DNA of 51,995 bases from Acidimicrobiales bacterium (GTDB lineage Bacteria; Actinomycetota; Acidimicrobiia; Acidimicrobiales; SZUA-35), in assembly GCA_041576015.1 (NCBI GenBank), contig JBFGLT010000003.1, positions 1-51,995 of the forward strand. The letters run 5' to 3'. The stretch's first letter is position 1. Every line of letters starts with the position of its first letter. The notes beneath the pieces are model-generated. The model saw only the letters and a program-made list of their open reading frames with translations, did no database searches and was not told where the DNA came from. Below are positions 1 through 51,995 of the stretch, in pieces. The position numbers and the translations under genes are program-made.

Positions 1-837
1 CCCATCCTCACCGTCGACGACCTGGAAGCCGCTCGCCAGGAGATCGAGGCCGAGGGAAGGTCCCTCCGCTGCCTGGTCATCACCTCCCCCGACAACCCGA
101 CCGGCCTCGTCTACACAGCGGCAACGCTGGAGGCGATGGCCGATTGGTGCATCGCCCACGGCATCCACCTGATCGTCAACGAGATCTACGGGCTGTCGCT
201 GATCGACACCGACCACCCCGACCTGCGCACCGACTATTGCGAGCCAGAGCTCTTCTCGTCGTTCGGGAGGATCGTCGTCGAGCGGCGCAACGACCTGCTG
301 CATCACGTCTATGCATTCTCCAAGGACTTCGGTATCAGCGGATTCCGCATCGGCGTGATCCACTCCACCAACCGGGCCCTCCAGAGAGCGGTGACCATGC
401 TCAACACCGCCCACATGGTGTCCAACCACACCCAGTGGATTCTCGGCGAGGTCCTGGCCGATGAGGACTTCGTCGACTCGTACATCTCCCTGAGCCGGCA
501 ACGGTTGACCGAGGCCTATGCGGTGGTCGTGACCACGCTTCGCCGGTGCGCCATCGGCTATGTGCCCTCGCGGGGGAGCCTGTTCGTGTGGGCCGACTTC
601 TCCGAGTTCCTGGACGAGCCGACGGCCGAAGGGGAGCGGCGCCTGTGGAACGACCTCTACCGTCAGGCCGGGGTACTGATCACGCCCGGCGAGGGGTTCG
701 GGCACTCCAAGCGGGGGCTGTTCCGGATCGTCTTCCCCGGCATACCGGTCGAGCAGCTTCCCACCGCCATGGACCGCCTGGAGCGATTCGTCGAGCACCG
801 CCGAGCAGCGGACCTCCCGGCCAGCCGGGACAGGTGA
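1..837 (+). CDS. Fold-type I PLP-dependent aminotransferase class I/II, ACC-synthase-like (5' truncated by window edge)
   Basis: Frame is open from base 1. Motifs SPDNPTG, HLIVNEIY, PLP-lysine motif FSKDFGISGFRIG and C-terminal GLFRI. Confidence 0.85.
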   Translation, partial: PILTVDDLEAARQEIEAEGRSLRCLVITSPDNPTGLVYTAATLEAMADWCIAHGIHLIVNEIYGLSLIDTDHPDLRTDYCEPELFSSFGRIVVERRNDLLHHVYAFSKDFGISGFRIGVIHSTNRALQRAVTMLNTAHMVSNHTQWILGEVLADEDFVDSYISLSRQRLTEAYAVVVTTLRRCAIGYVPSRGSLFVWADFSEFLDEPTAEGERRLWNDLYRQAGVLITPGEGFGHSKRGLFRIVFPGIPVEQLPTAMDRLERFVEHRRAADLPASRDR

Positions 838-864
838 CGACGTCACCCGGGACTGAGACGGCGA

Positions 865-2106
865 TCAATCCACGATCGCCTGGTAGATCAGGTTGCGGAA
901 CAGGCGATCGGGGTTCTCGGGACCCGTCATGTACTGGCTCATGAACACGCCGGTCAGTTGCTCGGCCGGGTCGACCCAGAAGTACGTCTTGGCGGCACCG
1001 GCCCAGCCGTACTCGCCGACCGACCCCGGGGCCGGGAACTGACCGGGGTCGATCAGAACCCGGGATCCGAGTCCGAAGCCCATCCCCGGCTGTGGCAATC
1101 CCATGATCTCCCACGGGACGAACGCAGCCGGAATGTGGTTGGTGTGCATCATGGCGAGGGTCGTGCGGCTGAGCAGGCGGACCCCGTCGAGCTGGCCGCC
1201 CCCGAGCAGCAGCTGGGCAAACCGGTGGTAGTCGTCGATGGTCGAGAACAGGCCGACACCGCCGCGTTGAAACGTGGCGGGTGAGTCGGTCGGGTAAGTG
1301 GCTGAGACGTCGATCCGTTCGTTGAACCCGGCCAGCGCCGCCTCGACGAGCTTGGTGGCCGAGTATCCCTCTCCGACCAGGTCGGGAAGACCGTACATGG
1401 CCGCCAGCCGGTCGCGGTTCTCCGTAGGGACCCCGAATCCCGTGTCGGCCATGCCGAGTGGCTCGAAGATGCGCTCGCGCAGGAACTCGCCAAGCGGCCG
1501 ATCGGCAAGGATCTCGATCAACCGTCCGGCGACGTCGATCCCGACGCTGTAATGCCACCGCTGGCCCGGGTGGAAGGCCAGCGGCAGCTCGGCGATCGCG
1601 TCGGTCAACTCGGCCAGCGTTCGGGAAGGATCGTTCATGATTCGGGCGTCGCGGTACATGGTGCACACCGGCGAGTCCTCCAGGAAGTCGTAGGTCAGTC
1701 CGCTCGTGTGGGTGAGGAGATGACGAACGTCCATCGGGCCGAGAGGGTCGACCAGGGTGCCGTCGTCGAGCACCTTCACGTTCCAGAAGGCGGGGAGGTA
1801 TCGGGCCACCGGATGATCGAGCTGGAAGGCGCCCTCCTCGTGGAGCATCATCAACGCCGTCGTGACGATCGGTTTGGTCATCGAGTAGATCCGGAAGATC
1901 GTGTCGGTAGTCATCGGGAGGTCGGCTTCTCGATCACGGTGTCCGTAGAGCCCGCGGTGCACGATCTGGCCCCGGCGGGCGGCGAGCGTGCTGATCCCGG
2001 CGACGATCCCGTCGTCGACGTGGCGGCGCATCACGCGGTCGATGTTCGCCAGGCGGTCTGCGCTCATCCCGACCGCCTCGGGTTCGGATCGATGGGTGGA
2101 CGGCAT
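865..2106 (-). CDS. Serine hydrolase, beta-lactamase/esterase family (AmpC-like fold)
   Basis: FRIYSMTK (SxxK), LLTHTSG, WHYS and GWAGAA motifs. ATG at 2106 is preceded by TATCGT at a 6-nt gap (leaderless). Confidence 0.88.
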   Translation of the reverse strand: MPSTHRSEPEAVGMSADRLANIDRVMRRHVDDGIVAGISTLAARRGQIVHRGLYGHRDREADLPMTTDTIFRIYSMTKPIVTTALMMLHEEGAFQLDHPVARYLPAFWNVKVLDDGTLVDPLGPMDVRHLLTHTSGLTYDFLEDSPVCTMYRDARIMNDPSRTLAELTDAIAELPLAFHPGQRWHYSVGIDVAGRLIEILADRPLGEFLRERIFEPLGMADTGFGVPTENRDRLAAMYGLPDLVGEGYSATKLVEAALAGFNERIDVSATYPTDSPATFQRGGVGLFSTIDDYHRFAQLLLGGGQLDGVRLLSRTTLAMMHTNHIPAAFVPWEIMGLPQPGMGFGLGSRVLIDPGQFPAPGSVGEYGWAGAAKTYFWVDPAEQLTGVFMSQYMTGPENPDRLFRNLIYQAIVD

Positions 2107-2190
2107 GAGTCGACGATAGTTGGGGTGGTCCACCCCGGCGCTGCTCGAATCCCGGTTGCCCGCCACCGTCCATGCTGTGAGACTGCCCGA

Positions 2191-3126
2191 GTGCACGGAT
2201 CCTCCGAGGCGCCGGTCGTCGCCAACCACCTGACCAAGCGATTCGGGGACTTCACCGCCGTCGACGCGATCGACGTCACCGTGACCAGAGGGGAGGCGTT
2301 CGGGTTTCTCGGTCCCAACGGGGCCGGGAAGACCTCCACCATGCGGATGATCGGATGCGTCTCGCCCGTGACCGAGGGGACATTGCGCATCTTCGGGATG
2401 GAGCCGGCCACAAACGGCAGAGCGATTCGAGCTCGGATGGGGGTGGTTCCCCAGGCCGACCAGCTCGACAGGGACTTGACCGTTCTCGAGAACCTCGTCA
2501 TCTACGGTCGCTATTTCGATCTGCCACGGCGGGAGGCCCGTTACCGCGCCGCCGAGCTGCTCCAGTTCGTGCAACTCGTCGACAAGACCGAGAGCAAGGT
2601 GGAGTCCCTCTCGGGCGGGCAGCGGAGGAGGGTGAGCATCGCTCGGTCCCTCATCAACAACCCGGATCTGCTGCTTCTCGACGAACCCACCACCGGGCTC
2701 GATCCCCAGGCGCGCCACGTGCTTTGGGACCGCCTGTACCTGCTGAAGGAGCAGGGCGCCACCCAGGTCATCACCACCCACTTCATGGACGAGGCCGAGC
2801 AACTATGCGATCGGCTCGTCGTGATGGACGGCGGCCGCATCGTCGCCGAAGGCTCACCACGGGGCCTGATCGGCGAACACGTGCGTCGCGAGGTCCTCGA
2901 GCTCCGGTTCGGTTACGGCCAGAACGAGGACAAGCTCGAGCTGCTCCGGGGAATCGGCGGACGCACCGAGGTGCTTCCCGATCGCCTGCTCATTTACGAC
3001 GACGACGGTGAGGCGGCCCTCTCCGAGGTGCACCGGCGGGGAATGAACCCGGGGAGCGCCCTGGTCCGCCGCAGCAGCCTCGAGGACGTGTTCCTCAAGC
3101 TCACCGGGAGGACCCTGATCGAATGA
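2191..3126 (+). CDS. ABC-2 type exporter ATP-binding subunit (NodI/DrrA-like)
   Basis: Walker A GPNGAGKT, signature LSGGQ, Walker B LLLLDEP, H-loop TTH. GTG start chosen within ORF 1552..3126. Confidence 0.92.
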   Translation: MHGSSEAPVVANHLTKRFGDFTAVDAIDVTVTRGEAFGFLGPNGAGKTSTMRMIGCVSPVTEGTLRIFGMEPATNGRAIRARMGVVPQADQLDRDLTVLENLVIYGRYFDLPRREARYRAAELLQFVQLVDKTESKVESLSGGQRRRVSIARSLINNPDLLLLDEPTTGLDPQARHVLWDRLYLLKEQGATQVITTHFMDEAEQLCDRLVVMDGGRIVAEGSPRGLIGEHVRREVLELRFGYGQNEDKLELLRGIGGRTEVLPDRLLIYDDDGEAALSEVHRRGMNPGSALVRRSSLEDVFLKLTGRTLIE

Positions 3127-3181
3127 CCCCGATGCCCACGACCTCACCCCCGCCGCGACACCCGTCACCGACTCCGATCCG

Positions 3182-3970
3182 ATGAACCGGAGGGCGCCGG
3201 CGGCGATACGCGTCTACGAGCGGGACTGGACCTACTTCACTCAGGTGCTCACCGGCGTGTTGCTCAGCTCGCTGGTCCAGCCGCTGCTCTATCTCCTCGG
3301 TGTGGGTATCGGCGTCGGGAACCTCGTCGACCGCTCGGTGGCATCGACCGAGGTCCTGGGCGGCCAGCCCTACTTCGCGTTCTATGCCACCGCCCTCATC
3401 GCCACCACCTCTATGTTCGTCCAGGGCCAGGAAGCCCTTTGGCCGACGATGGACGGGTTCAAGTACTCCAACAGCTACCGGGCGATGATCGCCACGCCGG
3501 TCGAGCCCCGGGACATCGTCTTCAGCCGGATGCTTCACTACTCGGTGCGGGGCGTCGTCACCTGCTCGGGGGTCGCCCTGGTCCTCGCGCTGTTCGACGA
3601 CACCCGCTCCTGGGGGCTCATCGCCGCCGTTCCAGCCGGGACCCTCACCGGACTGGCGTTCGCCATGCCCATCGCCACCTGGACAGCCACCAGGGAGGGC
3701 GACATCTCGTTCGCAGCCATCATCCGATTCGGGCTGATCCCCATGTTCCTCTTCGGCGGCGCCTTCTACCCGGTCTCCCTGCTCCCCGAATGGCTCCAAC
3801 CGGTCGCGTGGGTCACTCCGTTGTGGCACGGGATCGAACTCGTTCGGGGCCTGGTGCTCGGCGGTCGGTCGGTCGTCGCGCTGCTGGGCCACCTCCTCGT
3901 GCTGGCCGCCTTCGTGGTCGCCGGGACCCAGGCGGCCGCCGTCGCCTTCGACAGGAGGCTGCGGGTATGA
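3182..3970 (+). CDS. ABC-2 type exporter permease (NodJ-like)
   Basis: About 6 hydrophobic segments, PMFLFGGAFYP and TPLWHG motifs; follows the ATPase. True start may be 3123 (see frameshift finding). Confidence 0.88.
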   Translation: MNRRAPAAIRVYERDWTYFTQVLTGVLLSSLVQPLLYLLGVGIGVGNLVDRSVASTEVLGGQPYFAFYATALIATTSMFVQGQEALWPTMDGFKYSNSYRAMIATPVEPRDIVFSRMLHYSVRGVVTCSGVALVLALFDDTRSWGLIAAVPAGTLTGLAFAMPIATWTATREGDISFAAIIRFGLIPMFLFGGAFYPVSLLPEWLQPVAWVTPLWHGIELVRGLVLGGRSVVALLGHLLVLAAFVVAGTQAAAVAFDRRLRV

Positions 3971-4779
3971 CCGCGGTCAATCCGGCGTCCCACACCCGCA
4001 TCGTGCCCGGTGTCGTGTTCGACATCCGACGCCCCCACCGGATGATGGAGCGCGCCGCCATGGTCTACCGCCGCACGTGGCTCATCCTCATCACCGGATT
4101 CTTCGAACCGCTCTTCTACCTGCTCTCGGTACGCATCGGCCTGTCCGGCCTGATCGGCGAGATCGACGTCGGGACCCGGCTGGTGCCCTACGTCGAGTAC
4201 GTCGCACCGGGGCTGATGGCCGCATCGGCGATGAACGGGGCGGTGTTCGACTCGACGATGAACGTGTACTTCAAGCTCAAGCACGAGCGGCTGTACGACA
4301 CCGTGCTCACCACTCCGATGTCGGCGGGCGACGTAGCGCTCGGCGAGATCGGGTTCGCCGTGGTGCGGGGTGGGCTGTACTCGGTCGCCTTCCTTGCGAC
4401 GATGTGGCTGCTCGGGCTCACCGCGTCGGGCTGGGTGATCCTGGCCATCCCGGCATGCCTCCTCATCGGCTATGCCTTCGCGTCAGTGGGCATGGCCCTC
4501 ACCACCTTCATGCGCTCGTGGGAGGACTTCGAGTACGTGCCGGCCGCTACCGTGCCGCTCTTTCTCTTCTCCGCCACCTTCTATCCGGTCTCCCAGTACG
4601 GGGACTGGCAGTGGGCAGTCCAGCTGAGCCCTCTTTACCATGGCGTCGAGCTGGTCCGGGCCGCCAACCTCGGCGTGTGGGACAGCTCGATCCCCGGCCA
4701 CATCGCCGTGCTGACGGTCCTGGCCTTCGTCGGGTCGGTGGTCGCCGCCCGCCGCATCGAGCGTCTATTGCTCACGTAA
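3967..4779 (+). CDS. ABC-2 type exporter permease, second subunit
   Basis: ATGA overlap with the previous stop; PLFLFSATFYP and SPLYHG motifs. Confidence 0.88.
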   Translation: MTAVNPASHTRIVPGVVFDIRRPHRMMERAAMVYRRTWLILITGFFEPLFYLLSVRIGLSGLIGEIDVGTRLVPYVEYVAPGLMAASAMNGAVFDSTMNVYFKLKHERLYDTVLTTPMSAGDVALGEIGFAVVRGGLYSVAFLATMWLLGLTASGWVILAIPACLLIGYAFASVGMALTTFMRSWEDFEYVPAATVPLFLFSATFYPVSQYGDWQWAVQLSPLYHGVELVRAANLGVWDSSIPGHIAVLTVLAFVGSVVAARRIERLLLT

Positions 4780-4797
4780 TCGTATTCGCAACGCTGA

Positions 4798-6378
4798 TCA
4801 GACCATCGGTGCTCTGATGCGACCGCCCCGCCGGCCGTAGGCACTCGGGAACCGGGCGAGGAAGGCGATGGCCAGGCGGAGCTCGCGGTCGTCCACGCAC
4901 TCTCCGATCTTGTGAGTGTTCTGTTCGATGCCGGGGCCAAACCCGAACATCGGGGGGTGATGGACGCTTCCGGCTGCGACCCAGTCCTTCGACGCCGGCA
5001 CATCAATTCCGGATGAGTCGATCGGCACCGGGAAGCCGACACCGTCGGTCGAGAAGATCCACCGGTCGACGCGAGGTTCGGTCCGGAACCCGCCGGCGGT
5101 ACCGGCGTCCACCTGTGGGCTGACCACCGACTCGTAGACCTCGACGGCGGTGGTGATCGCATCGTGATCCTCGGGGGTGGCCCAGCCCGGGTAGATCTGA
5201 GAGTTTCCCGGCGAATGCCCACGCCAGGTCGTCCCGCCGTACACGGGAACCCTGACGACAACATCGAGGCCGGCCGCCCGAGCCAGCGCGACGCTGTCGA
5301 GTTGCTCCACGTCGGACAACGCAGCGGCCGGCTCCTCACCGGCGGTCAGACGTCGATCGAACCGGAAGGTGAACCGATCCGGGACGGCGCAGTCGCTCGG
5401 CGTTTCCAGGTTGGCCCACGATGCGGTCCTCGTCCCGTGTCCCAGGAAGGCGTCGTCGGCGAAGCCGTCACGGTCGTCGTAGCGGCGAGCGGCCTCGGCG
5501 ATGATGGCCGCCCCGAATTCGAGCGGGTTGAGCCCTTCCCACGGCATCGATCCATGGCAGGACCGCCCGGTCACCTCGACCTCGATCTGCATGCGACCGC
5601 GCTGACCGCGATAGATCCCCAGCGCCCCCTTGTGGGCATCGCCGGTGCCCTCGGTGAGAATCACGACGTCGGGAATCAGGTCGACGGTGGCGCCCGGCAG
5701 TTCGTGGCGCATCAGATACATCGGACCGCCCCCGTCGTTGTCCTCCTCGCAGGCCGTGGCGTAGCTGCGGATGATCACGCCGGCCAGCGCTCCGTCAGGG
5801 GCCAGTTCGAGGGCGATTCTCGTGGCGATGATCTGGGCCACGACGCCGGCGAGCTGGTCGGCCGCACCGCGTCCGAAGATCAGATGATCCCACTCGTCGT
5901 CGGGAGGGAGATGACCGAGTTCGGCTCGTAGGGCGGCGCGATCGATCGCCGGGGAGTCGATCACTCCGTCATAGGCGTCGAGCCCACCGAGTCGGCTCCG
6001 CCACGCCTGGCGGAGGGCCTTGACCGTGTCGGTGTGACCGTCGAAATAGACCACTCGCTTGTCGTCGGGCAGGACACCGTCCTCTGGATCGAACACGGTC
6101 CAGACAAGGTTGCCGTAGTCGTCGAAGCGAACGTCCTCGGCGAAGCGAACTGCACCGACGTCGATGATCGTCTGCCGCAGGAACTCAAGCCTCGGGCCTT
6201 CGTGGTTGCTCAGGCCGCACAGCGGGTCGCCGCCCTCGTCGACCGGTCGGTCGACGTAGTCGGCCGGGATGCGGATCGCCTCCCGCAGAATGGCCGCCGC
6301 CATCGGCAGATCCCTCGCCGCCAGCTCGGCTACACGGGCGTCGAGGTGGTGCTCGGCGGAGTCGTTCAGGGTCGTCAT
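4798..6378 (-). CDS. M20-family metallohydrolase, YgeY-like
   Basis: FDGHTD, GRGAADQ, CEED, IYRGQRGRMQIEV and GRSCHGSMP motifs plus C-terminal THK; coupled to ygeW. Confidence 0.8.
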   Translation of the reverse strand: MTTLNDSAEHHLDARVAELAARDLPMAAAILREAIRIPADYVDRPVDEGGDPLCGLSNHEGPRLEFLRQTIIDVGAVRFAEDVRFDDYGNLVWTVFDPEDGVLPDDKRVVYFDGHTDTVKALRQAWRSRLGGLDAYDGVIDSPAIDRAALRAELGHLPPDDEWDHLIFGRGAADQLAGVVAQIIATRIALELAPDGALAGVIIRSYATACEEDNDGGGPMYLMRHELPGATVDLIPDVVILTEGTGDAHKGALGIYRGQRGRMQIEVEVTGRSCHGSMPWEGLNPLEFGAAIIAEAARRYDDRDGFADDAFLGHGTRTASWANLETPSDCAVPDRFTFRFDRRLTAGEEPAAALSDVEQLDSVALARAAGLDVVVRVPVYGGTTWRGHSPGNSQIYPGWATPEDHDAITTAVEVYESVVSPQVDAGTAGGFRTEPRVDRWIFSTDGVGFPVPIDSSGIDVPASKDWVAAGSVHHPPMFGFGPGIEQNTHKIGECVDDRELRLAIAFLARFPSAYGRRGGRIRAPMV

Positions 6379-7517
6379 CCTCGGGCCTCCTGTTCCAGTT
6401 GGGTGAGCGTGCCGGCGAGATCGGGAACCTTGGCGACGGCCAGCAGTGCCATCACGACGTAGACCTTCCAGTTGGCCTCCCGGGCCACGTTGACCCGATG
6501 GTGGGCCATCACCTCAGGGCTGACCTCGGCGCCGATGTCGGCCGGAAGGCAGTGGAGGTAGAGGGCGTCACCACCGACGGTGAGTCCCATGCGGCGTTCG
6601 TCGCAGATCCAATCGGTGTGGCCGGCGTTGCGTTGGAGGGCACGGGCCTCGATCGCCGCCAGCTCGGCGTGGTCTCCGGCCGCATTGGCGTCGACCCGCT
6701 CGAGCATCAAGTCGTAGGCTCCCCAGCTCTTTGGATAGACGACGTCGGCGCCTGTGAAGGCCTCGTCCATGTCGTCGACGATACGAAACGATCCGCCGTT
6801 GCGGGCGTTCTCCTCGGCGGCGATGAGGGTTGCGTCGGTGAGCCGGTAGCCGGGCGGATGGGCCAGCGTGACGTTGGCGCCGACCCGGGTGAGGAGCGTC
6901 ACCAGACCCTGGGGCACCGAGAGTGGCTTGGCGTAGGACGGTGAGTAGGCCCAGCTGACCGTGATGTTGCGGCCGGCCACGTGGCCCAGATTGTCCTCCA
7001 GCCACAGGAGATCGGCGAGGGTCTGGGTCGGATGGTCGACATCGCACTGAAGGTTGACGACCGGCACTGCCCGGGGATCGGTGGTGGCAGCGAGATAGTC
7101 GTCGATGCCTCGTTTGATGTCGCGAATGAAGATGTTCCCCTCGCCCAGGATCAGGTCGTGGCGGATACCCATGGCGTGGGCGTTCATGCCGAGCATGGCG
7201 CCGGTTTCTTCGGCTGTTTCCCCGTGTGAGACCTGAGTGCTCGAGCCGTCGACGATCACCGGCTGCATGCCGAGTCGGGCGGCCGCGCCGGCCCAGGCGC
7301 TCTTGGTACGGGTGGACTGGTCGAAGAAGACTGCCCACGCCAGTTGGTTGGCCAGGAGCGGCAGCGGCACACCGCTTCGATCGAGATCGGCCAGCACCCT
7401 GGCCACCGCCCTCACGTGGTCGAGGTGGGCGATCGGCCATTCCTGGGTGGTCAGCAGGCTCTGACGGTAGAGCGGTTCGAGGTCGTGGCTCTCGAGCCTG
7501 ACGGTCGCAGTGCTCAT
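6375..7517 (-). CDS. ygeW: Knotted carbamoyltransferase, YgeW family
   Basis: STRT, QCDVDHPTQ, WAYSPSYAKPLSVPQG, YPKSW and HCLPAD motifs are characteristic of YgeW; ATGA coupling at both ends. Confidence 0.88.
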   Translation of the reverse strand: MSTATVRLESHDLEPLYRQSLLTTQEWPIAHLDHVRAVARVLADLDRSGVPLPLLANQLAWAVFFDQSTRTKSAWAGAAARLGMQPVIVDGSSTQVSHGETAEETGAMLGMNAHAMGIRHDLILGEGNIFIRDIKRGIDDYLAATTDPRAVPVVNLQCDVDHPTQTLADLLWLEDNLGHVAGRNITVSWAYSPSYAKPLSVPQGLVTLLTRVGANVTLAHPPGYRLTDATLIAAEENARNGGSFRIVDDMDEAFTGADVVYPKSWGAYDLMLERVDANAAGDHAELAAIEARALQRNAGHTDWICDERRMGLTVGGDALYLHCLPADIGAEVSPEVMAHHRVNVAREANWKVYVVMALLAVAKVPDLAGTLTQLEQEARG

Positions 7518-8479
7518 CGGTCCAGTCCTCCTCGTGTGATCCGGGTACCCGCCCGCTTGTCGAGGGCGGTCACGATGTCCTCGGGGAGGCAGACGATCGC
7601 CTCTCCGTCCACAGCGGCGAGGTAGTCGACGACCGCCTCGATCTTGGGTCGCATGCTGCCGGGAGGGAACTGGCCGGCGGCGAGCAGGGAACGGGCCTCG
7701 TCGATGGTGAGGTGCGCTCGGCGTATCGGCGCACCGGTGTAGAAGTCCTCGTACACCGCATCGACGCTCGTGGTAATCACGAACCGGGTGGCGGCGAGAT
7801 GGACGGCCAGGAGCATGCTGACTCGGTCCTTGTCGATCACCGCCTCCTGTCCGATGATGTCGCCGTCGGGCCCGGCGCTGACGGGGATCCCGCCGCCACC
7901 ACAGCAGATGACGGTGATCCCGAGCGACGCGAGCTTGGCGATCGTGTCGATCTGCACGATGCGGCGGGGGATCGGTGACGGCACAACGCGGCGCACCCCC
8001 CGCTTGGGGTCTGATATCGTCGGCCACCCCCGCTCACGCACCAGGATCTCGGCCTCCTCCGGCGAGTAGAACCGGCCGATCGGTTTGTCCGGGTGCTCGA
8101 AAGCCGGGTCGGCGGGGTCGACCTCGACTTCGGTCACGACCGTCACGATCGGGCTGTCCAGTCCGCGGCTTCGAAGCTCGGCTCGGAGGGCCCGCTCGAT
8201 CATGTAGCCCATCGCACCCTGGCTGTCGGCGACGAGGGAATCGAGCGGCACCTCGGGCAACGTGTCCCTGGCCAGCTCCGATCGAAGCTGGAGAAACCCC
8301 ACCTGGGGGCCGTTGCCGTGGGTCAGCACCAGACGGTCGCCCCGCTCGAGCAGGTCGGCGATCGTCGCCATCGCCACCCGGGTGACGGCGAACTGGTTGG
8401 CGACGGTCGGCGGTCGGTCCGGATCGAGAAGCGAGTGGCCTCCGATGGCGATGACCGTCGATCCAGCGGCAGCGGTCAT
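7514..8479 (-). CDS. arcC: Carbamate kinase
   Basis: THGNGPQVG, KPIG, RRVVPSP, GGGGIPV, EAVIDKD and PGSMRPK motifs; GAGGG-type RBS upstream of ATG 8479. Confidence 0.92.
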   Translation of the reverse strand: MTAAAGSTVIAIGGHSLLDPDRPPTVANQFAVTRVAMATIADLLERGDRLVLTHGNGPQVGFLQLRSELARDTLPEVPLDSLVADSQGAMGYMIERALRAELRSRGLDSPIVTVVTEVEVDPADPAFEHPDKPIGRFYSPEEAEILVRERGWPTISDPKRGVRRVVPSPIPRRIVQIDTIAKLASLGITVICCGGGGIPVSAGPDGDIIGQEAVIDKDRVSMLLAVHLAATRFVITTSVDAVYEDFYTGAPIRRAHLTIDEARSLLAAGQFPPGSMRPKIEAVVDYLAAVDGEAIVCLPEDIVTALDKRAGTRITRGGLDR

Positions 8480-8609
8480 GTCGTCGGTGTTCCCCTCACG
8501 CTCCGATGCTGGGATTGGATGAGCGAGACGAGAAGGGTGGGAAGTCCTCCGCCCGCTGCCCGGCCGGGCCGTTTCGCTCGCCCGGCCATCCGAACATCCC
8601 GCTGTTCTG

Positions 8610-8652
8610 TCGTCGGTGGGCGACAATCGACGGTTCTGTCGGCTGGGGACAA
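8610..8652 (-). promoter_or_regulatory. Two tandem 17-bp boxes (TTGTCC-N5-CGACAG and TTGTCG-N5-CGACGA), putative transcription-factor sites upstream of arcC-ygeW-ygeY
   Basis: Imperfect 6-5-6 inverted repeats at 8636-8652 and 8610-8626 in the intergenic region. Confidence 0.4.
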
Positions 8653-8663
8653 CACGGAATGTG

Positions 8664-10106
8664 TCACACGGACGATTTTTCGGTGGGGGGGTCGTCGGGG
8701 AAGTCGATCAGCACGCGTCCGCCGACCACCTCGCAGGCGTAGAGCCGGAGGGGTTGTTTCACCGGCTTGCGGGCCGGTTCGCCCGTGCGGAGGTCGAACC
8801 GCCCGTTGTGCTTGGGGCACTCGATCGTGCAGTCGATGATCAGGCCCTCGGCGAGATGGGCCTGCCCGTGGGTGCAGAGACCGTCGCTGACCACGACGTC
8901 GTCGGCCGCCAGCCGGTAGATGGCAAAGGTGCGATCGCCGCGGTCGACCCGTCGGGCCTGACCGACCGGAACGTCGCCGACCGCCCCGAGATCGAGGCTG
9001 TGGCGGCCCTCGACGGCGTGAGGAACGATGGGGCCGACATCGATCGGGCGAACCCCTGCGCTCGGGACGTCGGGAACGAAGCGATCGGGGATCTCCCAGT
9101 CGGGGTCTGAATCCTGGTGGCGCATGGCGTTGAGCAGTTCGCGGTAGGCGGCGATGGTGCTCGGGTTGGCGGCCGGGAGGTACTGCTTGATCTCCTCGTG
9201 CAGCGCCGGAAGGTTGTAGTAGGGGACACCGGGGAAGATGTGGTGTTCGATGTGGTAGTTCATGTTCGAGTACAGGAACCTGAAGACGGGGTTCATGTAC
9301 ACGGTGCGGGTGTTCAACCGGTGGTCGAGCACATCTTCCCGCAGCCCGGCGTGCTGGGTGATGCCGAAGAACACCACCAACCATGCGCCGTAGATCGTCG
9401 GCAGCCCGACGAGGAGAACCGGCAACGGATTCCAGAGCAGGACGGCGAGCACAACGGTCCCGGTCAGGATGGCGATGAACGCCCGCGCCTCCCACACCAG
9501 GCGGCGGTGCTCGGATTCGGGGATGAAGTCGGCGGCCTCGGGATCGGGTCGCCCGGTGATGGCGTGGCGAGCCATGCGGTTCAGCATCTTTGGTCCGTTG
9601 ATCCAGTGGAGGTAGGTGAGCGGGAGCGCCGCCAGGCTCGAGGGACGGGGAAACACGATCTCGGCGTCCCGACCGACGATGATCGTGTCGGTGTGGTGGC
9701 GGTAGTGCGACCAGCGCCACAGTGTGGGCTCCCGCCACAGCATGAACGACGCCAGGTAGTAGACCGCCGTGTTCAACGCAGGAAGCTTCGAGGCCGTGCC
9801 ATGGCCGAACTCGTGCCACCGGGAGTCGGCCGCACCGCCGTACAGCGCCCCGTAGGCGAACAGGATCGGGATCGACCACCACGACGGCCACGTGAGCACC
9901 GCCAGCAACCCGAGGCCGATGATCAGGCCCAGCCACACCGCCGTGTCCCTGATCGCCCGTCCGTTGGTGCGCTGCATCAGCTCGGTCAGCCGCGCCTCAG
10001 CGATCGGGGGCCGCCACCAACTTCCGTCGGCCAGGCCCCGTTCGACGGCCCGCCGGTTCGCCGGACCGGTGAGCCGGTAGTCGCGGTCATCCAGGGTTGC
10101 GGTCAT
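8664..10106 (-). CDS. MocD-like membrane di-iron oxygenase (fatty-acid-desaturase family) fused to a MocE-like Rieske ferredoxin
   Basis: His boxes HEFGH, HYRHH and HIEHH; C-terminal Rieske motifs CTHG and CPKH in the same frame. Confidence 0.85.
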   Translation of the reverse strand: MTATLDDRDYRLTGPANRRAVERGLADGSWWRPPIAEARLTELMQRTNGRAIRDTAVWLGLIIGLGLLAVLTWPSWWSIPILFAYGALYGGAADSRWHEFGHGTASKLPALNTAVYYLASFMLWREPTLWRWSHYRHHTDTIIVGRDAEIVFPRPSSLAALPLTYLHWINGPKMLNRMARHAITGRPDPEAADFIPESEHRRLVWEARAFIAILTGTVVLAVLLWNPLPVLLVGLPTIYGAWLVVFFGITQHAGLREDVLDHRLNTRTVYMNPVFRFLYSNMNYHIEHHIFPGVPYYNLPALHEEIKQYLPAANPSTIAAYRELLNAMRHQDSDPDWEIPDRFVPDVPSAGVRPIDVGPIVPHAVEGRHSLDLGAVGDVPVGQARRVDRGDRTFAIYRLAADDVVVSDGLCTHGQAHLAEGLIIDCTIECPKHNGRFDLRTGEPARKPVKQPLRLYACEVVGGRVLIDFPDDPPTEKSSV

Positions 10107-10190
10107 GATATCGCCTCACGAGGAACGAATCGGTTGCGATCAGTGTCGCGCAGCCGCTCAGGTGGGGCGAAACAACATACGCCGGCGGAC

Positions 10191-10988
10191 TCAGGAGCGG
10201 TCTCCGGCGATCGCCGCCTCGAGCTCGTGGTGGAGCTCCTCGAGCTCGGCGCCACCGGCCATCAACTGGGTGAGTTCGGACAGGGTGATCTCTTCCTTGG
10301 CGAAGTTGCCCATCGACTGGCCCCGGTTGAGGATCAGGAACCGGTCGCCGACCGGGTAGGCGTGGCTGGGGTTGTGGGTGATGAAGATCACCGCCAGGCC
10401 GGCCTTGCGGGCGTCGACGATGCGCTTGAGAACGACGCCGGACTGCTTGACCCCGAGCGCCGACGTGGGCTCGTCGAGGATGAGGACCTTGGCGCCGAAG
10501 TAGCCGGCCCGGGCGATGGCGACCGACTGGCGCTCGCCGCCCGACAGCGTCCCGACCGGCTGTTCGGTGTCGCGGATGTCGATACCCATCTTGGCCAGTT
10601 CGGCCTTGGCGATGTCCTTGGCCTTTCGTTTGTCGATCCACTTGATCGGTCCGATGCTCTTGGTCGGCTCGGCGCCCAGGAAGAAGTTCCGCCACACCGA
10701 CATCAGCGGCACCATGGCGAGGTCCTGGTACACGGTGGCGATCCCGGCGGCCAGAGCCTCCCGCGGCGACTCGAAGAGCAGCTCCTCCCCGCTCATGCGG
10801 ATGTTTCCCTCGGTCTGCTGGTGGACGCCGGCCAGGATCTTGATGAACGTGGACTTCCCCGCTCCGTTGTCGCCGAGCACACAGGTGACCTCACCGGCGT
10901 TCACCCAGGTCGTGACCCCCCGGAGGGCGATGATGTTGCCGTAGTACTTGGACACGTTGTCGAGTTCGAGGAGATGGGCTTCGGCCAT
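10191..10988 (-). CDS. Sugar (CUT2) ABC transporter ATP-binding protein, single NBD
   Basis: [13 protein letters not shown] and ILDEPT motifs. Confidence 0.92.
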
Positions 10989-11018
10989 CGTGAGCCTCCA
11001 GTGTGATCGGTTGGTTGG

Positions 11019-12923
11019 TCAGCGCCGAAGTGTTTCGGCCCGGGTGCGGATCGAGCGGTTGGCGATCACCGCCAGCAGCAGGATCACGCCGAGGAAGAGG
11101 AACTGCCAGTCGGAGTTCCAGCGGGCGAATGGGATGCCGAGGGTGCCCATGGCAACGATGATCGAGCCGATCGCACCGCCGAGGGCTGTCCCGTATCCGC
11201 CGGTCAGGAGCGTCCCCCCGACGACGGCGGCGATGATGTAGTTGAACTCAAGACCATTGCCGGTGTTGGCCTGGATCGTGTTCAACCGGAACGCCAAGAG
11301 CATGCCGACGAGCCAGGCGGCGCCGGAGACGAGCATGAACAGCTGAGTCTTGGTACGGGCGGCGGGGACACCGACCTGGCGGGCTGCTTCGGTGTTGCCG
11401 CCGACGGCAAAGGTCCAGCTGCCGAACTTGGTGTTGCCGAGCACCCACACCATCGCAACGGTGAAGATGATGAACCAGACGTTCCGCATCGAGAACTTGG
11501 CCGGTGAGAGACCCGCTTCGATCTCGGCGTTGGTCGTGAAGAGCAGCTTCACGGCCATGCCGATCCCAACCGACAGGATGCCGGCGGCGATCATTCGGGC
11601 CCCCAGCTCGTCGGCGCTGGTGTGCACCTTGTTCCGCTCGTCGAAGAAGGCGGTCAGGATTCCCCAGGCGAGAATCACGAGAGCCAGGGTCAACAGCACG
11701 CTGAACGCCTCGGTCCGGAACTTCACCGACTCGGACTGTGCCCGCACCACGACGGCCACCACCGCAATGAGGGCGGCGATCACGATGGAGAGGACGCTGC
11801 GGGCGAGCGGACCCGCCTGCCGGGCGTTGTGAACGGCGATACCGAACGCCGTTGCCGACAAGATGGTGAACAGGAGCATGAGCGTCGCCCGAAGACCCTG
11901 GTTGGTGAACGGGAAGATCAAGTCGGAGGAATCAGCGGAATCCAAGATGATCGAGGCGAGGAAGGCGAGCACGAGGCTGGCCACTCCGAGTCCGGCGTAC
12001 CGCAGGACGGTGGGCGTGAACTGCAACTCACCGGTGTCGGTGATCGGCTGGAACCGCCAGGTCGCGAACCCGTGCAGGCCGACCAGGGTGCCGGCGGCGA
12101 TGATGGCCGCACCGGCGATGTTCCCCCCGGTTCCGTCGGTCGCATGGAGCACGAGGACGCCTGCGATCACCCCCGCCGCACCGGCAACGAACTCGATGAG
12201 ACCCGCTTGCTTGAGTCCGTCCTTCCGGTGTTCGAAATGCATCTCGAACACCGCAAGGGCGATGATGGCCATTCCGGCGAGGACGAAGACCGTGTAGATC
12301 CCATCTCGCGCTCCCAACTGGTGGGTCGTGCGGTCCCATTCGGAGGCGAAGATGTTGTACCAGAAGTCGTAGCCGTGGGCGTTGCGAATGTCGCCGACCT
12401 GGATCTGGTCGACGATGAGCTTGGAAAAGCCGAGCTTCATCCCTCGGAGCACGAAGAACGTGCCGAGGGTGACGATGAAGCTGGGGAGGCGGGTTCGTTC
12501 AACCATCCAGCCGTTGAAGAACCCGATGCCAAGCGCGATGAGCAGAGACAGAGGGACGGCGATCCACAGGGTGATGCCGGCGCCGCCGAACTGCCCAGCC
12601 TCCTTGGACAGCAGGATCACCAGCATGCCCATCGCTCCGGTGTTGGCACCCGACGACAGATCGAACTCACCACCCACCATCAACATCGACACCGCCACCG
12701 CCATGATGCCGAGCGTCGATGCGGTGTCGACGATGTTGGAGGCGCCGTTGGCCGTGCCGAAGGGAATGCTGACCGCCCAGAAGAACACCCAGATTCCGAC
12801 GGCGCCGAGCATGGCCCCGATCTCGGGCCGGATGAACAGCCGCTGGAACACCCCCCGGTAGGCGAGCCGTTCGTCAGCGCCGCCCGAAGCGGCGATCGCT
12901 GCGGAAGCAGATGTGTCGGTCAT
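11019..12923 (-). CDS. Sugar (CUT2, RbsC-like) ABC permease with a large internal membrane insertion
   Basis: GEFDLS, PSFIVTLG, AVGGNTEAARQVGV and IAAVVGGT motifs; 634 aa. Confidence 0.88.
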   Translation of the reverse strand: MTDTSASAAIAASGGADERLAYRGVFQRLFIRPEIGAMLGAVGIWVFFWAVSIPFGTANGASNIVDTASTLGIMAVAVSMLMVGGEFDLSSGANTGAMGMLVILLSKEAGQFGGAGITLWIAVPLSLLIALGIGFFNGWMVERTRLPSFIVTLGTFFVLRGMKLGFSKLIVDQIQVGDIRNAHGYDFWYNIFASEWDRTTHQLGARDGIYTVFVLAGMAIIALAVFEMHFEHRKDGLKQAGLIEFVAGAAGVIAGVLVLHATDGTGGNIAGAAIIAAGTLVGLHGFATWRFQPITDTGELQFTPTVLRYAGLGVASLVLAFLASIILDSADSSDLIFPFTNQGLRATLMLLFTILSATAFGIAVHNARQAGPLARSVLSIVIAALIAVVAVVVRAQSESVKFRTEAFSVLLTLALVILAWGILTAFFDERNKVHTSADELGARMIAAGILSVGIGMAVKLLFTTNAEIEAGLSPAKFSMRNVWFIIFTVAMVWVLGNTKFGSWTFAVGGNTEAARQVGVPAARTKTQLFMLVSGAAWLVGMLLAFRLNTIQANTGNGLEFNYIIAAVVGGTLLTGGYGTALGGAIGSIIVAMGTLGIPFARWNSDWQFLFLGVILLLAVIANRSIRTRAETLRR

Positions 12924-12980
12924 GGATTTTGCATCTCCCCAGATGAACGAGTACTTGTGCGGCGATCCTGTGTCGCCGGG

Positions 12981-13014
12981 GTTCGGGGGAGCCAGAGGCC
13001 CGGCTCCCCCGAAC
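12981..13014 (-). promoter_or_regulatory. Intergenic hairpin between the binding-protein and permease genes (mRNA stabiliser or partial terminator)
   Basis: Perfect 13-bp inverted repeat GTTCGGGGGAGCC / GGCTCCCCCGAAC with an 8-nt loop and no U-tract. Confidence 0.7.
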
Positions 13015-13058
13015 GGGCGTGCTGCTACCGGGTCATGCCCGGCACCAGCACCGCTGGA

Positions 13059-14135
13059 TCAGCGAGTGCCGGCGTCGACGAGGGCGGCCACCTCGGCGGC
13101 GTTCTCCGGAGTCACGAAGCCGGGACCGGTGAGGATCGGCTGGCCACCACCGACGGTGTTGAGGTTGGTGGCGTTGAGGTACAGCACCAGGATCGGCAGA
13201 TAGCCCTGCACGTACTGCTGCTGATCGACCGTGAAGGCGATTTCGCCGTTGTCGATGGCGGTGATGATCTCCGGCGTGATGTCGAAGCCGCCGATCCCGG
13301 CCAGATCGCGGCCGACGTCGTTCGCCGCCCGCAGACCCGAGACGGCGATCACCGGTCCGACACCCATGAAGCCGTCGATGTCCGGGTCGGCCTGGAAGGC
13401 GGCAGAGATGGCGTTCTGCTGGGCCGTCTGGTCCTGATCGAGGCCGACGAACTCGGAGATGACCTCACCGCTGAACGTGTCGGCCAGACCGTCGCATCGC
13501 TCCTCGAGGGCGATGTTGGACTCCTCCTGGCGGCCGCACAGGATCTTGGTGGCACCGAGATCGTTGAACCGCTCACCGGCGCCCTGGCCGGCGATGAACT
13601 CGGTCTGGCCGACGTGGGTGACGGCGCCGATCTCCTGGTAGTTGTTCACGCCCGAGTTGAGGGTGACGACCGGGACGCCCTGGTTGACCGCATCGGTGAG
13701 CGGGCCCACCAGCTGGTCGGGGCTCGGCAGCGAGGAGGCGATGCCGTCAGTGCCCTCCGAGATCGCCTCGCTGATGAACTGCACCTGCTGCTCGGGATCG
13801 TTGTTTGATCCGAGCCAGACGCAGTCGACACCGAGGTCGGCGCAGGCGGCGTCCATACCCCGCTTGACGACCGACCAGAACGGACCGTCATCGGAGTGGG
13901 TGATCATGTGGAACGTGAGATCGGATCCCTGTGTCAGGTCGACGCTGTCGTCAGCGGAGCCGTCGTCGCCCGAGCCGTCGTCGCCCGATCCGTCGTCGCC
14001 CGATCCGTCGTCGGTCTGAGCGGTCCCGTCGTCGCCTCCGTCGGTGGCCCCTTCGTCGTCGGACCCTCCGCAGGCGGCGGCCACGAGCGCAAATGCGAAG
14101 AGCAGAGCCAGCAGGCTCCTGAGGCTTGACATCAT
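13059..14135 (-). CDS. Sugar/inositol ABC transporter substrate-binding lipoprotein
   Basis: Lipobox AAAC, acidic linker, and class I periplasmic-binding-protein motifs FWSVVKRG and DQQQYVQGY; RBS GGGGAGG. Confidence 0.9.
   Translation of the reverse strand: MMSSLRSLLALLFAFALVAAACGGSDDEGATDGGDDGTAQTDDGSGDDGSGDDGSGDDGSADDSVDLTQGSDLTFHMITHSDDGPFWSVVKRGMDAACADLGVDCVWLGSNNDPEQQVQFISEAISEGTDGIASSLPSPDQLVGPLTDAVNQGVPVVTLNSGVNNYQEIGAVTHVGQTEFIAGQGAGERFNDLGATKILCGRQEESNIALEERCDGLADTFSGEVISEFVGLDQDQTAQQNAISAAFQADPDIDGFMGVGPVIAVSGLRAANDVGRDLAGIGGFDITPEIITAIDNGEIAFTVDQQQYVQGYLPILVLYLNATNLNTVGGGQPILTGPGFVTPENAAEVAALVDAGTR
13957..14013. repeat. 15-bp tandem repeat (about 3.8 copies) encoding the DDGSG linker
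   Basis: Unit GA(G/T)CCGTCGTCGCCC repeated in frame within the lipoprotein gene. Confidence 0.9.
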
Positions 14136-14199
14136 GGATTTCCTCCCCTTGTGATGGTGGTGAACGGACGCGGAACCTCCGCGGCCGATCCAGTTGGCG

Positions 14200-15153
14200 T
14201 CACCGTACTATCTCCGCGAGTTGTGCGCTGACGGTCTGGAGATATGCAACGCTTTTGGCAACGTCGCGAATGGGGCCCTCGCCGGCGGCCGGTGCCGGTC
14301 CGGTGATGGCGCAGTCCTGCTCGACCACGTAGTGCCCGGAGTATCCAGCGGTCTCCAGGGCCGTGATGACCTCGTCGATGGCGAGGTCTCCGTCGCCCAA
14401 TGGGGGGAACAGCCCGTGCTGCACGGCCTCCATGAGGGACAGCTCACCACGATTCAACCGTTCGGCGACCGCGAAGCGCAGATCCTTGAGGTGCACCAGC
14501 CCGACCCGGTCCAGGTGGTCCCTGGCGAACGTCATGGGATCGAAGCCGCCGATGGCCATGTGCCCCGTGTCGAGCACGAACGACACCGCTGATCGGTCCA
14601 GAACCAGCTCGATCTCCTCGGCGGTCTCGACCACGCATCCGTAGTGCTCGTGCAGCACCTGGCGGAGTCCGTGGCGGTGGCAGATCTCCTCGACGGCGGC
14701 GATCCCCTCGACCAGCGCCTCCCACTCGTCGTCAGCGTATGCGCGGCGAGGCTCCCAGTCCGACGACGTGACCGGCGCAGTGTTGAAGTAGCGGGCGCCG
14801 GCAGCCGACAGCAGCGCGGCCGCCTCCTCGGAAGCCGACAGCTGAGCGTCCCGCTGCGAGCGATCGTGCAGGACGAGCGGGATGAAGGCGGCGAGCAGTC
14901 CGAGCTCGTGGGTGGCGAGCAGCTCCCGCAGCGGATCGAGCTCGGTGGGGAGCCACCCGGTCGAACCGAGCTCGGTGGCGGTGAAACCGAGGGAGTTCAT
15001 CTCGCTGAGCACCCGGTCGGGTGGCAGTTGATGGCCCCAGCCGGGCACCTCGCACACACCCCACGAGATCGGTGCGGTGGCGACACGCTGGAGGAATGAC
15101 GGCTGTTTCAAGGGCAGGGTTTCACCGGGGATCGGATGTGCCGGGAGACACAC
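14200..15153 (-). CDS. iolE: Myo-inosose-2 dehydratase (IolE/MocC, xylose-isomerase-like TIM barrel); start may be TTG at 15111
   Basis: APISWGVCEVPGWG, LDTGH, VHLKD and VVEQD motifs; first gene of the sugar ABC operon. Confidence 0.75.
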   Translation of the reverse strand: MCLPAHPIPGETLPLKQPSFLQRVATAPISWGVCEVPGWGHQLPPDRVLSEMNSLGFTATELGSTGWLPTELDPLRELLATHELGLLAAFIPLVLHDRSQRDAQLSASEEAAALLSAAGARYFNTAPVTSSDWEPRRAYADDEWEALVEGIAAVEEICHRHGLRQVLHEHYGCVVETAEEIELVLDRSAVSFVLDTGHMAIGGFDPMTFARDHLDRVGLVHLKDLRFAVAERLNRGELSLMEAVQHGLFPPLGDGDLAIDEVITALETAGYSGHYVVEQDCAITGPAPAAGEGPIRDVAKSVAYLQTVSAQLAEIVR

Positions 15154-15172
15154 CCGGGGTTGGAACTCACCA

Positions 15173-15202
15173 AAGCTACGGTGCCCCAGTTTCGCCCGTC
15201 AA
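15173..15202 (-). promoter_or_regulatory. Housekeeping-sigma promoter for the iolE operon
   Basis: TTGACG-N18-TAGCTT on the minus strand. Confidence 0.6.
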
Positions 15203-15275
15203 GGCGACATCGAGCAGCGCCGGGCGGCGCGCCCGATCAATGCGGTGGGTCGGGGAACGGCCCGGCTCGTTCCGT

Positions 15276-15467
15276 TCAACTACCCGCCGGTTGCTCCACC
15301 TCGGCGTCGTTGCCCGGGAAGAAGATGCTCTCGTGGTCATCCTGCCACCGGACGAGGTACGGCGGACCGCCGTCGTCACCTCGCACCTCCAAAACGAGCG
15401 CCCTTCTCGCCGGCTCGCCCACATGGTGACTGTGCACCACGATGTGATCTCCTACCTTTGCCCGCAT
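15276..15467 (-). CDS. DUF1918 family small protein (Rv0569/Rv2302-like)
   Basis: MRAKVGD...GGPPYLVRW...FFPG pattern; RBS GGAGGA. Confidence 0.85.
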   Translation of the reverse strand: MRAKVGDHIVVHSHHVGEPARRALVLEVRGDDGGPPYLVRWQDDHESIFFPGNDAEVEQPAGS

Positions 15468-15532
15468 GGTCGTTCCTCCTCTCGAAGCAGAATCTCTGCT
15501 GCGATCTCACCCCGATCTTAGGCGTGCGCCGT

Positions 15533-15548
15533 AGGGTCCGATGACCCG
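15533..15548 (-). promoter_or_regulatory. DosR/OsdR-like box upstream of the DUF1918 gene
   Basis: CGGGTCATCGGACCCT (GGGTC-N4-GACCC palindrome). Confidence 0.5.
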
Positions 15549-15613
15549 ATCTCGCGCCGGGAGGTCGATCCGTCGCCCTCGACGAGGTTCGTGCCCGATG
15601 TGAAAGCCGACGC

Positions 15614-16282
15614 TCAGTCGTCCAGGTCTCCGTAGACGTCGGTGTTGCTGTCTCCTTGGCTGATCGGCTCGGTTGCGCTGCGAACTACGCCGACAAGGTT
15701 CGAGACGATCCGTTTGACGTACCGCTGATAGATGGCCCGCGGAACCACCTCGTGGCCAGGGCGATCCGACGTCAAATAGGAATCCATGGTCGTGCGGAGC
15801 TCGTCATTGACCGCCTGCGCACGCGCCGCGAAGTCCTCGATTCGGTCGCCTCCGTGCTGGAGTAGGTCGGCGGCCTCGGTGAAAAGCGAGGAAACCGTAC
15901 GACGCTGAGCGAGCAGCTCATCGATGTCGGGACCGCCGGCGAACGAGACGCCCGCCTCGGCCAGGTCGAGAATGTTCTTGGCCTGATCGCCGATGCGCTC
16001 GATCTTCTTGAGCAGCAGGATGAGCCCGAGCACCTCGCCGATGTCGGTGGCCCCTTGAACTGTGACGTGAACGACCAGCTCTGAACGCAGGTCCTGCTCG
16101 GCACGGTTGATCCGTTCGTCGGTCGCACGAATGTCGTCGGCGACCGCCCGCATGTCACCGCCGGACATCACCGCAGCCGTGGCGAGATCGAACGAGTGGC
16201 GTGCGTCGCTGAGCATCGTCACCGACCTGGCGACCACATGATCGAGCCCGGCCGTGCTCTTTCGGAAGAACGAGAGAACCAT
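15614..16282 (-). CDS. PhoU-domain phosphate uptake regulator
   Basis: DERIN...E and KIERIGDQAKNI PhoU repeat motifs; immediately downstream of the Na/Pi symporter. Confidence 0.8.
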   Translation of the reverse strand: MVLSFFRKSTAGLDHVVARSVTMLSDARHSFDLATAAVMSGGDMRAVADDIRATDERINRAEQDLRSELVVHVTVQGATDIGEVLGLILLLKKIERIGDQAKNILDLAEAGVSFAGGPDIDELLAQRRTVSSLFTEAADLLQHGGDRIEDFAARAQAVNDELRTTMDSYLTSDRPGHEVVPRAIYQRYVKRIVSNLVGVVRSATEPISQGDSNTDVYGDLDD

Positions 16283-16292
16283 CTGTCGACTC

Positions 16293-17435
16293 CTAACGGA
16301 GAAGGGCCACGCCGAAGAGCGGGGCGATGATGAACAAGCCTACGACGTAGGCGAGGGCGAGTGTGCGGCGTTCGACGGCAATCGTTGCCATGCGCTCGGC
16401 GGCGATCACGGGCACGTCGCGAGCCAGAGGGATGACGTAGAGGGTCAAGATGCCGAGCACGTTGAACGTCGTGTGAGCCAGGGCGACGGTGAGGGAATCC
16501 GCGCTCGACGCCGCCATGGCGGCGAGCAGAGCGGTGATGGTGGTGCCCACATTGGCGCCCAGGGTCACGGGATAGGCGTTGCGGAGCGACAGGACACCGG
16601 CGGCCGAGAGCGGAATCAGGATTGAGGTCGTGATGCTCGACGACTGCACCGACACGGTGATCACCAGACCGACCAAGAGGGCGACAGCGCCACCGCCCTT
16701 GCCGAGGATGGCGTTGACCGATTGCTCGATCCGGGCCGCAACCAACTGCTTCATGTTCTTCGTGATGAACGTCAGCGCACCGAGAACGATGACCAGACCC
16801 GACAGCACCATCAGGGTCCCCTGAAGGTTCCCGTCGGCTCCGAGCGCACCCCAGATGTCCTCGATCCACCCAACCGGAGCCTTGACCCAGGCCTTGACCG
16901 GACTCTTCCACTCGGTGCCCGCTGAACCGACCAGCTGCTCGCTCATGCTCTGGGCGATCGACGACACGACGCCGGTGGCCAGCTCGACGGGCAGGAGGAC
17001 TGCGACGGCGAGGACATTGAAGAAGTCGTGCACGGTCGCTGCTGCGAATGCTCGCTTGAACTCCTGTGACTGGCGAACGTGGCCGAGTGAGACCAGCGTG
17101 TTGGTCACGGTCGTGCCGATATTGGCCCCCATGACCATCGGAACTGCGTCGCCGACGCCCAACGCACCGGAAGCCACCAGGCCGACGATGACCGACGTGC
17201 TCGCCGACGACGATTGCACCAGGACCGTCCCGAGGATGCCGATCGAGAGACCGGCGATCGGATTCGACACTGCCGAGAAGAGGCGCTCCTGAGTGTCGGC
17301 CCCCATGATCTTGATCCCCGCCTCCAGCGAGGACACCCCGACCAGGAAGATGTAGATGAGGGCAACGACGAGTGCGGCCCGTACCGCCGGAGGAATTCGG
17401 GCTTCTCTCGATACGTGCGGTGTCTGAAGATCCAT
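16293..17435 (-). CDS. Na+/phosphate symporter (NptA/SLC34 family)
   Basis: Duplicated QSSS motifs and GANIGTT/GANVGTT. Confidence 0.9.
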   Translation of the reverse strand: MDLQTPHVSREARIPPAVRAALVVALIYIFLVGVSSLEAGIKIMGADTQERLFSAVSNPIAGLSIGILGTVLVQSSSASTSVIVGLVASGALGVGDAVPMVMGANIGTTVTNTLVSLGHVRQSQEFKRAFAAATVHDFFNVLAVAVLLPVELATGVVSSIAQSMSEQLVGSAGTEWKSPVKAWVKAPVGWIEDIWGALGADGNLQGTLMVLSGLVIVLGALTFITKNMKQLVAARIEQSVNAILGKGGGAVALLVGLVITVSVQSSSITTSILIPLSAAGVLSLRNAYPVTLGANVGTTITALLAAMAASSADSLTVALAHTTFNVLGILTLYVIPLARDVPVIAAERMATIAVERRTLALAYVVGLFIIAPLFGVALLR

Positions 17436-17541
17436 CAAGTTACTCGTCGGTAGATTCGACAGCCCAGAAGGTACAACACCGAGCGGTCGAACGCCCCCTG
17501 GACAGGGAAGGATTCCCCAGCCATTGGTACCGTCGACGTCG

Positions 17542-20500
17542 ATGGAGCGCGGCTGGCAGTTCTGGATCGATCGGGGCGGCACCTTCACCGACGTGGTGGC
17601 CCTGGAACCAAGTGGCCGGACGCTCACCCACAAACTGCTGTCCGACAACGAACGGCGGTATGCCGATGCCGCCGTGCAGGGCATACGCGATCTGATCGGT
17701 GTCGGTCCCGGCGAGCCGCTTCCGGCCGGCCTGATCGACTCGGTGAAGATGGGGACGACCGTGGCCACCAACGCCCTCCTCGAGCGAAAGGGCGAGCCGT
17801 TGGTGCTGGTGACGACGGTGGGCTTCGCCGACGCCTTGCGCATCGGCTATCAGGCCCGCCCCGACATCTTCGCCCTGGACATCGAGCTCCCCGAGATGCT
17901 CTATGACCGGGTGATCGAGGCCGATGAGCGCCTGGCCGCCGACGGGAGGGTGTTGAAGCCGCTCGATGCCGAGCGGTTGGGTCGGGACCTCCAGGCCGCG
18001 TTCGACGACGGGCTTCGCGCCGTGGCTGTCAACTTCATGCACGGCTACCGCCACCGAGCGCACGAGGCCGAGGCGGCGGCGATCGCCCGGCGTATCGGGT
18101 TCCCTCAAGTGTCGGTGAGCCATGAGATCTCGCCTCTGATGAAACTGGTGTCCCGCGGTGACACCACGGTCGTCGATGGCTATCTCTCTCCGGTGCTACG
18201 CCGGTACGTCGATCGTGTGGCGTCGACGCTCGACGCTGGCGGTGCCGGCCCGACGCTGATGTTCATGCAGTCGAACGGGGGACTGGCCGACGCCCACGCC
18301 TTCCAGGGCAAGGATGCGCTGTTGTCGGGACCGGCCGGCGGTGTGGTCGGGATGGTGCGCACCGCTCGAGCGGCCGGCTACCACCGGCTCATCGGATTCG
18401 ACATGGGTGGGACATCCACCGATGTCTCCCATTTCGCCGGCGAGCTGGAGCGCACCTACGAGACCCAGGTGGCCGGTGTTCGGGTGCGGGCGCCGATGAT
18501 TGACATCCACACGGTGGCCGCCGGCGGTGGGTCGGTTCTCCACTTCGACGGCAGCCGCTTTCGGGTGGGGCCAGACTCCGCCGGCGCTGACCCCGGACCG
18601 GCGTCCTATGGCAACGACGGACCCCTGGCAATCACCGACTGCAACGTCGTGCTCGGCCGGCTGCGCCCGGAGTTCTTCCCCGCGGTCTTCGGTGCGTCGG
18701 GCGACCAACCGCTGGACCTCGGTGTGGTGCGGGCTGGATTCGCCGAGCTGGCATCGCAGATCGAGCAGGCGACCGGTGTCGAGCAGAGCGCCGCATCGGT
18801 CGCCGAGGGGTTCCTCGCCATCGCCATCGAGAACATGGCCAACGCCATCAAGAAGATCTCGGTTCAGCGGGGGCACGACGTCACCGACTACACGCTGGTC
18901 TGCTTCGGGGGAGCCGGCGGCCAGCACGCCTGCGGAGTAGCCGACCGGCTCGGGATGTCTCGCGTTCTGATCCACCCGCATGCCGGTGTCCTGTCGGCGG
19001 TCGGGATCGGTCTGGCCGACGTCCGCAACGTCGTCGACGCTGCGATCGAGTCAGTTCTCGACGCGGGCTCGGTCGCTTCCCTGGAGCCGCGATGGCTGGA
19101 GCTCGAGCGCCAGGGCCGGGCCGTCGTTCTCGGCCAGGGCGTCGCCGCCGCCGACATCGGCATCGCGAGGCGGCTCAATCTGAAGTACGCCGGCTCGGAC
19201 ACGACGCTTCGGGTTCCGGCGGGGAGCGTCGACCAGATCAGCTCGGCGTTCGAGCAGACCCACCGGGCTCGATTCGGGTTCGTCAGCCCCGACACGCCGC
19301 TCGTCATCGAGTCCGTCCAGGTTGAGGTGATCGGAGCCGCCGGCTCGAGCATCGAACCGATCGCGCGCACCACCGATCGGACTCAGTCCCATGCCCGGGT
19401 GGGGCAGTATCCGGTGATCTTCGCCGGCGAGCGCATCGAGACGCCGTTCCTTCGTCGGGACCGACTCGCTCCTGGCGCATCGGTCAGTGGGCCGGCGGTC
19501 GTGCTCGAGGACACCGCGACCACGGTCGTCGAGCCGGGATGGGAAGCCACGGTCACCGAGCTCGGCGACCTCGTGATCGAGCGGGTCGAACCCCTGCCGG
19601 ACCGGGTGGCGATCGGCACGACGGTCGACCCCGTCCAGCTGGAGATCTTCAACAACCTGTTCATGAACATCGCCGAGCAGATGGGTGTCGTGCTGGAGAA
19701 CACCGCGGCGTCGGTGAACATCAAGGAGCGACTCGATTTCAGCTGCGCAGTGTTCGACCCAGGCGGTGACCTGATCGCCAATGCGCCGCACATGCCGGTC
19801 CACCTCGGTTCGATGAGCGAGTCGATCAAGTCGATCATCCGGAACAACCCCCACATGCGACCCGGCGAGGTCTATGTGATGAACGCGCCGTACAACGGCG
19901 GTACCCACCTCCCCGACATCACGGTGATCAAGCCCGTCTTCGATGCCGCCGGGTCGGCGGGGGAGCCGCCGATCTTCTTCGTCGCCTCCCGTGGGCACCA
20001 CGCCGACGTCGGCGGCACGGTGCCCGGCTCCTCGCCGGCCGACTCGACATCGGTCGAACAAGAGGGTGTGCTGCTCGACAACGTGCTCCTCGTCGCCGGC
20101 GACCGGTTCCGGACCGAGGAGATCCGCCGCCTGCTGACCGGCGGGCCCCATCCGGCCCGCAATCCAGAGCAGAACATCGCCGACCTCAAGGCGCAGGTGG
20201 CGGCGTGTGAGAAGGGGATGGCCGAACTTGAACGGGTCATCGAGCACTACGGCCTCGACGTCGTCCACGCCTACATGGGTCACGTGAAGGACAACGCCGA
20301 GGAATCGGTGCGCCGGGTGATCGGCGCCCTGAGCGACAGCTCATTCGCCTACGCGATGGACGACGGCTACCGCGTCGAGGTGGCGATTTCGGTCGACCCC
20401 GACGAGCGGTCGGCCAGGATCGACTTCACCGGCACCAGCTCGACCCATCCGGGCAACTACAACGCCCCGTCGGCCATCGCCCACGCCGCAGTGCTGTACG

Positions 20501-21159
20501 TCTTCCGGTGCCTCGTCGACGACGACATACCACTGAACGCCGGCTGCATGAAACCGATCCGGGTCGTCCTACCCGCCGACAGCATGATCAACCCGTCCTA
20601 CCCGGCGGCGGTGATCGCCGGGAATGTCGAGACCAGTCAGGTGATCGTGGACACGCTCTTCGGGGCGGTCGGTGTCATGGGCGCTGCCCAGGGAACGATG
20701 AACAACTTCATCTGGGGCAACGATCGGCATCAGTACTACGAGACGATCTGCGGAGGGGCGGGGGCGACGGCCGCCGCCGACGGATGTTCTGCCGTCCACA
20801 CCCACATGACCAACAGCAGACTGACCGACCCCGAGGTGCTCGAATGGAGATATCCGGTGGTGCTCGAGACCTTCCATGTGCGAACCGGATCCGGTGGAGC
20901 GGGCTCCCACCGGGGCGGCGACGGGGTGGTCCGCCGCCTTCGCTTCGAGGATTCCATGGAGATCAACGTCCTGGCCGGTCACCGGCGGATCCCGCCCTAC
21001 GGTGCCGCCGGCGGCGCATCGGGCGCCGTCGGCCACACCCGCAAGATCGGCGCCGACGGGACCGTGACCGAGTTCGGGGCTACGGCCCAGACGACCGTGT
21101 CACCCGGTGACCGGTTCGAGATCGAGACGCCCGGCGGAGGAGGATTCGGACGTGGTTGA
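17542..21159 (+). CDS. Fused hydantoinase A/B / ATP-dependent 5-oxoprolinase family enzyme
   Basis: IDRGGTFTD, DMGGTSTDV, NIKERLDFSCA, HMPVHLG, GGTHLPD and ETPGGGG motifs; about 1205 aa. Confidence 0.92.
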   Translation: MERGWQFWIDRGGTFTDVVALEPSGRTLTHKLLSDNERRYADAAVQGIRDLIGVGPGEPLPAGLIDSVKMGTTVATNALLERKGEPLVLVTTVGFADALRIGYQARPDIFALDIELPEMLYDRVIEADERLAADGRVLKPLDAERLGRDLQAAFDDGLRAVAVNFMHGYRHRAHEAEAAAIARRIGFPQVSVSHEISPLMKLVSRGDTTVVDGYLSPVLRRYVDRVASTLDAGGAGPTLMFMQSNGGLADAHAFQGKDALLSGPAGGVVGMVRTARAAGYHRLIGFDMGGTSTDVSHFAGELERTYETQVAGVRVRAPMIDIHTVAAGGGSVLHFDGSRFRVGPDSAGADPGPASYGNDGPLAITDCNVVLGRLRPEFFPAVFGASGDQPLDLGVVRAGFAELASQIEQATGVEQSAASVAEGFLAIAIENMANAIKKISVQRGHDVTDYTLVCFGGAGGQHACGVADRLGMSRVLIHPHAGVLSAVGIGLADVRNVVDAAIESVLDAGSVASLEPRWLELERQGRAVVLGQGVAAADIGIARRLNLKYAGSDTTLRVPAGSVDQISSAFEQTHRARFGFVSPDTPLVIESVQVEVIGAAGSSIEPIARTTDRTQSHARVGQYPVIFAGERIETPFLRRDRLAPGASVSGPAVVLEDTATTVVEPGWEATVTELGDLVIERVEPLPDRVAIGTTVDPVQLEIFNNLFMNIAEQMGVVLENTAASVNIKERLDFSCAVFDPGGDLIANAPHMPVHLGSMSESIKSIIRNNPHMRPGEVYVMNAPYNGGTHLPDITVIKPVFDAAGSAGEPPIFFVASRGHHADVGGTVPGSSPADSTSVEQEGVLLDNVLLVAGDRFRTEEIRRLLTGGPHPARNPEQNIADLKAQVAACEKGMAELERVIEHYGLDVVHAYMGHVKDNAEESVRRVIGALSDSSFAYAMDDGYRVEVAISVDPDERSARIDFTGTSSTHPGNYNAPSAIAHAAVLYVFRCLVDDDIPLNAGCMKPIRVVLPADSMINPSYPAAVIAGNVETSQVIVDTLFGAVGVMGAAQGTMNNFIWGNDRHQYYETICGGAGATAAADGCSAVHTHMTNSRLTDPEVLEWRYPVVLETFHVRTGSGGAGSHRGGDGVVRRLRFEDSMEINVLAGHRRIPPYGAAGGASGAVGHTRKIGADGTVTEFGATAQTTVSPGDRFEIETPGGGGFGRG

Positions 21160-21601
21160 CTACCGGGACCGCTACTTCGAGGACTGGACCGAGGGCGAGA
21201 TCGTCGAATCCGGCCCCCACCTCATGACCGAGGAGCGCATGCGGACCTTCGCCGAGGAGTTCGATCCTCAGCCCTTCCACATCGACCCGGCGGCCGCCGC
21301 CGAGACCCTCTACGGAGGGATCATCGCCAGCGGCTGGCACACCGGTTCGGTGCTGATGCGTCTGCTGGCGACGTTCCTCGGTCCGTCGAGCATGGGATCA
21401 CCGGGCGTCGACAACCTCCGATGGCACCTTCCCGTTCGCCCCGCCGACGTGCTGCGGCTCCGCGTGCATGTACTCGAGAAGAGAGTCTCATCCTCTCGGC
21501 CGGAGCGGGGCATCATCCGCTGGCACCACGACCTGCTGAACCAGCACGATCAGGTCGTGATGTCCCTCGACGCCGTCCTGTTCATCCAGCGGAGGCCCTG
21601 A
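21152..21601 (+). CDS. MaoC-family dehydratase (hot-dog fold)
   Basis: FDPQPFHID and IASGWHT motifs; GTG start after GGAGGAGG, overlapping the previous stop. Confidence 0.88.
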   Translation: MVDYRDRYFEDWTEGEIVESGPHLMTEERMRTFAEEFDPQPFHIDPAAAAETLYGGIIASGWHTGSVLMRLLATFLGPSSMGSPGVDNLRWHLPVRPADVLRLRVHVLEKRVSSSRPERGIIRWHHDLLNQHDQVVMSLDAVLFIQRRP

Positions 21602-22593
21602 TGCGGGTGTTCCTGACCCACAATCCCGAAGACCGCCGCGCCTACTACGGGCGGGCGTTGCCCGAGCTGGCGGCGATCTGCCAGGTTGTGGAGAACCCGC
21701 TCGATCGCGATCTCAGTACGGGGGAACTCATCGACGCCGCCCGAGACTGTCAGGTGATCGTGGCCCACCGATCGACGCCCGGCGAGGCGACGTTGTTCGA
21801 GCACCTCCCGGACCTGGTCGCCTTCCTGCGCTGCGCCGTCGACATCAGCACCATCGATGTCGAGGCCGCCGACCGTCACGGCGTCCTGGTGGCACGAGCG
21901 GCCAAGAGCTTCGTCCCCTCGACCGCTGAACTGGCAGTGGGACTCCTCATCGACGTTGTCCGCAACATCAGCGCGTCGACCGTCGACTACCGGCGCGGTT
22001 TCGAACCCCCGCAGCGGCCCGGCCGGCAACTGCGGGGCCAGACCGCCGGCATCATCGGCTACGGCGCCATCGGGTCCTACCTCGCCGGACTGCTGCGGGC
22101 GCTCGGGATGACCGTCGTCGTCCACGATCCCTTCGTGGAGATCGACGACGAGGAGATCTCCCAGGTCGACCTGACCGGCCTCCTGCAGACCGCCGATGCG
22201 GTCTTCCCGCTCGCTCCCGCCGAGCCCGCCACCGAGAACCTCATCGGCGCCGGCGAGCTGGCGGCGATGAAGCCGGGCTCGATTCTCGTCAACGTCTCGC
22301 GGGGAGAACTGCTGGACGAGGGTGCGGTCTTGACCGCCCTGGAATCGGGCCATCTCGGCGGCCTCGGCATTGACGTCGGCCGGGCGCCGGACCAGCGGCC
22401 CTCTCCGGCACTGGCCACGCATCCACGTGCTGTCGCCACGCCTCACCTCGGTGGCCTGACCCCCGAGAACGCCGATGCCCAGGCGGAAAGCAGCGTCGAG
22501 CAGGTGGCTGCGATGATCGAGGGCCGGATGCCGCCGCGAACGGTCAACCCGGCCGGTGCCCGGCGGCTGCGGACGTGGTGGGACCGGCGATGA
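21601..22593 (+). CDS. D-isomer-specific 2-hydroxyacid dehydrogenase family protein
   Basis: GIIGYGAIG, NVSRG and TPHLGG motifs; TGATG coupling. Confidence 0.88.
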   Translation: MRVFLTHNPEDRRAYYGRALPELAAICQVVENPLDRDLSTGELIDAARDCQVIVAHRSTPGEATLFEHLPDLVAFLRCAVDISTIDVEAADRHGVLVARAAKSFVPSTAELAVGLLIDVVRNISASTVDYRRGFEPPQRPGRQLRGQTAGIIGYGAIGSYLAGLLRALGMTVVVHDPFVEIDDEEISQVDLTGLLQTADAVFPLAPAEPATENLIGAGELAAMKPGSILVNVSRGELLDEGAVLTALESGHLGGLGIDVGRAPDQRPSPALATHPRAVATPHLGGLTPENADAQAESSVEQVAAMIEGRMPPRTVNPAGARRLRTWWDRR

Positions 22594-23402
22594 GCGCGCT
22601 GCTCCCACGCGGTGGCTGCGACACCCACCTCCATTTCTACGATCGGCGATACCCGAGCAGCCCAGCAGCGGTGCTCCACCCGCCCGACGCCTCGGTGGAG
22701 GACTACCGGAGCGTCCAGGCCGAACTCGGTCTCGACCGGCTGGTCGTCGTGCAACCCACGACCTACGGCCTCGACAACTCCTGCCAGCTGGCTGCCCTCG
22801 CTCACTTCGGGGAAGCGGCCCGCGGAGTGATGGTCATCGACGCAGACGCCGTCCCTGCGGAGCTGTCGAGACTCGGCGATGCAGGCGTCCGGGGAGCTCG
22901 GTTCCACATGCTTCCGGGCGGCGCCGTGGGTTGGGATCATCTCGAGCCGGTGGCGGCGCTGATCGCACCCCTCGGCTGGCACATCCAGCTCCAGCTCAAC
23001 GGCCGGGAACTGACCGGCCGGGTTGCCCGTCTCCTGTCGTTGCCGTGCGAGGTGGTGATCGACCACGTCGGACGCTTCATGCCGCCTGTCGAGCTGGACC
23101 ATCCGAGCTTCCAGGCGCTGCTTCGGCTGCTGGACTCGGGCCGGGCCTGGTGCAAGTTGTCGGCTCCGTACGAATCCTCGACCACCGGCCCGCCACATTA
23201 CGCCGATCTCACCCCGCTGGTGGACCATCTCGTCGCCCGCGTCCCCGAGCGCCTGCTGTGGGCGTCGAACTGGCCCCATCCCGGCCAGGCCGACCCGCCG
23301 ACGGCCACCGACCTCGCCGCCTTGCTGGCGCGGTGGCTTCCCGATCCCGACCTGCGTCGGCGGGTGCTGGTCGACAATCCCGCCACCCTCTACGACTACT
23401 GA
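22590..23402 (+). CDS. Amidohydrolase-2 family lactone-acting enzyme (LigI/galactarolactone isomerase-like)
   Basis: CDTHLH, VQPTTYGLDN, DHVG, KLSAPY and WASNWPH motifs; ATGA coupling. Confidence 0.82.
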   Translation: MSALLPRGGCDTHLHFYDRRYPSSPAAVLHPPDASVEDYRSVQAELGLDRLVVVQPTTYGLDNSCQLAALAHFGEAARGVMVIDADAVPAELSRLGDAGVRGARFHMLPGGAVGWDHLEPVAALIAPLGWHIQLQLNGRELTGRVARLLSLPCEVVIDHVGRFMPPVELDHPSFQALLRLLDSGRAWCKLSAPYESSTTGPPHYADLTPLVDHLVARVPERLLWASNWPHPGQADPPTATDLAALLARWLPDPDLRRRVLVDNPATLYDY

Positions 23403-23416
23403 CAAAGGAGTCACCC

Positions 23417-24193
23417 ATGCCCGCATCCAGCTATGCGACCTACCCTTCGCTGGTCGATCGGACCGTCTTCGTCACCGGGGGCGCCGGCGGCATCGGACAG
23501 GCCCTCGTCGAACAGTTCGCCGGCCAGGGAAGCCGGGTCGGTTTCGCCGACATCGACGCAGAGAACGCAGCCGTCACCCTCGAGCGCTGTGCGGCGATCA
23601 ATCCCCGGCACCAGCCACGGTTCTACGAGGTCGATCTGGTCGACATCGACCGCCTGAGGCAGGTCATCGACCAGGCGATCGCCGATCTCGACGGGATCAC
23701 CGTGCTCGTCAACAACGCCGCCAGCGACGACCGTCACACGTGGGACGAGATGACCCCCGAGTACTGGGACAATCGCCTCAATACGAACCTGCGGCATTTC
23801 TTCTTCGCCATCCAGGCCGTCGCTCCGCAGATGATCGAGGCGGGCAACGGCTCGATCATCAACATCGGCTCGAGCAGTTACATGATGCAGGAGGACTTCT
23901 TCCCCGGGTATGCGATCGCCAAGTCCGGGGTCGAGGGGATCACCCGCACGATGGCGCGGACCTTCGGCCCCCACAATGTTCGGGTCAACACCGTCTTGCC
24001 CGGCTGGGTGGCCACCGAGAAGCAGCTGACAGCGTGGTGGACCCCCGAGGGCGAAGAGGGGACCATGCGGGATCAGGCGATCAAGCGCCGGATCTACCCG
24101 GACGAGTTCGCCCAGATGGTGTTGTTCCTCGCCGCCGACGACGGCGCCGCCTGCACCGCTCAGCAGTTCCTCGTCGACGGCGGCCGGTTCTGA
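23417..24193 (+). CDS. SDR-family oxidoreductase resembling aldose (D-xylose) 1-dehydrogenases
   Basis: YPSL..TGGAGGIG, NNAA, YAIAK and PGWV motifs; RBS AAGGAG. Confidence 0.82.
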   Translation: MPASSYATYPSLVDRTVFVTGGAGGIGQALVEQFAGQGSRVGFADIDAENAAVTLERCAAINPRHQPRFYEVDLVDIDRLRQVIDQAIADLDGITVLVNNAASDDRHTWDEMTPEYWDNRLNTNLRHFFFAIQAVAPQMIEAGNGSIINIGSSSYMMQEDFFPGYAIAKSGVEGITRTMARTFGPHNVRVNTVLPGWVATEKQLTAWWTPEGEEGTMRDQAIKRRIYPDEFAQMVLFLAADDGAACTAQQFLVDGGRF

Positions 24194-24235
24194 CGCTCTC
24201 GGGTGGCGCGGTGGACCCGGTCCGGCGGTGAACGG

Positions 24236-25024
24236 TCAGTCGGTCATAGGCTCGAGGTACTCCATCACCTGGAATACCGCCCCTTGGCGATCGGCCAGGA
24301 CGGCGAACGGGCCCATCGGGGTGGGAGCGGTTGGCTTGATCACGGACCCGCCTAGTTCGACCACCCGGCGCTCGACGGCGGCGCAGTCGTCGGCGGTGAA
24401 GTAGATCGACCAGCTGTCAGGGACCTCGCCGCCCATGCCGGCCGGTCGGCCGAGCATGCCGGCGACGTTGTCGTCGCCGGACTGGAACACGGTGTAGGTG
24501 ATGTCGCCGGCCGGAGCGGCGACCGCCTTCCACTCGAAGACGGCGTTGTAGAACCGTTCGGCGCCCTCGGTGTCCCGGGTCATCAGCTCGAGCCAGCTGA
24601 CCGCTCCCGGCGCCATCGACAGGTACGGAGCATCGGGCTCGGGTCCGCCCGAGATGAGGGCGAACATCGCACCCGTCGGATCGGCGATCACCGCGACCTG
24701 GGCCCCACCGGGGATCGGGAACGGCTCGGCCAGAACCGTTCCGCCCGCCTGCCGCACGCTGGCGACGGTGCCGTCCATCGAATCGACGAGGAGGAACGCC
24801 GTCCACATGGCCGGCGCTCCGGCCATGTCCGGGCTCTGGGCCATCATCCCCCCGACTTCCCGTTCATCGATCGACGCTACGTAGTAGTCGCCCATCTCGG
24901 TCGACTGTCGGGTCAGAGTCCAGCCGAAGAGGTCGGCATAGAACCGGCGTGCGTCGTCGATGTCGCTGGTCGTCAGATCGGCCCAGCTCAGCGTTCCGTT
25001 GCGTATCGCTCCCATGATGTCCAT
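24236..25024 (-). CDS. VOC/glyoxalase double-domain protein (CFP32-like)
   Basis: Two repeats of W.DL/W.EL...FY..(L/V)F.W...D..GA.F. Confidence 0.85.
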   Translation of the reverse strand: MDIMGAIRNGTLSWADLTTSDIDDARRFYADLFGWTLTRQSTEMGDYYVASIDEREVGGMMAQSPDMAGAPAMWTAFLLVDSMDGTVASVRQAGGTVLAEPFPIPGGAQVAVIADPTGAMFALISGGPEPDAPYLSMAPGAVSWLELMTRDTEGAERFYNAVFEWKAVAAPAGDITYTVFQSGDDNVAGMLGRPAGMGGEVPDSWSIYFTADDCAAVERRVVELGGSVIKPTAPTPMGPFAVLADRQGAVFQVMEYLEPMTD

Positions 25025-25068
25025 CCTCCAGCGTGTAGGTCGACGCTACGACGGCCGGCCGACGTGGA

Positions 25069-26604
25069 CTAGGGCCGGGGGACCCTTGCGAGGGCCGCCT
25101 TGGAGGCCGAGCTCCGGAGCCCGGTGGCCGCGACGGCTGCCACCGCCAGGCACAGTGCCCCGCCGAGGAAGGTCTCGGCGAGCGCCGAGGAGCCGATGTC
25201 CCTCGCCGCATCGACGAGAGCCGTCTCGTACCCTTCTTCGCCGGCTGCCGGGAGCACCACGTCGGCTCGTAGCACGTTGTACCGATGGAGCCCCCAGGCG
25301 GTCAGGCCGGCCAAGCCGACGCTGAACCCCATCAATCGGAACATGATCACCAACCCGGCCGCGGTCCCTCGGTTGGTCTCGTCGGCGGCATCGACGAGCG
25401 CCGCGGAGGTCGGGGCCAGCGTGAGGCCCACGCCGGCGCCGACCGCCGCCAGCTCAACGCCCATCGCCAATCTCGACAGATCCCGATCCCACGTGAGACC
25501 CATGACGGCCAGTCCGGTGCCGCCGATCACCAGGCCGGCGACCGTGGGGAGGGCCAGTCCGGCACCGGACGCGATCCGGCCTCCGGCGTAGGAGGCGGCC
25601 GCCATCGTGGCTGTGAAGGCGGTCAGGAGCTGCCCGGCGAGGAGCGCTGTTCGGCCGATGCCCGCGGTCTCCACGATGTTCAAGAAGAGGGGAACGTTCA
25701 CCAGCGTGACCACGACGCCGGCGCCGACGAGGGCATTCAGGACGCTGCCGGTCAGCGGACGGCGGGTGAGGAAGTACCTCAGATCCATCACCGGTTCGTG
25801 GTCGGGGTCGGCGGCCCGCCCTCGTTCCAACCAGACCAGGCCGGCGAAGGCGGCCAGCGCAACGGCGTACAGCCAAGGTCCGGCCAGATCCGAATCCGAG
25901 CCGCCCGTCAGCTGGTCAAGTCCCGAGATGGTTTGGATCCTGGCCTCGCTAAGCAGGGCGACGTTGAGGGCGATGAGCCCGAGGGTGAGCAGGCCGGCCC
26001 CCCACCAGTCGATGCGCCGGGTCCTCGTGTGCGGTGCCGGATCGAGCACCCGCCATCCCAGCGCCATCCCGATAAGGGCCAGCGGGACGTTGAGCCAGAA
26101 CTGCCACTCCCATGTGAGATACCGGACGAGCAGCGCGCCGTAGAGGGGGCCCCACACCCAGCCGAGGGTTTCGATCGCCCCGAGCACGCCGAGCGCCCTG
26201 GTGCGCCGTCCGCCGGTGAACAGGTCGGCGGTCACGGCCAGCGCCACTGGCACGAGGGCCCCGCCACCGATGGCGCTGAGTGCCCGCCCCACCAGGAGCA
26301 CGCCGAAGGAGTCGGTGCTCGGCACGATCACCGATCCGACGAGGAACACCCAGAGCGCAGAGATGAAGACCGCCCGCCGGCCGAACAGATCGCTGAGCCG
26401 GCCGGCGATTGGGATGGCGGCGATGTAGGCGATGAGGTAGACGTTGACGATCCAGGCGGTGGCATCGAGGTCGTTGGGGATCACCAGGCCGACGTCGTCG
26501 ATGATCGGGCGGAGCATGGTGGAGACGACCATGAGGTCGTCGGCGGCGACGAAGACACCGAAGGCCACGACCACGAACGCACCGGGGGATCCGAGGTGTC
26601 GCAC
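25069..26604 (-). CDS. MFS transporter, Rv1410c (P55)-like
   Basis: Many hydrophobic segments; WIVNVYLIAYIAAIP, GRLSDLFGRR, ALAVTADLF, GPLYG and FWLNVP segments resemble Rv1410c from memory; lies 1 nt downstream of the lipoprotein gene. Confidence 0.8.
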   Translation of the reverse strand: MRHLGSPGAFVVVAFGVFVAADDLMVVSTMLRPIIDDVGLVIPNDLDATAWIVNVYLIAYIAAIPIAGRLSDLFGRRAVFISALWVFLVGSVIVPSTDSFGVLLVGRALSAIGGGALVPVALAVTADLFTGGRRTRALGVLGAIETLGWVWGPLYGALLVRYLTWEWQFWLNVPLALIGMALGWRVLDPAPHTRTRRIDWWGAGLLTLGLIALNVALLSEARIQTISGLDQLTGGSDSDLAGPWLYAVALAAFAGLVWLERGRAADPDHEPVMDLRYFLTRRPLTGSVLNALVGAGVVVTLVNVPLFLNIVETAGIGRTALLAGQLLTAFTATMAAASYAGGRIASGAGLALPTVAGLVIGGTGLAVMGLTWDRDLSRLAMGVELAAVGAGVGLTLAPTSAALVDAADETNRGTAAGLVIMFRLMGFSVGLAGLTAWGLHRYNVLRADVVLPAAGEEGYETALVDAARDIGSSALAETFLGGALCLAVAAVAATGLRSSASKAALARVPRP

Positions 26605-26605
26605 G

Positions 26606-27310
26606 TCAGCCGATTGACGCCAGGGCGGGGATGGTGATGGTCACCGCCACCCCGTAGTCGGTGATGGTCAAGACCCAGCTCGTGAGTTCGTCGCCATCGC
26701 CGACGTCGAAGGTCACCACGCCGATCTCACCGGTCTCGGCGTCGATGAGGAGGTCGACGACCGACGCCTCGTCGACCAACCCGCCGGTCAGCACGCCGAC
26801 CCGTTCAGCTCCGACGGTGCCCCGCACCCGGTACCGGCCGTCGGCGTCTGGCTTGGGCTCGACGAGCTCGGGATCTTCCAGCCCGGTCGAGAGCAATGCG
26901 CTCCATCCGACCTCGGGGTCGAACAGGATCGTCGGATCGAAGGTGAACGACTCCGGTGCAGCCTCCCAGGCCCCTGTCAGCGGGTTGGTGAACCAGACCT
27001 GCCCGTCGACGGCCACGGCACCGACCTCGGTGTTGAGGCCGAGCGCCCGGACTCGGAGGATGGCATCGGCCCGCGACGGAGCGGCATAGCGGCCGTCGGC
27101 GGACTGGAAATCGATCAGCCCGTCCGTGTCGATGAACACGGATGCGCCGGACTTCTCGATCGTGAACGCTGCGCTCTGGACCCCGGCCATCGCAGCACTC
27201 GAAGCGGCGAGCACGGTGTCGATGTCCCCGTCGATGGCGTTCCACTCGTCCCCACCCCTACAGCCGGTCACCGCCGGCCACACGATCAACAACGCCAGCA
27301 GGGCTCTCAC
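26606..27310 (-). CDS. LppX/LprAFG-family lipoprotein (LprG-like)
   Basis: Signal peptide with lipobox VTGC, FDP..LFDP..G, and C-terminal DYGVAVTITIP; GTG 27310 preceded by TACAGT at a 7-nt gap. Confidence 0.75.
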   Translation of the reverse strand: MRALLALLIVWPAVTGCRGGDEWNAIDGDIDTVLAASSAAMAGVQSAAFTIEKSGASVFIDTDGLIDFQSADGRYAAPSRADAILRVRALGLNTEVGAVAVDGQVWFTNPLTGAWEAAPESFTFDPTILFDPEVGWSALLSTGLEDPELVEPKPDADGRYRVRGTVGAERVGVLTGGLVDEASVVDLLIDAETGEIGVVTFDVGDGDELTSWVLTITDYGVAVTITIPALASIG

Positions 27311-27414
27311 CCCCTCGACTGTATGCCGCCCATCTCGCTCCGGGTGGCAGCCTCCCACCGACGGACCAGGGTGAGAGATTGCCTGCCGGCCACACGCGTT
27401 GGCACGATGACGGA

Positions 27415-28665
27415 ATGGACTTCGACCTCCCGCCCGACGACGATCCCCGGCGGACCGAGGTGCGGCGCTGGCTGGCCGAGCACCCCGACCCCAGCCAGCG
27501 GGAACTGGCCGACGCCGGCTACGTCGTCCCGCACTGGCCCGAGCCGTGGGGGCTCGGTGCCGATCCGATCCACCAGCTGATCCTGGCCGAAGAGCTCGAC
27601 GGACGGGGGAGTGGCAACGCCATCGGTGTCGGGTGGGCGGCGCCGACGATCCTGCTCGCCGGCACCGAGGAGCAGAAGCGCCGCTACCTCCCGGCGATCT
27701 TCGACCACACCGAGATCTGGTGCCAGCTGTTCTCCGAACCCGACGCCGGATCGGATCTTGCCAACCTGGCCACCAGGGCGGTTCGGGACGGTGACGAGTA
27801 CGTGATCAACGGCTCCAAGATCTGGTCCAGTGGGGCCCATCACGCCCAGATGGGGATCCTTCTGGCCCGTACCGACCCCGACGCCCCCAAGCACCGGGGC
27901 ATCTCCTACTTCCTGTGCCCGATGGACACGCCGGGAATCACCATGGCGCCGATCGTTGACATGACGACGGCGCACTCGTTCAACCAGGTCTTCTTCGACG
28001 ACGTGCGACTCCACGAGTCACTTCGCGTGGGCGAGGAGGGCGACGGCTGGCGACTGGCCAAGGTCACCCTCGCCAACGAGCGGATCTCGCTCTCCTCGGC
28101 GGGATCGCTGTGGGGCGAGGGACCCTCCGCCGCTGCTCTCATCGACCTCGTGCGGGCGTCGGGCGGTGTGCGGGACCCGCTACTGCGCCAGCGCTTCGCC
28201 ACGCTCTACTCGAACGCCGAGGTGCTCCGGCTCAACCGAATGCGCACCCTGAGCGCTCAACTCCAGGGGAGGACGCCGGGAGCCGAGGCTTCGATCCAGA
28301 AGCTCATGGCCGATGAGCATGGCCAGGAGACGATGGAGCTGGCCAAGGCGTTCGCCGGCCCCGACGGCATGATCGAGGGATCGGGACCGCCCGGGGATCT
28401 GCCGGCTCCGATGCGCAACGGCGCCACGGAGATCAACTTCCCCAGGGGTTCGGACAGCCCGTACCCGGCGGTTGATCCCGTCTGGCACTACGGGTTCTTG
28501 TTCGCGCCCGCCCTGACCCTTGGCGGCGGCACGTGGGCGATCCAGCGCAACATCATCGCCGAACAGGTGCTCGGGCTGCCTCGCGAACCGAATGTCGAGC
28601 AGGGGATGGGGTGGGCCGAGTCCCGGTCCCGCCGCGCTCCGCCGCCCGATCCAATGCCGGGGTGA
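27415..28665 (+). CDS. Acyl-CoA dehydrogenase (FadE-like)
   Basis: WCQLFSEPDAGSDLA, NGSKIWSS, FNQVFFDDV and GGGT..IQRNII motifs. Confidence 0.9.
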   Translation: MDFDLPPDDDPRRTEVRRWLAEHPDPSQRELADAGYVVPHWPEPWGLGADPIHQLILAEELDGRGSGNAIGVGWAAPTILLAGTEEQKRRYLPAIFDHTEIWCQLFSEPDAGSDLANLATRAVRDGDEYVINGSKIWSSGAHHAQMGILLARTDPDAPKHRGISYFLCPMDTPGITMAPIVDMTTAHSFNQVFFDDVRLHESLRVGEEGDGWRLAKVTLANERISLSSAGSLWGEGPSAAALIDLVRASGGVRDPLLRQRFATLYSNAEVLRLNRMRTLSAQLQGRTPGAEASIQKLMADEHGQETMELAKAFAGPDGMIEGSGPPGDLPAPMRNGATEINFPRGSDSPYPAVDPVWHYGFLFAPALTLGGGTWAIQRNIIAEQVLGLPREPNVEQGMGWAESRSRRAPPPDPMPG

Positions 28666-28682
28666 GATCAGGTCGATCGAGC

Positions 28683-29165
28683 TCAGAGATCGATCGGGTT
28701 GGCCAAGTCGTCGATCACGGTGGCACCGAGGGCGGTCAGGATCTCCGGTGGTGCGACGACCTTGCGGTCCCTGCTCCCGCCCCCCAGCACGATCTGGCTC
28801 CGTTCCATCACCCGCCCGTCGACCCACACCGGCACACCGTCGGGGAGGCCGAACGGTGTGACCCCCCCAATCGTCATCCCGGTGATTCGTTCGGTGTGCT
28901 CCGCATCGGCGAATGACGCCTTACGAACGCCGAGACGCTTGCGGACGACCCGGTTCACGTCGAGGCGGGAATCGGCCAGCAGGACGCAGGCGACGTTGAC
29001 CGGCGGGTCCGACTTGCCGACCACGACGATCGTGTTGGCCGAGTCGGCCAAGTCATAGCCGTAGGCCTCGCAGAACTGGGCGGTGTCGGCCAGGGCGGGG
29101 TCGCAGGGGATGATCTCGTGATCGACGTCGAGTCGGCCGAGGATGTCCAGCAACCAATCGCTCAT
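28683..29165 (-). CDS. YbaK/EbsC-family aminoacyl-tRNA editing domain protein
   Basis: ITGMTIGGVTPFGL and LGGGSR motifs; leaderless TAGGGT. Confidence 0.85.
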   Translation of the reverse strand: MSDWLLDILGRLDVDHEIIPCDPALADTAQFCEAYGYDLADSANTIVVVGKSDPPVNVACVLLADSRLDVNRVVRKRLGVRKASFADAEHTERITGMTIGGVTPFGLPDGVPVWVDGRVMERSQIVLGGGSRDRKVVAPPEILTALGATVIDDLANPIDL

Positions 29166-29237
29166 GCAGTTGACCCTAGGAGCCCGGCGACCCGATCGTG
29201 ACCGCGGCCGGGCGCCGGCTCGGTCCGCCTCGCCGGT

Positions 29238-29253
29238 AGGGCCTTCCTGCCCT
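29238..29253 (+). promoter_or_regulatory. DosR/OsdR-like box
   Basis: AGGGCCTTCCTGCCCT (AGGGC-N6-GCCCT palindrome), with TACACCT 21 nt downstream. Confidence 0.5.
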
Positions 29254-29332
29254 TGTCGGAAGCTCTGAGTGCGCTACACCTGGAAGTAGCCGGTGACACT
29301 CCACCGGTCGATCCCCCTCTGGAGAACCCGCT

Positions 29333-30127
29333 GTGGAGACCACCGCGAAGCCAGCCCGTCTCGTTGTCGCCCTCATCGTGATGACGGGAGTGCTCGTGGC
29401 CTGCGGAAGTGGCGATGAATCCTCCGACACGACCACGACCACGACCACGACCGAGGCGACGACATCCACGACCGAGGGGACGACATCGACGACCGAGGCG
29501 ACCACGACCACGACCGAATCGTCGACCAGCACCGAGGCCACGACGTCCCCGTCGGCGGTGACGCTCGACCAGCCGGCCATCGGGCCGGCCGCCGACGTCG
29601 TGTTCACCACCCCGACCGCCGCTGCCGAGGACTTCGTGACCAAGGCGCTCGGGGTGCCCGCCGATCTCGGGGAGTTCATGCAGGGTGACTCCCGCAGCGG
29701 CGAAATGGAGGTGTACTTCCCCGGCGAAGGCGCCAACGCCACCCGGGTTCTCCGGGGCCTTCTCCTTCTACGACAGCTCGGTCCCGAGAGCGGCTGGTTC
29801 GTCCTGGCCGCCGTCAACACCAACGCCGCCATCACCGCACCGGACTCGACGGCCGAGGTGGCGGCGGGACCCCTCACCGTCGAGGGCGTGGGCCGCGGCT
29901 TCGAGGCGACCGTCATCGTCGAGGCGTTCGTGGCCGGACAGGACACGCTGCTCGATCAGGTGGTGACCTCCGGCGGGTCCTTCGAGACCCCCGAACCTTT
30001 CACCGTCACCCTCGACCTGTCCGGGGCCCAACCGGGCGATGTCGTGGGCCTGTTGGTTCGAGGCGGAGTAGGGCTCGAGACCGACCCTGGCGACTTCGGT
30101 GCGATTCCGGTGGTGATCGCCGTCTGA
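29333..30127 (+). CDS. Lipoprotein with Thr-rich linker and C-terminal Gmad2-like immunoglobulin domain
   Basis: Lipobox LVAC, poly-Thr linker and VEGVGRGFEATV segment. Confidence 0.7.
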   Translation: METTAKPARLVVALIVMTGVLVACGSGDESSDTTTTTTTTEATTSTTEGTTSTTEATTTTTESSTSTEATTSPSAVTLDQPAIGPAADVVFTTPTAAAEDFVTKALGVPADLGEFMQGDSRSGEMEVYFPGEGANATRVLRGLLLLRQLGPESGWFVLAAVNTNAAITAPDSTAEVAAGPLTVEGVGRGFEATVIVEAFVAGQDTLLDQVVTSGGSFETPEPFTVTLDLSGAQPGDVVGLLVRGGVGLETDPGDFGAIPVVIAV

Positions 30128-30194
30128 CAGATCACTGGTGTCCGGCTCCGCAGGGGCTCGCGTCGTAGCCGGGCACCAGTCTCCTTCACCTCGA

Positions 30195-31742
30195 TCATCC
30201 CAGCCGCTCGAGCAGATTGGCGGTGATCTGCTGAACGAGCGGGTCGGTGTCGAGTCCGTAGGCCCAGTCGGTCGTGCCGGCGTTCACGACCGTGCCGCCG
30301 GTCGATCCGAAAACGGCGAACACCGCATGACCCTCGCCGATGCGGGTCACGTGTTCGGATCGATCGTCGCCGAAGAGCACGCCGGCCACGAACTCGAGGT
30401 CTCCGGGTGGCACGACCGACCCCCAGATGGCCACCGGGGCCTCGCAGCGTTCGGCGGTGATCGAGATCAGCCGGGCCGGCGCCGTCGCCAAGATCGACAG
30501 ATCGGCCGGTGCACCGTCGACCCCGGTGGGCACGGGCCGGCCGCCGGACCACTCGAACGCACAACCGTCCACCTCGTAGCCGACGATGCCGTCGGTGGTC
30601 CCGAACGAGCGGTCGTCGCGCAGGCCGGTGCCGTCGAAGACCCAGTGTTCGGGGCGGTGGACGACGAATCCGCCGTCGCCGCCGGGCACTGCTCCGCCGA
30701 TCCGGTGATAGCCGCCCCGAGTGAAGGTGAGACCGGTCGTGAGCGTCTCGGGCCGCCCGATCAGCGGATCCGACCAAATACTGGTCAGCCGGGAAACGTC
30801 GTCGCCCGAGATCACCGGATCGTCGGTCCTCGCCCGACCCTTGTGGCACACCATCGACCGACCCCCGTCCTCGAATCGGACCTGCCAGAAGCATGTGTTC
30901 CCGCTGAGGATCACCCAGTTGCCGCCGCCGGTGACGAACCGGTCGACACGATCCCGCATTCCCCAGGACCAGTACTCGTCGTGACCGACCGATAGCAGGA
31001 GCGGCGCACCGTCGAGAACCTCGGGATGGAACTCCAGATCAGCATTGACGGCGACATCGATGGTGGAACCGATCGATGATGCCCACCGGACGAATCGTCG
31101 CTCCCAGTTGTGCCAACCGGCCGAGGACGTCCAGAGCGGGTAGTCGAAGCGGTGCTGATAGGCGACCACCCGACGGTGTTCAGGATCGCCGTCGGTCGCC
31201 GCCAGGCGCCCGTCGTAGTCGGTCTCGAACGGGGCCGCTGGACGGCGGAGATACCCCCGCTCCAGGGGTCGGGTGAAGGCCACCCGGTGGGCTCCCGAGT
31301 ACAGGCAGCGCCCTCCCCACTGGTTGTAGGCGTTCCAGGTGTTGGTGCTCAGGACGAGCAGTGGGTTGCCGGTCGGGCGTGCCGGGGACGGGCGGATCAC
31401 GAAGAAGGCCTCGGACACCGCCGCCGGTCCCTCCACACTGTCGGCGATGAACCGCACCTCGTAGTACCCGGACGGCCAGTCCGAACCGGTCTGGATCCCA
31501 AACGCTGTCGGCCAGTCGCACCCGTCGGCGACGGCAGTCGCTCCCACGCCGTGATCGCCGGCGGAGAGTCCCTCTCGCCGCCACATCTCGGTCGGTCCGT
31601 CACGCACCAGCCGGACCACGACCGAGAACGATGCGGCGCGGCTGGCGACCTGTACCGGAACCTCGTCGCCCGCCGTCACGCTGATCGGCCAGCAGTACCC
31701 CTCCACGGCCGGCCACCGCGTGTAGTGAGGAATGGCGGTCAC
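30195..31742 (-). CDS. N,N-dimethylformamidase large-subunit-like amidohydrolase
   Basis: TWNAYNQWGG..LY, GHDEYWS, SGNTCFWQVR, GYEVD and NAGTTDW motifs; GTGA overlap with the upstream gene. Confidence 0.8.
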   Translation of the reverse strand: MTAIPHYTRWPAVEGYCWPISVTAGDEVPVQVASRAASFSVVVRLVRDGPTEMWRREGLSAGDHGVGATAVADGCDWPTAFGIQTGSDWPSGYYEVRFIADSVEGPAAVSEAFFVIRPSPARPTGNPLLVLSTNTWNAYNQWGGRCLYSGAHRVAFTRPLERGYLRRPAAPFETDYDGRLAATDGDPEHRRVVAYQHRFDYPLWTSSAGWHNWERRFVRWASSIGSTIDVAVNADLEFHPEVLDGAPLLLSVGHDEYWSWGMRDRVDRFVTGGGNWVILSGNTCFWQVRFEDGGRSMVCHKGRARTDDPVISGDDVSRLTSIWSDPLIGRPETLTTGLTFTRGGYHRIGGAVPGGDGGFVVHRPEHWVFDGTGLRDDRSFGTTDGIVGYEVDGCAFEWSGGRPVPTGVDGAPADLSILATAPARLISITAERCEAPVAIWGSVVPPGDLEFVAGVLFGDDRSEHVTRIGEGHAVFAVFGSTGGTVVNAGTTDWAYGLDTDPLVQQITANLLERLG

Positions 31743-32620
31743 GGTTTGTCGAGACGCTCGACGAAGGTTGCAAATGACTCGTTGGCGGTGGAGAACTCCG
31801 ACACGACGCGTACCTTCTCGTCGGTGCCTCGAAGAACGGCGAGCGGGTCCTGTTGATCGCCGACGTATCCGAGAGCGAATGCACCCTGCTGGTAGCCCAT
31901 CATCCGGAGCAGATCATCGTCGAGCGTGCGGGCGATCTCGGGCGGGCAGGCGAGATACTGGTTCTCCTCCTGGCGTACCCACCCGACGGCATACGTGATG
32001 TTCACCCCCTGCCGTACGGCGTCGCTCCGGTTGGCTCCGCCTCCGTGGAGGACCTTTCCATCGTAGAACAGCACACTGCCACGTGGCATCTCGGCCTGGA
32101 TCTGGGGCACGTCGGCCGCGTCGGCATCGGTCATCGCGCTGGTTCGGGGCCGGATGTGAGTGGCCCCGTTCCGGGCAGTGAAGTCGGTCAGCGCCCACAT
32201 CGTGTTGCACTGGACGTGGTACTCGGCCGGGAACGGAAAGTAGTCGAAGGCCATCTGGTCGCGGTGCAATTTCTGCTGGGTCTCGCCCGGCTCGATGGTG
32301 ATGATCTGGGTGAGGTGGAGCTGGATGGTGGTGGCGCCGGTCAGGAACTCGCGGACGGTGTCGACGACCAGCGGGTGCATGACCAGCTCTCGTGCCGTCG
32401 GACAGCGGGCGATCAGCGCGCCGGTCCGTAGCGTGTGGGTGCCGTCGTACACGTCGCGTCCATGGGCCGAGGCCTCGATGTACGGCGCCGCCTCGCCGGC
32501 GAGCCGGTCGAGCAATGCGGCATCGGCGAGGTTCTCGACGACCACATAGCCGAACCGGCGGAGCGCTTCGGCCACCTCCGAGGGTGCGGCATGCGGTTCG
32601 AAGCGGGCGCTCGTGACCAT
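31739..32620 (-). CDS. Phytanoyl-CoA dioxygenase (PhyH) family Fe(II)/2-oxoglutarate oxygenase
   Basis: Q.LHRD, ALTDFT..NGAT, LHGGGAN and RQEENQYL motifs; leaderless TATCGT. Confidence 0.88.
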   Translation of the reverse strand: MVTSARFEPHAAPSEVAEALRRFGYVVVENLADAALLDRLAGEAAPYIEASAHGRDVYDGTHTLRTGALIARCPTARELVMHPLVVDTVREFLTGATTIQLHLTQIITIEPGETQQKLHRDQMAFDYFPFPAEYHVQCNTMWALTDFTARNGATHIRPRTSAMTDADAADVPQIQAEMPRGSVLFYDGKVLHGGGANRSDAVRQGVNITYAVGWVRQEENQYLACPPEIARTLDDDLLRMMGYQQGAFALGYVGDQQDPLAVLRGTDEKVRVVSEFSTANESFATFVERLDKP

Positions 32621-32661
32621 GACCGAACGATAGAGCGGGCGCGCCCGACCTGCCGAGTGCG

Positions 32662-33177
32662 CTACCGGTCCAGCGTGCGGTAGAGGAGGGCGGTGTCCCA
32701 GTAGCGGCCGTTCTTCCAGCCGATCTCGGGCAGGGTGCCGCCCACCACGAAGCCGAGCGACCGGTGCAGCGCCATCGACGCCGGATTCGGCAGGGCGACG
32801 ATGGCCACCGCGGTGTGGACGTTCTGCTCCACCAGCCGATCGAGGAGACCGCCGAGCAGAAGGGTTCCGAGCCCGTGCCCTCGCACGTCCACGTCCAGGA
32901 CGATCGTGGTCTCCATCGAGCAGCGGTAGGCGGACTTGGGCCGGTACCAACTGGAGTAGCTCACGCCCACCACCCGATCGTCGAGCTCGGCGACTAGGCA
33001 GGTCAGAGCCGGATCTCTCGCCGCCCACCACCGGCGGCGGCGGTCGAGATCGAACGGCTCGGTGTCGAACGACACGTGGTTGTCGACAATCGTCCAGTTG
33101 TAGATCTCGTTGATCCGGTCCAGGTCGGCATCGGTGGCATCGCGCACGCCAGGCTGTCGAGACCGAACCGGGGGCAT
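32662..33177 (-). CDS. GNAT N-acetyltransferase (phosphinothricin/methionine-sulfoximine acetyltransferase-like)
   Basis: IYN..I, RGHGLG, NPASMALH..LGF and GWKNGRYWD motifs. Confidence 0.88.
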   Translation of the reverse strand: MPPVRSRQPGVRDATDADLDRINEIYNWTIVDNHVSFDTEPFDLDRRRRWWAARDPALTCLVAELDDRVVGVSYSSWYRPKSAYRCSMETTIVLDVDVRGHGLGTLLLGGLLDRLVEQNVHTAVAIVALPNPASMALHRSLGFVVGGTLPEIGWKNGRYWDTALLYRTLDR

Positions 33178-33217
33178 CGATGGGCAATCTACCGGCGGTA
33201 CAAACTACCGTGGCAGC

Positions 33218-34381
33218 ATGGCGAGCGCGACCGTGACCGACCCCGATCGCTGTGATCTCGACGAGTTCCGCGCCCTCGTCGAGACCGACGTCTCGGTGGA
33301 CGACTACCCGTGCGCGTCCGGCATCGAGCGAGGAGCGCTGGTGTACGACTCGGAACGCCTGCGGGCGGACCTGACCACCCCCGGCTTCGAAGCGACGGTC
33401 CGCAACGAGATCGCACGAGCGCTCTCGGATGGGCCCGGCATCATCGTGCTGAGCGGGGCGCTCGCCGGCGGCGTCGTCGACCCGGCGACGACGGCCTTCG
33501 AAGCGCTGATCGAGGATCAGCGCCGGTCGGACCACCAGAGTGGTGACCACTACGCCAAACCGGGAGCGAACGATCGGGTGTGGAACGCTCTCGAGAAGCT
33601 GGCCGTCCACGCGCCCGAGGTGTTCGTCGACTACTACAGCAACGACATGCTGGCCCTTGGCTGCCTCGCCTGGCTCGGTCCCAACTACCAGATCACCTCG
33701 CAGGTCAACGTGGTCAATCCGGGCGGGGAGGCGCAGGTGCCCCACCGGGACTACCACCTCGGGTTCATGACCGACCAGATGGCCAGCCGGTACCCGGTGC
33801 ACGCCCACCGTCTGTCGCCGGTGCTGACCCTGCAGGGGGCGGTCGCTCACTGCGACATGCCCGTGGAGTCGGGCCCGACGATGTATCTTCCGCACTCGCA
33901 GAAGTACGACCTCGGATACCTGGCCTGGCGTCGCCCGGAGTTCGTCGAGTACTTCGCCGACCGTCACGTGCAGGTACCCCTGGCCAAGGGGGATGCCGTC
34001 TTCTTCAGCCCGGCGATGTTCCACGGCGCCGGAACCAACCGCACCACCGACGTACGTCGTATGGCCAATCTCCTGCAGATCGGATCGGCGATGGGCCGGA
34101 CGCTCGAGGCGGTCGACCGGCATCGGGTCGTGACGGCGATTTATCCGGCCCTGCTCGATCGTGCGAAGCACGGGATCCCCGACCGGCTGCTCGGTCATGC
34201 CATCGCCGCCGCCGCCGAGGGCTACGCGTTTCCGACGAACCTCGATCGCGATCCTCCGCTGGACGGTCTCACGCCGCCCTCCCAGGCCGACCTAGTCCTC
34301 GACGCGCTGGCCGAGCGGCTCGATCCAGAGGATCTCGGAAAGCGGCTGGACGAGCACGCCGCCCGCCGACGCACCCACTAA
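33218..34381 (+). CDS. Long-form PhyH-family Fe(II)/2-oxoglutarate dioxygenase
   Basis: AQVPHRDYHLGF and FHGAGTN...R motifs; leaderless TACCGT. Confidence 0.82.
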   Translation: MASATVTDPDRCDLDEFRALVETDVSVDDYPCASGIERGALVYDSERLRADLTTPGFEATVRNEIARALSDGPGIIVLSGALAGGVVDPATTAFEALIEDQRRSDHQSGDHYAKPGANDRVWNALEKLAVHAPEVFVDYYSNDMLALGCLAWLGPNYQITSQVNVVNPGGEAQVPHRDYHLGFMTDQMASRYPVHAHRLSPVLTLQGAVAHCDMPVESGPTMYLPHSQKYDLGYLAWRRPEFVEYFADRHVQVPLAKGDAVFFSPAMFHGAGTNRTTDVRRMANLLQIGSAMGRTLEAVDRHRVVTAIYPALLDRAKHGIPDRLLGHAIAAAAEGYAFPTNLDRDPPLDGLTPPSQADLVLDALAERLDPEDLGKRLDEHAARRRTH

Positions 34382-34470
34382 TCCCACGTCGCAGGCCTTT
34401 TTCGGTGCCGGGATCGGCGAGTCGAGGATTTCACCTCTAGAGTTTCCGGCGTTCTGTCGATTACCCAAGG

Positions 34471-35139
34471 GTGGATCAGTTGCAGCATCGACCTCTCGTC
34501 CTTCCCGGACCCCGCGCCATCTTTCGTCACTCGTGGCCCAAGATTCTGGAAGGCAAGGTCATTCCCCTCGTGCTGTTCCTGGGATTCCTCGACCTTCTCG
34601 GCACGACCGGCGCCCTCCTGTCCGCGCTCGGCTGGTCCCTGGCGGTCGTCGCCTACCGCGTCAGGAACAAGAGCAAGGTGCCGGGCCTGGTCATCTTGAG
34701 CACCATCGGCCTGGCGGCCAAGACGGCGCTCGCCCTGGCCACGGGCAGCCTGGTCGTGTACTTCCTCCAGCCGACCATCTCCACCGCGCTGGTCGGCTTC
34801 GCCTTCCTGATCTCGGTGCCCCTCAAACGGCCGCTGGCCGAGCGGCTGGCACACGACTTCTGCCCGTTCGATCCCGAGACCGCAGAGCATCCGATGCTGC
34901 GGCTGTTCTTCCTGCGTCTGTCACTCCTGTGGGCCGTGACCAGCCTGATCAACGCCAGCTTCACCCTGTGGCTCCTGTTCACCCAGGACGTTGCCACCTT
35001 CGTGGTGATCAAGTCCTTCACCGGTCCGACCTTCACCGCCCTCACCCTCGGCGCCGCCGCCCTCTGGTTCCGAGCCCGCATGCGGCGCTCGGGCCTGCAC
35101 CTGAAGTTCGGCTCCACTCTGGCGGTCACCGCCGCCTAG
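34471..35139 (+). CDS. Integral membrane protein (VC0807/DUF3159-like)
   Basis: About 6 hydrophobic segments; YFLQP and RPLAERLAHDF motifs. Confidence 0.65.
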   Translation: MDQLQHRPLVLPGPRAIFRHSWPKILEGKVIPLVLFLGFLDLLGTTGALLSALGWSLAVVAYRVRNKSKVPGLVILSTIGLAAKTALALATGSLVVYFLQPTISTALVGFAFLISVPLKRPLAERLAHDFCPFDPETAEHPMLRLFFLRLSLLWAVTSLINASFTLWLLFTQDVATFVVIKSFTGPTFTALTLGAAALWFRARMRRSGLHLKFGSTLAVTAA

Positions 35140-35155
35140 GTCGGCGAACCGGCCC

Positions 35156-35791
35156 ATGGCGATACAGATTGTCGCCCACCGAGCCGGGAACGACCTGGCA
35201 CTGGCTGCTCGTTGCGCCGATCAGGGTCATGTGATCGAGGCCGATGTCCACCGTGGTCGAGGTGGCCGTCTCGAGGTCCGGCACGGCAAACGCCTATGGC
35301 CGACCTCCCGGCTCTGGGAGCGGTGGTATCTGCTTCCCCCCGGTGCCGAGGACGTCGAACTCGGCGAGCTGCTCGCCGCGGTCGGTGCCGGCACCCACCT
35401 CTGGCTCGACTTGAAGGGCCCCGATCCCCGGCTGGCCGGCGAGGTGGCGACCGCCATCGGCGCTCGGGTCCCGGTGACGGTGTCCAGCAAGGCGTGGTGG
35501 CTCCTCGGGCGTTTCCGCCGGCGGTCAGGGGTCAGGACGATGCGGTCGGCGGGGAACCGCGCCGAATTGGCCCTTTTGCGGTGGCTGCCGTCCCGAGTCC
35601 GCCCCGACGGATCGGTCGTCCACAGCCGTTTGCTCGATGAGGCCACCATGGCCTGGCTCCAAACGCGAGGCCCGGTGTTCACGTGGTTCGTCACCGACGT
35701 CGAGACCCGCGACCGGCTGCTCGCCCTCGGTGTCGACGGCCTGATCCTCGATGACCTGGCGCTGGCGCCGCAGGCCGGGCCCGAGGTGTGA
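35156..35791 (+). CDS. Glycerophosphodiester phosphodiesterase family protein (short form)
   Basis: VAHRAG, IEADV, LDLK and GVDGLILD motifs. Confidence 0.75.
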   Translation: MAIQIVAHRAGNDLALAARCADQGHVIEADVHRGRGGRLEVRHGKRLWPTSRLWERWYLLPPGAEDVELGELLAAVGAGTHLWLDLKGPDPRLAGEVATAIGARVPVTVSSKAWWLLGRFRRRSGVRTMRSAGNRAELALLRWLPSRVRPDGSVVHSRLLDEATMAWLQTRGPVFTWFVTDVETRDRLLALGVDGLILDDLALAPQAGPEV

Positions 35792-36541
35792 GGTCCGCCG
35801 GGCGATCCGCAGGGTCGCCCGGTCGGCGATGAACAGCCCCGTCATCGCCACGGCGGCGCCGGCGATGGCGTCGACCACATAGTGGTTGGCAGTCGTCACG
35901 ACGGCGACGGTCATGGCCGCCGGCCCGGCGATGGCGAAGAACTTGACCAACCGGTTGGGTGATGCCCGGAAGAGCGCGTAGCCGACGAGCAGATTCCAGC
36001 CGACGTGGAGGCTGGGCATGGCCGCGTACTTGTTGACCAGACTCGGCGGTTGCAGTAACCGGTACGACGTCGAGTACTCCGTGACGGTGTCGGTGAAGCC
36101 CGGCAGGAGGCGGGGCGGGGCCACGGGGAACCGCACGAAGATGATCAATCCGATGGCGCCGGAGATGAACATGGCATTGCGGAGCAGCAGGTAGCCGACT
36201 CGGTGCCGGGCGTGCAGCCAGAAGAGGGTGGCGATGATCACCGGCCAGTGGAGCCAGATGTAGGCCCAATTGGACAGCGTGGTCCGCAGACGTGAGTCGG
36301 TCACGATCGACTGGGCCTGGTCCTCCCAGGCAAGTCCGACCTGTTCCTCGAGGTCGAGGATCTGCTGGCCGTTCTCGACCGCCGCCGACTCGGCCCCCTC
36401 GGTCGCCCCCCGGACGGCGAAGTAGAACAGGATGGCACAACCGACCAGGACGATCTGTTTCAGCAGTTCCCACCACGGTGACACGGGCGCGATATCCGCC
36501 CCGTCGGTGTGTCGGTGCACGTGCGTGGTGAGGAGGGACAT
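35525..36541 (-). CDS. PAP2-superfamily membrane phosphotransferase (Aur1/IPC-synthase-like, PAP2_3)
   Basis: PVAPPR, AMPSLHVGW and TANHYVVD motifs; the last ~88 codons overlap the GDPD gene antisense. Confidence 0.8.
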   Translation of the reverse strand: MSLLTTHVHRHTDGADIAPVSPWWELLKQIVLVGCAILFYFAVRGATEGAESAAVENGQQILDLEEQVGLAWEDQAQSIVTDSRLRTTLSNWAYIWLHWPVIIATLFWLHARHRVGYLLLRNAMFISGAIGLIIFVRFPVAPPRLLPGFTDTVTEYSTSYRLLQPPSLVNKYAAMPSLHVGWNLLVGYALFRASPNRLVKFFAIAGPAAMTVAVVTTANHYVVDAIAGAAVAMTGLFIADRATLRIARRTSHLGPGLRRQRQVIEDQAVDTEGEQPVAGLDVGDEPREHRASRLEPGHGGLIEQTAVDDRSVGADSGRQPPQKGQFGAVPRRPHRPDP

Positions 36542-36641
36542 CGTCGGGTCGCTCGGGGGACGGTTGCGAGAAGACTCCCCGGTGCCATCCTGATCGTACT
36601 GGTGGGCGGCGTCGCTTGGTCCTAGTTCTCATTCGTCGAGA

Positions 36642-36657
36642 CGGGCCTATGGTCTCT
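36642..36657 (+). promoter_or_regulatory. DosR/OsdR-like box
   Basis: CGGGCCTATGGTCTCT; core matches GGGACTWWAGTCCC at 11/14 positions; AAGCAT follows after 22 nt. Confidence 0.45.
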
Positions 36658-36719
36658 TCCCTCCCCGGCTGTGTCGCAGAAGCATGAGAGTGGGCCCATG
36701 AAGCGGCGACAGGAGGTCG

Positions 36720-37487
36720 ATGTCGACAATGGCAACCAAGCTGGGTGGTCGGGTCGTGGCGTTGTGCGCGATCGGGACGCTGGTGGTGACGATCGCCAGC
36801 GCCTGCACGGTCGATGTCAAGATCGGCGGTGACGAGCTCACCGGTTCCGGCGTTCGGGAGACCAGGACCTTCGATCTGGCCGGCTTCGACCGGGTCGACG
36901 TGTCTCACACGTTCACAGCTGTGATCACCGTCGAGGCGGGCGGCGATCATCTTGTCGAGGTCACCGCCGACGACAACTTTTTCGACGCCGTGGAGGTGGA
37001 GGTTCGCGACTCGACGCTGCACATCGGGTTCGAGGACAGCGTCAACATCCGAAGCGACGAGCGGCCAGAGGCCATCGTGGTGGTTCCGGGCCTCTCGGGC
37101 GTGACCGGGTCGGGCGCATCTGCGCTCACGGTGGTGGCGTCCGGGACGGCGATCCATGACGTCGAGCTGAGCGGAGCGAGCACCCTCACCGCCGGGGGGC
37201 TGGCCGGCGCGGCGATGACCGTGGAGGCAAGTGGCGCCAGCACGATGACACTCGAGGGATCGGCGACCTCGGTCGAGCTCGGGGTGTCCGGCGCGTCGTC
37301 GGCGGATCTCGCAGGCCTGGTGATCGATCGTGCGAGGGTCGAGGTGTCCGGAGCCTCTCGGGTCGAGTTCGGAACGGCGCAGGCGGTGTCCGGCGACGTG
37401 TCGGGCGCGTCGACGGTCACCCTCGACGAGCGTACGATCGCCGACCTGGATGTGTCGGGCGCATCGACCGTGCGCCGCAGCTCCTGA
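36720..37487 (+). CDS. GIN-domain (DUF2807) beta-helix lipoprotein
   Basis: Lipobox ASAC and repeated SGAS units about every 19 aa; RBS AGGAGG. Confidence 0.8.
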   Translation: MSTMATKLGGRVVALCAIGTLVVTIASACTVDVKIGGDELTGSGVRETRTFDLAGFDRVDVSHTFTAVITVEAGGDHLVEVTADDNFFDAVEVEVRDSTLHIGFEDSVNIRSDERPEAIVVVPGLSGVTGSGASALTVVASGTAIHDVELSGASTLTAGGLAGAAMTVEASGASTMTLEGSATSVELGVSGASSADLAGLVIDRARVEVSGASRVEFGTAQAVSGDVSGASTVTLDERTIADLDVSGASTVRRSS

Positions 37488-37541
37488 CGCGCCACCGACG
37501 GATCGGACCCGGTAGGTGCGTTCTCTCAGCGACGCTCCTGC

Positions 37542-37584
37542 TTGACCACATGGACCGGTGCCGGTAGGATTTGTCCGGACATAT
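37542..37584 (+). promoter_or_regulatory. Promoter TTGACC-N17-TAGGAT with an overlapping palindromic operator
   Basis: Canonical spacing; near-perfect palindrome ATTTGTCCGGACATAT at 37569-37584. Confidence 0.6.
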
Positions 37585-37605
37585 CGGGCCATCGAAGGGA
37601 TCGCC

Positions 37606-38832
37606 ATGGGAACCTCCCATCATCGCATCGTCATCATCGGTGGCGGGACCGCCGGCATCGCAGTCGCAGCCCGCCTCGGTCTCCACAAGGAGACCGACAT
37701 CGCACTCGTCGAGCCGTCGACCAAGCACTACTACCAGCCGCTCTGGACCCTGGTGGGCGGGGGCGCAGCCAAGGCCAGCTCCACCGAACGCGATCAGGCC
37801 AAGTTGATCCCCAAGGGTGTCCGTTGGATCAAGGACGCTGCGGTCAATGTCGATCCCGACGAACAGCAGGTTCAGCTAGCGAGCGGCAACACGGTCGGCT
37901 ACGACGTGCTTGTCGTGTGTCCCGGCATCCAGGTCGACTTCGACCAGATGCCCGGACTGACCGAGACCTTGGGAAAGGACGGGGTCTCCACGAACTACAA
38001 GTTCGAGCTGGCCGCCAAGACCTGGGACTTCATCCGGGAGATGACCTCGGGTACCGCCGTGTTCACCATGCCGTCGGGGCCCATCAAATGCGGCGGCGCT
38101 CCGCAGAAGATCGCCTACTTGGCCGCCGACTACTGGCGCCGGGAGAACCTGCTCAACGACATCAACGTGGTTCTCGTCCTCCCCACCCCCGGCATGTTCG
38201 GAGTGCCCGAGTTCGCCCGGGTGCTCGAGCAGGTCGTGGACCGTTACGGGATCGACGTGCGGTTTTCCTCCGAGGTCACCGAGATCAACGCAGAAAACCA
38301 CGAGGTGGTCATCCAGGACTTGGCCAGCGACACCAAGTCCACCCTCGGGTACGACTTCGTCCACGCTGTGCCGCCCCAGAGTGCCCCAGACTGGATCAAG
38401 GCGAGCCCGCTCCCGGTCCCCGGCGATCCCAAGGGCTGGGTCGACATCGACAAGAACACCATGCAGCACAACCGCTACCCGCAGATCTTTGCCCTCGGCG
38501 ATGCCGGCAGCAGCCCGAACTCCAAGACGGGTGCAGCTATCCGCAAGCAGGCGCCGGTCGTTGTGCAGAACGTCATCGACTACCTCCAGGGGAACCGGGT
38601 GACCCGCCACTACGACGGCTATGCCTCGTGCCCGATCGTGACGTCGCAGAACCGCATGCTCCTCGCCGAGTTCGACTACTCGATGCGACCCCACAAGACC
38701 GTTCCCCTCATCGATACGCAAAAGGAGCGCTACGACATGTGGCTGCTCAAGAAGTACGGCCTTCCGTTCTTGTACTGGAACGTGCTGATGAAGGGCCGGG
38801 GAATGACGACACCGGGCGCCCTCGCCTCCTGA
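37606..38832 (+). CDS. sqr: Sulfide:quinone oxidoreductase (type II-like)
   Basis: GGGTAG, HYYQPLWTLVG, IKCGGAPQK, FALGD and YASCP motifs (two redox cysteines), plus LAEFDY. Confidence 0.88.
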   Translation: MGTSHHRIVIIGGGTAGIAVAARLGLHKETDIALVEPSTKHYYQPLWTLVGGGAAKASSTERDQAKLIPKGVRWIKDAAVNVDPDEQQVQLASGNTVGYDVLVVCPGIQVDFDQMPGLTETLGKDGVSTNYKFELAAKTWDFIREMTSGTAVFTMPSGPIKCGGAPQKIAYLAADYWRRENLLNDINVVLVLPTPGMFGVPEFARVLEQVVDRYGIDVRFSSEVTEINAENHEVVIQDLASDTKSTLGYDFVHAVPPQSAPDWIKASPLPVPGDPKGWVDIDKNTMQHNRYPQIFALGDAGSSPNSKTGAAIRKQAPVVVQNVIDYLQGNRVTRHYDGYASCPIVTSQNRMLLAEFDYSMRPHKTVPLIDTQKERYDMWLLKKYGLPFLYWNVLMKGRGMTTPGALAS

Positions 38833-38874
38833 CCATCTCCGGTCGTCCCCACCCGTGGGCGTTCACGTACCGAG

Positions 38875-38918
38875 GGTGACCTCGGACCCTGGGGCCGGGT
38901 GGAGCGGTCGCGTATCGT
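38875..38918 (+). promoter_or_regulatory. DosR/OsdR-like box plus -10 element (leaderless promoter)
   Basis: GGTGACCTCGGACCCT, 22 nt, TATCGT, 6 nt, ATG. Confidence 0.55.
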
Positions 38919-38924
38919 GCAGCC

Positions 38925-40427
38925 ATGGCGCCAGGAGTCGACAAGACCGGCCGTGAGCGCGAACTCAAACTGCTCGTCGACGAGGGGTTCGACGTTCCCG
39001 AGCTCGACGGCATCTTCAGGGGTGCGGAGCTCGGCGAACCCGAAGTCATCCGAAACGTCGACCGCTACTTCGACACCGCCGACCTGGCGCTCGCCCGCTG
39101 GGGGTGCACGGTCCGCCATCGCCGGGGCGAGGGGTGGACGGTGAAGATCGCCAAGCCGTCGAGCGGTCCGATTCTCGACCGGGAGGAGGTGGTCATTCCC
39201 GGCGAGGACGGCGAGCCGCCCTCCTCGGCGGTCGCCGTGGTCGCCCCGCTTCTCGCCGGACGGTTGCTCGAACCGGTCACCATGCTCGTCACCGACCGAG
39301 TTCGGCGCCGCTGGCGGGACTCCGACGGCCGGGTCGTCGCCGAGCTGGTGGACGATCAGGTGGCGGCAACCGGCCCCGCCGAGATCGAGCGGTTTCGCGA
39401 AATCGAGGTCGAACTGAAGGCTGAGAACGCAGAGCTGAAGGATCTGCGTCGGGCTGCCGAGGCGTTCGTCGCCGCCGGCGCTCGGCGAGGTGCTCCGGCG
39501 CCCAAGCTCGTGCGAACCCTGGGCCGGACGGCGGCAGGCGATCCCGATGTGCCGGAGCCCTCGATCGGCTCGAGTCCGACAGCCGAGGATGTCATCCGGG
39601 CGGCCGTGGCGACATCGGTACGGCGCTACCTCCTCTTCGCTCCCTCGGCCATCGTCGGCGCCGATCCCGAAGGTGTCCACCAGGCCCGGGTCTCGAGTCG
39701 CCGGCTCCGTTCGGATCTCAAGACATTCGGCCCGCTGCTCGACCCCGGCTGGAGAGACGAGGTGATCGCCCGGGCCAAAACGGTGACCGACCTGCTGGGC
39801 GCCGTCCGCGACGCCGACGTACTCGACACCAAGCTCCGCGATCTGCTGGCCAACCATCCCGAGATCGATCCGGCCGCCGGCGCCCTTCTCGAACGACTGG
39901 CCGGCCAGCGCCGGGCGGCCCGTTCCTCGATGGTCGACGGCCTGACCGGACCGGCCGGAGCCGCACTGTCGCACTACCTGATCGAGGTGGCTCGCGACCC
40001 GAGGGTTCTGCCGGCCGCCGACCGGCGAGCCAAGTCGACGATGGGGAGGCTCGTGCGCAAGCGGTGGAGGCGGCTCGAGTCCGCCGTCGAAGCCCTGGGT
40101 CGGGAACCCGCACCGGCCGAGCTGCACCAGGTTCGGATCCTCGCCAAGCGGGTCCGCTACGCCGCCGAGGCGGTCGTTCCTGCGCTCGGCCGTCCCGCTC
40201 GGCGGTTCACCAAGCAGGCGGCCCGGATCCAGGACGCCCTCGGCGAGCTGAACGATGCCGCCGTCGCCGCCCTCTGGCTGGGGCAGGCGGCCGAGCAACT
40301 CGGGGGGCGGGGTGCCTTCGCCGCCGGCCAGATCGCTCAGCAGCTGATGGCCGACGCCCTCGTCCACGAGGGCGACTGGCGGCAGGCCTACCAGAAGATG
40401 ACCAAGCTCACCGGCTGGATGAACTGA
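38925..40427 (+). CDS. CYTH + CHAD domain protein (polyphosphate/triphosphate-related)
   Basis: ERELK and EIEVE (CYTH); HQARV..RRLRS, HQVRI..KRVRY and QDALGELND (CHAD). Confidence 0.88.
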   Translation: MAPGVDKTGRERELKLLVDEGFDVPELDGIFRGAELGEPEVIRNVDRYFDTADLALARWGCTVRHRRGEGWTVKIAKPSSGPILDREEVVIPGEDGEPPSSAVAVVAPLLAGRLLEPVTMLVTDRVRRRWRDSDGRVVAELVDDQVAATGPAEIERFREIEVELKAENAELKDLRRAAEAFVAAGARRGAPAPKLVRTLGRTAAGDPDVPEPSIGSSPTAEDVIRAAVATSVRRYLLFAPSAIVGADPEGVHQARVSSRRLRSDLKTFGPLLDPGWRDEVIARAKTVTDLLGAVRDADVLDTKLRDLLANHPEIDPAAGALLERLAGQRRAARSSMVDGLTGPAGAALSHYLIEVARDPRVLPAADRRAKSTMGRLVRKRWRRLESAVEALGREPAPAELHQVRILAKRVRYAAEAVVPALGRPARRFTKQAARIQDALGELNDAAVAALWLGQAAEQLGGRGAFAAGQIAQQLMADALVHEGDWRQAYQKMTKLTGWMN

Positions 40428-40460
40428 GCCCGGCCGGCGATCACGCCGGGGGCCCGGTGC

Positions 40461-41609
40461 TCAGTAGCGGAGGATCGCTCCGAGCGGTCCGATCCCGGGA
40501 ACCTCCGAAGCGGGAACGACGTAGACGCTCCCCCCGTGCACCAACGTCTCGATGGCGGCGGTGTCGAACAGATCGCAATCGCCGGGCTGGCGTTCGCCGT
40601 GGCGTTCGACGACCTGCTGATCGGCCTCGAAGACGCCCCAGCGCCGGAGGCCGTCGGGCACGAAGAGCGTCTGGACCCGACCGTTGGCCGCCGCCGGGAG
40701 GACCTCGTCGAGGATCGACAGTGTCGAAGTGGCGGCGGCGTGGAACCGTTCGACGGCCAGAGCTCGATCTCCGAAGACCACCGGTTCGACGATCGGCCAT
40801 GCCCTGGTGTGGAGATCCTCGTTGCTCATGCGATCCGGGTTCCCCTCGATCCCCTCGCCGACGATGCGGGGATAGCGGGAGGCCTGCCGGTAGTAGGCCT
40901 GCACAAACTCCACCCCGGCCAGGACCAGCGGGCTCGACGTATCGGTGATGATGCTGTTGACGCCGTCGTCCACCATCCGGAGGAACCGCACCAGGTCGGA
41001 CTTGGAGGTGTCCTTCACGACCCCGTGGCCGTGAAAGGTGGCCTGCACCCGGCCGCGACCCACGCGCGACGCACCATGGCTCTGCAACTGACGTTCACGG
41101 TCGTCGAACCGGAGGGCGCTCTCCAGACTTCCGGGCATGTCCTCGACCTCCAGCTCGCTGACCTGGGTACGGTTTCCGCGAAGGAGGCGTATCGAGTGCT
41201 GACTGAGAGCTAGGAGGTAGTAGGTGCGATCCCCCGCGGCGGCCGGAATCAGCGGCTTCACATGGAAACGGTCGGCGGTGACGACCAGCTCGTCGACCGA
41301 GTTCGGCAGCCGGAACATGTCGATGGAATCGGGCGTCACAAGGATCGCCAGGCCGGTTTCGACGTGTGCCCAGAACCGGGCATCGGCGAGCAGTCCGGTG
41401 ACCGGCGCCATGAACTCGGTGATCTGGGTCTCGGTGAGCCCGAGTTGTTCGAGCTCCTTGGCAGCGGTCGCTGCGAGGTTCTTGAGTCGAATCGGGTCCT
41501 GGGACTGATCCGGGCCCGCCCGGTGGGTTGGAAGGAAGATCGAAACGCAGTGGGTGGCGCTGGTGCCGGCGAGTCGCTGTAGGTCGCTGGTCGTGATGTT
41601 GTCGAGCAT
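40461..41609 (-). CDS. Bacterial archaeo-eukaryotic release factor (baeRF) homologue, Balon/Rv2629-like
   Basis: CVSIFLPTH, IRLKNL, RFHVKPL, FHGHG, PLVLAG, GRVQTLF and GAILRY motifs; no GGQ; RBS AAGGAGG. Confidence 0.8.
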   Translation of the reverse strand: MLDNITTSDLQRLAGTSATHCVSIFLPTHRAGPDQSQDPIRLKNLAATAAKELEQLGLTETQITEFMAPVTGLLADARFWAHVETGLAILVTPDSIDMFRLPNSVDELVVTADRFHVKPLIPAAAGDRTYYLLALSQHSIRLLRGNRTQVSELEVEDMPGSLESALRFDDRERQLQSHGASRVGRGRVQATFHGHGVVKDTSKSDLVRFLRMVDDGVNSIITDTSSPLVLAGVEFVQAYYRQASRYPRIVGEGIEGNPDRMSNEDLHTRAWPIVEPVVFGDRALAVERFHAAATSTLSILDEVLPAAANGRVQTLFVPDGLRRWGVFEADQQVVERHGERQPGDCDLFDTAAIETLVHGGSVYVVPASEVPGIGPLGAILRY

Positions 41610-41657
41610 CGGGCCTCCTTGATCTGGCCGTTCGCGCTTGCATTCAGATCCTTGCCG

Positions 41658-41768
41658 ATCGTCGGCCGGTTCGCACGTGCCGTGCAGGGTCGAACGACAG
41701 GAACTCGGTCCACGCGTCGGGCGAAAGGACCTTGTACTCCTGCGCTCCGGTCCGGATCCGGGGATCAT
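41658..41768. promoter_or_regulatory. Divergent promoter region with two DosR-like boxes
   Basis: Minus strand: CCTGTCGTTCGACCCT (41701-41686), 22 nt, GACGAT. Plus strand: AAGGACCTTGTACTCC (41725-41740), 22 nt, GATCAT. Confidence 0.4.
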
Positions 41769-41788
41769 CGCACCAGAAGGAGGGACTG

Positions 41789-42322
41789 ATGCGAGCATTG
41801 ATCGTCTACGAGTCCATGTTCGGGAACACCCATCTGATCGCCGACAGGATCGGAGAGGGGCTGGCTCCCGCGTTCGAGGTGGACGTCAGAACGGTGGCCG
41901 ATGCGGCCGGTGTCGACGTTTTCGGTGTCGATCTGCTCGTGGTGGGCGGGCCGACCCACATGCACGGGATGTCCAATGCCAGGTCCCGTGAGTCGGCTCG
42001 CGAGACCGCCGAGGAGGACGACACCCTCGATCTCGACGTCGCCGCCGAGGGCCCCGGTCTCCGGCAGTGGCTCGACGACCTGGAGCGAGGTCAGGACACG
42101 GCGGCGGCGGCGTTCGACACCCGCGTGCACGGTCCGGCGCTGCTCACCGGCCGGGCCGCCAAGGGCATCGCCCGTCGCCTGGAACACCACGGCTTCACCC
42201 TCATCGCCGATCCCGAGAGCTTTCTGGTCGACTCCGACAGCCGACTCTTGGAGGGCCAGGACGACCGGGCGCTCCACTGGGGCGCTGAGCTCGCCAGGAT
42301 CCACACGGCCGAGATGGCCTGA
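41789..42322 (+). CDS. Flavodoxin-domain protein
   Basis: VYESMFGNT, VGGPTH and AAFDTR motifs; RBS AAGGAGG. Confidence 0.85.
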   Translation: MRALIVYESMFGNTHLIADRIGEGLAPAFEVDVRTVADAAGVDVFGVDLLVVGGPTHMHGMSNARSRESARETAEEDDTLDLDVAAEGPGLRQWLDDLERGQDTAAAAFDTRVHGPALLTGRAAKGIARRLEHHGFTLIADPESFLVDSDSRLLEGQDDRALHWGAELARIHTAEMA

Positions 42323-42326
42323 GGGA

Positions 42327-42370
42327 AGCGACTTCGGACCCTAGGCAGGCCCGAACACGCAGCGTCCACT
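42327..42370 (+). promoter_or_regulatory. DosR/OsdR-like box plus -10-like element (leaderless promoter)
   Basis: AGCGACTTCGGACCCT, 22 nt, TCCACT, 6 nt, ATG; identical geometry to 38875-38925. Confidence 0.55.
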
Positions 42371-42376
42371 GATCCC

Positions 42377-45193
42377 ATGCTGGGGTTCGGTGCCGGTGAC
42401 CGCTTGAATCCCACCGACGCCACCCTGTGGGAGATCAAGCGGGACCCGATACTGCGCACCACCATCGTGGCCGTCGCCCTTCTCGATCGGTCGCCCGACT
42501 GGGCTCGATTGCAGAGCACGGTGGTCCGCTCGGTCGAAGCTCTCCCTCGCCTCCGGCAGCGGGTCCACGACGGGCCGCTCGGCTTCGGTCGGCCGCTGTG
42601 GGTGGACGCCCATCCCGAGATGGCGTTCCACCTCCGGCGGGTCAAGGCGCCCACTACCGGTTCGCTGCGGGACGTTCTCGACATCGGTGGCGTCCTGGCC
42701 AGCCAGGAGTTCGACGCGCTCCGGCCCATGTGGGAGATCGAGTTGGTCGATGGGCTCGCCCACGGCCGGGCCGCTCTCCTGCTCAAGGTCAGCCACGCCC
42801 TGACCGACGGCATCGGCGGAGTCGCCTTGCTCCGCGCCTTCGACGACCGCTCCGGGCCCACTGCCCTCGCAGAGCTTCAGACGGCGCAGTTGCACCATGA
42901 GACCCCGACCCTCGAGTTCTTGGCGGGTGTGGTCCGGACGCCGGTCGATCTGTTCTCGATCGCCCTCGGCGCTGGACTTCACCCGTTTCAGACCATTGGC
43001 TCAGTGGTCGGTCTGGCCGGTTCAGCGGTGCGATTGTTGTCCCCGGCCGGACCGCCGTTGTCGTCCCTGATGATCGATCGAAGCGTGGACCGGTGGCTGG
43101 GCGCCACCGACGTGTCGCTCGAGGCGTTTCATCGGGCCGCCCAACGGGCCGGCGGGACGATCAACGACGCGTTCGTGACGATCGCCATCGCGGCACTCGC
43201 CGACCATCACCGTCGGTTCGGTGCTGACGACCGGCGATTCCGCATCACCATGCCGGTGAGCTTCCGGGCTCCTGACGACATCGTCGCCGGAAACCAGTGG
43301 ACGCCGGCTCGGGTGGTGCTGGACGTCCATCCCAATCGCCACCCCTACGATCAACTGCGGCGCCACCGGAGCCGCCTGCGCTCGGCCGCCCACGAGCCGG
43401 CGATCGGGATCAGCCAGCGCCTGGCCGCCGCACTCCAGCAGCTTCCGTCGGCCCTGACGGTCGGCATCGTCGCCGGCATGGTCAAGGGCTGCGATGCTGC
43501 TCTGACCGATGTGCCCGGAATGCAGGACCCTTTGACGATCGCCGGCGCCTCGGTCCACCGCCTCTACCCGTTCGCTCCCGCCGGTGGCGCCGCGCTGAAC
43601 ATCGGCTTGATGTCCCACGTCGAGTCGGCGTGCGTCGGGTTCAACGTCGACCGAGCCGCCGTCCCCGAACCAGCCGAGCTGGTCGCCCGTTTCGACGAGC
43701 GGCTCCACAATTTCCTTCGCCGCAGGCGACGCCGAGCCACCGCCGAAGTCGAGGACAGCGAGGCGGCCGGGCCATTCGTCGCCGAGCGATTGAGCGCTCT
43801 GGACACCAGCTTCCTGCGGATGGAGTCCGAGCGAACCCCGATGCACATGGGCGGGCTGTTCGTGATCGACGGTCGGAGTCTTCTCGCCGACGACGGCACG
43901 TTCGACATCGAGGCCGTTCGTCGCCATGTCGCCGAGCGGATCGCCGCCGCGCCCCGGCTTCACAAAGCCGTCAAGGAGACGCAGTTCGAGCTGGCCCGGC
44001 CCCGTTGGGTCGACGTCGACGGGCTCGACATCAACCACCACGTCGAGCACCTTCAGCTGCCTTCCCCGGGGAGTCGGGAGCAGCTGCTCGAAGCGTGCGA
44101 GGAGGTGCAGATGCGACGATTGCGTCGAGACCGGCCGCTGTTCTCCTTCACGTTCATCACCGGCCTCGATCCGGTCGAGTTCGGCACGGGTGCGGTGGCG
44201 CTAGTCGAGCGGATCCACCACGCCCTCCTCGATGGAGTCTCCGGTGTGGAGTTGCTGGCGGTCCTGTTCGACCCAACCCGGGAACCGGGTCCGAGCCCTG
44301 CGACCGAACAGCCTGAACCAGCGAGCGGTCGACCGGGCCGATCCCAACGCACGGTTGCCTCGGCGCTCGCCGAACAACTCCACGAGCCGGTCGAGATCGT
44401 GAGGCTCGGCCTCGATGCGATCCGCCACCCGCGGCGCACCGCCGACCGTATTCAGGCCGTGGCCGGGGCGCTGGACGACGCCGCTTCCAGCTTCGGCGGC
44501 GGGACGTCGTCCCTGCACACCCCGGTCGGCCGGCACCGAAGGCTGCTGCCGCTCACCTTCGACCTCGGTGCGGTGCACGCAACGGCCAACGCCCTCGGAG
44601 GAACGGTCAATGATCTCGTGCTGACGGCGTTGACCGAGGGGTTGCGGGCGCTCGTCGCCGAACGTGGCGAGCCCACCGATCGAGCGTTCCACGCCCTGGT
44701 ACCGGTTTCCACTCGACAGGCCGGGATGGACGCCCAATCGGGCAACAAGGTGGCGGCCCTCCTGGTGGAACTGCCGGTGAACGTGTCCGAACCGGCAGCC
44801 GCCTTCGCCGCAGTACGCGACCAGATGGTGATGCTCAAGACCGAGCATCACGCCGAAGGCGTTGAACTACTGCTCGATGCGGGCAACCATCTCCCGGCCG
44901 TTGCCGTGGACCTCATTTCGTGGATCACCCGGCGTCAGCCCTTCGCCGACCTCGTGGCCACCAACCTGCCGGGACCGCCGTTGCCCTTGTACTTCCGGGG
45001 TTGCCCGATCACCGAGATGGTGCCCATCGTGCCCCTCGGCTTCAACCTGACCGTGAGCGCTGCCACCTTGTCCTACGCCGGCGAGTTGGTGGTGGCCCTG
45101 CGGGCCGACCCCGATGCCTGCCCTGATCTTGACATCTTCGCCGAGGCCATCATCGGAGCCATGGAGCAGCTGATGGCGTCGGCCGCTGCCTGA
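42377..45193 (+). CDS. Tandem double-domain wax ester synthase/diacylglycerol acyltransferase (WS/DGAT)
   Basis: Two full modules, each starting with RL...D and containing GGT(I/V)ND and GN motifs; active-site motifs SHALTDG and HHALLDG. Confidence 0.88.
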   Translation: MLGFGAGDRLNPTDATLWEIKRDPILRTTIVAVALLDRSPDWARLQSTVVRSVEALPRLRQRVHDGPLGFGRPLWVDAHPEMAFHLRRVKAPTTGSLRDVLDIGGVLASQEFDALRPMWEIELVDGLAHGRAALLLKVSHALTDGIGGVALLRAFDDRSGPTALAELQTAQLHHETPTLEFLAGVVRTPVDLFSIALGAGLHPFQTIGSVVGLAGSAVRLLSPAGPPLSSLMIDRSVDRWLGATDVSLEAFHRAAQRAGGTINDAFVTIAIAALADHHRRFGADDRRFRITMPVSFRAPDDIVAGNQWTPARVVLDVHPNRHPYDQLRRHRSRLRSAAHEPAIGISQRLAAALQQLPSALTVGIVAGMVKGCDAALTDVPGMQDPLTIAGASVHRLYPFAPAGGAALNIGLMSHVESACVGFNVDRAAVPEPAELVARFDERLHNFLRRRRRRATAEVEDSEAAGPFVAERLSALDTSFLRMESERTPMHMGGLFVIDGRSLLADDGTFDIEAVRRHVAERIAAAPRLHKAVKETQFELARPRWVDVDGLDINHHVEHLQLPSPGSREQLLEACEEVQMRRLRRDRPLFSFTFITGLDPVEFGTGAVALVERIHHALLDGVSGVELLAVLFDPTREPGPSPATEQPEPASGRPGRSQRTVASALAEQLHEPVEIVRLGLDAIRHPRRTADRIQAVAGALDDAASSFGGGTSSLHTPVGRHRRLLPLTFDLGAVHATANALGGTVNDLVLTALTEGLRALVAERGEPTDRAFHALVPVSTRQAGMDAQSGNKVAALLVELPVNVSEPAAAFAAVRDQMVMLKTEHHAEGVELLLDAGNHLPAVAVDLISWITRRQPFADLVATNLPGPPLPLYFRGCPITEMVPIVPLGFNLTVSAATLSYAGELVVALRADPDACPDLDIFAEAIIGAMEQLMASAAA

Positions 45194-47149
45194 ACGTTGC
45201 CGCCACACCTTCGGGCCGACGAGCAACAGAACGGCCCCCGCCACGATGAAGATACGAAGGAGGCCGACCGTTGCCGAGCCTCGGAGGTCGGCGACGGTGC
45301 GGCCAGCCGACTCGCGTGCAAGGCTGGTGTGCCCGTTTTCGAAGGCTTCCCTGGCCTTCTGGAGTGGGGTGTCGACGTTTGTGCCGATCAGCCCGATGCG
45401 GTCGATGACGGAGCGCTCTGCGCTCAATTGGTGGTCGGCGAGGGCGATGGCGTCGGCGGCGACCTGTAGATCGGCGAGCCGCAACGAGACCGCCACCAAG
45501 GCCTCGTGGGTCGACGCGTCCTGGTACTGCCGCTCGGGTGACCGAATCAGGTCGAGACCGAGGCGCTCGATGGTGACGCGCAGCCGGTCCCGCCGGTCGA
45601 GCAGTTGGTTGGCCGTGTCCATCAATTGGCGGGCCGACCTGAAGTCCCAGTCGCCGAGGGCCCTGCGCAGGACGAGTGGTGCAGCCCAGGAGCCCGATCG
45701 GTCGAGGAGCCGGTCCCATTCGGCCCTGGTCCGGCTGCGTTCTGCTAACACGACATCCTGGTCGTCGCCGGTCACATACTTCGAAAACAGCCCGGTTGCC
45801 CGTTGAGACCCCGCCGCCTCCTCGAGCAGATCGAGCAGTCGGCGCCAGTCGTCCACGGGCCGGTCCACCAACTCTGTTGCACCTTCGCCGGGATAGGCGT
45901 GCAGATCAGCCTCGGCCCACCGAATCGCCTTCGCCAGGCCGTCGATGCCGACCTCTTCGGACAGCTCCCGCAGGACGAACCACGACGTGTTGTATCCGTA
46001 CGCATCGTTCCCTCGAGTCTCGTCGTCGATGGCCCCCGGTGTCGACCAGCGATTCAGGGCGATTCGGTGGCTGGTTGATCGAGGAGTGCTCGGCCAGGTG
46101 AGCTCCCCGTCGGGATCAGCATGGGCACGGGACGCAAACTCCTGCGCCAGCCCCTCGATGATCCAGCGCTCGGCGAACAGCTCGCCGTTGAACCATGCAT
46201 GGGACAGTTCGTGCAGGAGGGTCTCGGCGTCGAGCTCCTCGCTGACCTCGATCCGGTCCTGATCGGGCAGGTACCAGCCGGCGTAGCCCAGCAGCCCGGG
46301 ATCGACCGACTGGAGGATCTCCAGGTCGTCGGCGGGGAACGGGAGCCCGACCAACTCTCCGAGCACGGGGAACCCGTCTTCGAGCTCGGTGGCGACGAAG
46401 TCGGCCCACTCGTCGTCCCCTGGCCAGTAGCGAACGTCGATGACGGTGTCCGGGCCGACGTCCACCGGCCGGCTGGCCAGCGCTGCATCGTTCCGGGCGG
46501 TGACGAAGAGGAAGAACTCCTCCGGCTGGGCGATCTCGGTCGCCTCGTAGATCCGGAGATCCCCTTCCACCCGCGACGTGTACGGTGAGCCGCTGATCGA
46601 CACGTCGAAGTCGACGGGAACCTCGACGCGAACATCAACGGCGTTGGCATCGCCCAGGCCCCAGGCACCGAACCCCGCGTAGGCGGGGTTCACCCGCACT
46701 CCGGACGTGGAGTCTCTCGGAGGTCCCGATTCGAGGCGGTAGGTCACCGTGAACCTGGCCGACTCGCCGTAGAACAACTTGCCCGCAAACGAGATGTCGA
46801 GGGCGTCGGCAAACGAGAAGCCGGCGTCCTCACGGACCGCAGTCGCCAACGGTGATCCGCTGCGGTGGTCGACGGCGCGGATGGCGGTCGCCGACGTGGG
46901 CAACGGGATCGTCAGCCCGTCGTAGTAGTACCGGGTGTCCCGGCCCCCGCGGGTGAGGTCGGGGGTTACGTTGGTGACCGAGTAGGTCGCTTCGACCCGC
47001 ACCAGGGATTCGGCCGGTTCCACCCGGAAGACGGTCGAGGAGGCGATCGACAGGCCGACGTCGGCGGCTGCCGGGTGGATGGCGATGACGGCGAAGGCCG
47101 TCGTGAAGGTGGCCAGGGTTGCGGCGATGAGCCCGGTCGGGTGGCGCAC
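44867..47149 (-). CDS. Secreted, C-terminally anchored gluzincin (M1/MA-like) metallopeptidase-domain protein
   Basis: Signal peptide ending AAA-D, HELSH...EGLA, helical region and C-terminal TM segment; 3' end overlaps the WS/DGAT gene. Confidence 0.7.
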   Translation of the reverse strand: MRHPTGLIAATLATFTTAFAVIAIHPAAADVGLSIASSTVFRVEPAESLVRVEATYSVTNVTPDLTRGGRDTRYYYDGLTIPLPTSATAIRAVDHRSGSPLATAVREDAGFSFADALDISFAGKLFYGESARFTVTYRLESGPPRDSTSGVRVNPAYAGFGAWGLGDANAVDVRVEVPVDFDVSISGSPYTSRVEGDLRIYEATEIAQPEEFFLFVTARNDAALASRPVDVGPDTVIDVRYWPGDDEWADFVATELEDGFPVLGELVGLPFPADDLEILQSVDPGLLGYAGWYLPDQDRIEVSEELDAETLLHELSHAWFNGELFAERWIIEGLAQEFASRAHADPDGELTWPSTPRSTSHRIALNRWSTPGAIDDETRGNDAYGYNTSWFVLRELSEEVGIDGLAKAIRWAEADLHAYPGEGATELVDRPVDDWRRLLDLLEEAAGSQRATGLFSKYVTGDDQDVVLAERSRTRAEWDRLLDRSGSWAAPLVLRRALGDWDFRSARQLMDTANQLLDRRDRLRVTIERLGLDLIRSPERQYQDASTHEALVAVSLRLADLQVAADAIALADHQLSAERSVIDRIGLIGTNVDTPLQKAREAFENGHTSLARESAGRTVADLRGSATVGLLRIFIVAGAVLLLVGPKVWRQRSGSGRRHQLLHGSDDGLGEDVKIRAGIGVGPQGHHQLAGVGQGGSAHGQVEAEGHDGHHLGDRATPEVQGQRRSRQVGGHEVGEGLTPGDPRNEVHGNGREMVARIEQ

Positions 47150-47244
47150 CTCATCCCCGTCGGTCCGAAGATGCCCTGGTCAAGGCCTCTCCTCCGGCTC
47201 GACTTGGAGATTGGTCGCTCCGGCGCGCGCGACAATGGGTGTCG

Positions 47245-48144
47245 ATGACCACGACCGTCACGATCACCGGCACCGGCAGCCCGCGGCCCTCGGCTCGTCG
47301 TGCCGGCCCCGGTGTGCTGATCCGGCACGGGGACCGAGCGATCCAAGTCGATGCTGGACGCGCCACGATCCAGCGGCTGGTTGCGGCCGGCGTCGCGGCC
47401 ACCGACCTCACGGCTCTGCTCGTGACCCATCACCACAGCGATCACCTCACCGGCCTCGCCGACCTGCTGCTCACTCGCTGGATCATCGATCGCGACGACC
47501 GCGTGCCGCCGCTGGAGGTCGTCCTCCCGTCCGGTCCGGCGCAAAGGCTGGTCGGTGAGTTGCTCGTCCCGTGGCGGGAGGACCTCCGCATCCGCCGCCG
47601 GCACACAGGTCGAGTCACCGAACCGGCTCCGACCCTCGTCGCCTTCGATCCGCCGGCGGAGCCGTCGATCGTCTGGGAGGACGGCCCGATCAGGGTGGCG
47701 GCGGTGAAGGTGCGGCACGAGCCGGTCCGCCCGGCAGTCGGGTACCGGATCGAGACTCCGGACGGCGTCGTCGCCGTCACCGGCGACACCCTCGTGTGTC
47801 CCGAGGTCGCCGACCTGGCTCGAGGGGCGGACGTGCTGGTGTATGAGGCGATGCGCTTCGAGGCGGTCCGCCGGTGGCCGGCGTCAGCACATTTCGTGAT
47901 GGACTACCACGCCGACACGCCGGCCATCGGCGCCCAGGCCACCGAGCTGGGGGTACCCGTCTTGATCCTGACCCACCTGATCCCGGCCCCCGAGACGCCT
48001 GCGGAGGTCGCCGCCTTCGTCGCCGACATCCGCGGCGCGGGGTACCCGGGCAGGCTGATCGTGGCCGACGACCTCGCCACCGTGACGCTGCCGGGTCGCT
48101 CGCCGGGCTTTGGACAAATCTCGCAGGGTGGCGAGGTCGGCTGA
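47245..48144 (+). CDS. Metallo-beta-lactamase-fold hydrolase (RNase Z/arylsulfatase-like)
   Basis: TGTGSP, DAG, THHHSDH, TGDT, YH and LTHL motifs. Confidence 0.85.
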   Translation: MTTTVTITGTGSPRPSARRAGPGVLIRHGDRAIQVDAGRATIQRLVAAGVAATDLTALLVTHHHSDHLTGLADLLLTRWIIDRDDRVPPLEVVLPSGPAQRLVGELLVPWREDLRIRRRHTGRVTEPAPTLVAFDPPAEPSIVWEDGPIRVAAVKVRHEPVRPAVGYRIETPDGVVAVTGDTLVCPEVADLARGADVLVYEAMRFEAVRRWPASAHFVMDYHADTPAIGAQATELGVPVLILTHLIPAPETPAEVAAFVADIRGAGYPGRLIVADDLATVTLPGRSPGFGQISQGGEVG

Positions 48145-48160
48145 GTACGCTTTTTCTCCT

Positions 48161-50923
48161 ATGGCCTATGACCACCGCTCGATCGAACATACCTGGCAGC
48201 AGCGCTGGGAGGACGAGGGGCTCTACCGGTCACGCGTCGACTGGAACCGCCCCAAACACTATGCGCTGACCATGCTTCCGTACCCGTCGGGCGACCTGCA
48301 CATGGGCCACTGGTATGCCATGACCCCGAGTGATGCTCGAGCCCGCTTCATGCGGATGCGCGGCCACAACGTCCTCTTCCCGATCGGATTCGACGCCTTC
48401 GGTCTGCCGGCGGAGAACGCGGCCGTCCAGCGCGGGGTGCATCCAGCCGAGTGGACCTGGAAGAACATCGACCGGATGCGGACCCAACTCCGATCCATGG
48501 GGGCCATGTTCGACTGGGAGCGCGAGGCGGTCAGCTGTGATCCGTCCTACTACCGGTGGACCGAGTGGCTGTTCAAGCAGATGGTCGAGCACGGCGTGGC
48601 CTACCGGGGTGAGGCGATGGTCAACTGGTCGCCCACGTTGCAGACGGTCCTGGCCAACGAGCAGGTGATCGACGGCAAGGACGAGCGCACCGGCCAGCCG
48701 GTCGTCCAGAAGATGATGGAGCAGTGGTTCTTCGCCATCACCCGCTACGCCGACGAGCTCCTCGATTTCGACAGCATCGACTGGCCCGATCCGATCAGGT
48801 TGATGCAGACCAACTGGATCGGCCGCTCCGAGGGCGCCCGAGTCGATTTCTCGATCGCCGAAGGTCCCGCCGCCGGCGAGCCGCTGACGGTGTTCACCAC
48901 CCGACCAGACACCCTGTGGGGGGCCACGTTCATGGTCGTCGCCCCCGAGCATCCGCTGCTCGCCGAGATCACCACCGACGACCGCCGGGACGAGGTCACC
49001 GCCTACGTCCAGGCCGCCTCCCGCCGGACCGAACTGGAACGCATCGCCGACGACAGGGACAAGACCGGGGTGTTCACCGGCGGGTACGCCGTCAACCCGG
49101 TGAACCAGGAGCAGATCCCGATCTGGGTGGCCGATTACGTGCTGATCAGCTACGGCACCGGCGCCATCATGGCGGTCCCTGCGCACGACCAGCGGGACTT
49201 CGAGTTCGCCCGCCGGTTCGGCTTGACCGTCGCACCCGTGATCCACCCAGAAGGCGGCGATCCACTCGACGAACCGGCGATGACCGAGTCCTATGTCGGG
49301 CCGGGGGTGATGATCAACAGCGGGCCCATCGACGGGGTGACGGTCAACGACCTGAAGGGCCGGGAGAACCCGTCGGTCGCCGCCGCCATCGACTGGCTGG
49401 TCGAGCACGGGGCGGGGGAGGAGTCAATCAACTACCGAATTCGTGATTGGCTGATCAGCCGGCAGCGCTACTGGGGATCGCCGATCCCGATGATCCACCG
49501 GGCCGACGGGACGGTCGAATCGGTGCCCGACGACCAGCTTCCGGTCGTGTTGCCCGAGGATGTGCCATTCGACGGGACCAGCCCACTGGCCAGGACGCCC
49601 TCGTTCACCGAGACCGTCGACTCCGACGGCAACCGGGCTCGCCGGGAGACCGACACCCTGGACACGTTCATGTGCTCGAGCTGGTACTGGTTCCGCTATC
49701 TGTCGCCGGCCTACGACGGGGGGGCGTTCGATCCCGAGGAGGCGGCCTACTGGTTACCGGTCGACACCTACACCGGCGGTGCCGAACATGCGGTGATGCA
49801 TCTGCTCTATGCCCGCTTCTTCGTCAAGGCGATGCGCGACATGGGCCTGTTCGACGCCGCCGCCACCGGGATGACCGCGCATGGCCGGGACTCCGACGGG
49901 CTGTTCGACGAACCGTTCCTCCTGCTTCGCAATCAGGGCCAGATCCTCGGCGAGGACCGCACCGGCGACCGCGTCGTCGTGTCGGGGGAAGAAGTCGGCA
50001 CGCGGGTCCTCGCCGATCGGGTGGTCGTCGATGCCGGCGCTGCCGATGATGCAGGAGTGGTGGTCGGCGAGCTCCTGCGGCGAACGGAGAACATCCTGCA
50101 GGTCAGCACTGCCGCCGGCCGGGTGACCGTCGAGGTGCCCGAGACCGCCGTCGTGGAGATCCCGTCGATCCCCGGTCCCAACGACGTCAACCAGCTCAGG
50201 CACCATCTCGAGATCCAGCGGATGTCCAAATCGAAGGGCAACGTCGTCAACCCCGACGATCTGGTCGTGGAGTACGGCGCCGACACGGTGCGCACCTACC
50301 TGATGTTCGCTTTCGAATGGCAGAAGGGTGGCCCGTGGAACAGCCAGGGGATCATGGGCTCGCGGCGCTTCATCGAGGATGTCTGGAAGATCGGCACGAT
50401 CGAGTATCAGCCGGAGGCGGTGTCCGGGGACGCCTCGGCGCAGCTGCGCCGCCGGATCCACCAGACCACCGCACGGGTCGAATCGGGCTTGGAGGCGTTC
50501 AAGTTCAACACCTCGGTGGCGGCGTTGATGGCGCTGCGAAACGATCTGACCGAAGCGGCCCGTACGGGCGCCGTGGACCCCCAGGTCTGGAGCGAGGGAG
50601 TCGACACGCTGCTCAAGCTCCTGGCCCCGATCGCGCCCCATGTGACCGAGGAACTGTGGCGTCGCCGGGGCAACGACAGCTCGATCCATCTCGTAGCGTG
50701 GCCGGTGTCCGATCCCGAGATCGCCGCCGAGGAGACGATCACCATGGTCCTTCAGGTCAACGGCAAGGTTCGCGATCGGGTGGATGTGCCCGCCGACATC
50801 ACCGAGGCCGACGCCGAGGCCGAAGCGCTGGCCAGCGCTCGGATCCAGGAGTGGACCGAGGGCAAGATAGTCCGCAAGATCATCTCCCGCCCCCCCAAGC
50901 TGGTCAACGTCGTCGTCAGCTAG
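48161..50923 (+). CDS. leuS: Leucine--tRNA ligase
   Basis: PYPSGDLHMGH, FTTRPDT editing motif, GTGAIMAVPAHDQRD, DWLISRQRYWG, RMSKSKGN and QVNGKVR motifs. Confidence 0.97.
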   Translation: MAYDHRSIEHTWQQRWEDEGLYRSRVDWNRPKHYALTMLPYPSGDLHMGHWYAMTPSDARARFMRMRGHNVLFPIGFDAFGLPAENAAVQRGVHPAEWTWKNIDRMRTQLRSMGAMFDWEREAVSCDPSYYRWTEWLFKQMVEHGVAYRGEAMVNWSPTLQTVLANEQVIDGKDERTGQPVVQKMMEQWFFAITRYADELLDFDSIDWPDPIRLMQTNWIGRSEGARVDFSIAEGPAAGEPLTVFTTRPDTLWGATFMVVAPEHPLLAEITTDDRRDEVTAYVQAASRRTELERIADDRDKTGVFTGGYAVNPVNQEQIPIWVADYVLISYGTGAIMAVPAHDQRDFEFARRFGLTVAPVIHPEGGDPLDEPAMTESYVGPGVMINSGPIDGVTVNDLKGRENPSVAAAIDWLVEHGAGEESINYRIRDWLISRQRYWGSPIPMIHRADGTVESVPDDQLPVVLPEDVPFDGTSPLARTPSFTETVDSDGNRARRETDTLDTFMCSSWYWFRYLSPAYDGGAFDPEEAAYWLPVDTYTGGAEHAVMHLLYARFFVKAMRDMGLFDAAATGMTAHGRDSDGLFDEPFLLLRNQGQILGEDRTGDRVVVSGEEVGTRVLADRVVVDAGAADDAGVVVGELLRRTENILQVSTAAGRVTVEVPETAVVEIPSIPGPNDVNQLRHHLEIQRMSKSKGNVVNPDDLVVEYGADTVRTYLMFAFEWQKGGPWNSQGIMGSRRFIEDVWKIGTIEYQPEAVSGDASAQLRRRIHQTTARVESGLEAFKFNTSVAALMALRNDLTEAARTGAVDPQVWSEGVDTLLKLLAPIAPHVTEELWRRRGNDSSIHLVAWPVSDPEIAAEETITMVLQVNGKVRDRVDVPADITEADAEAEALASARIQEWTEGKIVRKIISRPPKLVNVVVS

Positions 50924-50927
50924 GGGT

Positions 50928-50971
50928 CAGGTCTACGTTTGCCTCGCTGGTGCCAGGTCTACGTTTTGCCT
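50928..50971. repeat. 17/18-bp direct repeat downstream of leuS
   Basis: CAGGTCTACGTTTGCCT (50928-50944) and CAGGTCTACGTTTTGCCT (50954-50971). Confidence 0.8.
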
Positions 50972-50999
50972 ATCGCAGGCGAGTCGAGCCAGAGGACCG

Positions 51000-51290
51000 T
51001 CAGCACTCGAACTGGACAGCTGCCCTCGCCGCGATGTTCGGCCTGATCAGCTCGTCGATCAGGGCCTGGTGGCCGGGCTCGGTGGCGTATTCCCGGTAGT
51101 CGTCGACCGAGGCGAAGTCGGCGACTACGACGTAGTCGAAGTTCCCCTCGCTGACCCCGGCGTCGGGGCCGTGGGTGTAGCCCGAGACGCAGTCGAGCTC
51201 GGCCAGCCTGTCGAGTCCCGACCCGATCACCTTCTTGACGTCGTCGGTGACGCCGTCGGCCCATCTGAACATTGCGCAGTGGCGTAACAT
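51000..51290 (-). CDS. Dabb (stress-responsive A/B barrel) family protein
   Basis: MLRH..MFRW, FDY, F.S..DY..Y...P.H pattern; leaderless TACGAT. Confidence 0.82.
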   Translation of the reverse strand: MLRHCAMFRWADGVTDDVKKVIGSGLDRLAELDCVSGYTHGPDAGVSEGNFDYVVVADFASVDDYREYATEPGHQALIDELIRPNIAARAAVQFEC

Positions 51291-51339
51291 GCAGGCGATC
51301 GTATGCGTCCACCAGCGGGCGGCGCCCGTCGGAGGTCGC

Positions 51340-51995
51340 TCACGTCGGTGGACCGGCGAAGGCCTGGGCCTTTTCGAGCCAGTCCAGCGCGACCGGCGTG
51401 GTCTCCAGCGACGTCGCTTCCACCCTCCGTCGTTGGGTGACGACGAGGCAGAACTCTTCGGCCGATCCGCCCACGAATTCGCCCGCATCGGCCGGGCCGA
51501 ACGTCCAGATCGCACCGGATGGCGCGACCAGGTCAGCGCGCACAGGTTCGGTCGGAGCGTCGAGCCCACGATTGACATAGCTCCACCGGCGGGTGAGGAA
51601 CCCGAGGTTGGCGATGTGTCGAAGCCGATCGGTGGCCTGTCGGTGGGCGCCCACCGCATCGACGATGTCCTGCCCGTGCGCCCAACACTCCATCAGCCGC
51701 GCCGTCAGGAACGACTTCGACCCCATCGAAGGCCCATACCACTCGATCCGGTCGTCGTCGGTCAGCCCGCTGGCTGCCTCAGCCAGAGCGGCCCGACCGG
51801 ACCGCCACCGTTCCAGCAGCTCGCCCGGCGACAGGGCGAGGAGGTCCCCCATGGTGAAGTCGTCGACGTCGTCGTCACCTCCATCGGAGTGGGTCATCAG
51901 CGCAGCGACCGCTCGCTGAAAGGCCGGCTGGTCGACGATCGCCAGCCGGGCGGAGCCGTCGAAGTAGGTCAGATGGGCGATTTGGTGAGCCACCG
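51340..51995 (-). CDS. TIGR03084-like DinB/MDMPI-family metal-binding protein (5' truncated by window edge)
   Basis: HQIAHL, WYGPSM, ARLMECWAHGQD, VTQRR and AQAFAGPP motifs. Confidence 0.82.
   Translation of the reverse strand, partial: VAHQIAHLTYFDGSARLAIVDQPAFQRAVAALMTHSDGGDDDVDDFTMGDLLALSPGELLERWRSGRAALAEAASGLTDDDRIEWYGPSMGSKSFLTARLMECWAHGQDIVDAVGAHRQATDRLRHIANLGFLTRRWSYVNRGLDAPTEPVRADLVAPSGAIWTFGPADAGEFVGGSAEEFCLVVTQRRRVEATSLETTPVALDWLEKAQAFAGPPT

Follow-up and report, generated by a model that had tools for sequence, protein, structure and literature searches.

A DosR/DevR-type box and a candidate dormancy regulon in a bacterium of the Acidimicrobiales

A 16-bp box recurs in the DNA analysed here (the window, a stretch of 51,995 nucleotides from an uncultured Acidimicrobiales bacterium). 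As judged from sequence, the boxes as a class form a real motif for binding by a dormancy regulator of the DosR/DevR kind, and they stand at a constant distance ahead of many stress genes in the genome. The box very probably is the operator of a DosR/DevR-type regulator (NarL/LuxR family) encoded elsewhere in the same genome, and the reading of the preliminary description, a dormancy regulon, is supported. Among the seven boxes listed there for the window only about half are distinguishable from chance, and induction by hypoxia is presumed. A DosR-type regulon is a known kind of system, which here would occur in a new lineage and with a variant sensor.

The box and its distribution in the genome

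Genome-wide, the motif has a consensus of about WGGGWCNWWNGWCCCW and takes the form of a 16-bp imperfect palindrome, WGGGWC-N4-GWCCCW. All seven strings of the preliminary description are present at their coordinates and on their strands, once each, and the gene families named beside them are confirmed by Pfam; the claim that they represent a real recurring motif holds beyond chance for the class in the whole genome, and only partly site by site. With a matrix trained on 11 boxes upstream of regulator orthologues in other genomes, and on none from the genome itself, 18 intergenic sites reach a score of at least 12 versus 16 coding ones (scaled expectation 1.3), and 11 versus 4 (scaled 0.3) reach at least 13. 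A second matrix, trained on 14 sites that all lie outside the window, finds 27 intergenic sites at 12 or above, training sites included, compared with 11 coding ones (scaled 0.8) and a mean of 4.3 across 20 Markov simulations. The window holds 5 of the 72 intergenic sites scoring at least 9.5, where 1.5 are expected (Poisson P 0.02).

The box is also positioned in a specific way. Among 51 oriented sites with a score of at least 11, a hexamer NANNNT follows exactly 22 nt downstream in 19, as compared with 0–4 (about 1.3) at each of 39 other offsets, and in 10 exactly 34 nt separate the end of the box from the start codon called by our own crude gene caller. At two places (C18 8615 and C46 12864) a pair of divergent genes shares a single box, and the 22/34 geometry holds in either direction. 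The composite pattern of box core, 23 nt, NANNNT, 6 nt and RTG is matched 55 times in 21 genomes (the 20 relatives account for 49), and the controls give 5 (reversed) and 6 (spacer lengthened by 3). In the score bin 9–10 the hexamer is found at 22 in 4 of 36 oriented instances versus a mean of 1.08 elsewhere. The geometry is common, not universal, as NANNNT at 22 is missing from 23 of the 41 best intergenic sites, including the box of the regulator itself and that of the DUF1918 gene. We interpret the 34-nt sites as leaderless promoters in which an activator would bind over the -35 region. Both enrichment and positional bias, on which the preliminary description had made its reading depend, are thus present genome-wide and in the relatives.

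In a genome of 67.6% GC, the seven boxes might be GC-rich near-matches that arose by chance, with no regulon behind them. This would agree with the low score bins, in which the hexamer at 22 is not enriched (8 of 152 in bin 6–7 versus a mean of 4.9 at control offsets, 5 of 123 versus 3.9 in bin 7–8), and with the lipoprotein and flavodoxin boxes, which sit in just these bins, the former not being conserved. Such a reading is nevertheless hardly credible, given the strong intergenic enrichment under an independently trained matrix, the pronounced preference for offsets 22 and 34, the boxes kept before orthologues and the coherent functions of the targets, and for the class as a whole it is refuted by these findings.

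Sites in the window

The better-scoring sites and their genes are the following; paired scores refer to the 14-site (non-window) matrix and the relatives-only matrix, in this order, and the two rank the window sites differently.

42327..42342, box AGCGACTTCGGACCCT before the WS/DGAT gene, scores 13.0 / 12.5, ends 34 nt before the ATG at 42377
42365..42370, plus strand, -10-like hexamer TCCACT, 22 nt after the WS/DGAT box and 6 nt before the ATG
42377..45193, plus strand, two-module WS/DGAT protein (tgs-like), 938 aa, Pfam WS_DGAT_cat E 6e-92 (2 stretches) and WS_DGAT_C E 3e-41
38875..38890, box GGTGACCTCGGACCCT before the CYTH-CHAD gene, scores 12.9 / 9.4, ATG at offset 34
38913–38918, hexamer TATCGT at offset 22 from the CYTH-CHAD box
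38925..40427, plus strand, CYTH-CHAD protein, 500 aa, Pfam CHAD E 1e-47 and CYTH E 2e-9
15533..15548, box, minus-strand reading CGGGTCATCGGACCCT, 65 nt upstream of the DUF1918 gene, scores 12.0 / 7.6
15276..15467, minus strand, DUF1918 protein, 63 aa, Pfam DUF1918 E 3e-28
36642..36657, box CGGGCCTATGGTCTCT before the GIN/DUF2807 gene, scores 9.6 / 12.5
36680–36685, hexamer AAGCAT at offset 22 from the GIN box
36616–36631, second weak match near the GIN box, score 8.5
36729..37487, plus strand, GIN-domain (DUF2807) protein, Pfam DUF2807 E 9e-24

The box of the WS/DGAT gene is a strong predicted site, and two relatives (G008 and G009) keep a box before their orthologues at exactly this distance of 34 nt from the ATG and with TGCACT at 22, in spite of a diverged spacer sequence. 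The CYTH-CHAD box is likewise a strong candidate in this genome; it is not conserved, four of four distant homologues being without it. An end exactly 34 nt before the ATG had been claimed for two boxes, and it is indeed found for these two; both mRNAs are predicted to be leaderless. Hexamers at exactly 22 nt had been described for five boxes, and all five exist, four of them fitting NANNNT and TCCACT of the WS/DGAT gene not. The DUF1918 box is a probable site, and four of six homologues in relatives have a box 55–112 nt upstream (64 nt in two cases) that scores 11.3–13.7. It has no NANNNT at offset 22, where GTGAGA is found, and a canonical TAAGAT at offset 12; the best solved relative of the protein is 2a7y (Rv2302), E 4e-11. 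Also the GIN box is probably a site, and both of the two homologues in relatives are without a box.

The remaining three sites score lower with at least one matrix:

41686..41701, box, minus-strand reading CCTGTCGTTCGACCCT, before the Balon-like baeRF gene, scores 9.8 / 5.8
41658–41663, minus strand, hexamer GACGAT at offset 22 from the baeRF box
40461..41609, minus strand, baeRF protein, Balon homologue, Pfam baeRF_family7 E 5e-44
41725..41740, box AAGGACCTTGTACTCC before the flavodoxin gene, scores 6.9 / 8.0
41763–41768, hexamer GATCAT at offset 22 from the flavodoxin box
41789..42322, plus strand, flavodoxin-like protein, Pfam Flavodoxin_1 E 4e-7
29238..29253, string AGGGCCTTCCTGCCCT before the Gmad2-domain gene, scores 7.3 / 7.1
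29333–30127, plus strand, Gmad2-domain protein (lipoprotein), assigned by Pfam

The baeRF box is a possible, weak site; the protein has 8rd8_B as its sole solved relative, over the full length (E 1e-14), and at E ≤1e-30 none of 20 relatives has an orthologue. The flavodoxin box, too, may be a weak site that alone is not distinguishable from chance, and a search of 5 same-genus genomes for the gene gave no homologue at E ≤1e-10. The distance between this box and that of baeRF is 39 bp, as it is for the divergent HPF / Na_Ca_ex pair on contig C23. The Gmad2 string is unsupported as a site: ACACCT instead of a NANNNT is found at offset 22, and none of three orthologues (56–61% identity) has a box of at least 8. 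The proposed surface lipoprotein arm therefore keeps the probable GIN box and loses that of Gmad2, so that it depends on the GIN gene alone.

Boxed genes beyond the window

Outside the window, boxes are carried by USP operons and by genes for HSP20, a CBS pair, PfkB, a PRTase-hydrolase, archease, RtcB and a long HPF, furthermore by PPDK, PFOR, a P-type ATPase island and a nitroreductase operon, and additionally by malic enzyme, a cysteine-synthesis operon and Rieske/cytochrome c genes. The expectation that further stress genes would bear the same box is borne out by the USP, HSP20, CBS-pair, PfkB, RtcB/archease, HPF and nitroreductase-operon genes, and many boxed families match entries of DevR promoters in Table 1 of PMC3177182. 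That source also lists Rv0569, the Rv2628–Rv2631 operon and tgs1 as DevR promoters, as had been stated, and Rv2629 is indeed described as a Balon homologue (PMC10901736). For USP genes as a group, a box of at least 9 within 250 nt is found in 2 of 9, versus 166 of 2697 genes overall, a weak result of a simple test.

The regulator and its sensors

A DosR-like regulator, whose existence the preliminary description had made decisive, is encoded outside the window (contig C176, locus L012). It is of the NarL family with REC and GerE domains, and its best solved relative is M. tuberculosis DevR (3c3w, E 7e-63), followed by a next match at 2e-44. The regulator shares about half of the aligned residues with DevR, with a single difference in the recognition-helix stretch. 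Its operon has a box upstream in its own genome, and a box of at least 13 is kept there in 12 of 13 same-family and 1 of 5 same-order relatives; in one relative it reads exactly AGGGACTTTAGTCCCT, and one same-family genome has a GTG half-site.

Such half-sites raise the question of whether the box, or part of the sites, is bound by a different protein, either one of the CRP/FNR family at class II promoters or a further LuxR-type regulator. GTG replaces GGG in 18 of 82 half-sites and in both halves of 2 of 41 sites, the CRP-type motif TGTGA-N6-TCACA resembles GTGAC-N4-GTCAC, and 2 HTH_Crp_2 genes of the genome pass the Pfam cut-off. Class II sites of CRP/FNR proteins are also centred near -41.5. 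Moreover, a CRP-family regulator is reported to overlap with the DosR regulon (PMC4705688). The two kinds of half-site, however, combine as under independence (14, 11 hybrid and 2 double-GTG observed versus 15.2, 11.0 and 2.0 expected), which argues for one regulator and not for two site classes. C at position 6 and G at position 11, neither of which a CRP-type site needs, are about 80% conserved, every window box has at least one CCC or GGG half, and the box before the DevR-like regulator is retained in the family even where one half is GTG. Binding by a different regulator is thus quite unlikely, and the DevR-like protein is the preferred candidate.

Near the regulator, haem-PAS sensor proteins are encoded with the architectures PAS-GAF-DHp and PAS-DHp-ATPase; the ATPase domain is absent from the sensor adjoining the regulator. 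Both PAS domains have their best solved matches in the haem oxygen-sensor domains of FixL and DosP (E 4e-24 and 1e-10), and one histidine aligns with a histidine of FixL that we take to be haem-ligating. The second sensor has a HisKA_3 dimerisation domain and a kinase core that matches the ATP-binding domains of DosT/DevS (3zxq, 3zxo; E 1e-10).

Proposed mechanism

A dimer of the regulator would bind the 16-bp imperfect palindrome, which in most target promoters would end 22 nt before the -10 hexamer. At this distance the box covers the -35 region, so that a class-II-type activator is most likely, and the regulator would activate transcription. In many targets the start codon follows 6 nt after the hexamer, hence the box ends 34 nt before ATG/GTG, and the mRNAs of these targets would be leaderless. 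The input is predicted to come from the FixL-like haem-PAS sensors, instead of the haem-GAF kinases DosS/DosT, which suggests oxygen or a related gas, with hypoxia as the presumed inducing signal. The output would be a dormancy-type programme, in which long HPF, RtcB/archease and possibly Balon serve ribosome hibernation and RNA repair, WS/DGAT makes neutral lipids, and PFOR, PPDK, malic enzyme and PfkB act as fermentative and anaplerotic enzymes; USPs, HSP20, CBS-pair proteins and, in this genome, the CYTH-CHAD protein would also belong to it.

A real DosR-type regulon could also answer to another signal (redox, NO/CO, light, nutrients) or act by repression. It has some, rather small, chance of being right: the sensors do not resemble DosS/DosT, the control exerted by OsdR, the orthologue in Streptomyces, extends to development (PMC5069765), Microlunatus PolR reportedly acts mainly aerobically on polyphosphate genes (PMC6754071), and the mere 12 nt between the DUF1918 box and its TAAGAT would suit repression. 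The matches of both PAS domains to haem oxygen sensors with the aligned histidine, on the other hand, and PFOR, PPDK, malic enzyme, USPs, HSP20 and HPF as targets fit oxygen limitation, and the -35 position together with poor -10 hexamers fits activation, so that hypoxic activation is favoured.

Comparison with known systems

OsdR of Streptomyces coelicolor has the 16-nt palindromic consensus AGGGCCGATCGGCCCT (PMC5069765), as had been cited for it, and according to the same source this was also derived from upstream regions of orthologues. Like in the host, the osdR gene is boxed, USP genes cluster round the regulator, and the targets include PPDK and a pyridoxamine-phosphate-oxidase-family gene (PMC5069765). 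Unlike the host box, that of OsdR favours GGGCC/GGCCC, the available part of the source reports no fixed leaderless geometry, and its control of development is a further difference (PMC5069765). OsdK is DevS/DosT-like (41–42% identity, as far as described), from which the host sensors differ.

PolR of Microlunatus phosphovorus is 76% identical to DevR and linked to polyphosphate metabolism (PMC6754071), a link that is echoed by the boxed CYTH-CHAD gene. Its reported site is a direct repeat, GTTCAC-N5-GTTCAC, versus the palindrome of the host, the sensor PolS is GAF-GAF and thus unlike the host sensors, and of the targets named in PMC6754071 (ppk, ppgk, pit, pstS) none was found boxed in the host.

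With FixL-FixJ of rhizobia the host shares the haem-PAS sensor domain, the best solved match for both sensors. FixJ is a LuxR-type response regulator, too, but it is absent from the 36 solved matches of the DevR-like host regulator, and the DosT/DevS-matching ATP-binding domain and HisKA_3 of the second sensor also set the host apart.

DevR of M. tuberculosis is the closest solved relative of the regulator, and like in the host the palindrome is built on GGGAC...GTCCC, the operon of the regulator is boxed and the box lies over -35. The proximal Dev box lies 33–34 nt from the mapped transcription start, and the ATG of fdxA 35 nt from its box (PMC3177182). The targets overlap in USPs, hspX-like HSP20, the Rv2626c-like CBS pair, pfkB, tgs, the Rv2629–2631 trio (Balon/archease/RtcB), Rv0079-like HPF and nitroreductase. 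Tandem boxes, called a hallmark there (PMC3177182), were not detected in the host, in which no secondary box at a preferred spacing is seen around 37 primary sites. Differences further lie in the box (W at positions 5 and 12, T tolerated at position 3), in the haem-PAS versus haem-GAF sensors, in the sensor beside the regulator that has no ATPase domain, in additional targets (CYTH-CHAD, PFOR, malic enzyme, the cysteine-synthesis operon, Rieske/cytochrome c), in the presumably leaderless 34-nt geometry that is common in the host, and in the lineage, which is the Acidimicrobiia for the host and the Mycobacteriales for M. tuberculosis.

Intergenic enrichment of the box

The draft genome (2.998 Mb in 204 contigs, 67.6% GC) was divided by a simple codon-bias ORF picker into 2809 genes, leaving an intergenic share of 7.3%. 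The seven 16-bp strings that the preliminary description had listed as putative operators of a DosR/DevR-type regulator are all present once each where it had placed them. Three of these boxes have the 9-mer TCGGACCCT in common, which occurs 37 times in the genome, 12 times in intergenic DNA where 2.7 occurrences would be expected if it were evenly spread, and a matrix iterated from the 9-mer sites converges near WGGGACNTYGGWCCCT. As circularity had to be avoided, two matrices were built, matrix 1 from 14 sites outside the window and matrix 2, without any site of this genome, from the best box upstream of the regulator orthologue in 11 other genomes (paired scores are given in this order). With matrix 2, 18 intergenic sites reach a score of at least 12 versus 16 coding sites (1.3 when scaled to intergenic length), and 11 versus 4 (scaled 0.3) reach at least 13. 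With matrix 1, the numbers at a score of at least 12 are 27 intergenic sites, training sites included, versus 11 coding sites (scaled 0.8), and 20 first-order Markov simulations gave a mean of 4.3 sites. The genome-wide enrichment in intergenic DNA is thus seen with both matrices, and boxes are found also in relatives; by frequency matrix and relatives' boxes, this is a palindromic operator with GGGAC/GTCCC half-sites that is enriched upstream of genes. It had been cautioned that degenerate GC-rich matches can arise by chance, and this is excluded for the class of boxes, while the caution stands for the two weakest sites of the window.

The boxes might also be bound by a CRP/FNR-type regulator or form a mixed set of sites. 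GTGAC-N4-GTCAC resembles TGTGA-N6-TCACA, which makes CRP/FNR a serious look-alike, the genome encodes two regulators of this type, and two high-scoring intergenic sites (C71 1062 and C26 12825) have GTG on both half-sites (GTGTC...GTCAC type) and could be CRP/FNR-type sites. Such an assignment of the whole set is nevertheless unlikely, as GGG and GTG half-sites combine as under independence (observed 14, 11 and 2, expected 15.2, 11.0 and 2.0) and as two further positions of the box, C at 6 and G at 11, are conserved (matrix 1).

A genome-wide search for perfect palindromes (5-mer dyads with spacers of 0-10 nt) did not recover the box, because the box is too degenerate for it, and recovered other motifs. 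The dyads GCAAC-N7-GTTGC, CAACC-N5-GGTTG and AACCC-N3-GGGTT are strongly intergenic (8 vs 3, 7 vs 2 and 5 vs 2) and apparently belong to one longer palindrome, GCAACCC-N3-GGGTTGC, which may be an operator or a repeat. The perfect dyad CGAAC-N4-GTTCG, with 7 intergenic and 7 coding occurrences genome-wide, resembles what we take to be the actinobacterial LexA box.

The regulator and its sensors

A DosR-like response regulator of the NarL/LuxR family, which the preliminary description had called for, is encoded downstream of the box at C176 358, at about L012:519-1163 (Response_reg, E 1e-22; GerE, E 7e-19). Its best solved relative is DevR of M. tuberculosis (3c3w, E 7e-63), followed by VraR (2e-44), and about half of the residues aligned with DevR are identical by a hand count of the alignment. 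The recognition-helix stretch FLAEKTVKNYVS-LLAKLGM has one substitution relative to DevR, and the Asp of DVAV-DVRL aligns as well; the DNA-contacting residues of DevR are presumably Lys179, Lys182 and Asn183, and its phospho-acceptor Asp54. The box at C176 358, which is among the best of the genome (17.4 / 18.4), is upstream of the regulator's own operon and is followed by the genes of the regulator, a PAS-GAF-HisKA_3 protein, a CBS-pair protein and USPs. Of the genomes searched, 9 of 10 in the same genus and 15 of 18 in the same family have an orthologue of the regulator. A box with a score of at least 13 lies at most 300 nt upstream of the orthologue at 12 of 13 loci in the family and at 1 of 5 in the order; in one relative it reads AGGGACTTTAGTCCCT, which contains the mycobacterial core. 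The presence of the box suggests autoregulation; what signal is read, and whether the regulator activates or represses, are likewise inferred.

The sensor adjoining the regulator (L012:1156-2325 on contig C176; PAS-GAF-HisKA_3, 389 aa) ends before any ATPase domain. Its counterpart in G009, the closest relative checked (L043:327-1541, 404 aa), likewise has no ATPase domain by Pfam, and a 403-aa open frame of matching length is found at the same place in the relative G008, the frames of more distant relatives being longer, which suggests that the ATPase-less sensor is a real truncated form. The PAS domain of this sensor best matches the haem domains of FixL and DosP (E 1e-10), with a histidine that aligns with a FixL histidine, presumably the haem ligand. 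A second sensor, itself boxed, is encoded on contig C23, at L002:8738-9835, and has a PAS-HisKA_3-HATPase architecture; its PAS domain likewise matches haem domains of FixL (E 4e-24) and DosP best, and only its ATPase domain, which matches DosT and DevS, is DosT/DevS-like. DosS and DosT are the cognate kinases of the known system and have tandem GAF domains with the haem in GAF-A, an architecture that was not found in the two sensors examined, the adjoining and the boxed one. It would seem from this that haem-PAS and haem-GAF sensors can replace each other as the input of one conserved regulator. By title and abstract, no literature on FixL-type or haem-PAS sensors together with DosR in actinobacteria was found.

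A fixed promoter layout

Among 51 oriented site-gene pairs with a score of at least 11, a NANNNT hexamer lies exactly 22 nt past the box in 19, and each of the other 39 offsets in the range 5-44 has only 0-4 such hexamers in the same pairs. Also, the box ends exactly 34 nt from the start codon in 10 of the 51 pairs, with starts that were chosen by a gene caller blind to the box. Box, 22 nt, hexamer, 6 nt and start codon thus follow each other, with the last T of the hexamer at -7 from the first base of the start codon. This is the layout to be expected if the mRNA is leaderless and an activator binds over the -35 region. In two cases one box sits halfway between two divergent genes, and a TA-type hexamer at 22 and the start at 34 are found on either side:

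C18 8615-8630, between the genes of a DUF1706 protein and a PALP enzyme
C46 12864-12879, between the genes of a Rieske protein and a cytochrome c

These look like bidirectional leaderless promoters with one common operator. A role as -35 element of an alternative sigma factor was dismissed, since the box is a palindrome and works in both orientations, also at these two promoters.

A composite pattern of relaxed box core, 23 nt, NANNNT, 6 nt and RTG was run on 21 genomes and gave 55 matches, 49 of them in the 20 relatives, with 5 for the reversed-pattern control; with the spacer extended by 3 nt, there were 6 matches and 10 for the reversed control. The 49 matches indicate that the promoter architecture is common to the relatives. 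Strict regular expressions gave counts too few to use in this genome alone (GGGWC-N4-GWCCC: 1 at the right spacing). Not all sites follow the geometry, and of the 41 best intergenic ones 23 have no hexamer at 22. The box at C53 7498 (15.2 / 12.7) precedes the called start of the pyruvate:ferredoxin oxidoreductase gene by only 11 nt, which misfits an activator geometry; either the start is miscalled or the site acts differently.

The sites of the window

Pfam assignments agree with the gene names of the preliminary description, and its two statements on geometry proved accurate: five boxes have a hexamer (TATCGT, GACGAT, GATCAT, AAGCAT and TCCACT) exactly 22 nt downstream, and two, those of the CYTH-CHAD and WS/DGAT genes, end exactly 34 nt before the ATG.

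Boxes of the window, with scores (matrix 1 / matrix 2), features and assessment
WS/DGAT, 938 aa, two modules (42377-45193): 13.0 / 12.5; exact geometry; strong
CYTH-CHAD: 12.9 / 9.4; TATCGT at 22, ATG at 34; strong in this genome
DUF1918: 12.0 / 7.6; no hexamer at 22; probable
GIN/DUF2807: 9.6 / 12.5; AAGCAT at 22, second match (8.5) 26 bp upstream; probable
baeRF (40461-41609): 9.8 / 5.8; GACGAT at 22; possible
Flavodoxin: 6.9 / 8.0; weak
Gmad2-domain lipoprotein: 7.3 / 7.1; no hexamer at 22; unsupported

The WS/DGAT protein contains two complete modules, and among 20 relatives full-length counterparts are found only in G008 and G009, the matches elsewhere extending over one module. In these two orthologues (58-59% identity) the box ends 34 nt before the ATG and TGCACT follows at 22, with a diverged spacer; in three further genomes, single-module paralogues are preceded by boxes at 35-36 nt from the start, and a box within 40 nt of the start is present at 5 of the 14 WS/DGAT loci scanned in relatives. 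Of six DUF1918 homologues in relatives, four are boxed (scores 11.3-13.7), two of them at the same distance. No box was found at four distant CYTH-CHAD homologues (35-48% identity), at two GIN homologues in relatives and at three orthologues of the lipoprotein gene. In the score bin of the baeRF box, 4 of 36 sites have a hexamer at 22, versus 1.08 at other offsets, and in that of the flavodoxin box 8 of 152, versus a mean of 4.9. Rfam and tRNA scans of the window gave no matches.

One large gene next to the WS/DGAT gene was missed by the gene caller:

45194-47149 (-), 652-760 aa, frame open to 44867

Its codon-position GC (0.71/0.49/0.82) is as in real genes, and up to 327 nt of its open frame are shared with the 3' end of the WS/DGAT gene. 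No Pfam family matches it. In the protein atlas it groups with clusters of ~680-705 aa that are named 'hypothetical protein' and come from Chloroflexota and Actinomycetota; leads to M1/M61 peptidases are weak.

The baeRF protein, of the bacterial aeRF1-like families (baeRF_family7, E 5e-44), has a single solved relative, chain 8rd8_B, which we take to be Balon and which aligns over the full length (residues 10-382 vs 5-369, E 1e-14); as judged from this alignment, the protein is a Balon homologue. An orthologue (E 1e-30 or better) was found in none of 20 relatives, and a counterpart of the flavodoxin in none of the five relatives searched. The nearest baeRF proteins in the genome collection, at 34-40% identity, come from other phyla (MAGs labelled Desulfobacterales, Pelotomaculum and Dehalogenimonas), and the region 40461-42322 with the Balon-like and flavodoxin genes may be acquired DNA. 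The extracts of the Balon paper (PMC10901736) name 8RD8 once, describe Rv2629 as a hypoxia-induced Balon homologue, in line with the preliminary description, and state that Balon genes often neighbour RaiA and RtcB.

Gene content of the putative regulon

Pfam was run on the genes at and around boxed loci, and boxes were assigned to genes from the site listing.

Boxed genes and operons
Regulator operon
CBS-pair gene, box end 34 nt before the start
Tandem-USP operons with an AAA_33 protein
HSP20
PfkB
PRTase-hydrolase divergent from archease; RtcB
Long HPF divergent from a Na/Ca exchanger
PPDK, PFOR and malic enzyme
GH65 / trehalose-phosphatase pair
Pyridoxamine-oxidase-family protein
Nitroreductase operon, weak box with 34-nt geometry
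Rieske/cytochrome c genes, cysteine-synthesis genes and ABC transporters

The content includes USPs, alpha-crystallin, tgs, pfkB, an Rv2626c-like CBS protein, the Rv2629-2631 trio, an Rv0079-like HPF and a nitroreductase. Rv0569 we take to be a DUF1918 protein, Rv0571c a PRTase-hydrolase and Rv2004c an AAA_33 protein. Many of the boxed genes parallel by Pfam DevR promoters listed in Table 1 of PMC3177182, those of Rv0569, Rv0571c, ctpF, Rv2005c, otsB, Rv2623, Rv2626c, Rv2628-2631, tgs1, Rv3131, Rv3134c-devRS, Rv0079 and hspX-pfkB; the DosR control that had been stated for Rv0569, Rv2629 and tgs1 agrees with that table. It had also been expected that usp genes would carry the box. Boxed USP operons do exist, but as a test of this expectation the count is weak, with 2 of 9 USP genes having a score of at least 9 within 250 nt versus 166 of 2697 genes overall; it rises to 5 of 9 if operon partners and the weak box at C176 3355 (34-nt geometry) are added, which is an after-the-fact count.

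A possible rewiring and its significance

That the DosR regulon has been rewired at both ends in this lineage, with a FixL-type haem-PAS input, a leaderless class-II and partly bidirectional output and maybe a recruitment of accessory genes, is a tentative reading, quite possible and somewhat short of probable. On the input side, oxygen would be sensed by FixL-type haem-PAS sensors, one of them the PAS-GAF-DHp protein without kinase domain that appears to be kept beside the regulator in the three closest genomes (in G008 by frame length), the other the boxed PAS kinase with the DosT-like ATPase domain. On the output side, the promoters would be a largely uniform leaderless class-II set, in which some single boxes would each serve a divergent pair of leaderless genes. 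Accessory genes, or genes acquired recently (Balon, CYTH-CHAD, two-module WS/DGAT), may be drawn into the regulon as well, and if so, ribosome hibernation, polyphosphate and wax/TAG storage would be tied to oxygen in sediment Acidimicrobiia. Near-identical DNA, with half or more of the sampled words, is found in sequencing runs from three studies, which are labelled as metagenomes of soil, marine and sediment origin; one of them is possibly the source sample.

This distant, uncultured lineage of actinobacteria retains the operator, the box at the regulator's own operon, the predicted promoter position and much of the gene content, which would provide a sequence-readable marker set for oxygen-limitation or dormancy responses in metagenomes. 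HPF, RtcB/archease and possibly Balon would be placed under one stress regulator outside mycobacteria, and the strict 22/34-nt geometry offers clean candidates for studies on activator-dependent leaderless promoters and on bidirectional promoters with a single operator.

Comparison with known systems

Most work on DosR regulons has been done in mycobacteria and, under the name OsdR, in Streptomyces, and in full-text literature no paper was found that joins 'DosR' with 'Acidimicrobiia'. According to the extracts of PMC3177182, every DevR promoter of M. tuberculosis has a primary box in tandem with a secondary one, mapped transcription starts are 33-34 nt away from the proximal box, and the ATG of fdxA lies 35 nt from the box. 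These distances set a precedent for the 34-nt leaderless layout, and as the boxes have 18-20 bp in M. tuberculosis and 16 bp here, a discrepancy of one or two bases in the counts is possible. The spacings of 22 nt to the hexamer and 34 nt to the start fit a DevR-type proximal box over the -35 region, with transcription starts that are predicted ones here. Around 37 primary sites, no offset of 8-70 nt gathers three or more secondary matches (score at least 5) on one side; the secondary sites of M. tuberculosis are very degenerate, and the matrix may thus miss such sites. As to Streptomyces, the OsdR consensus quoted in the preliminary description is given in the extracts of PMC5069765, which also name PPDK as an OsdR target. 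Two mycobacterial features, haem-GAF sensors and detectable tandem boxes, were not found in the system described here, which works like the DevR/OsdR regulons and by most of the tested criteria belongs with them.
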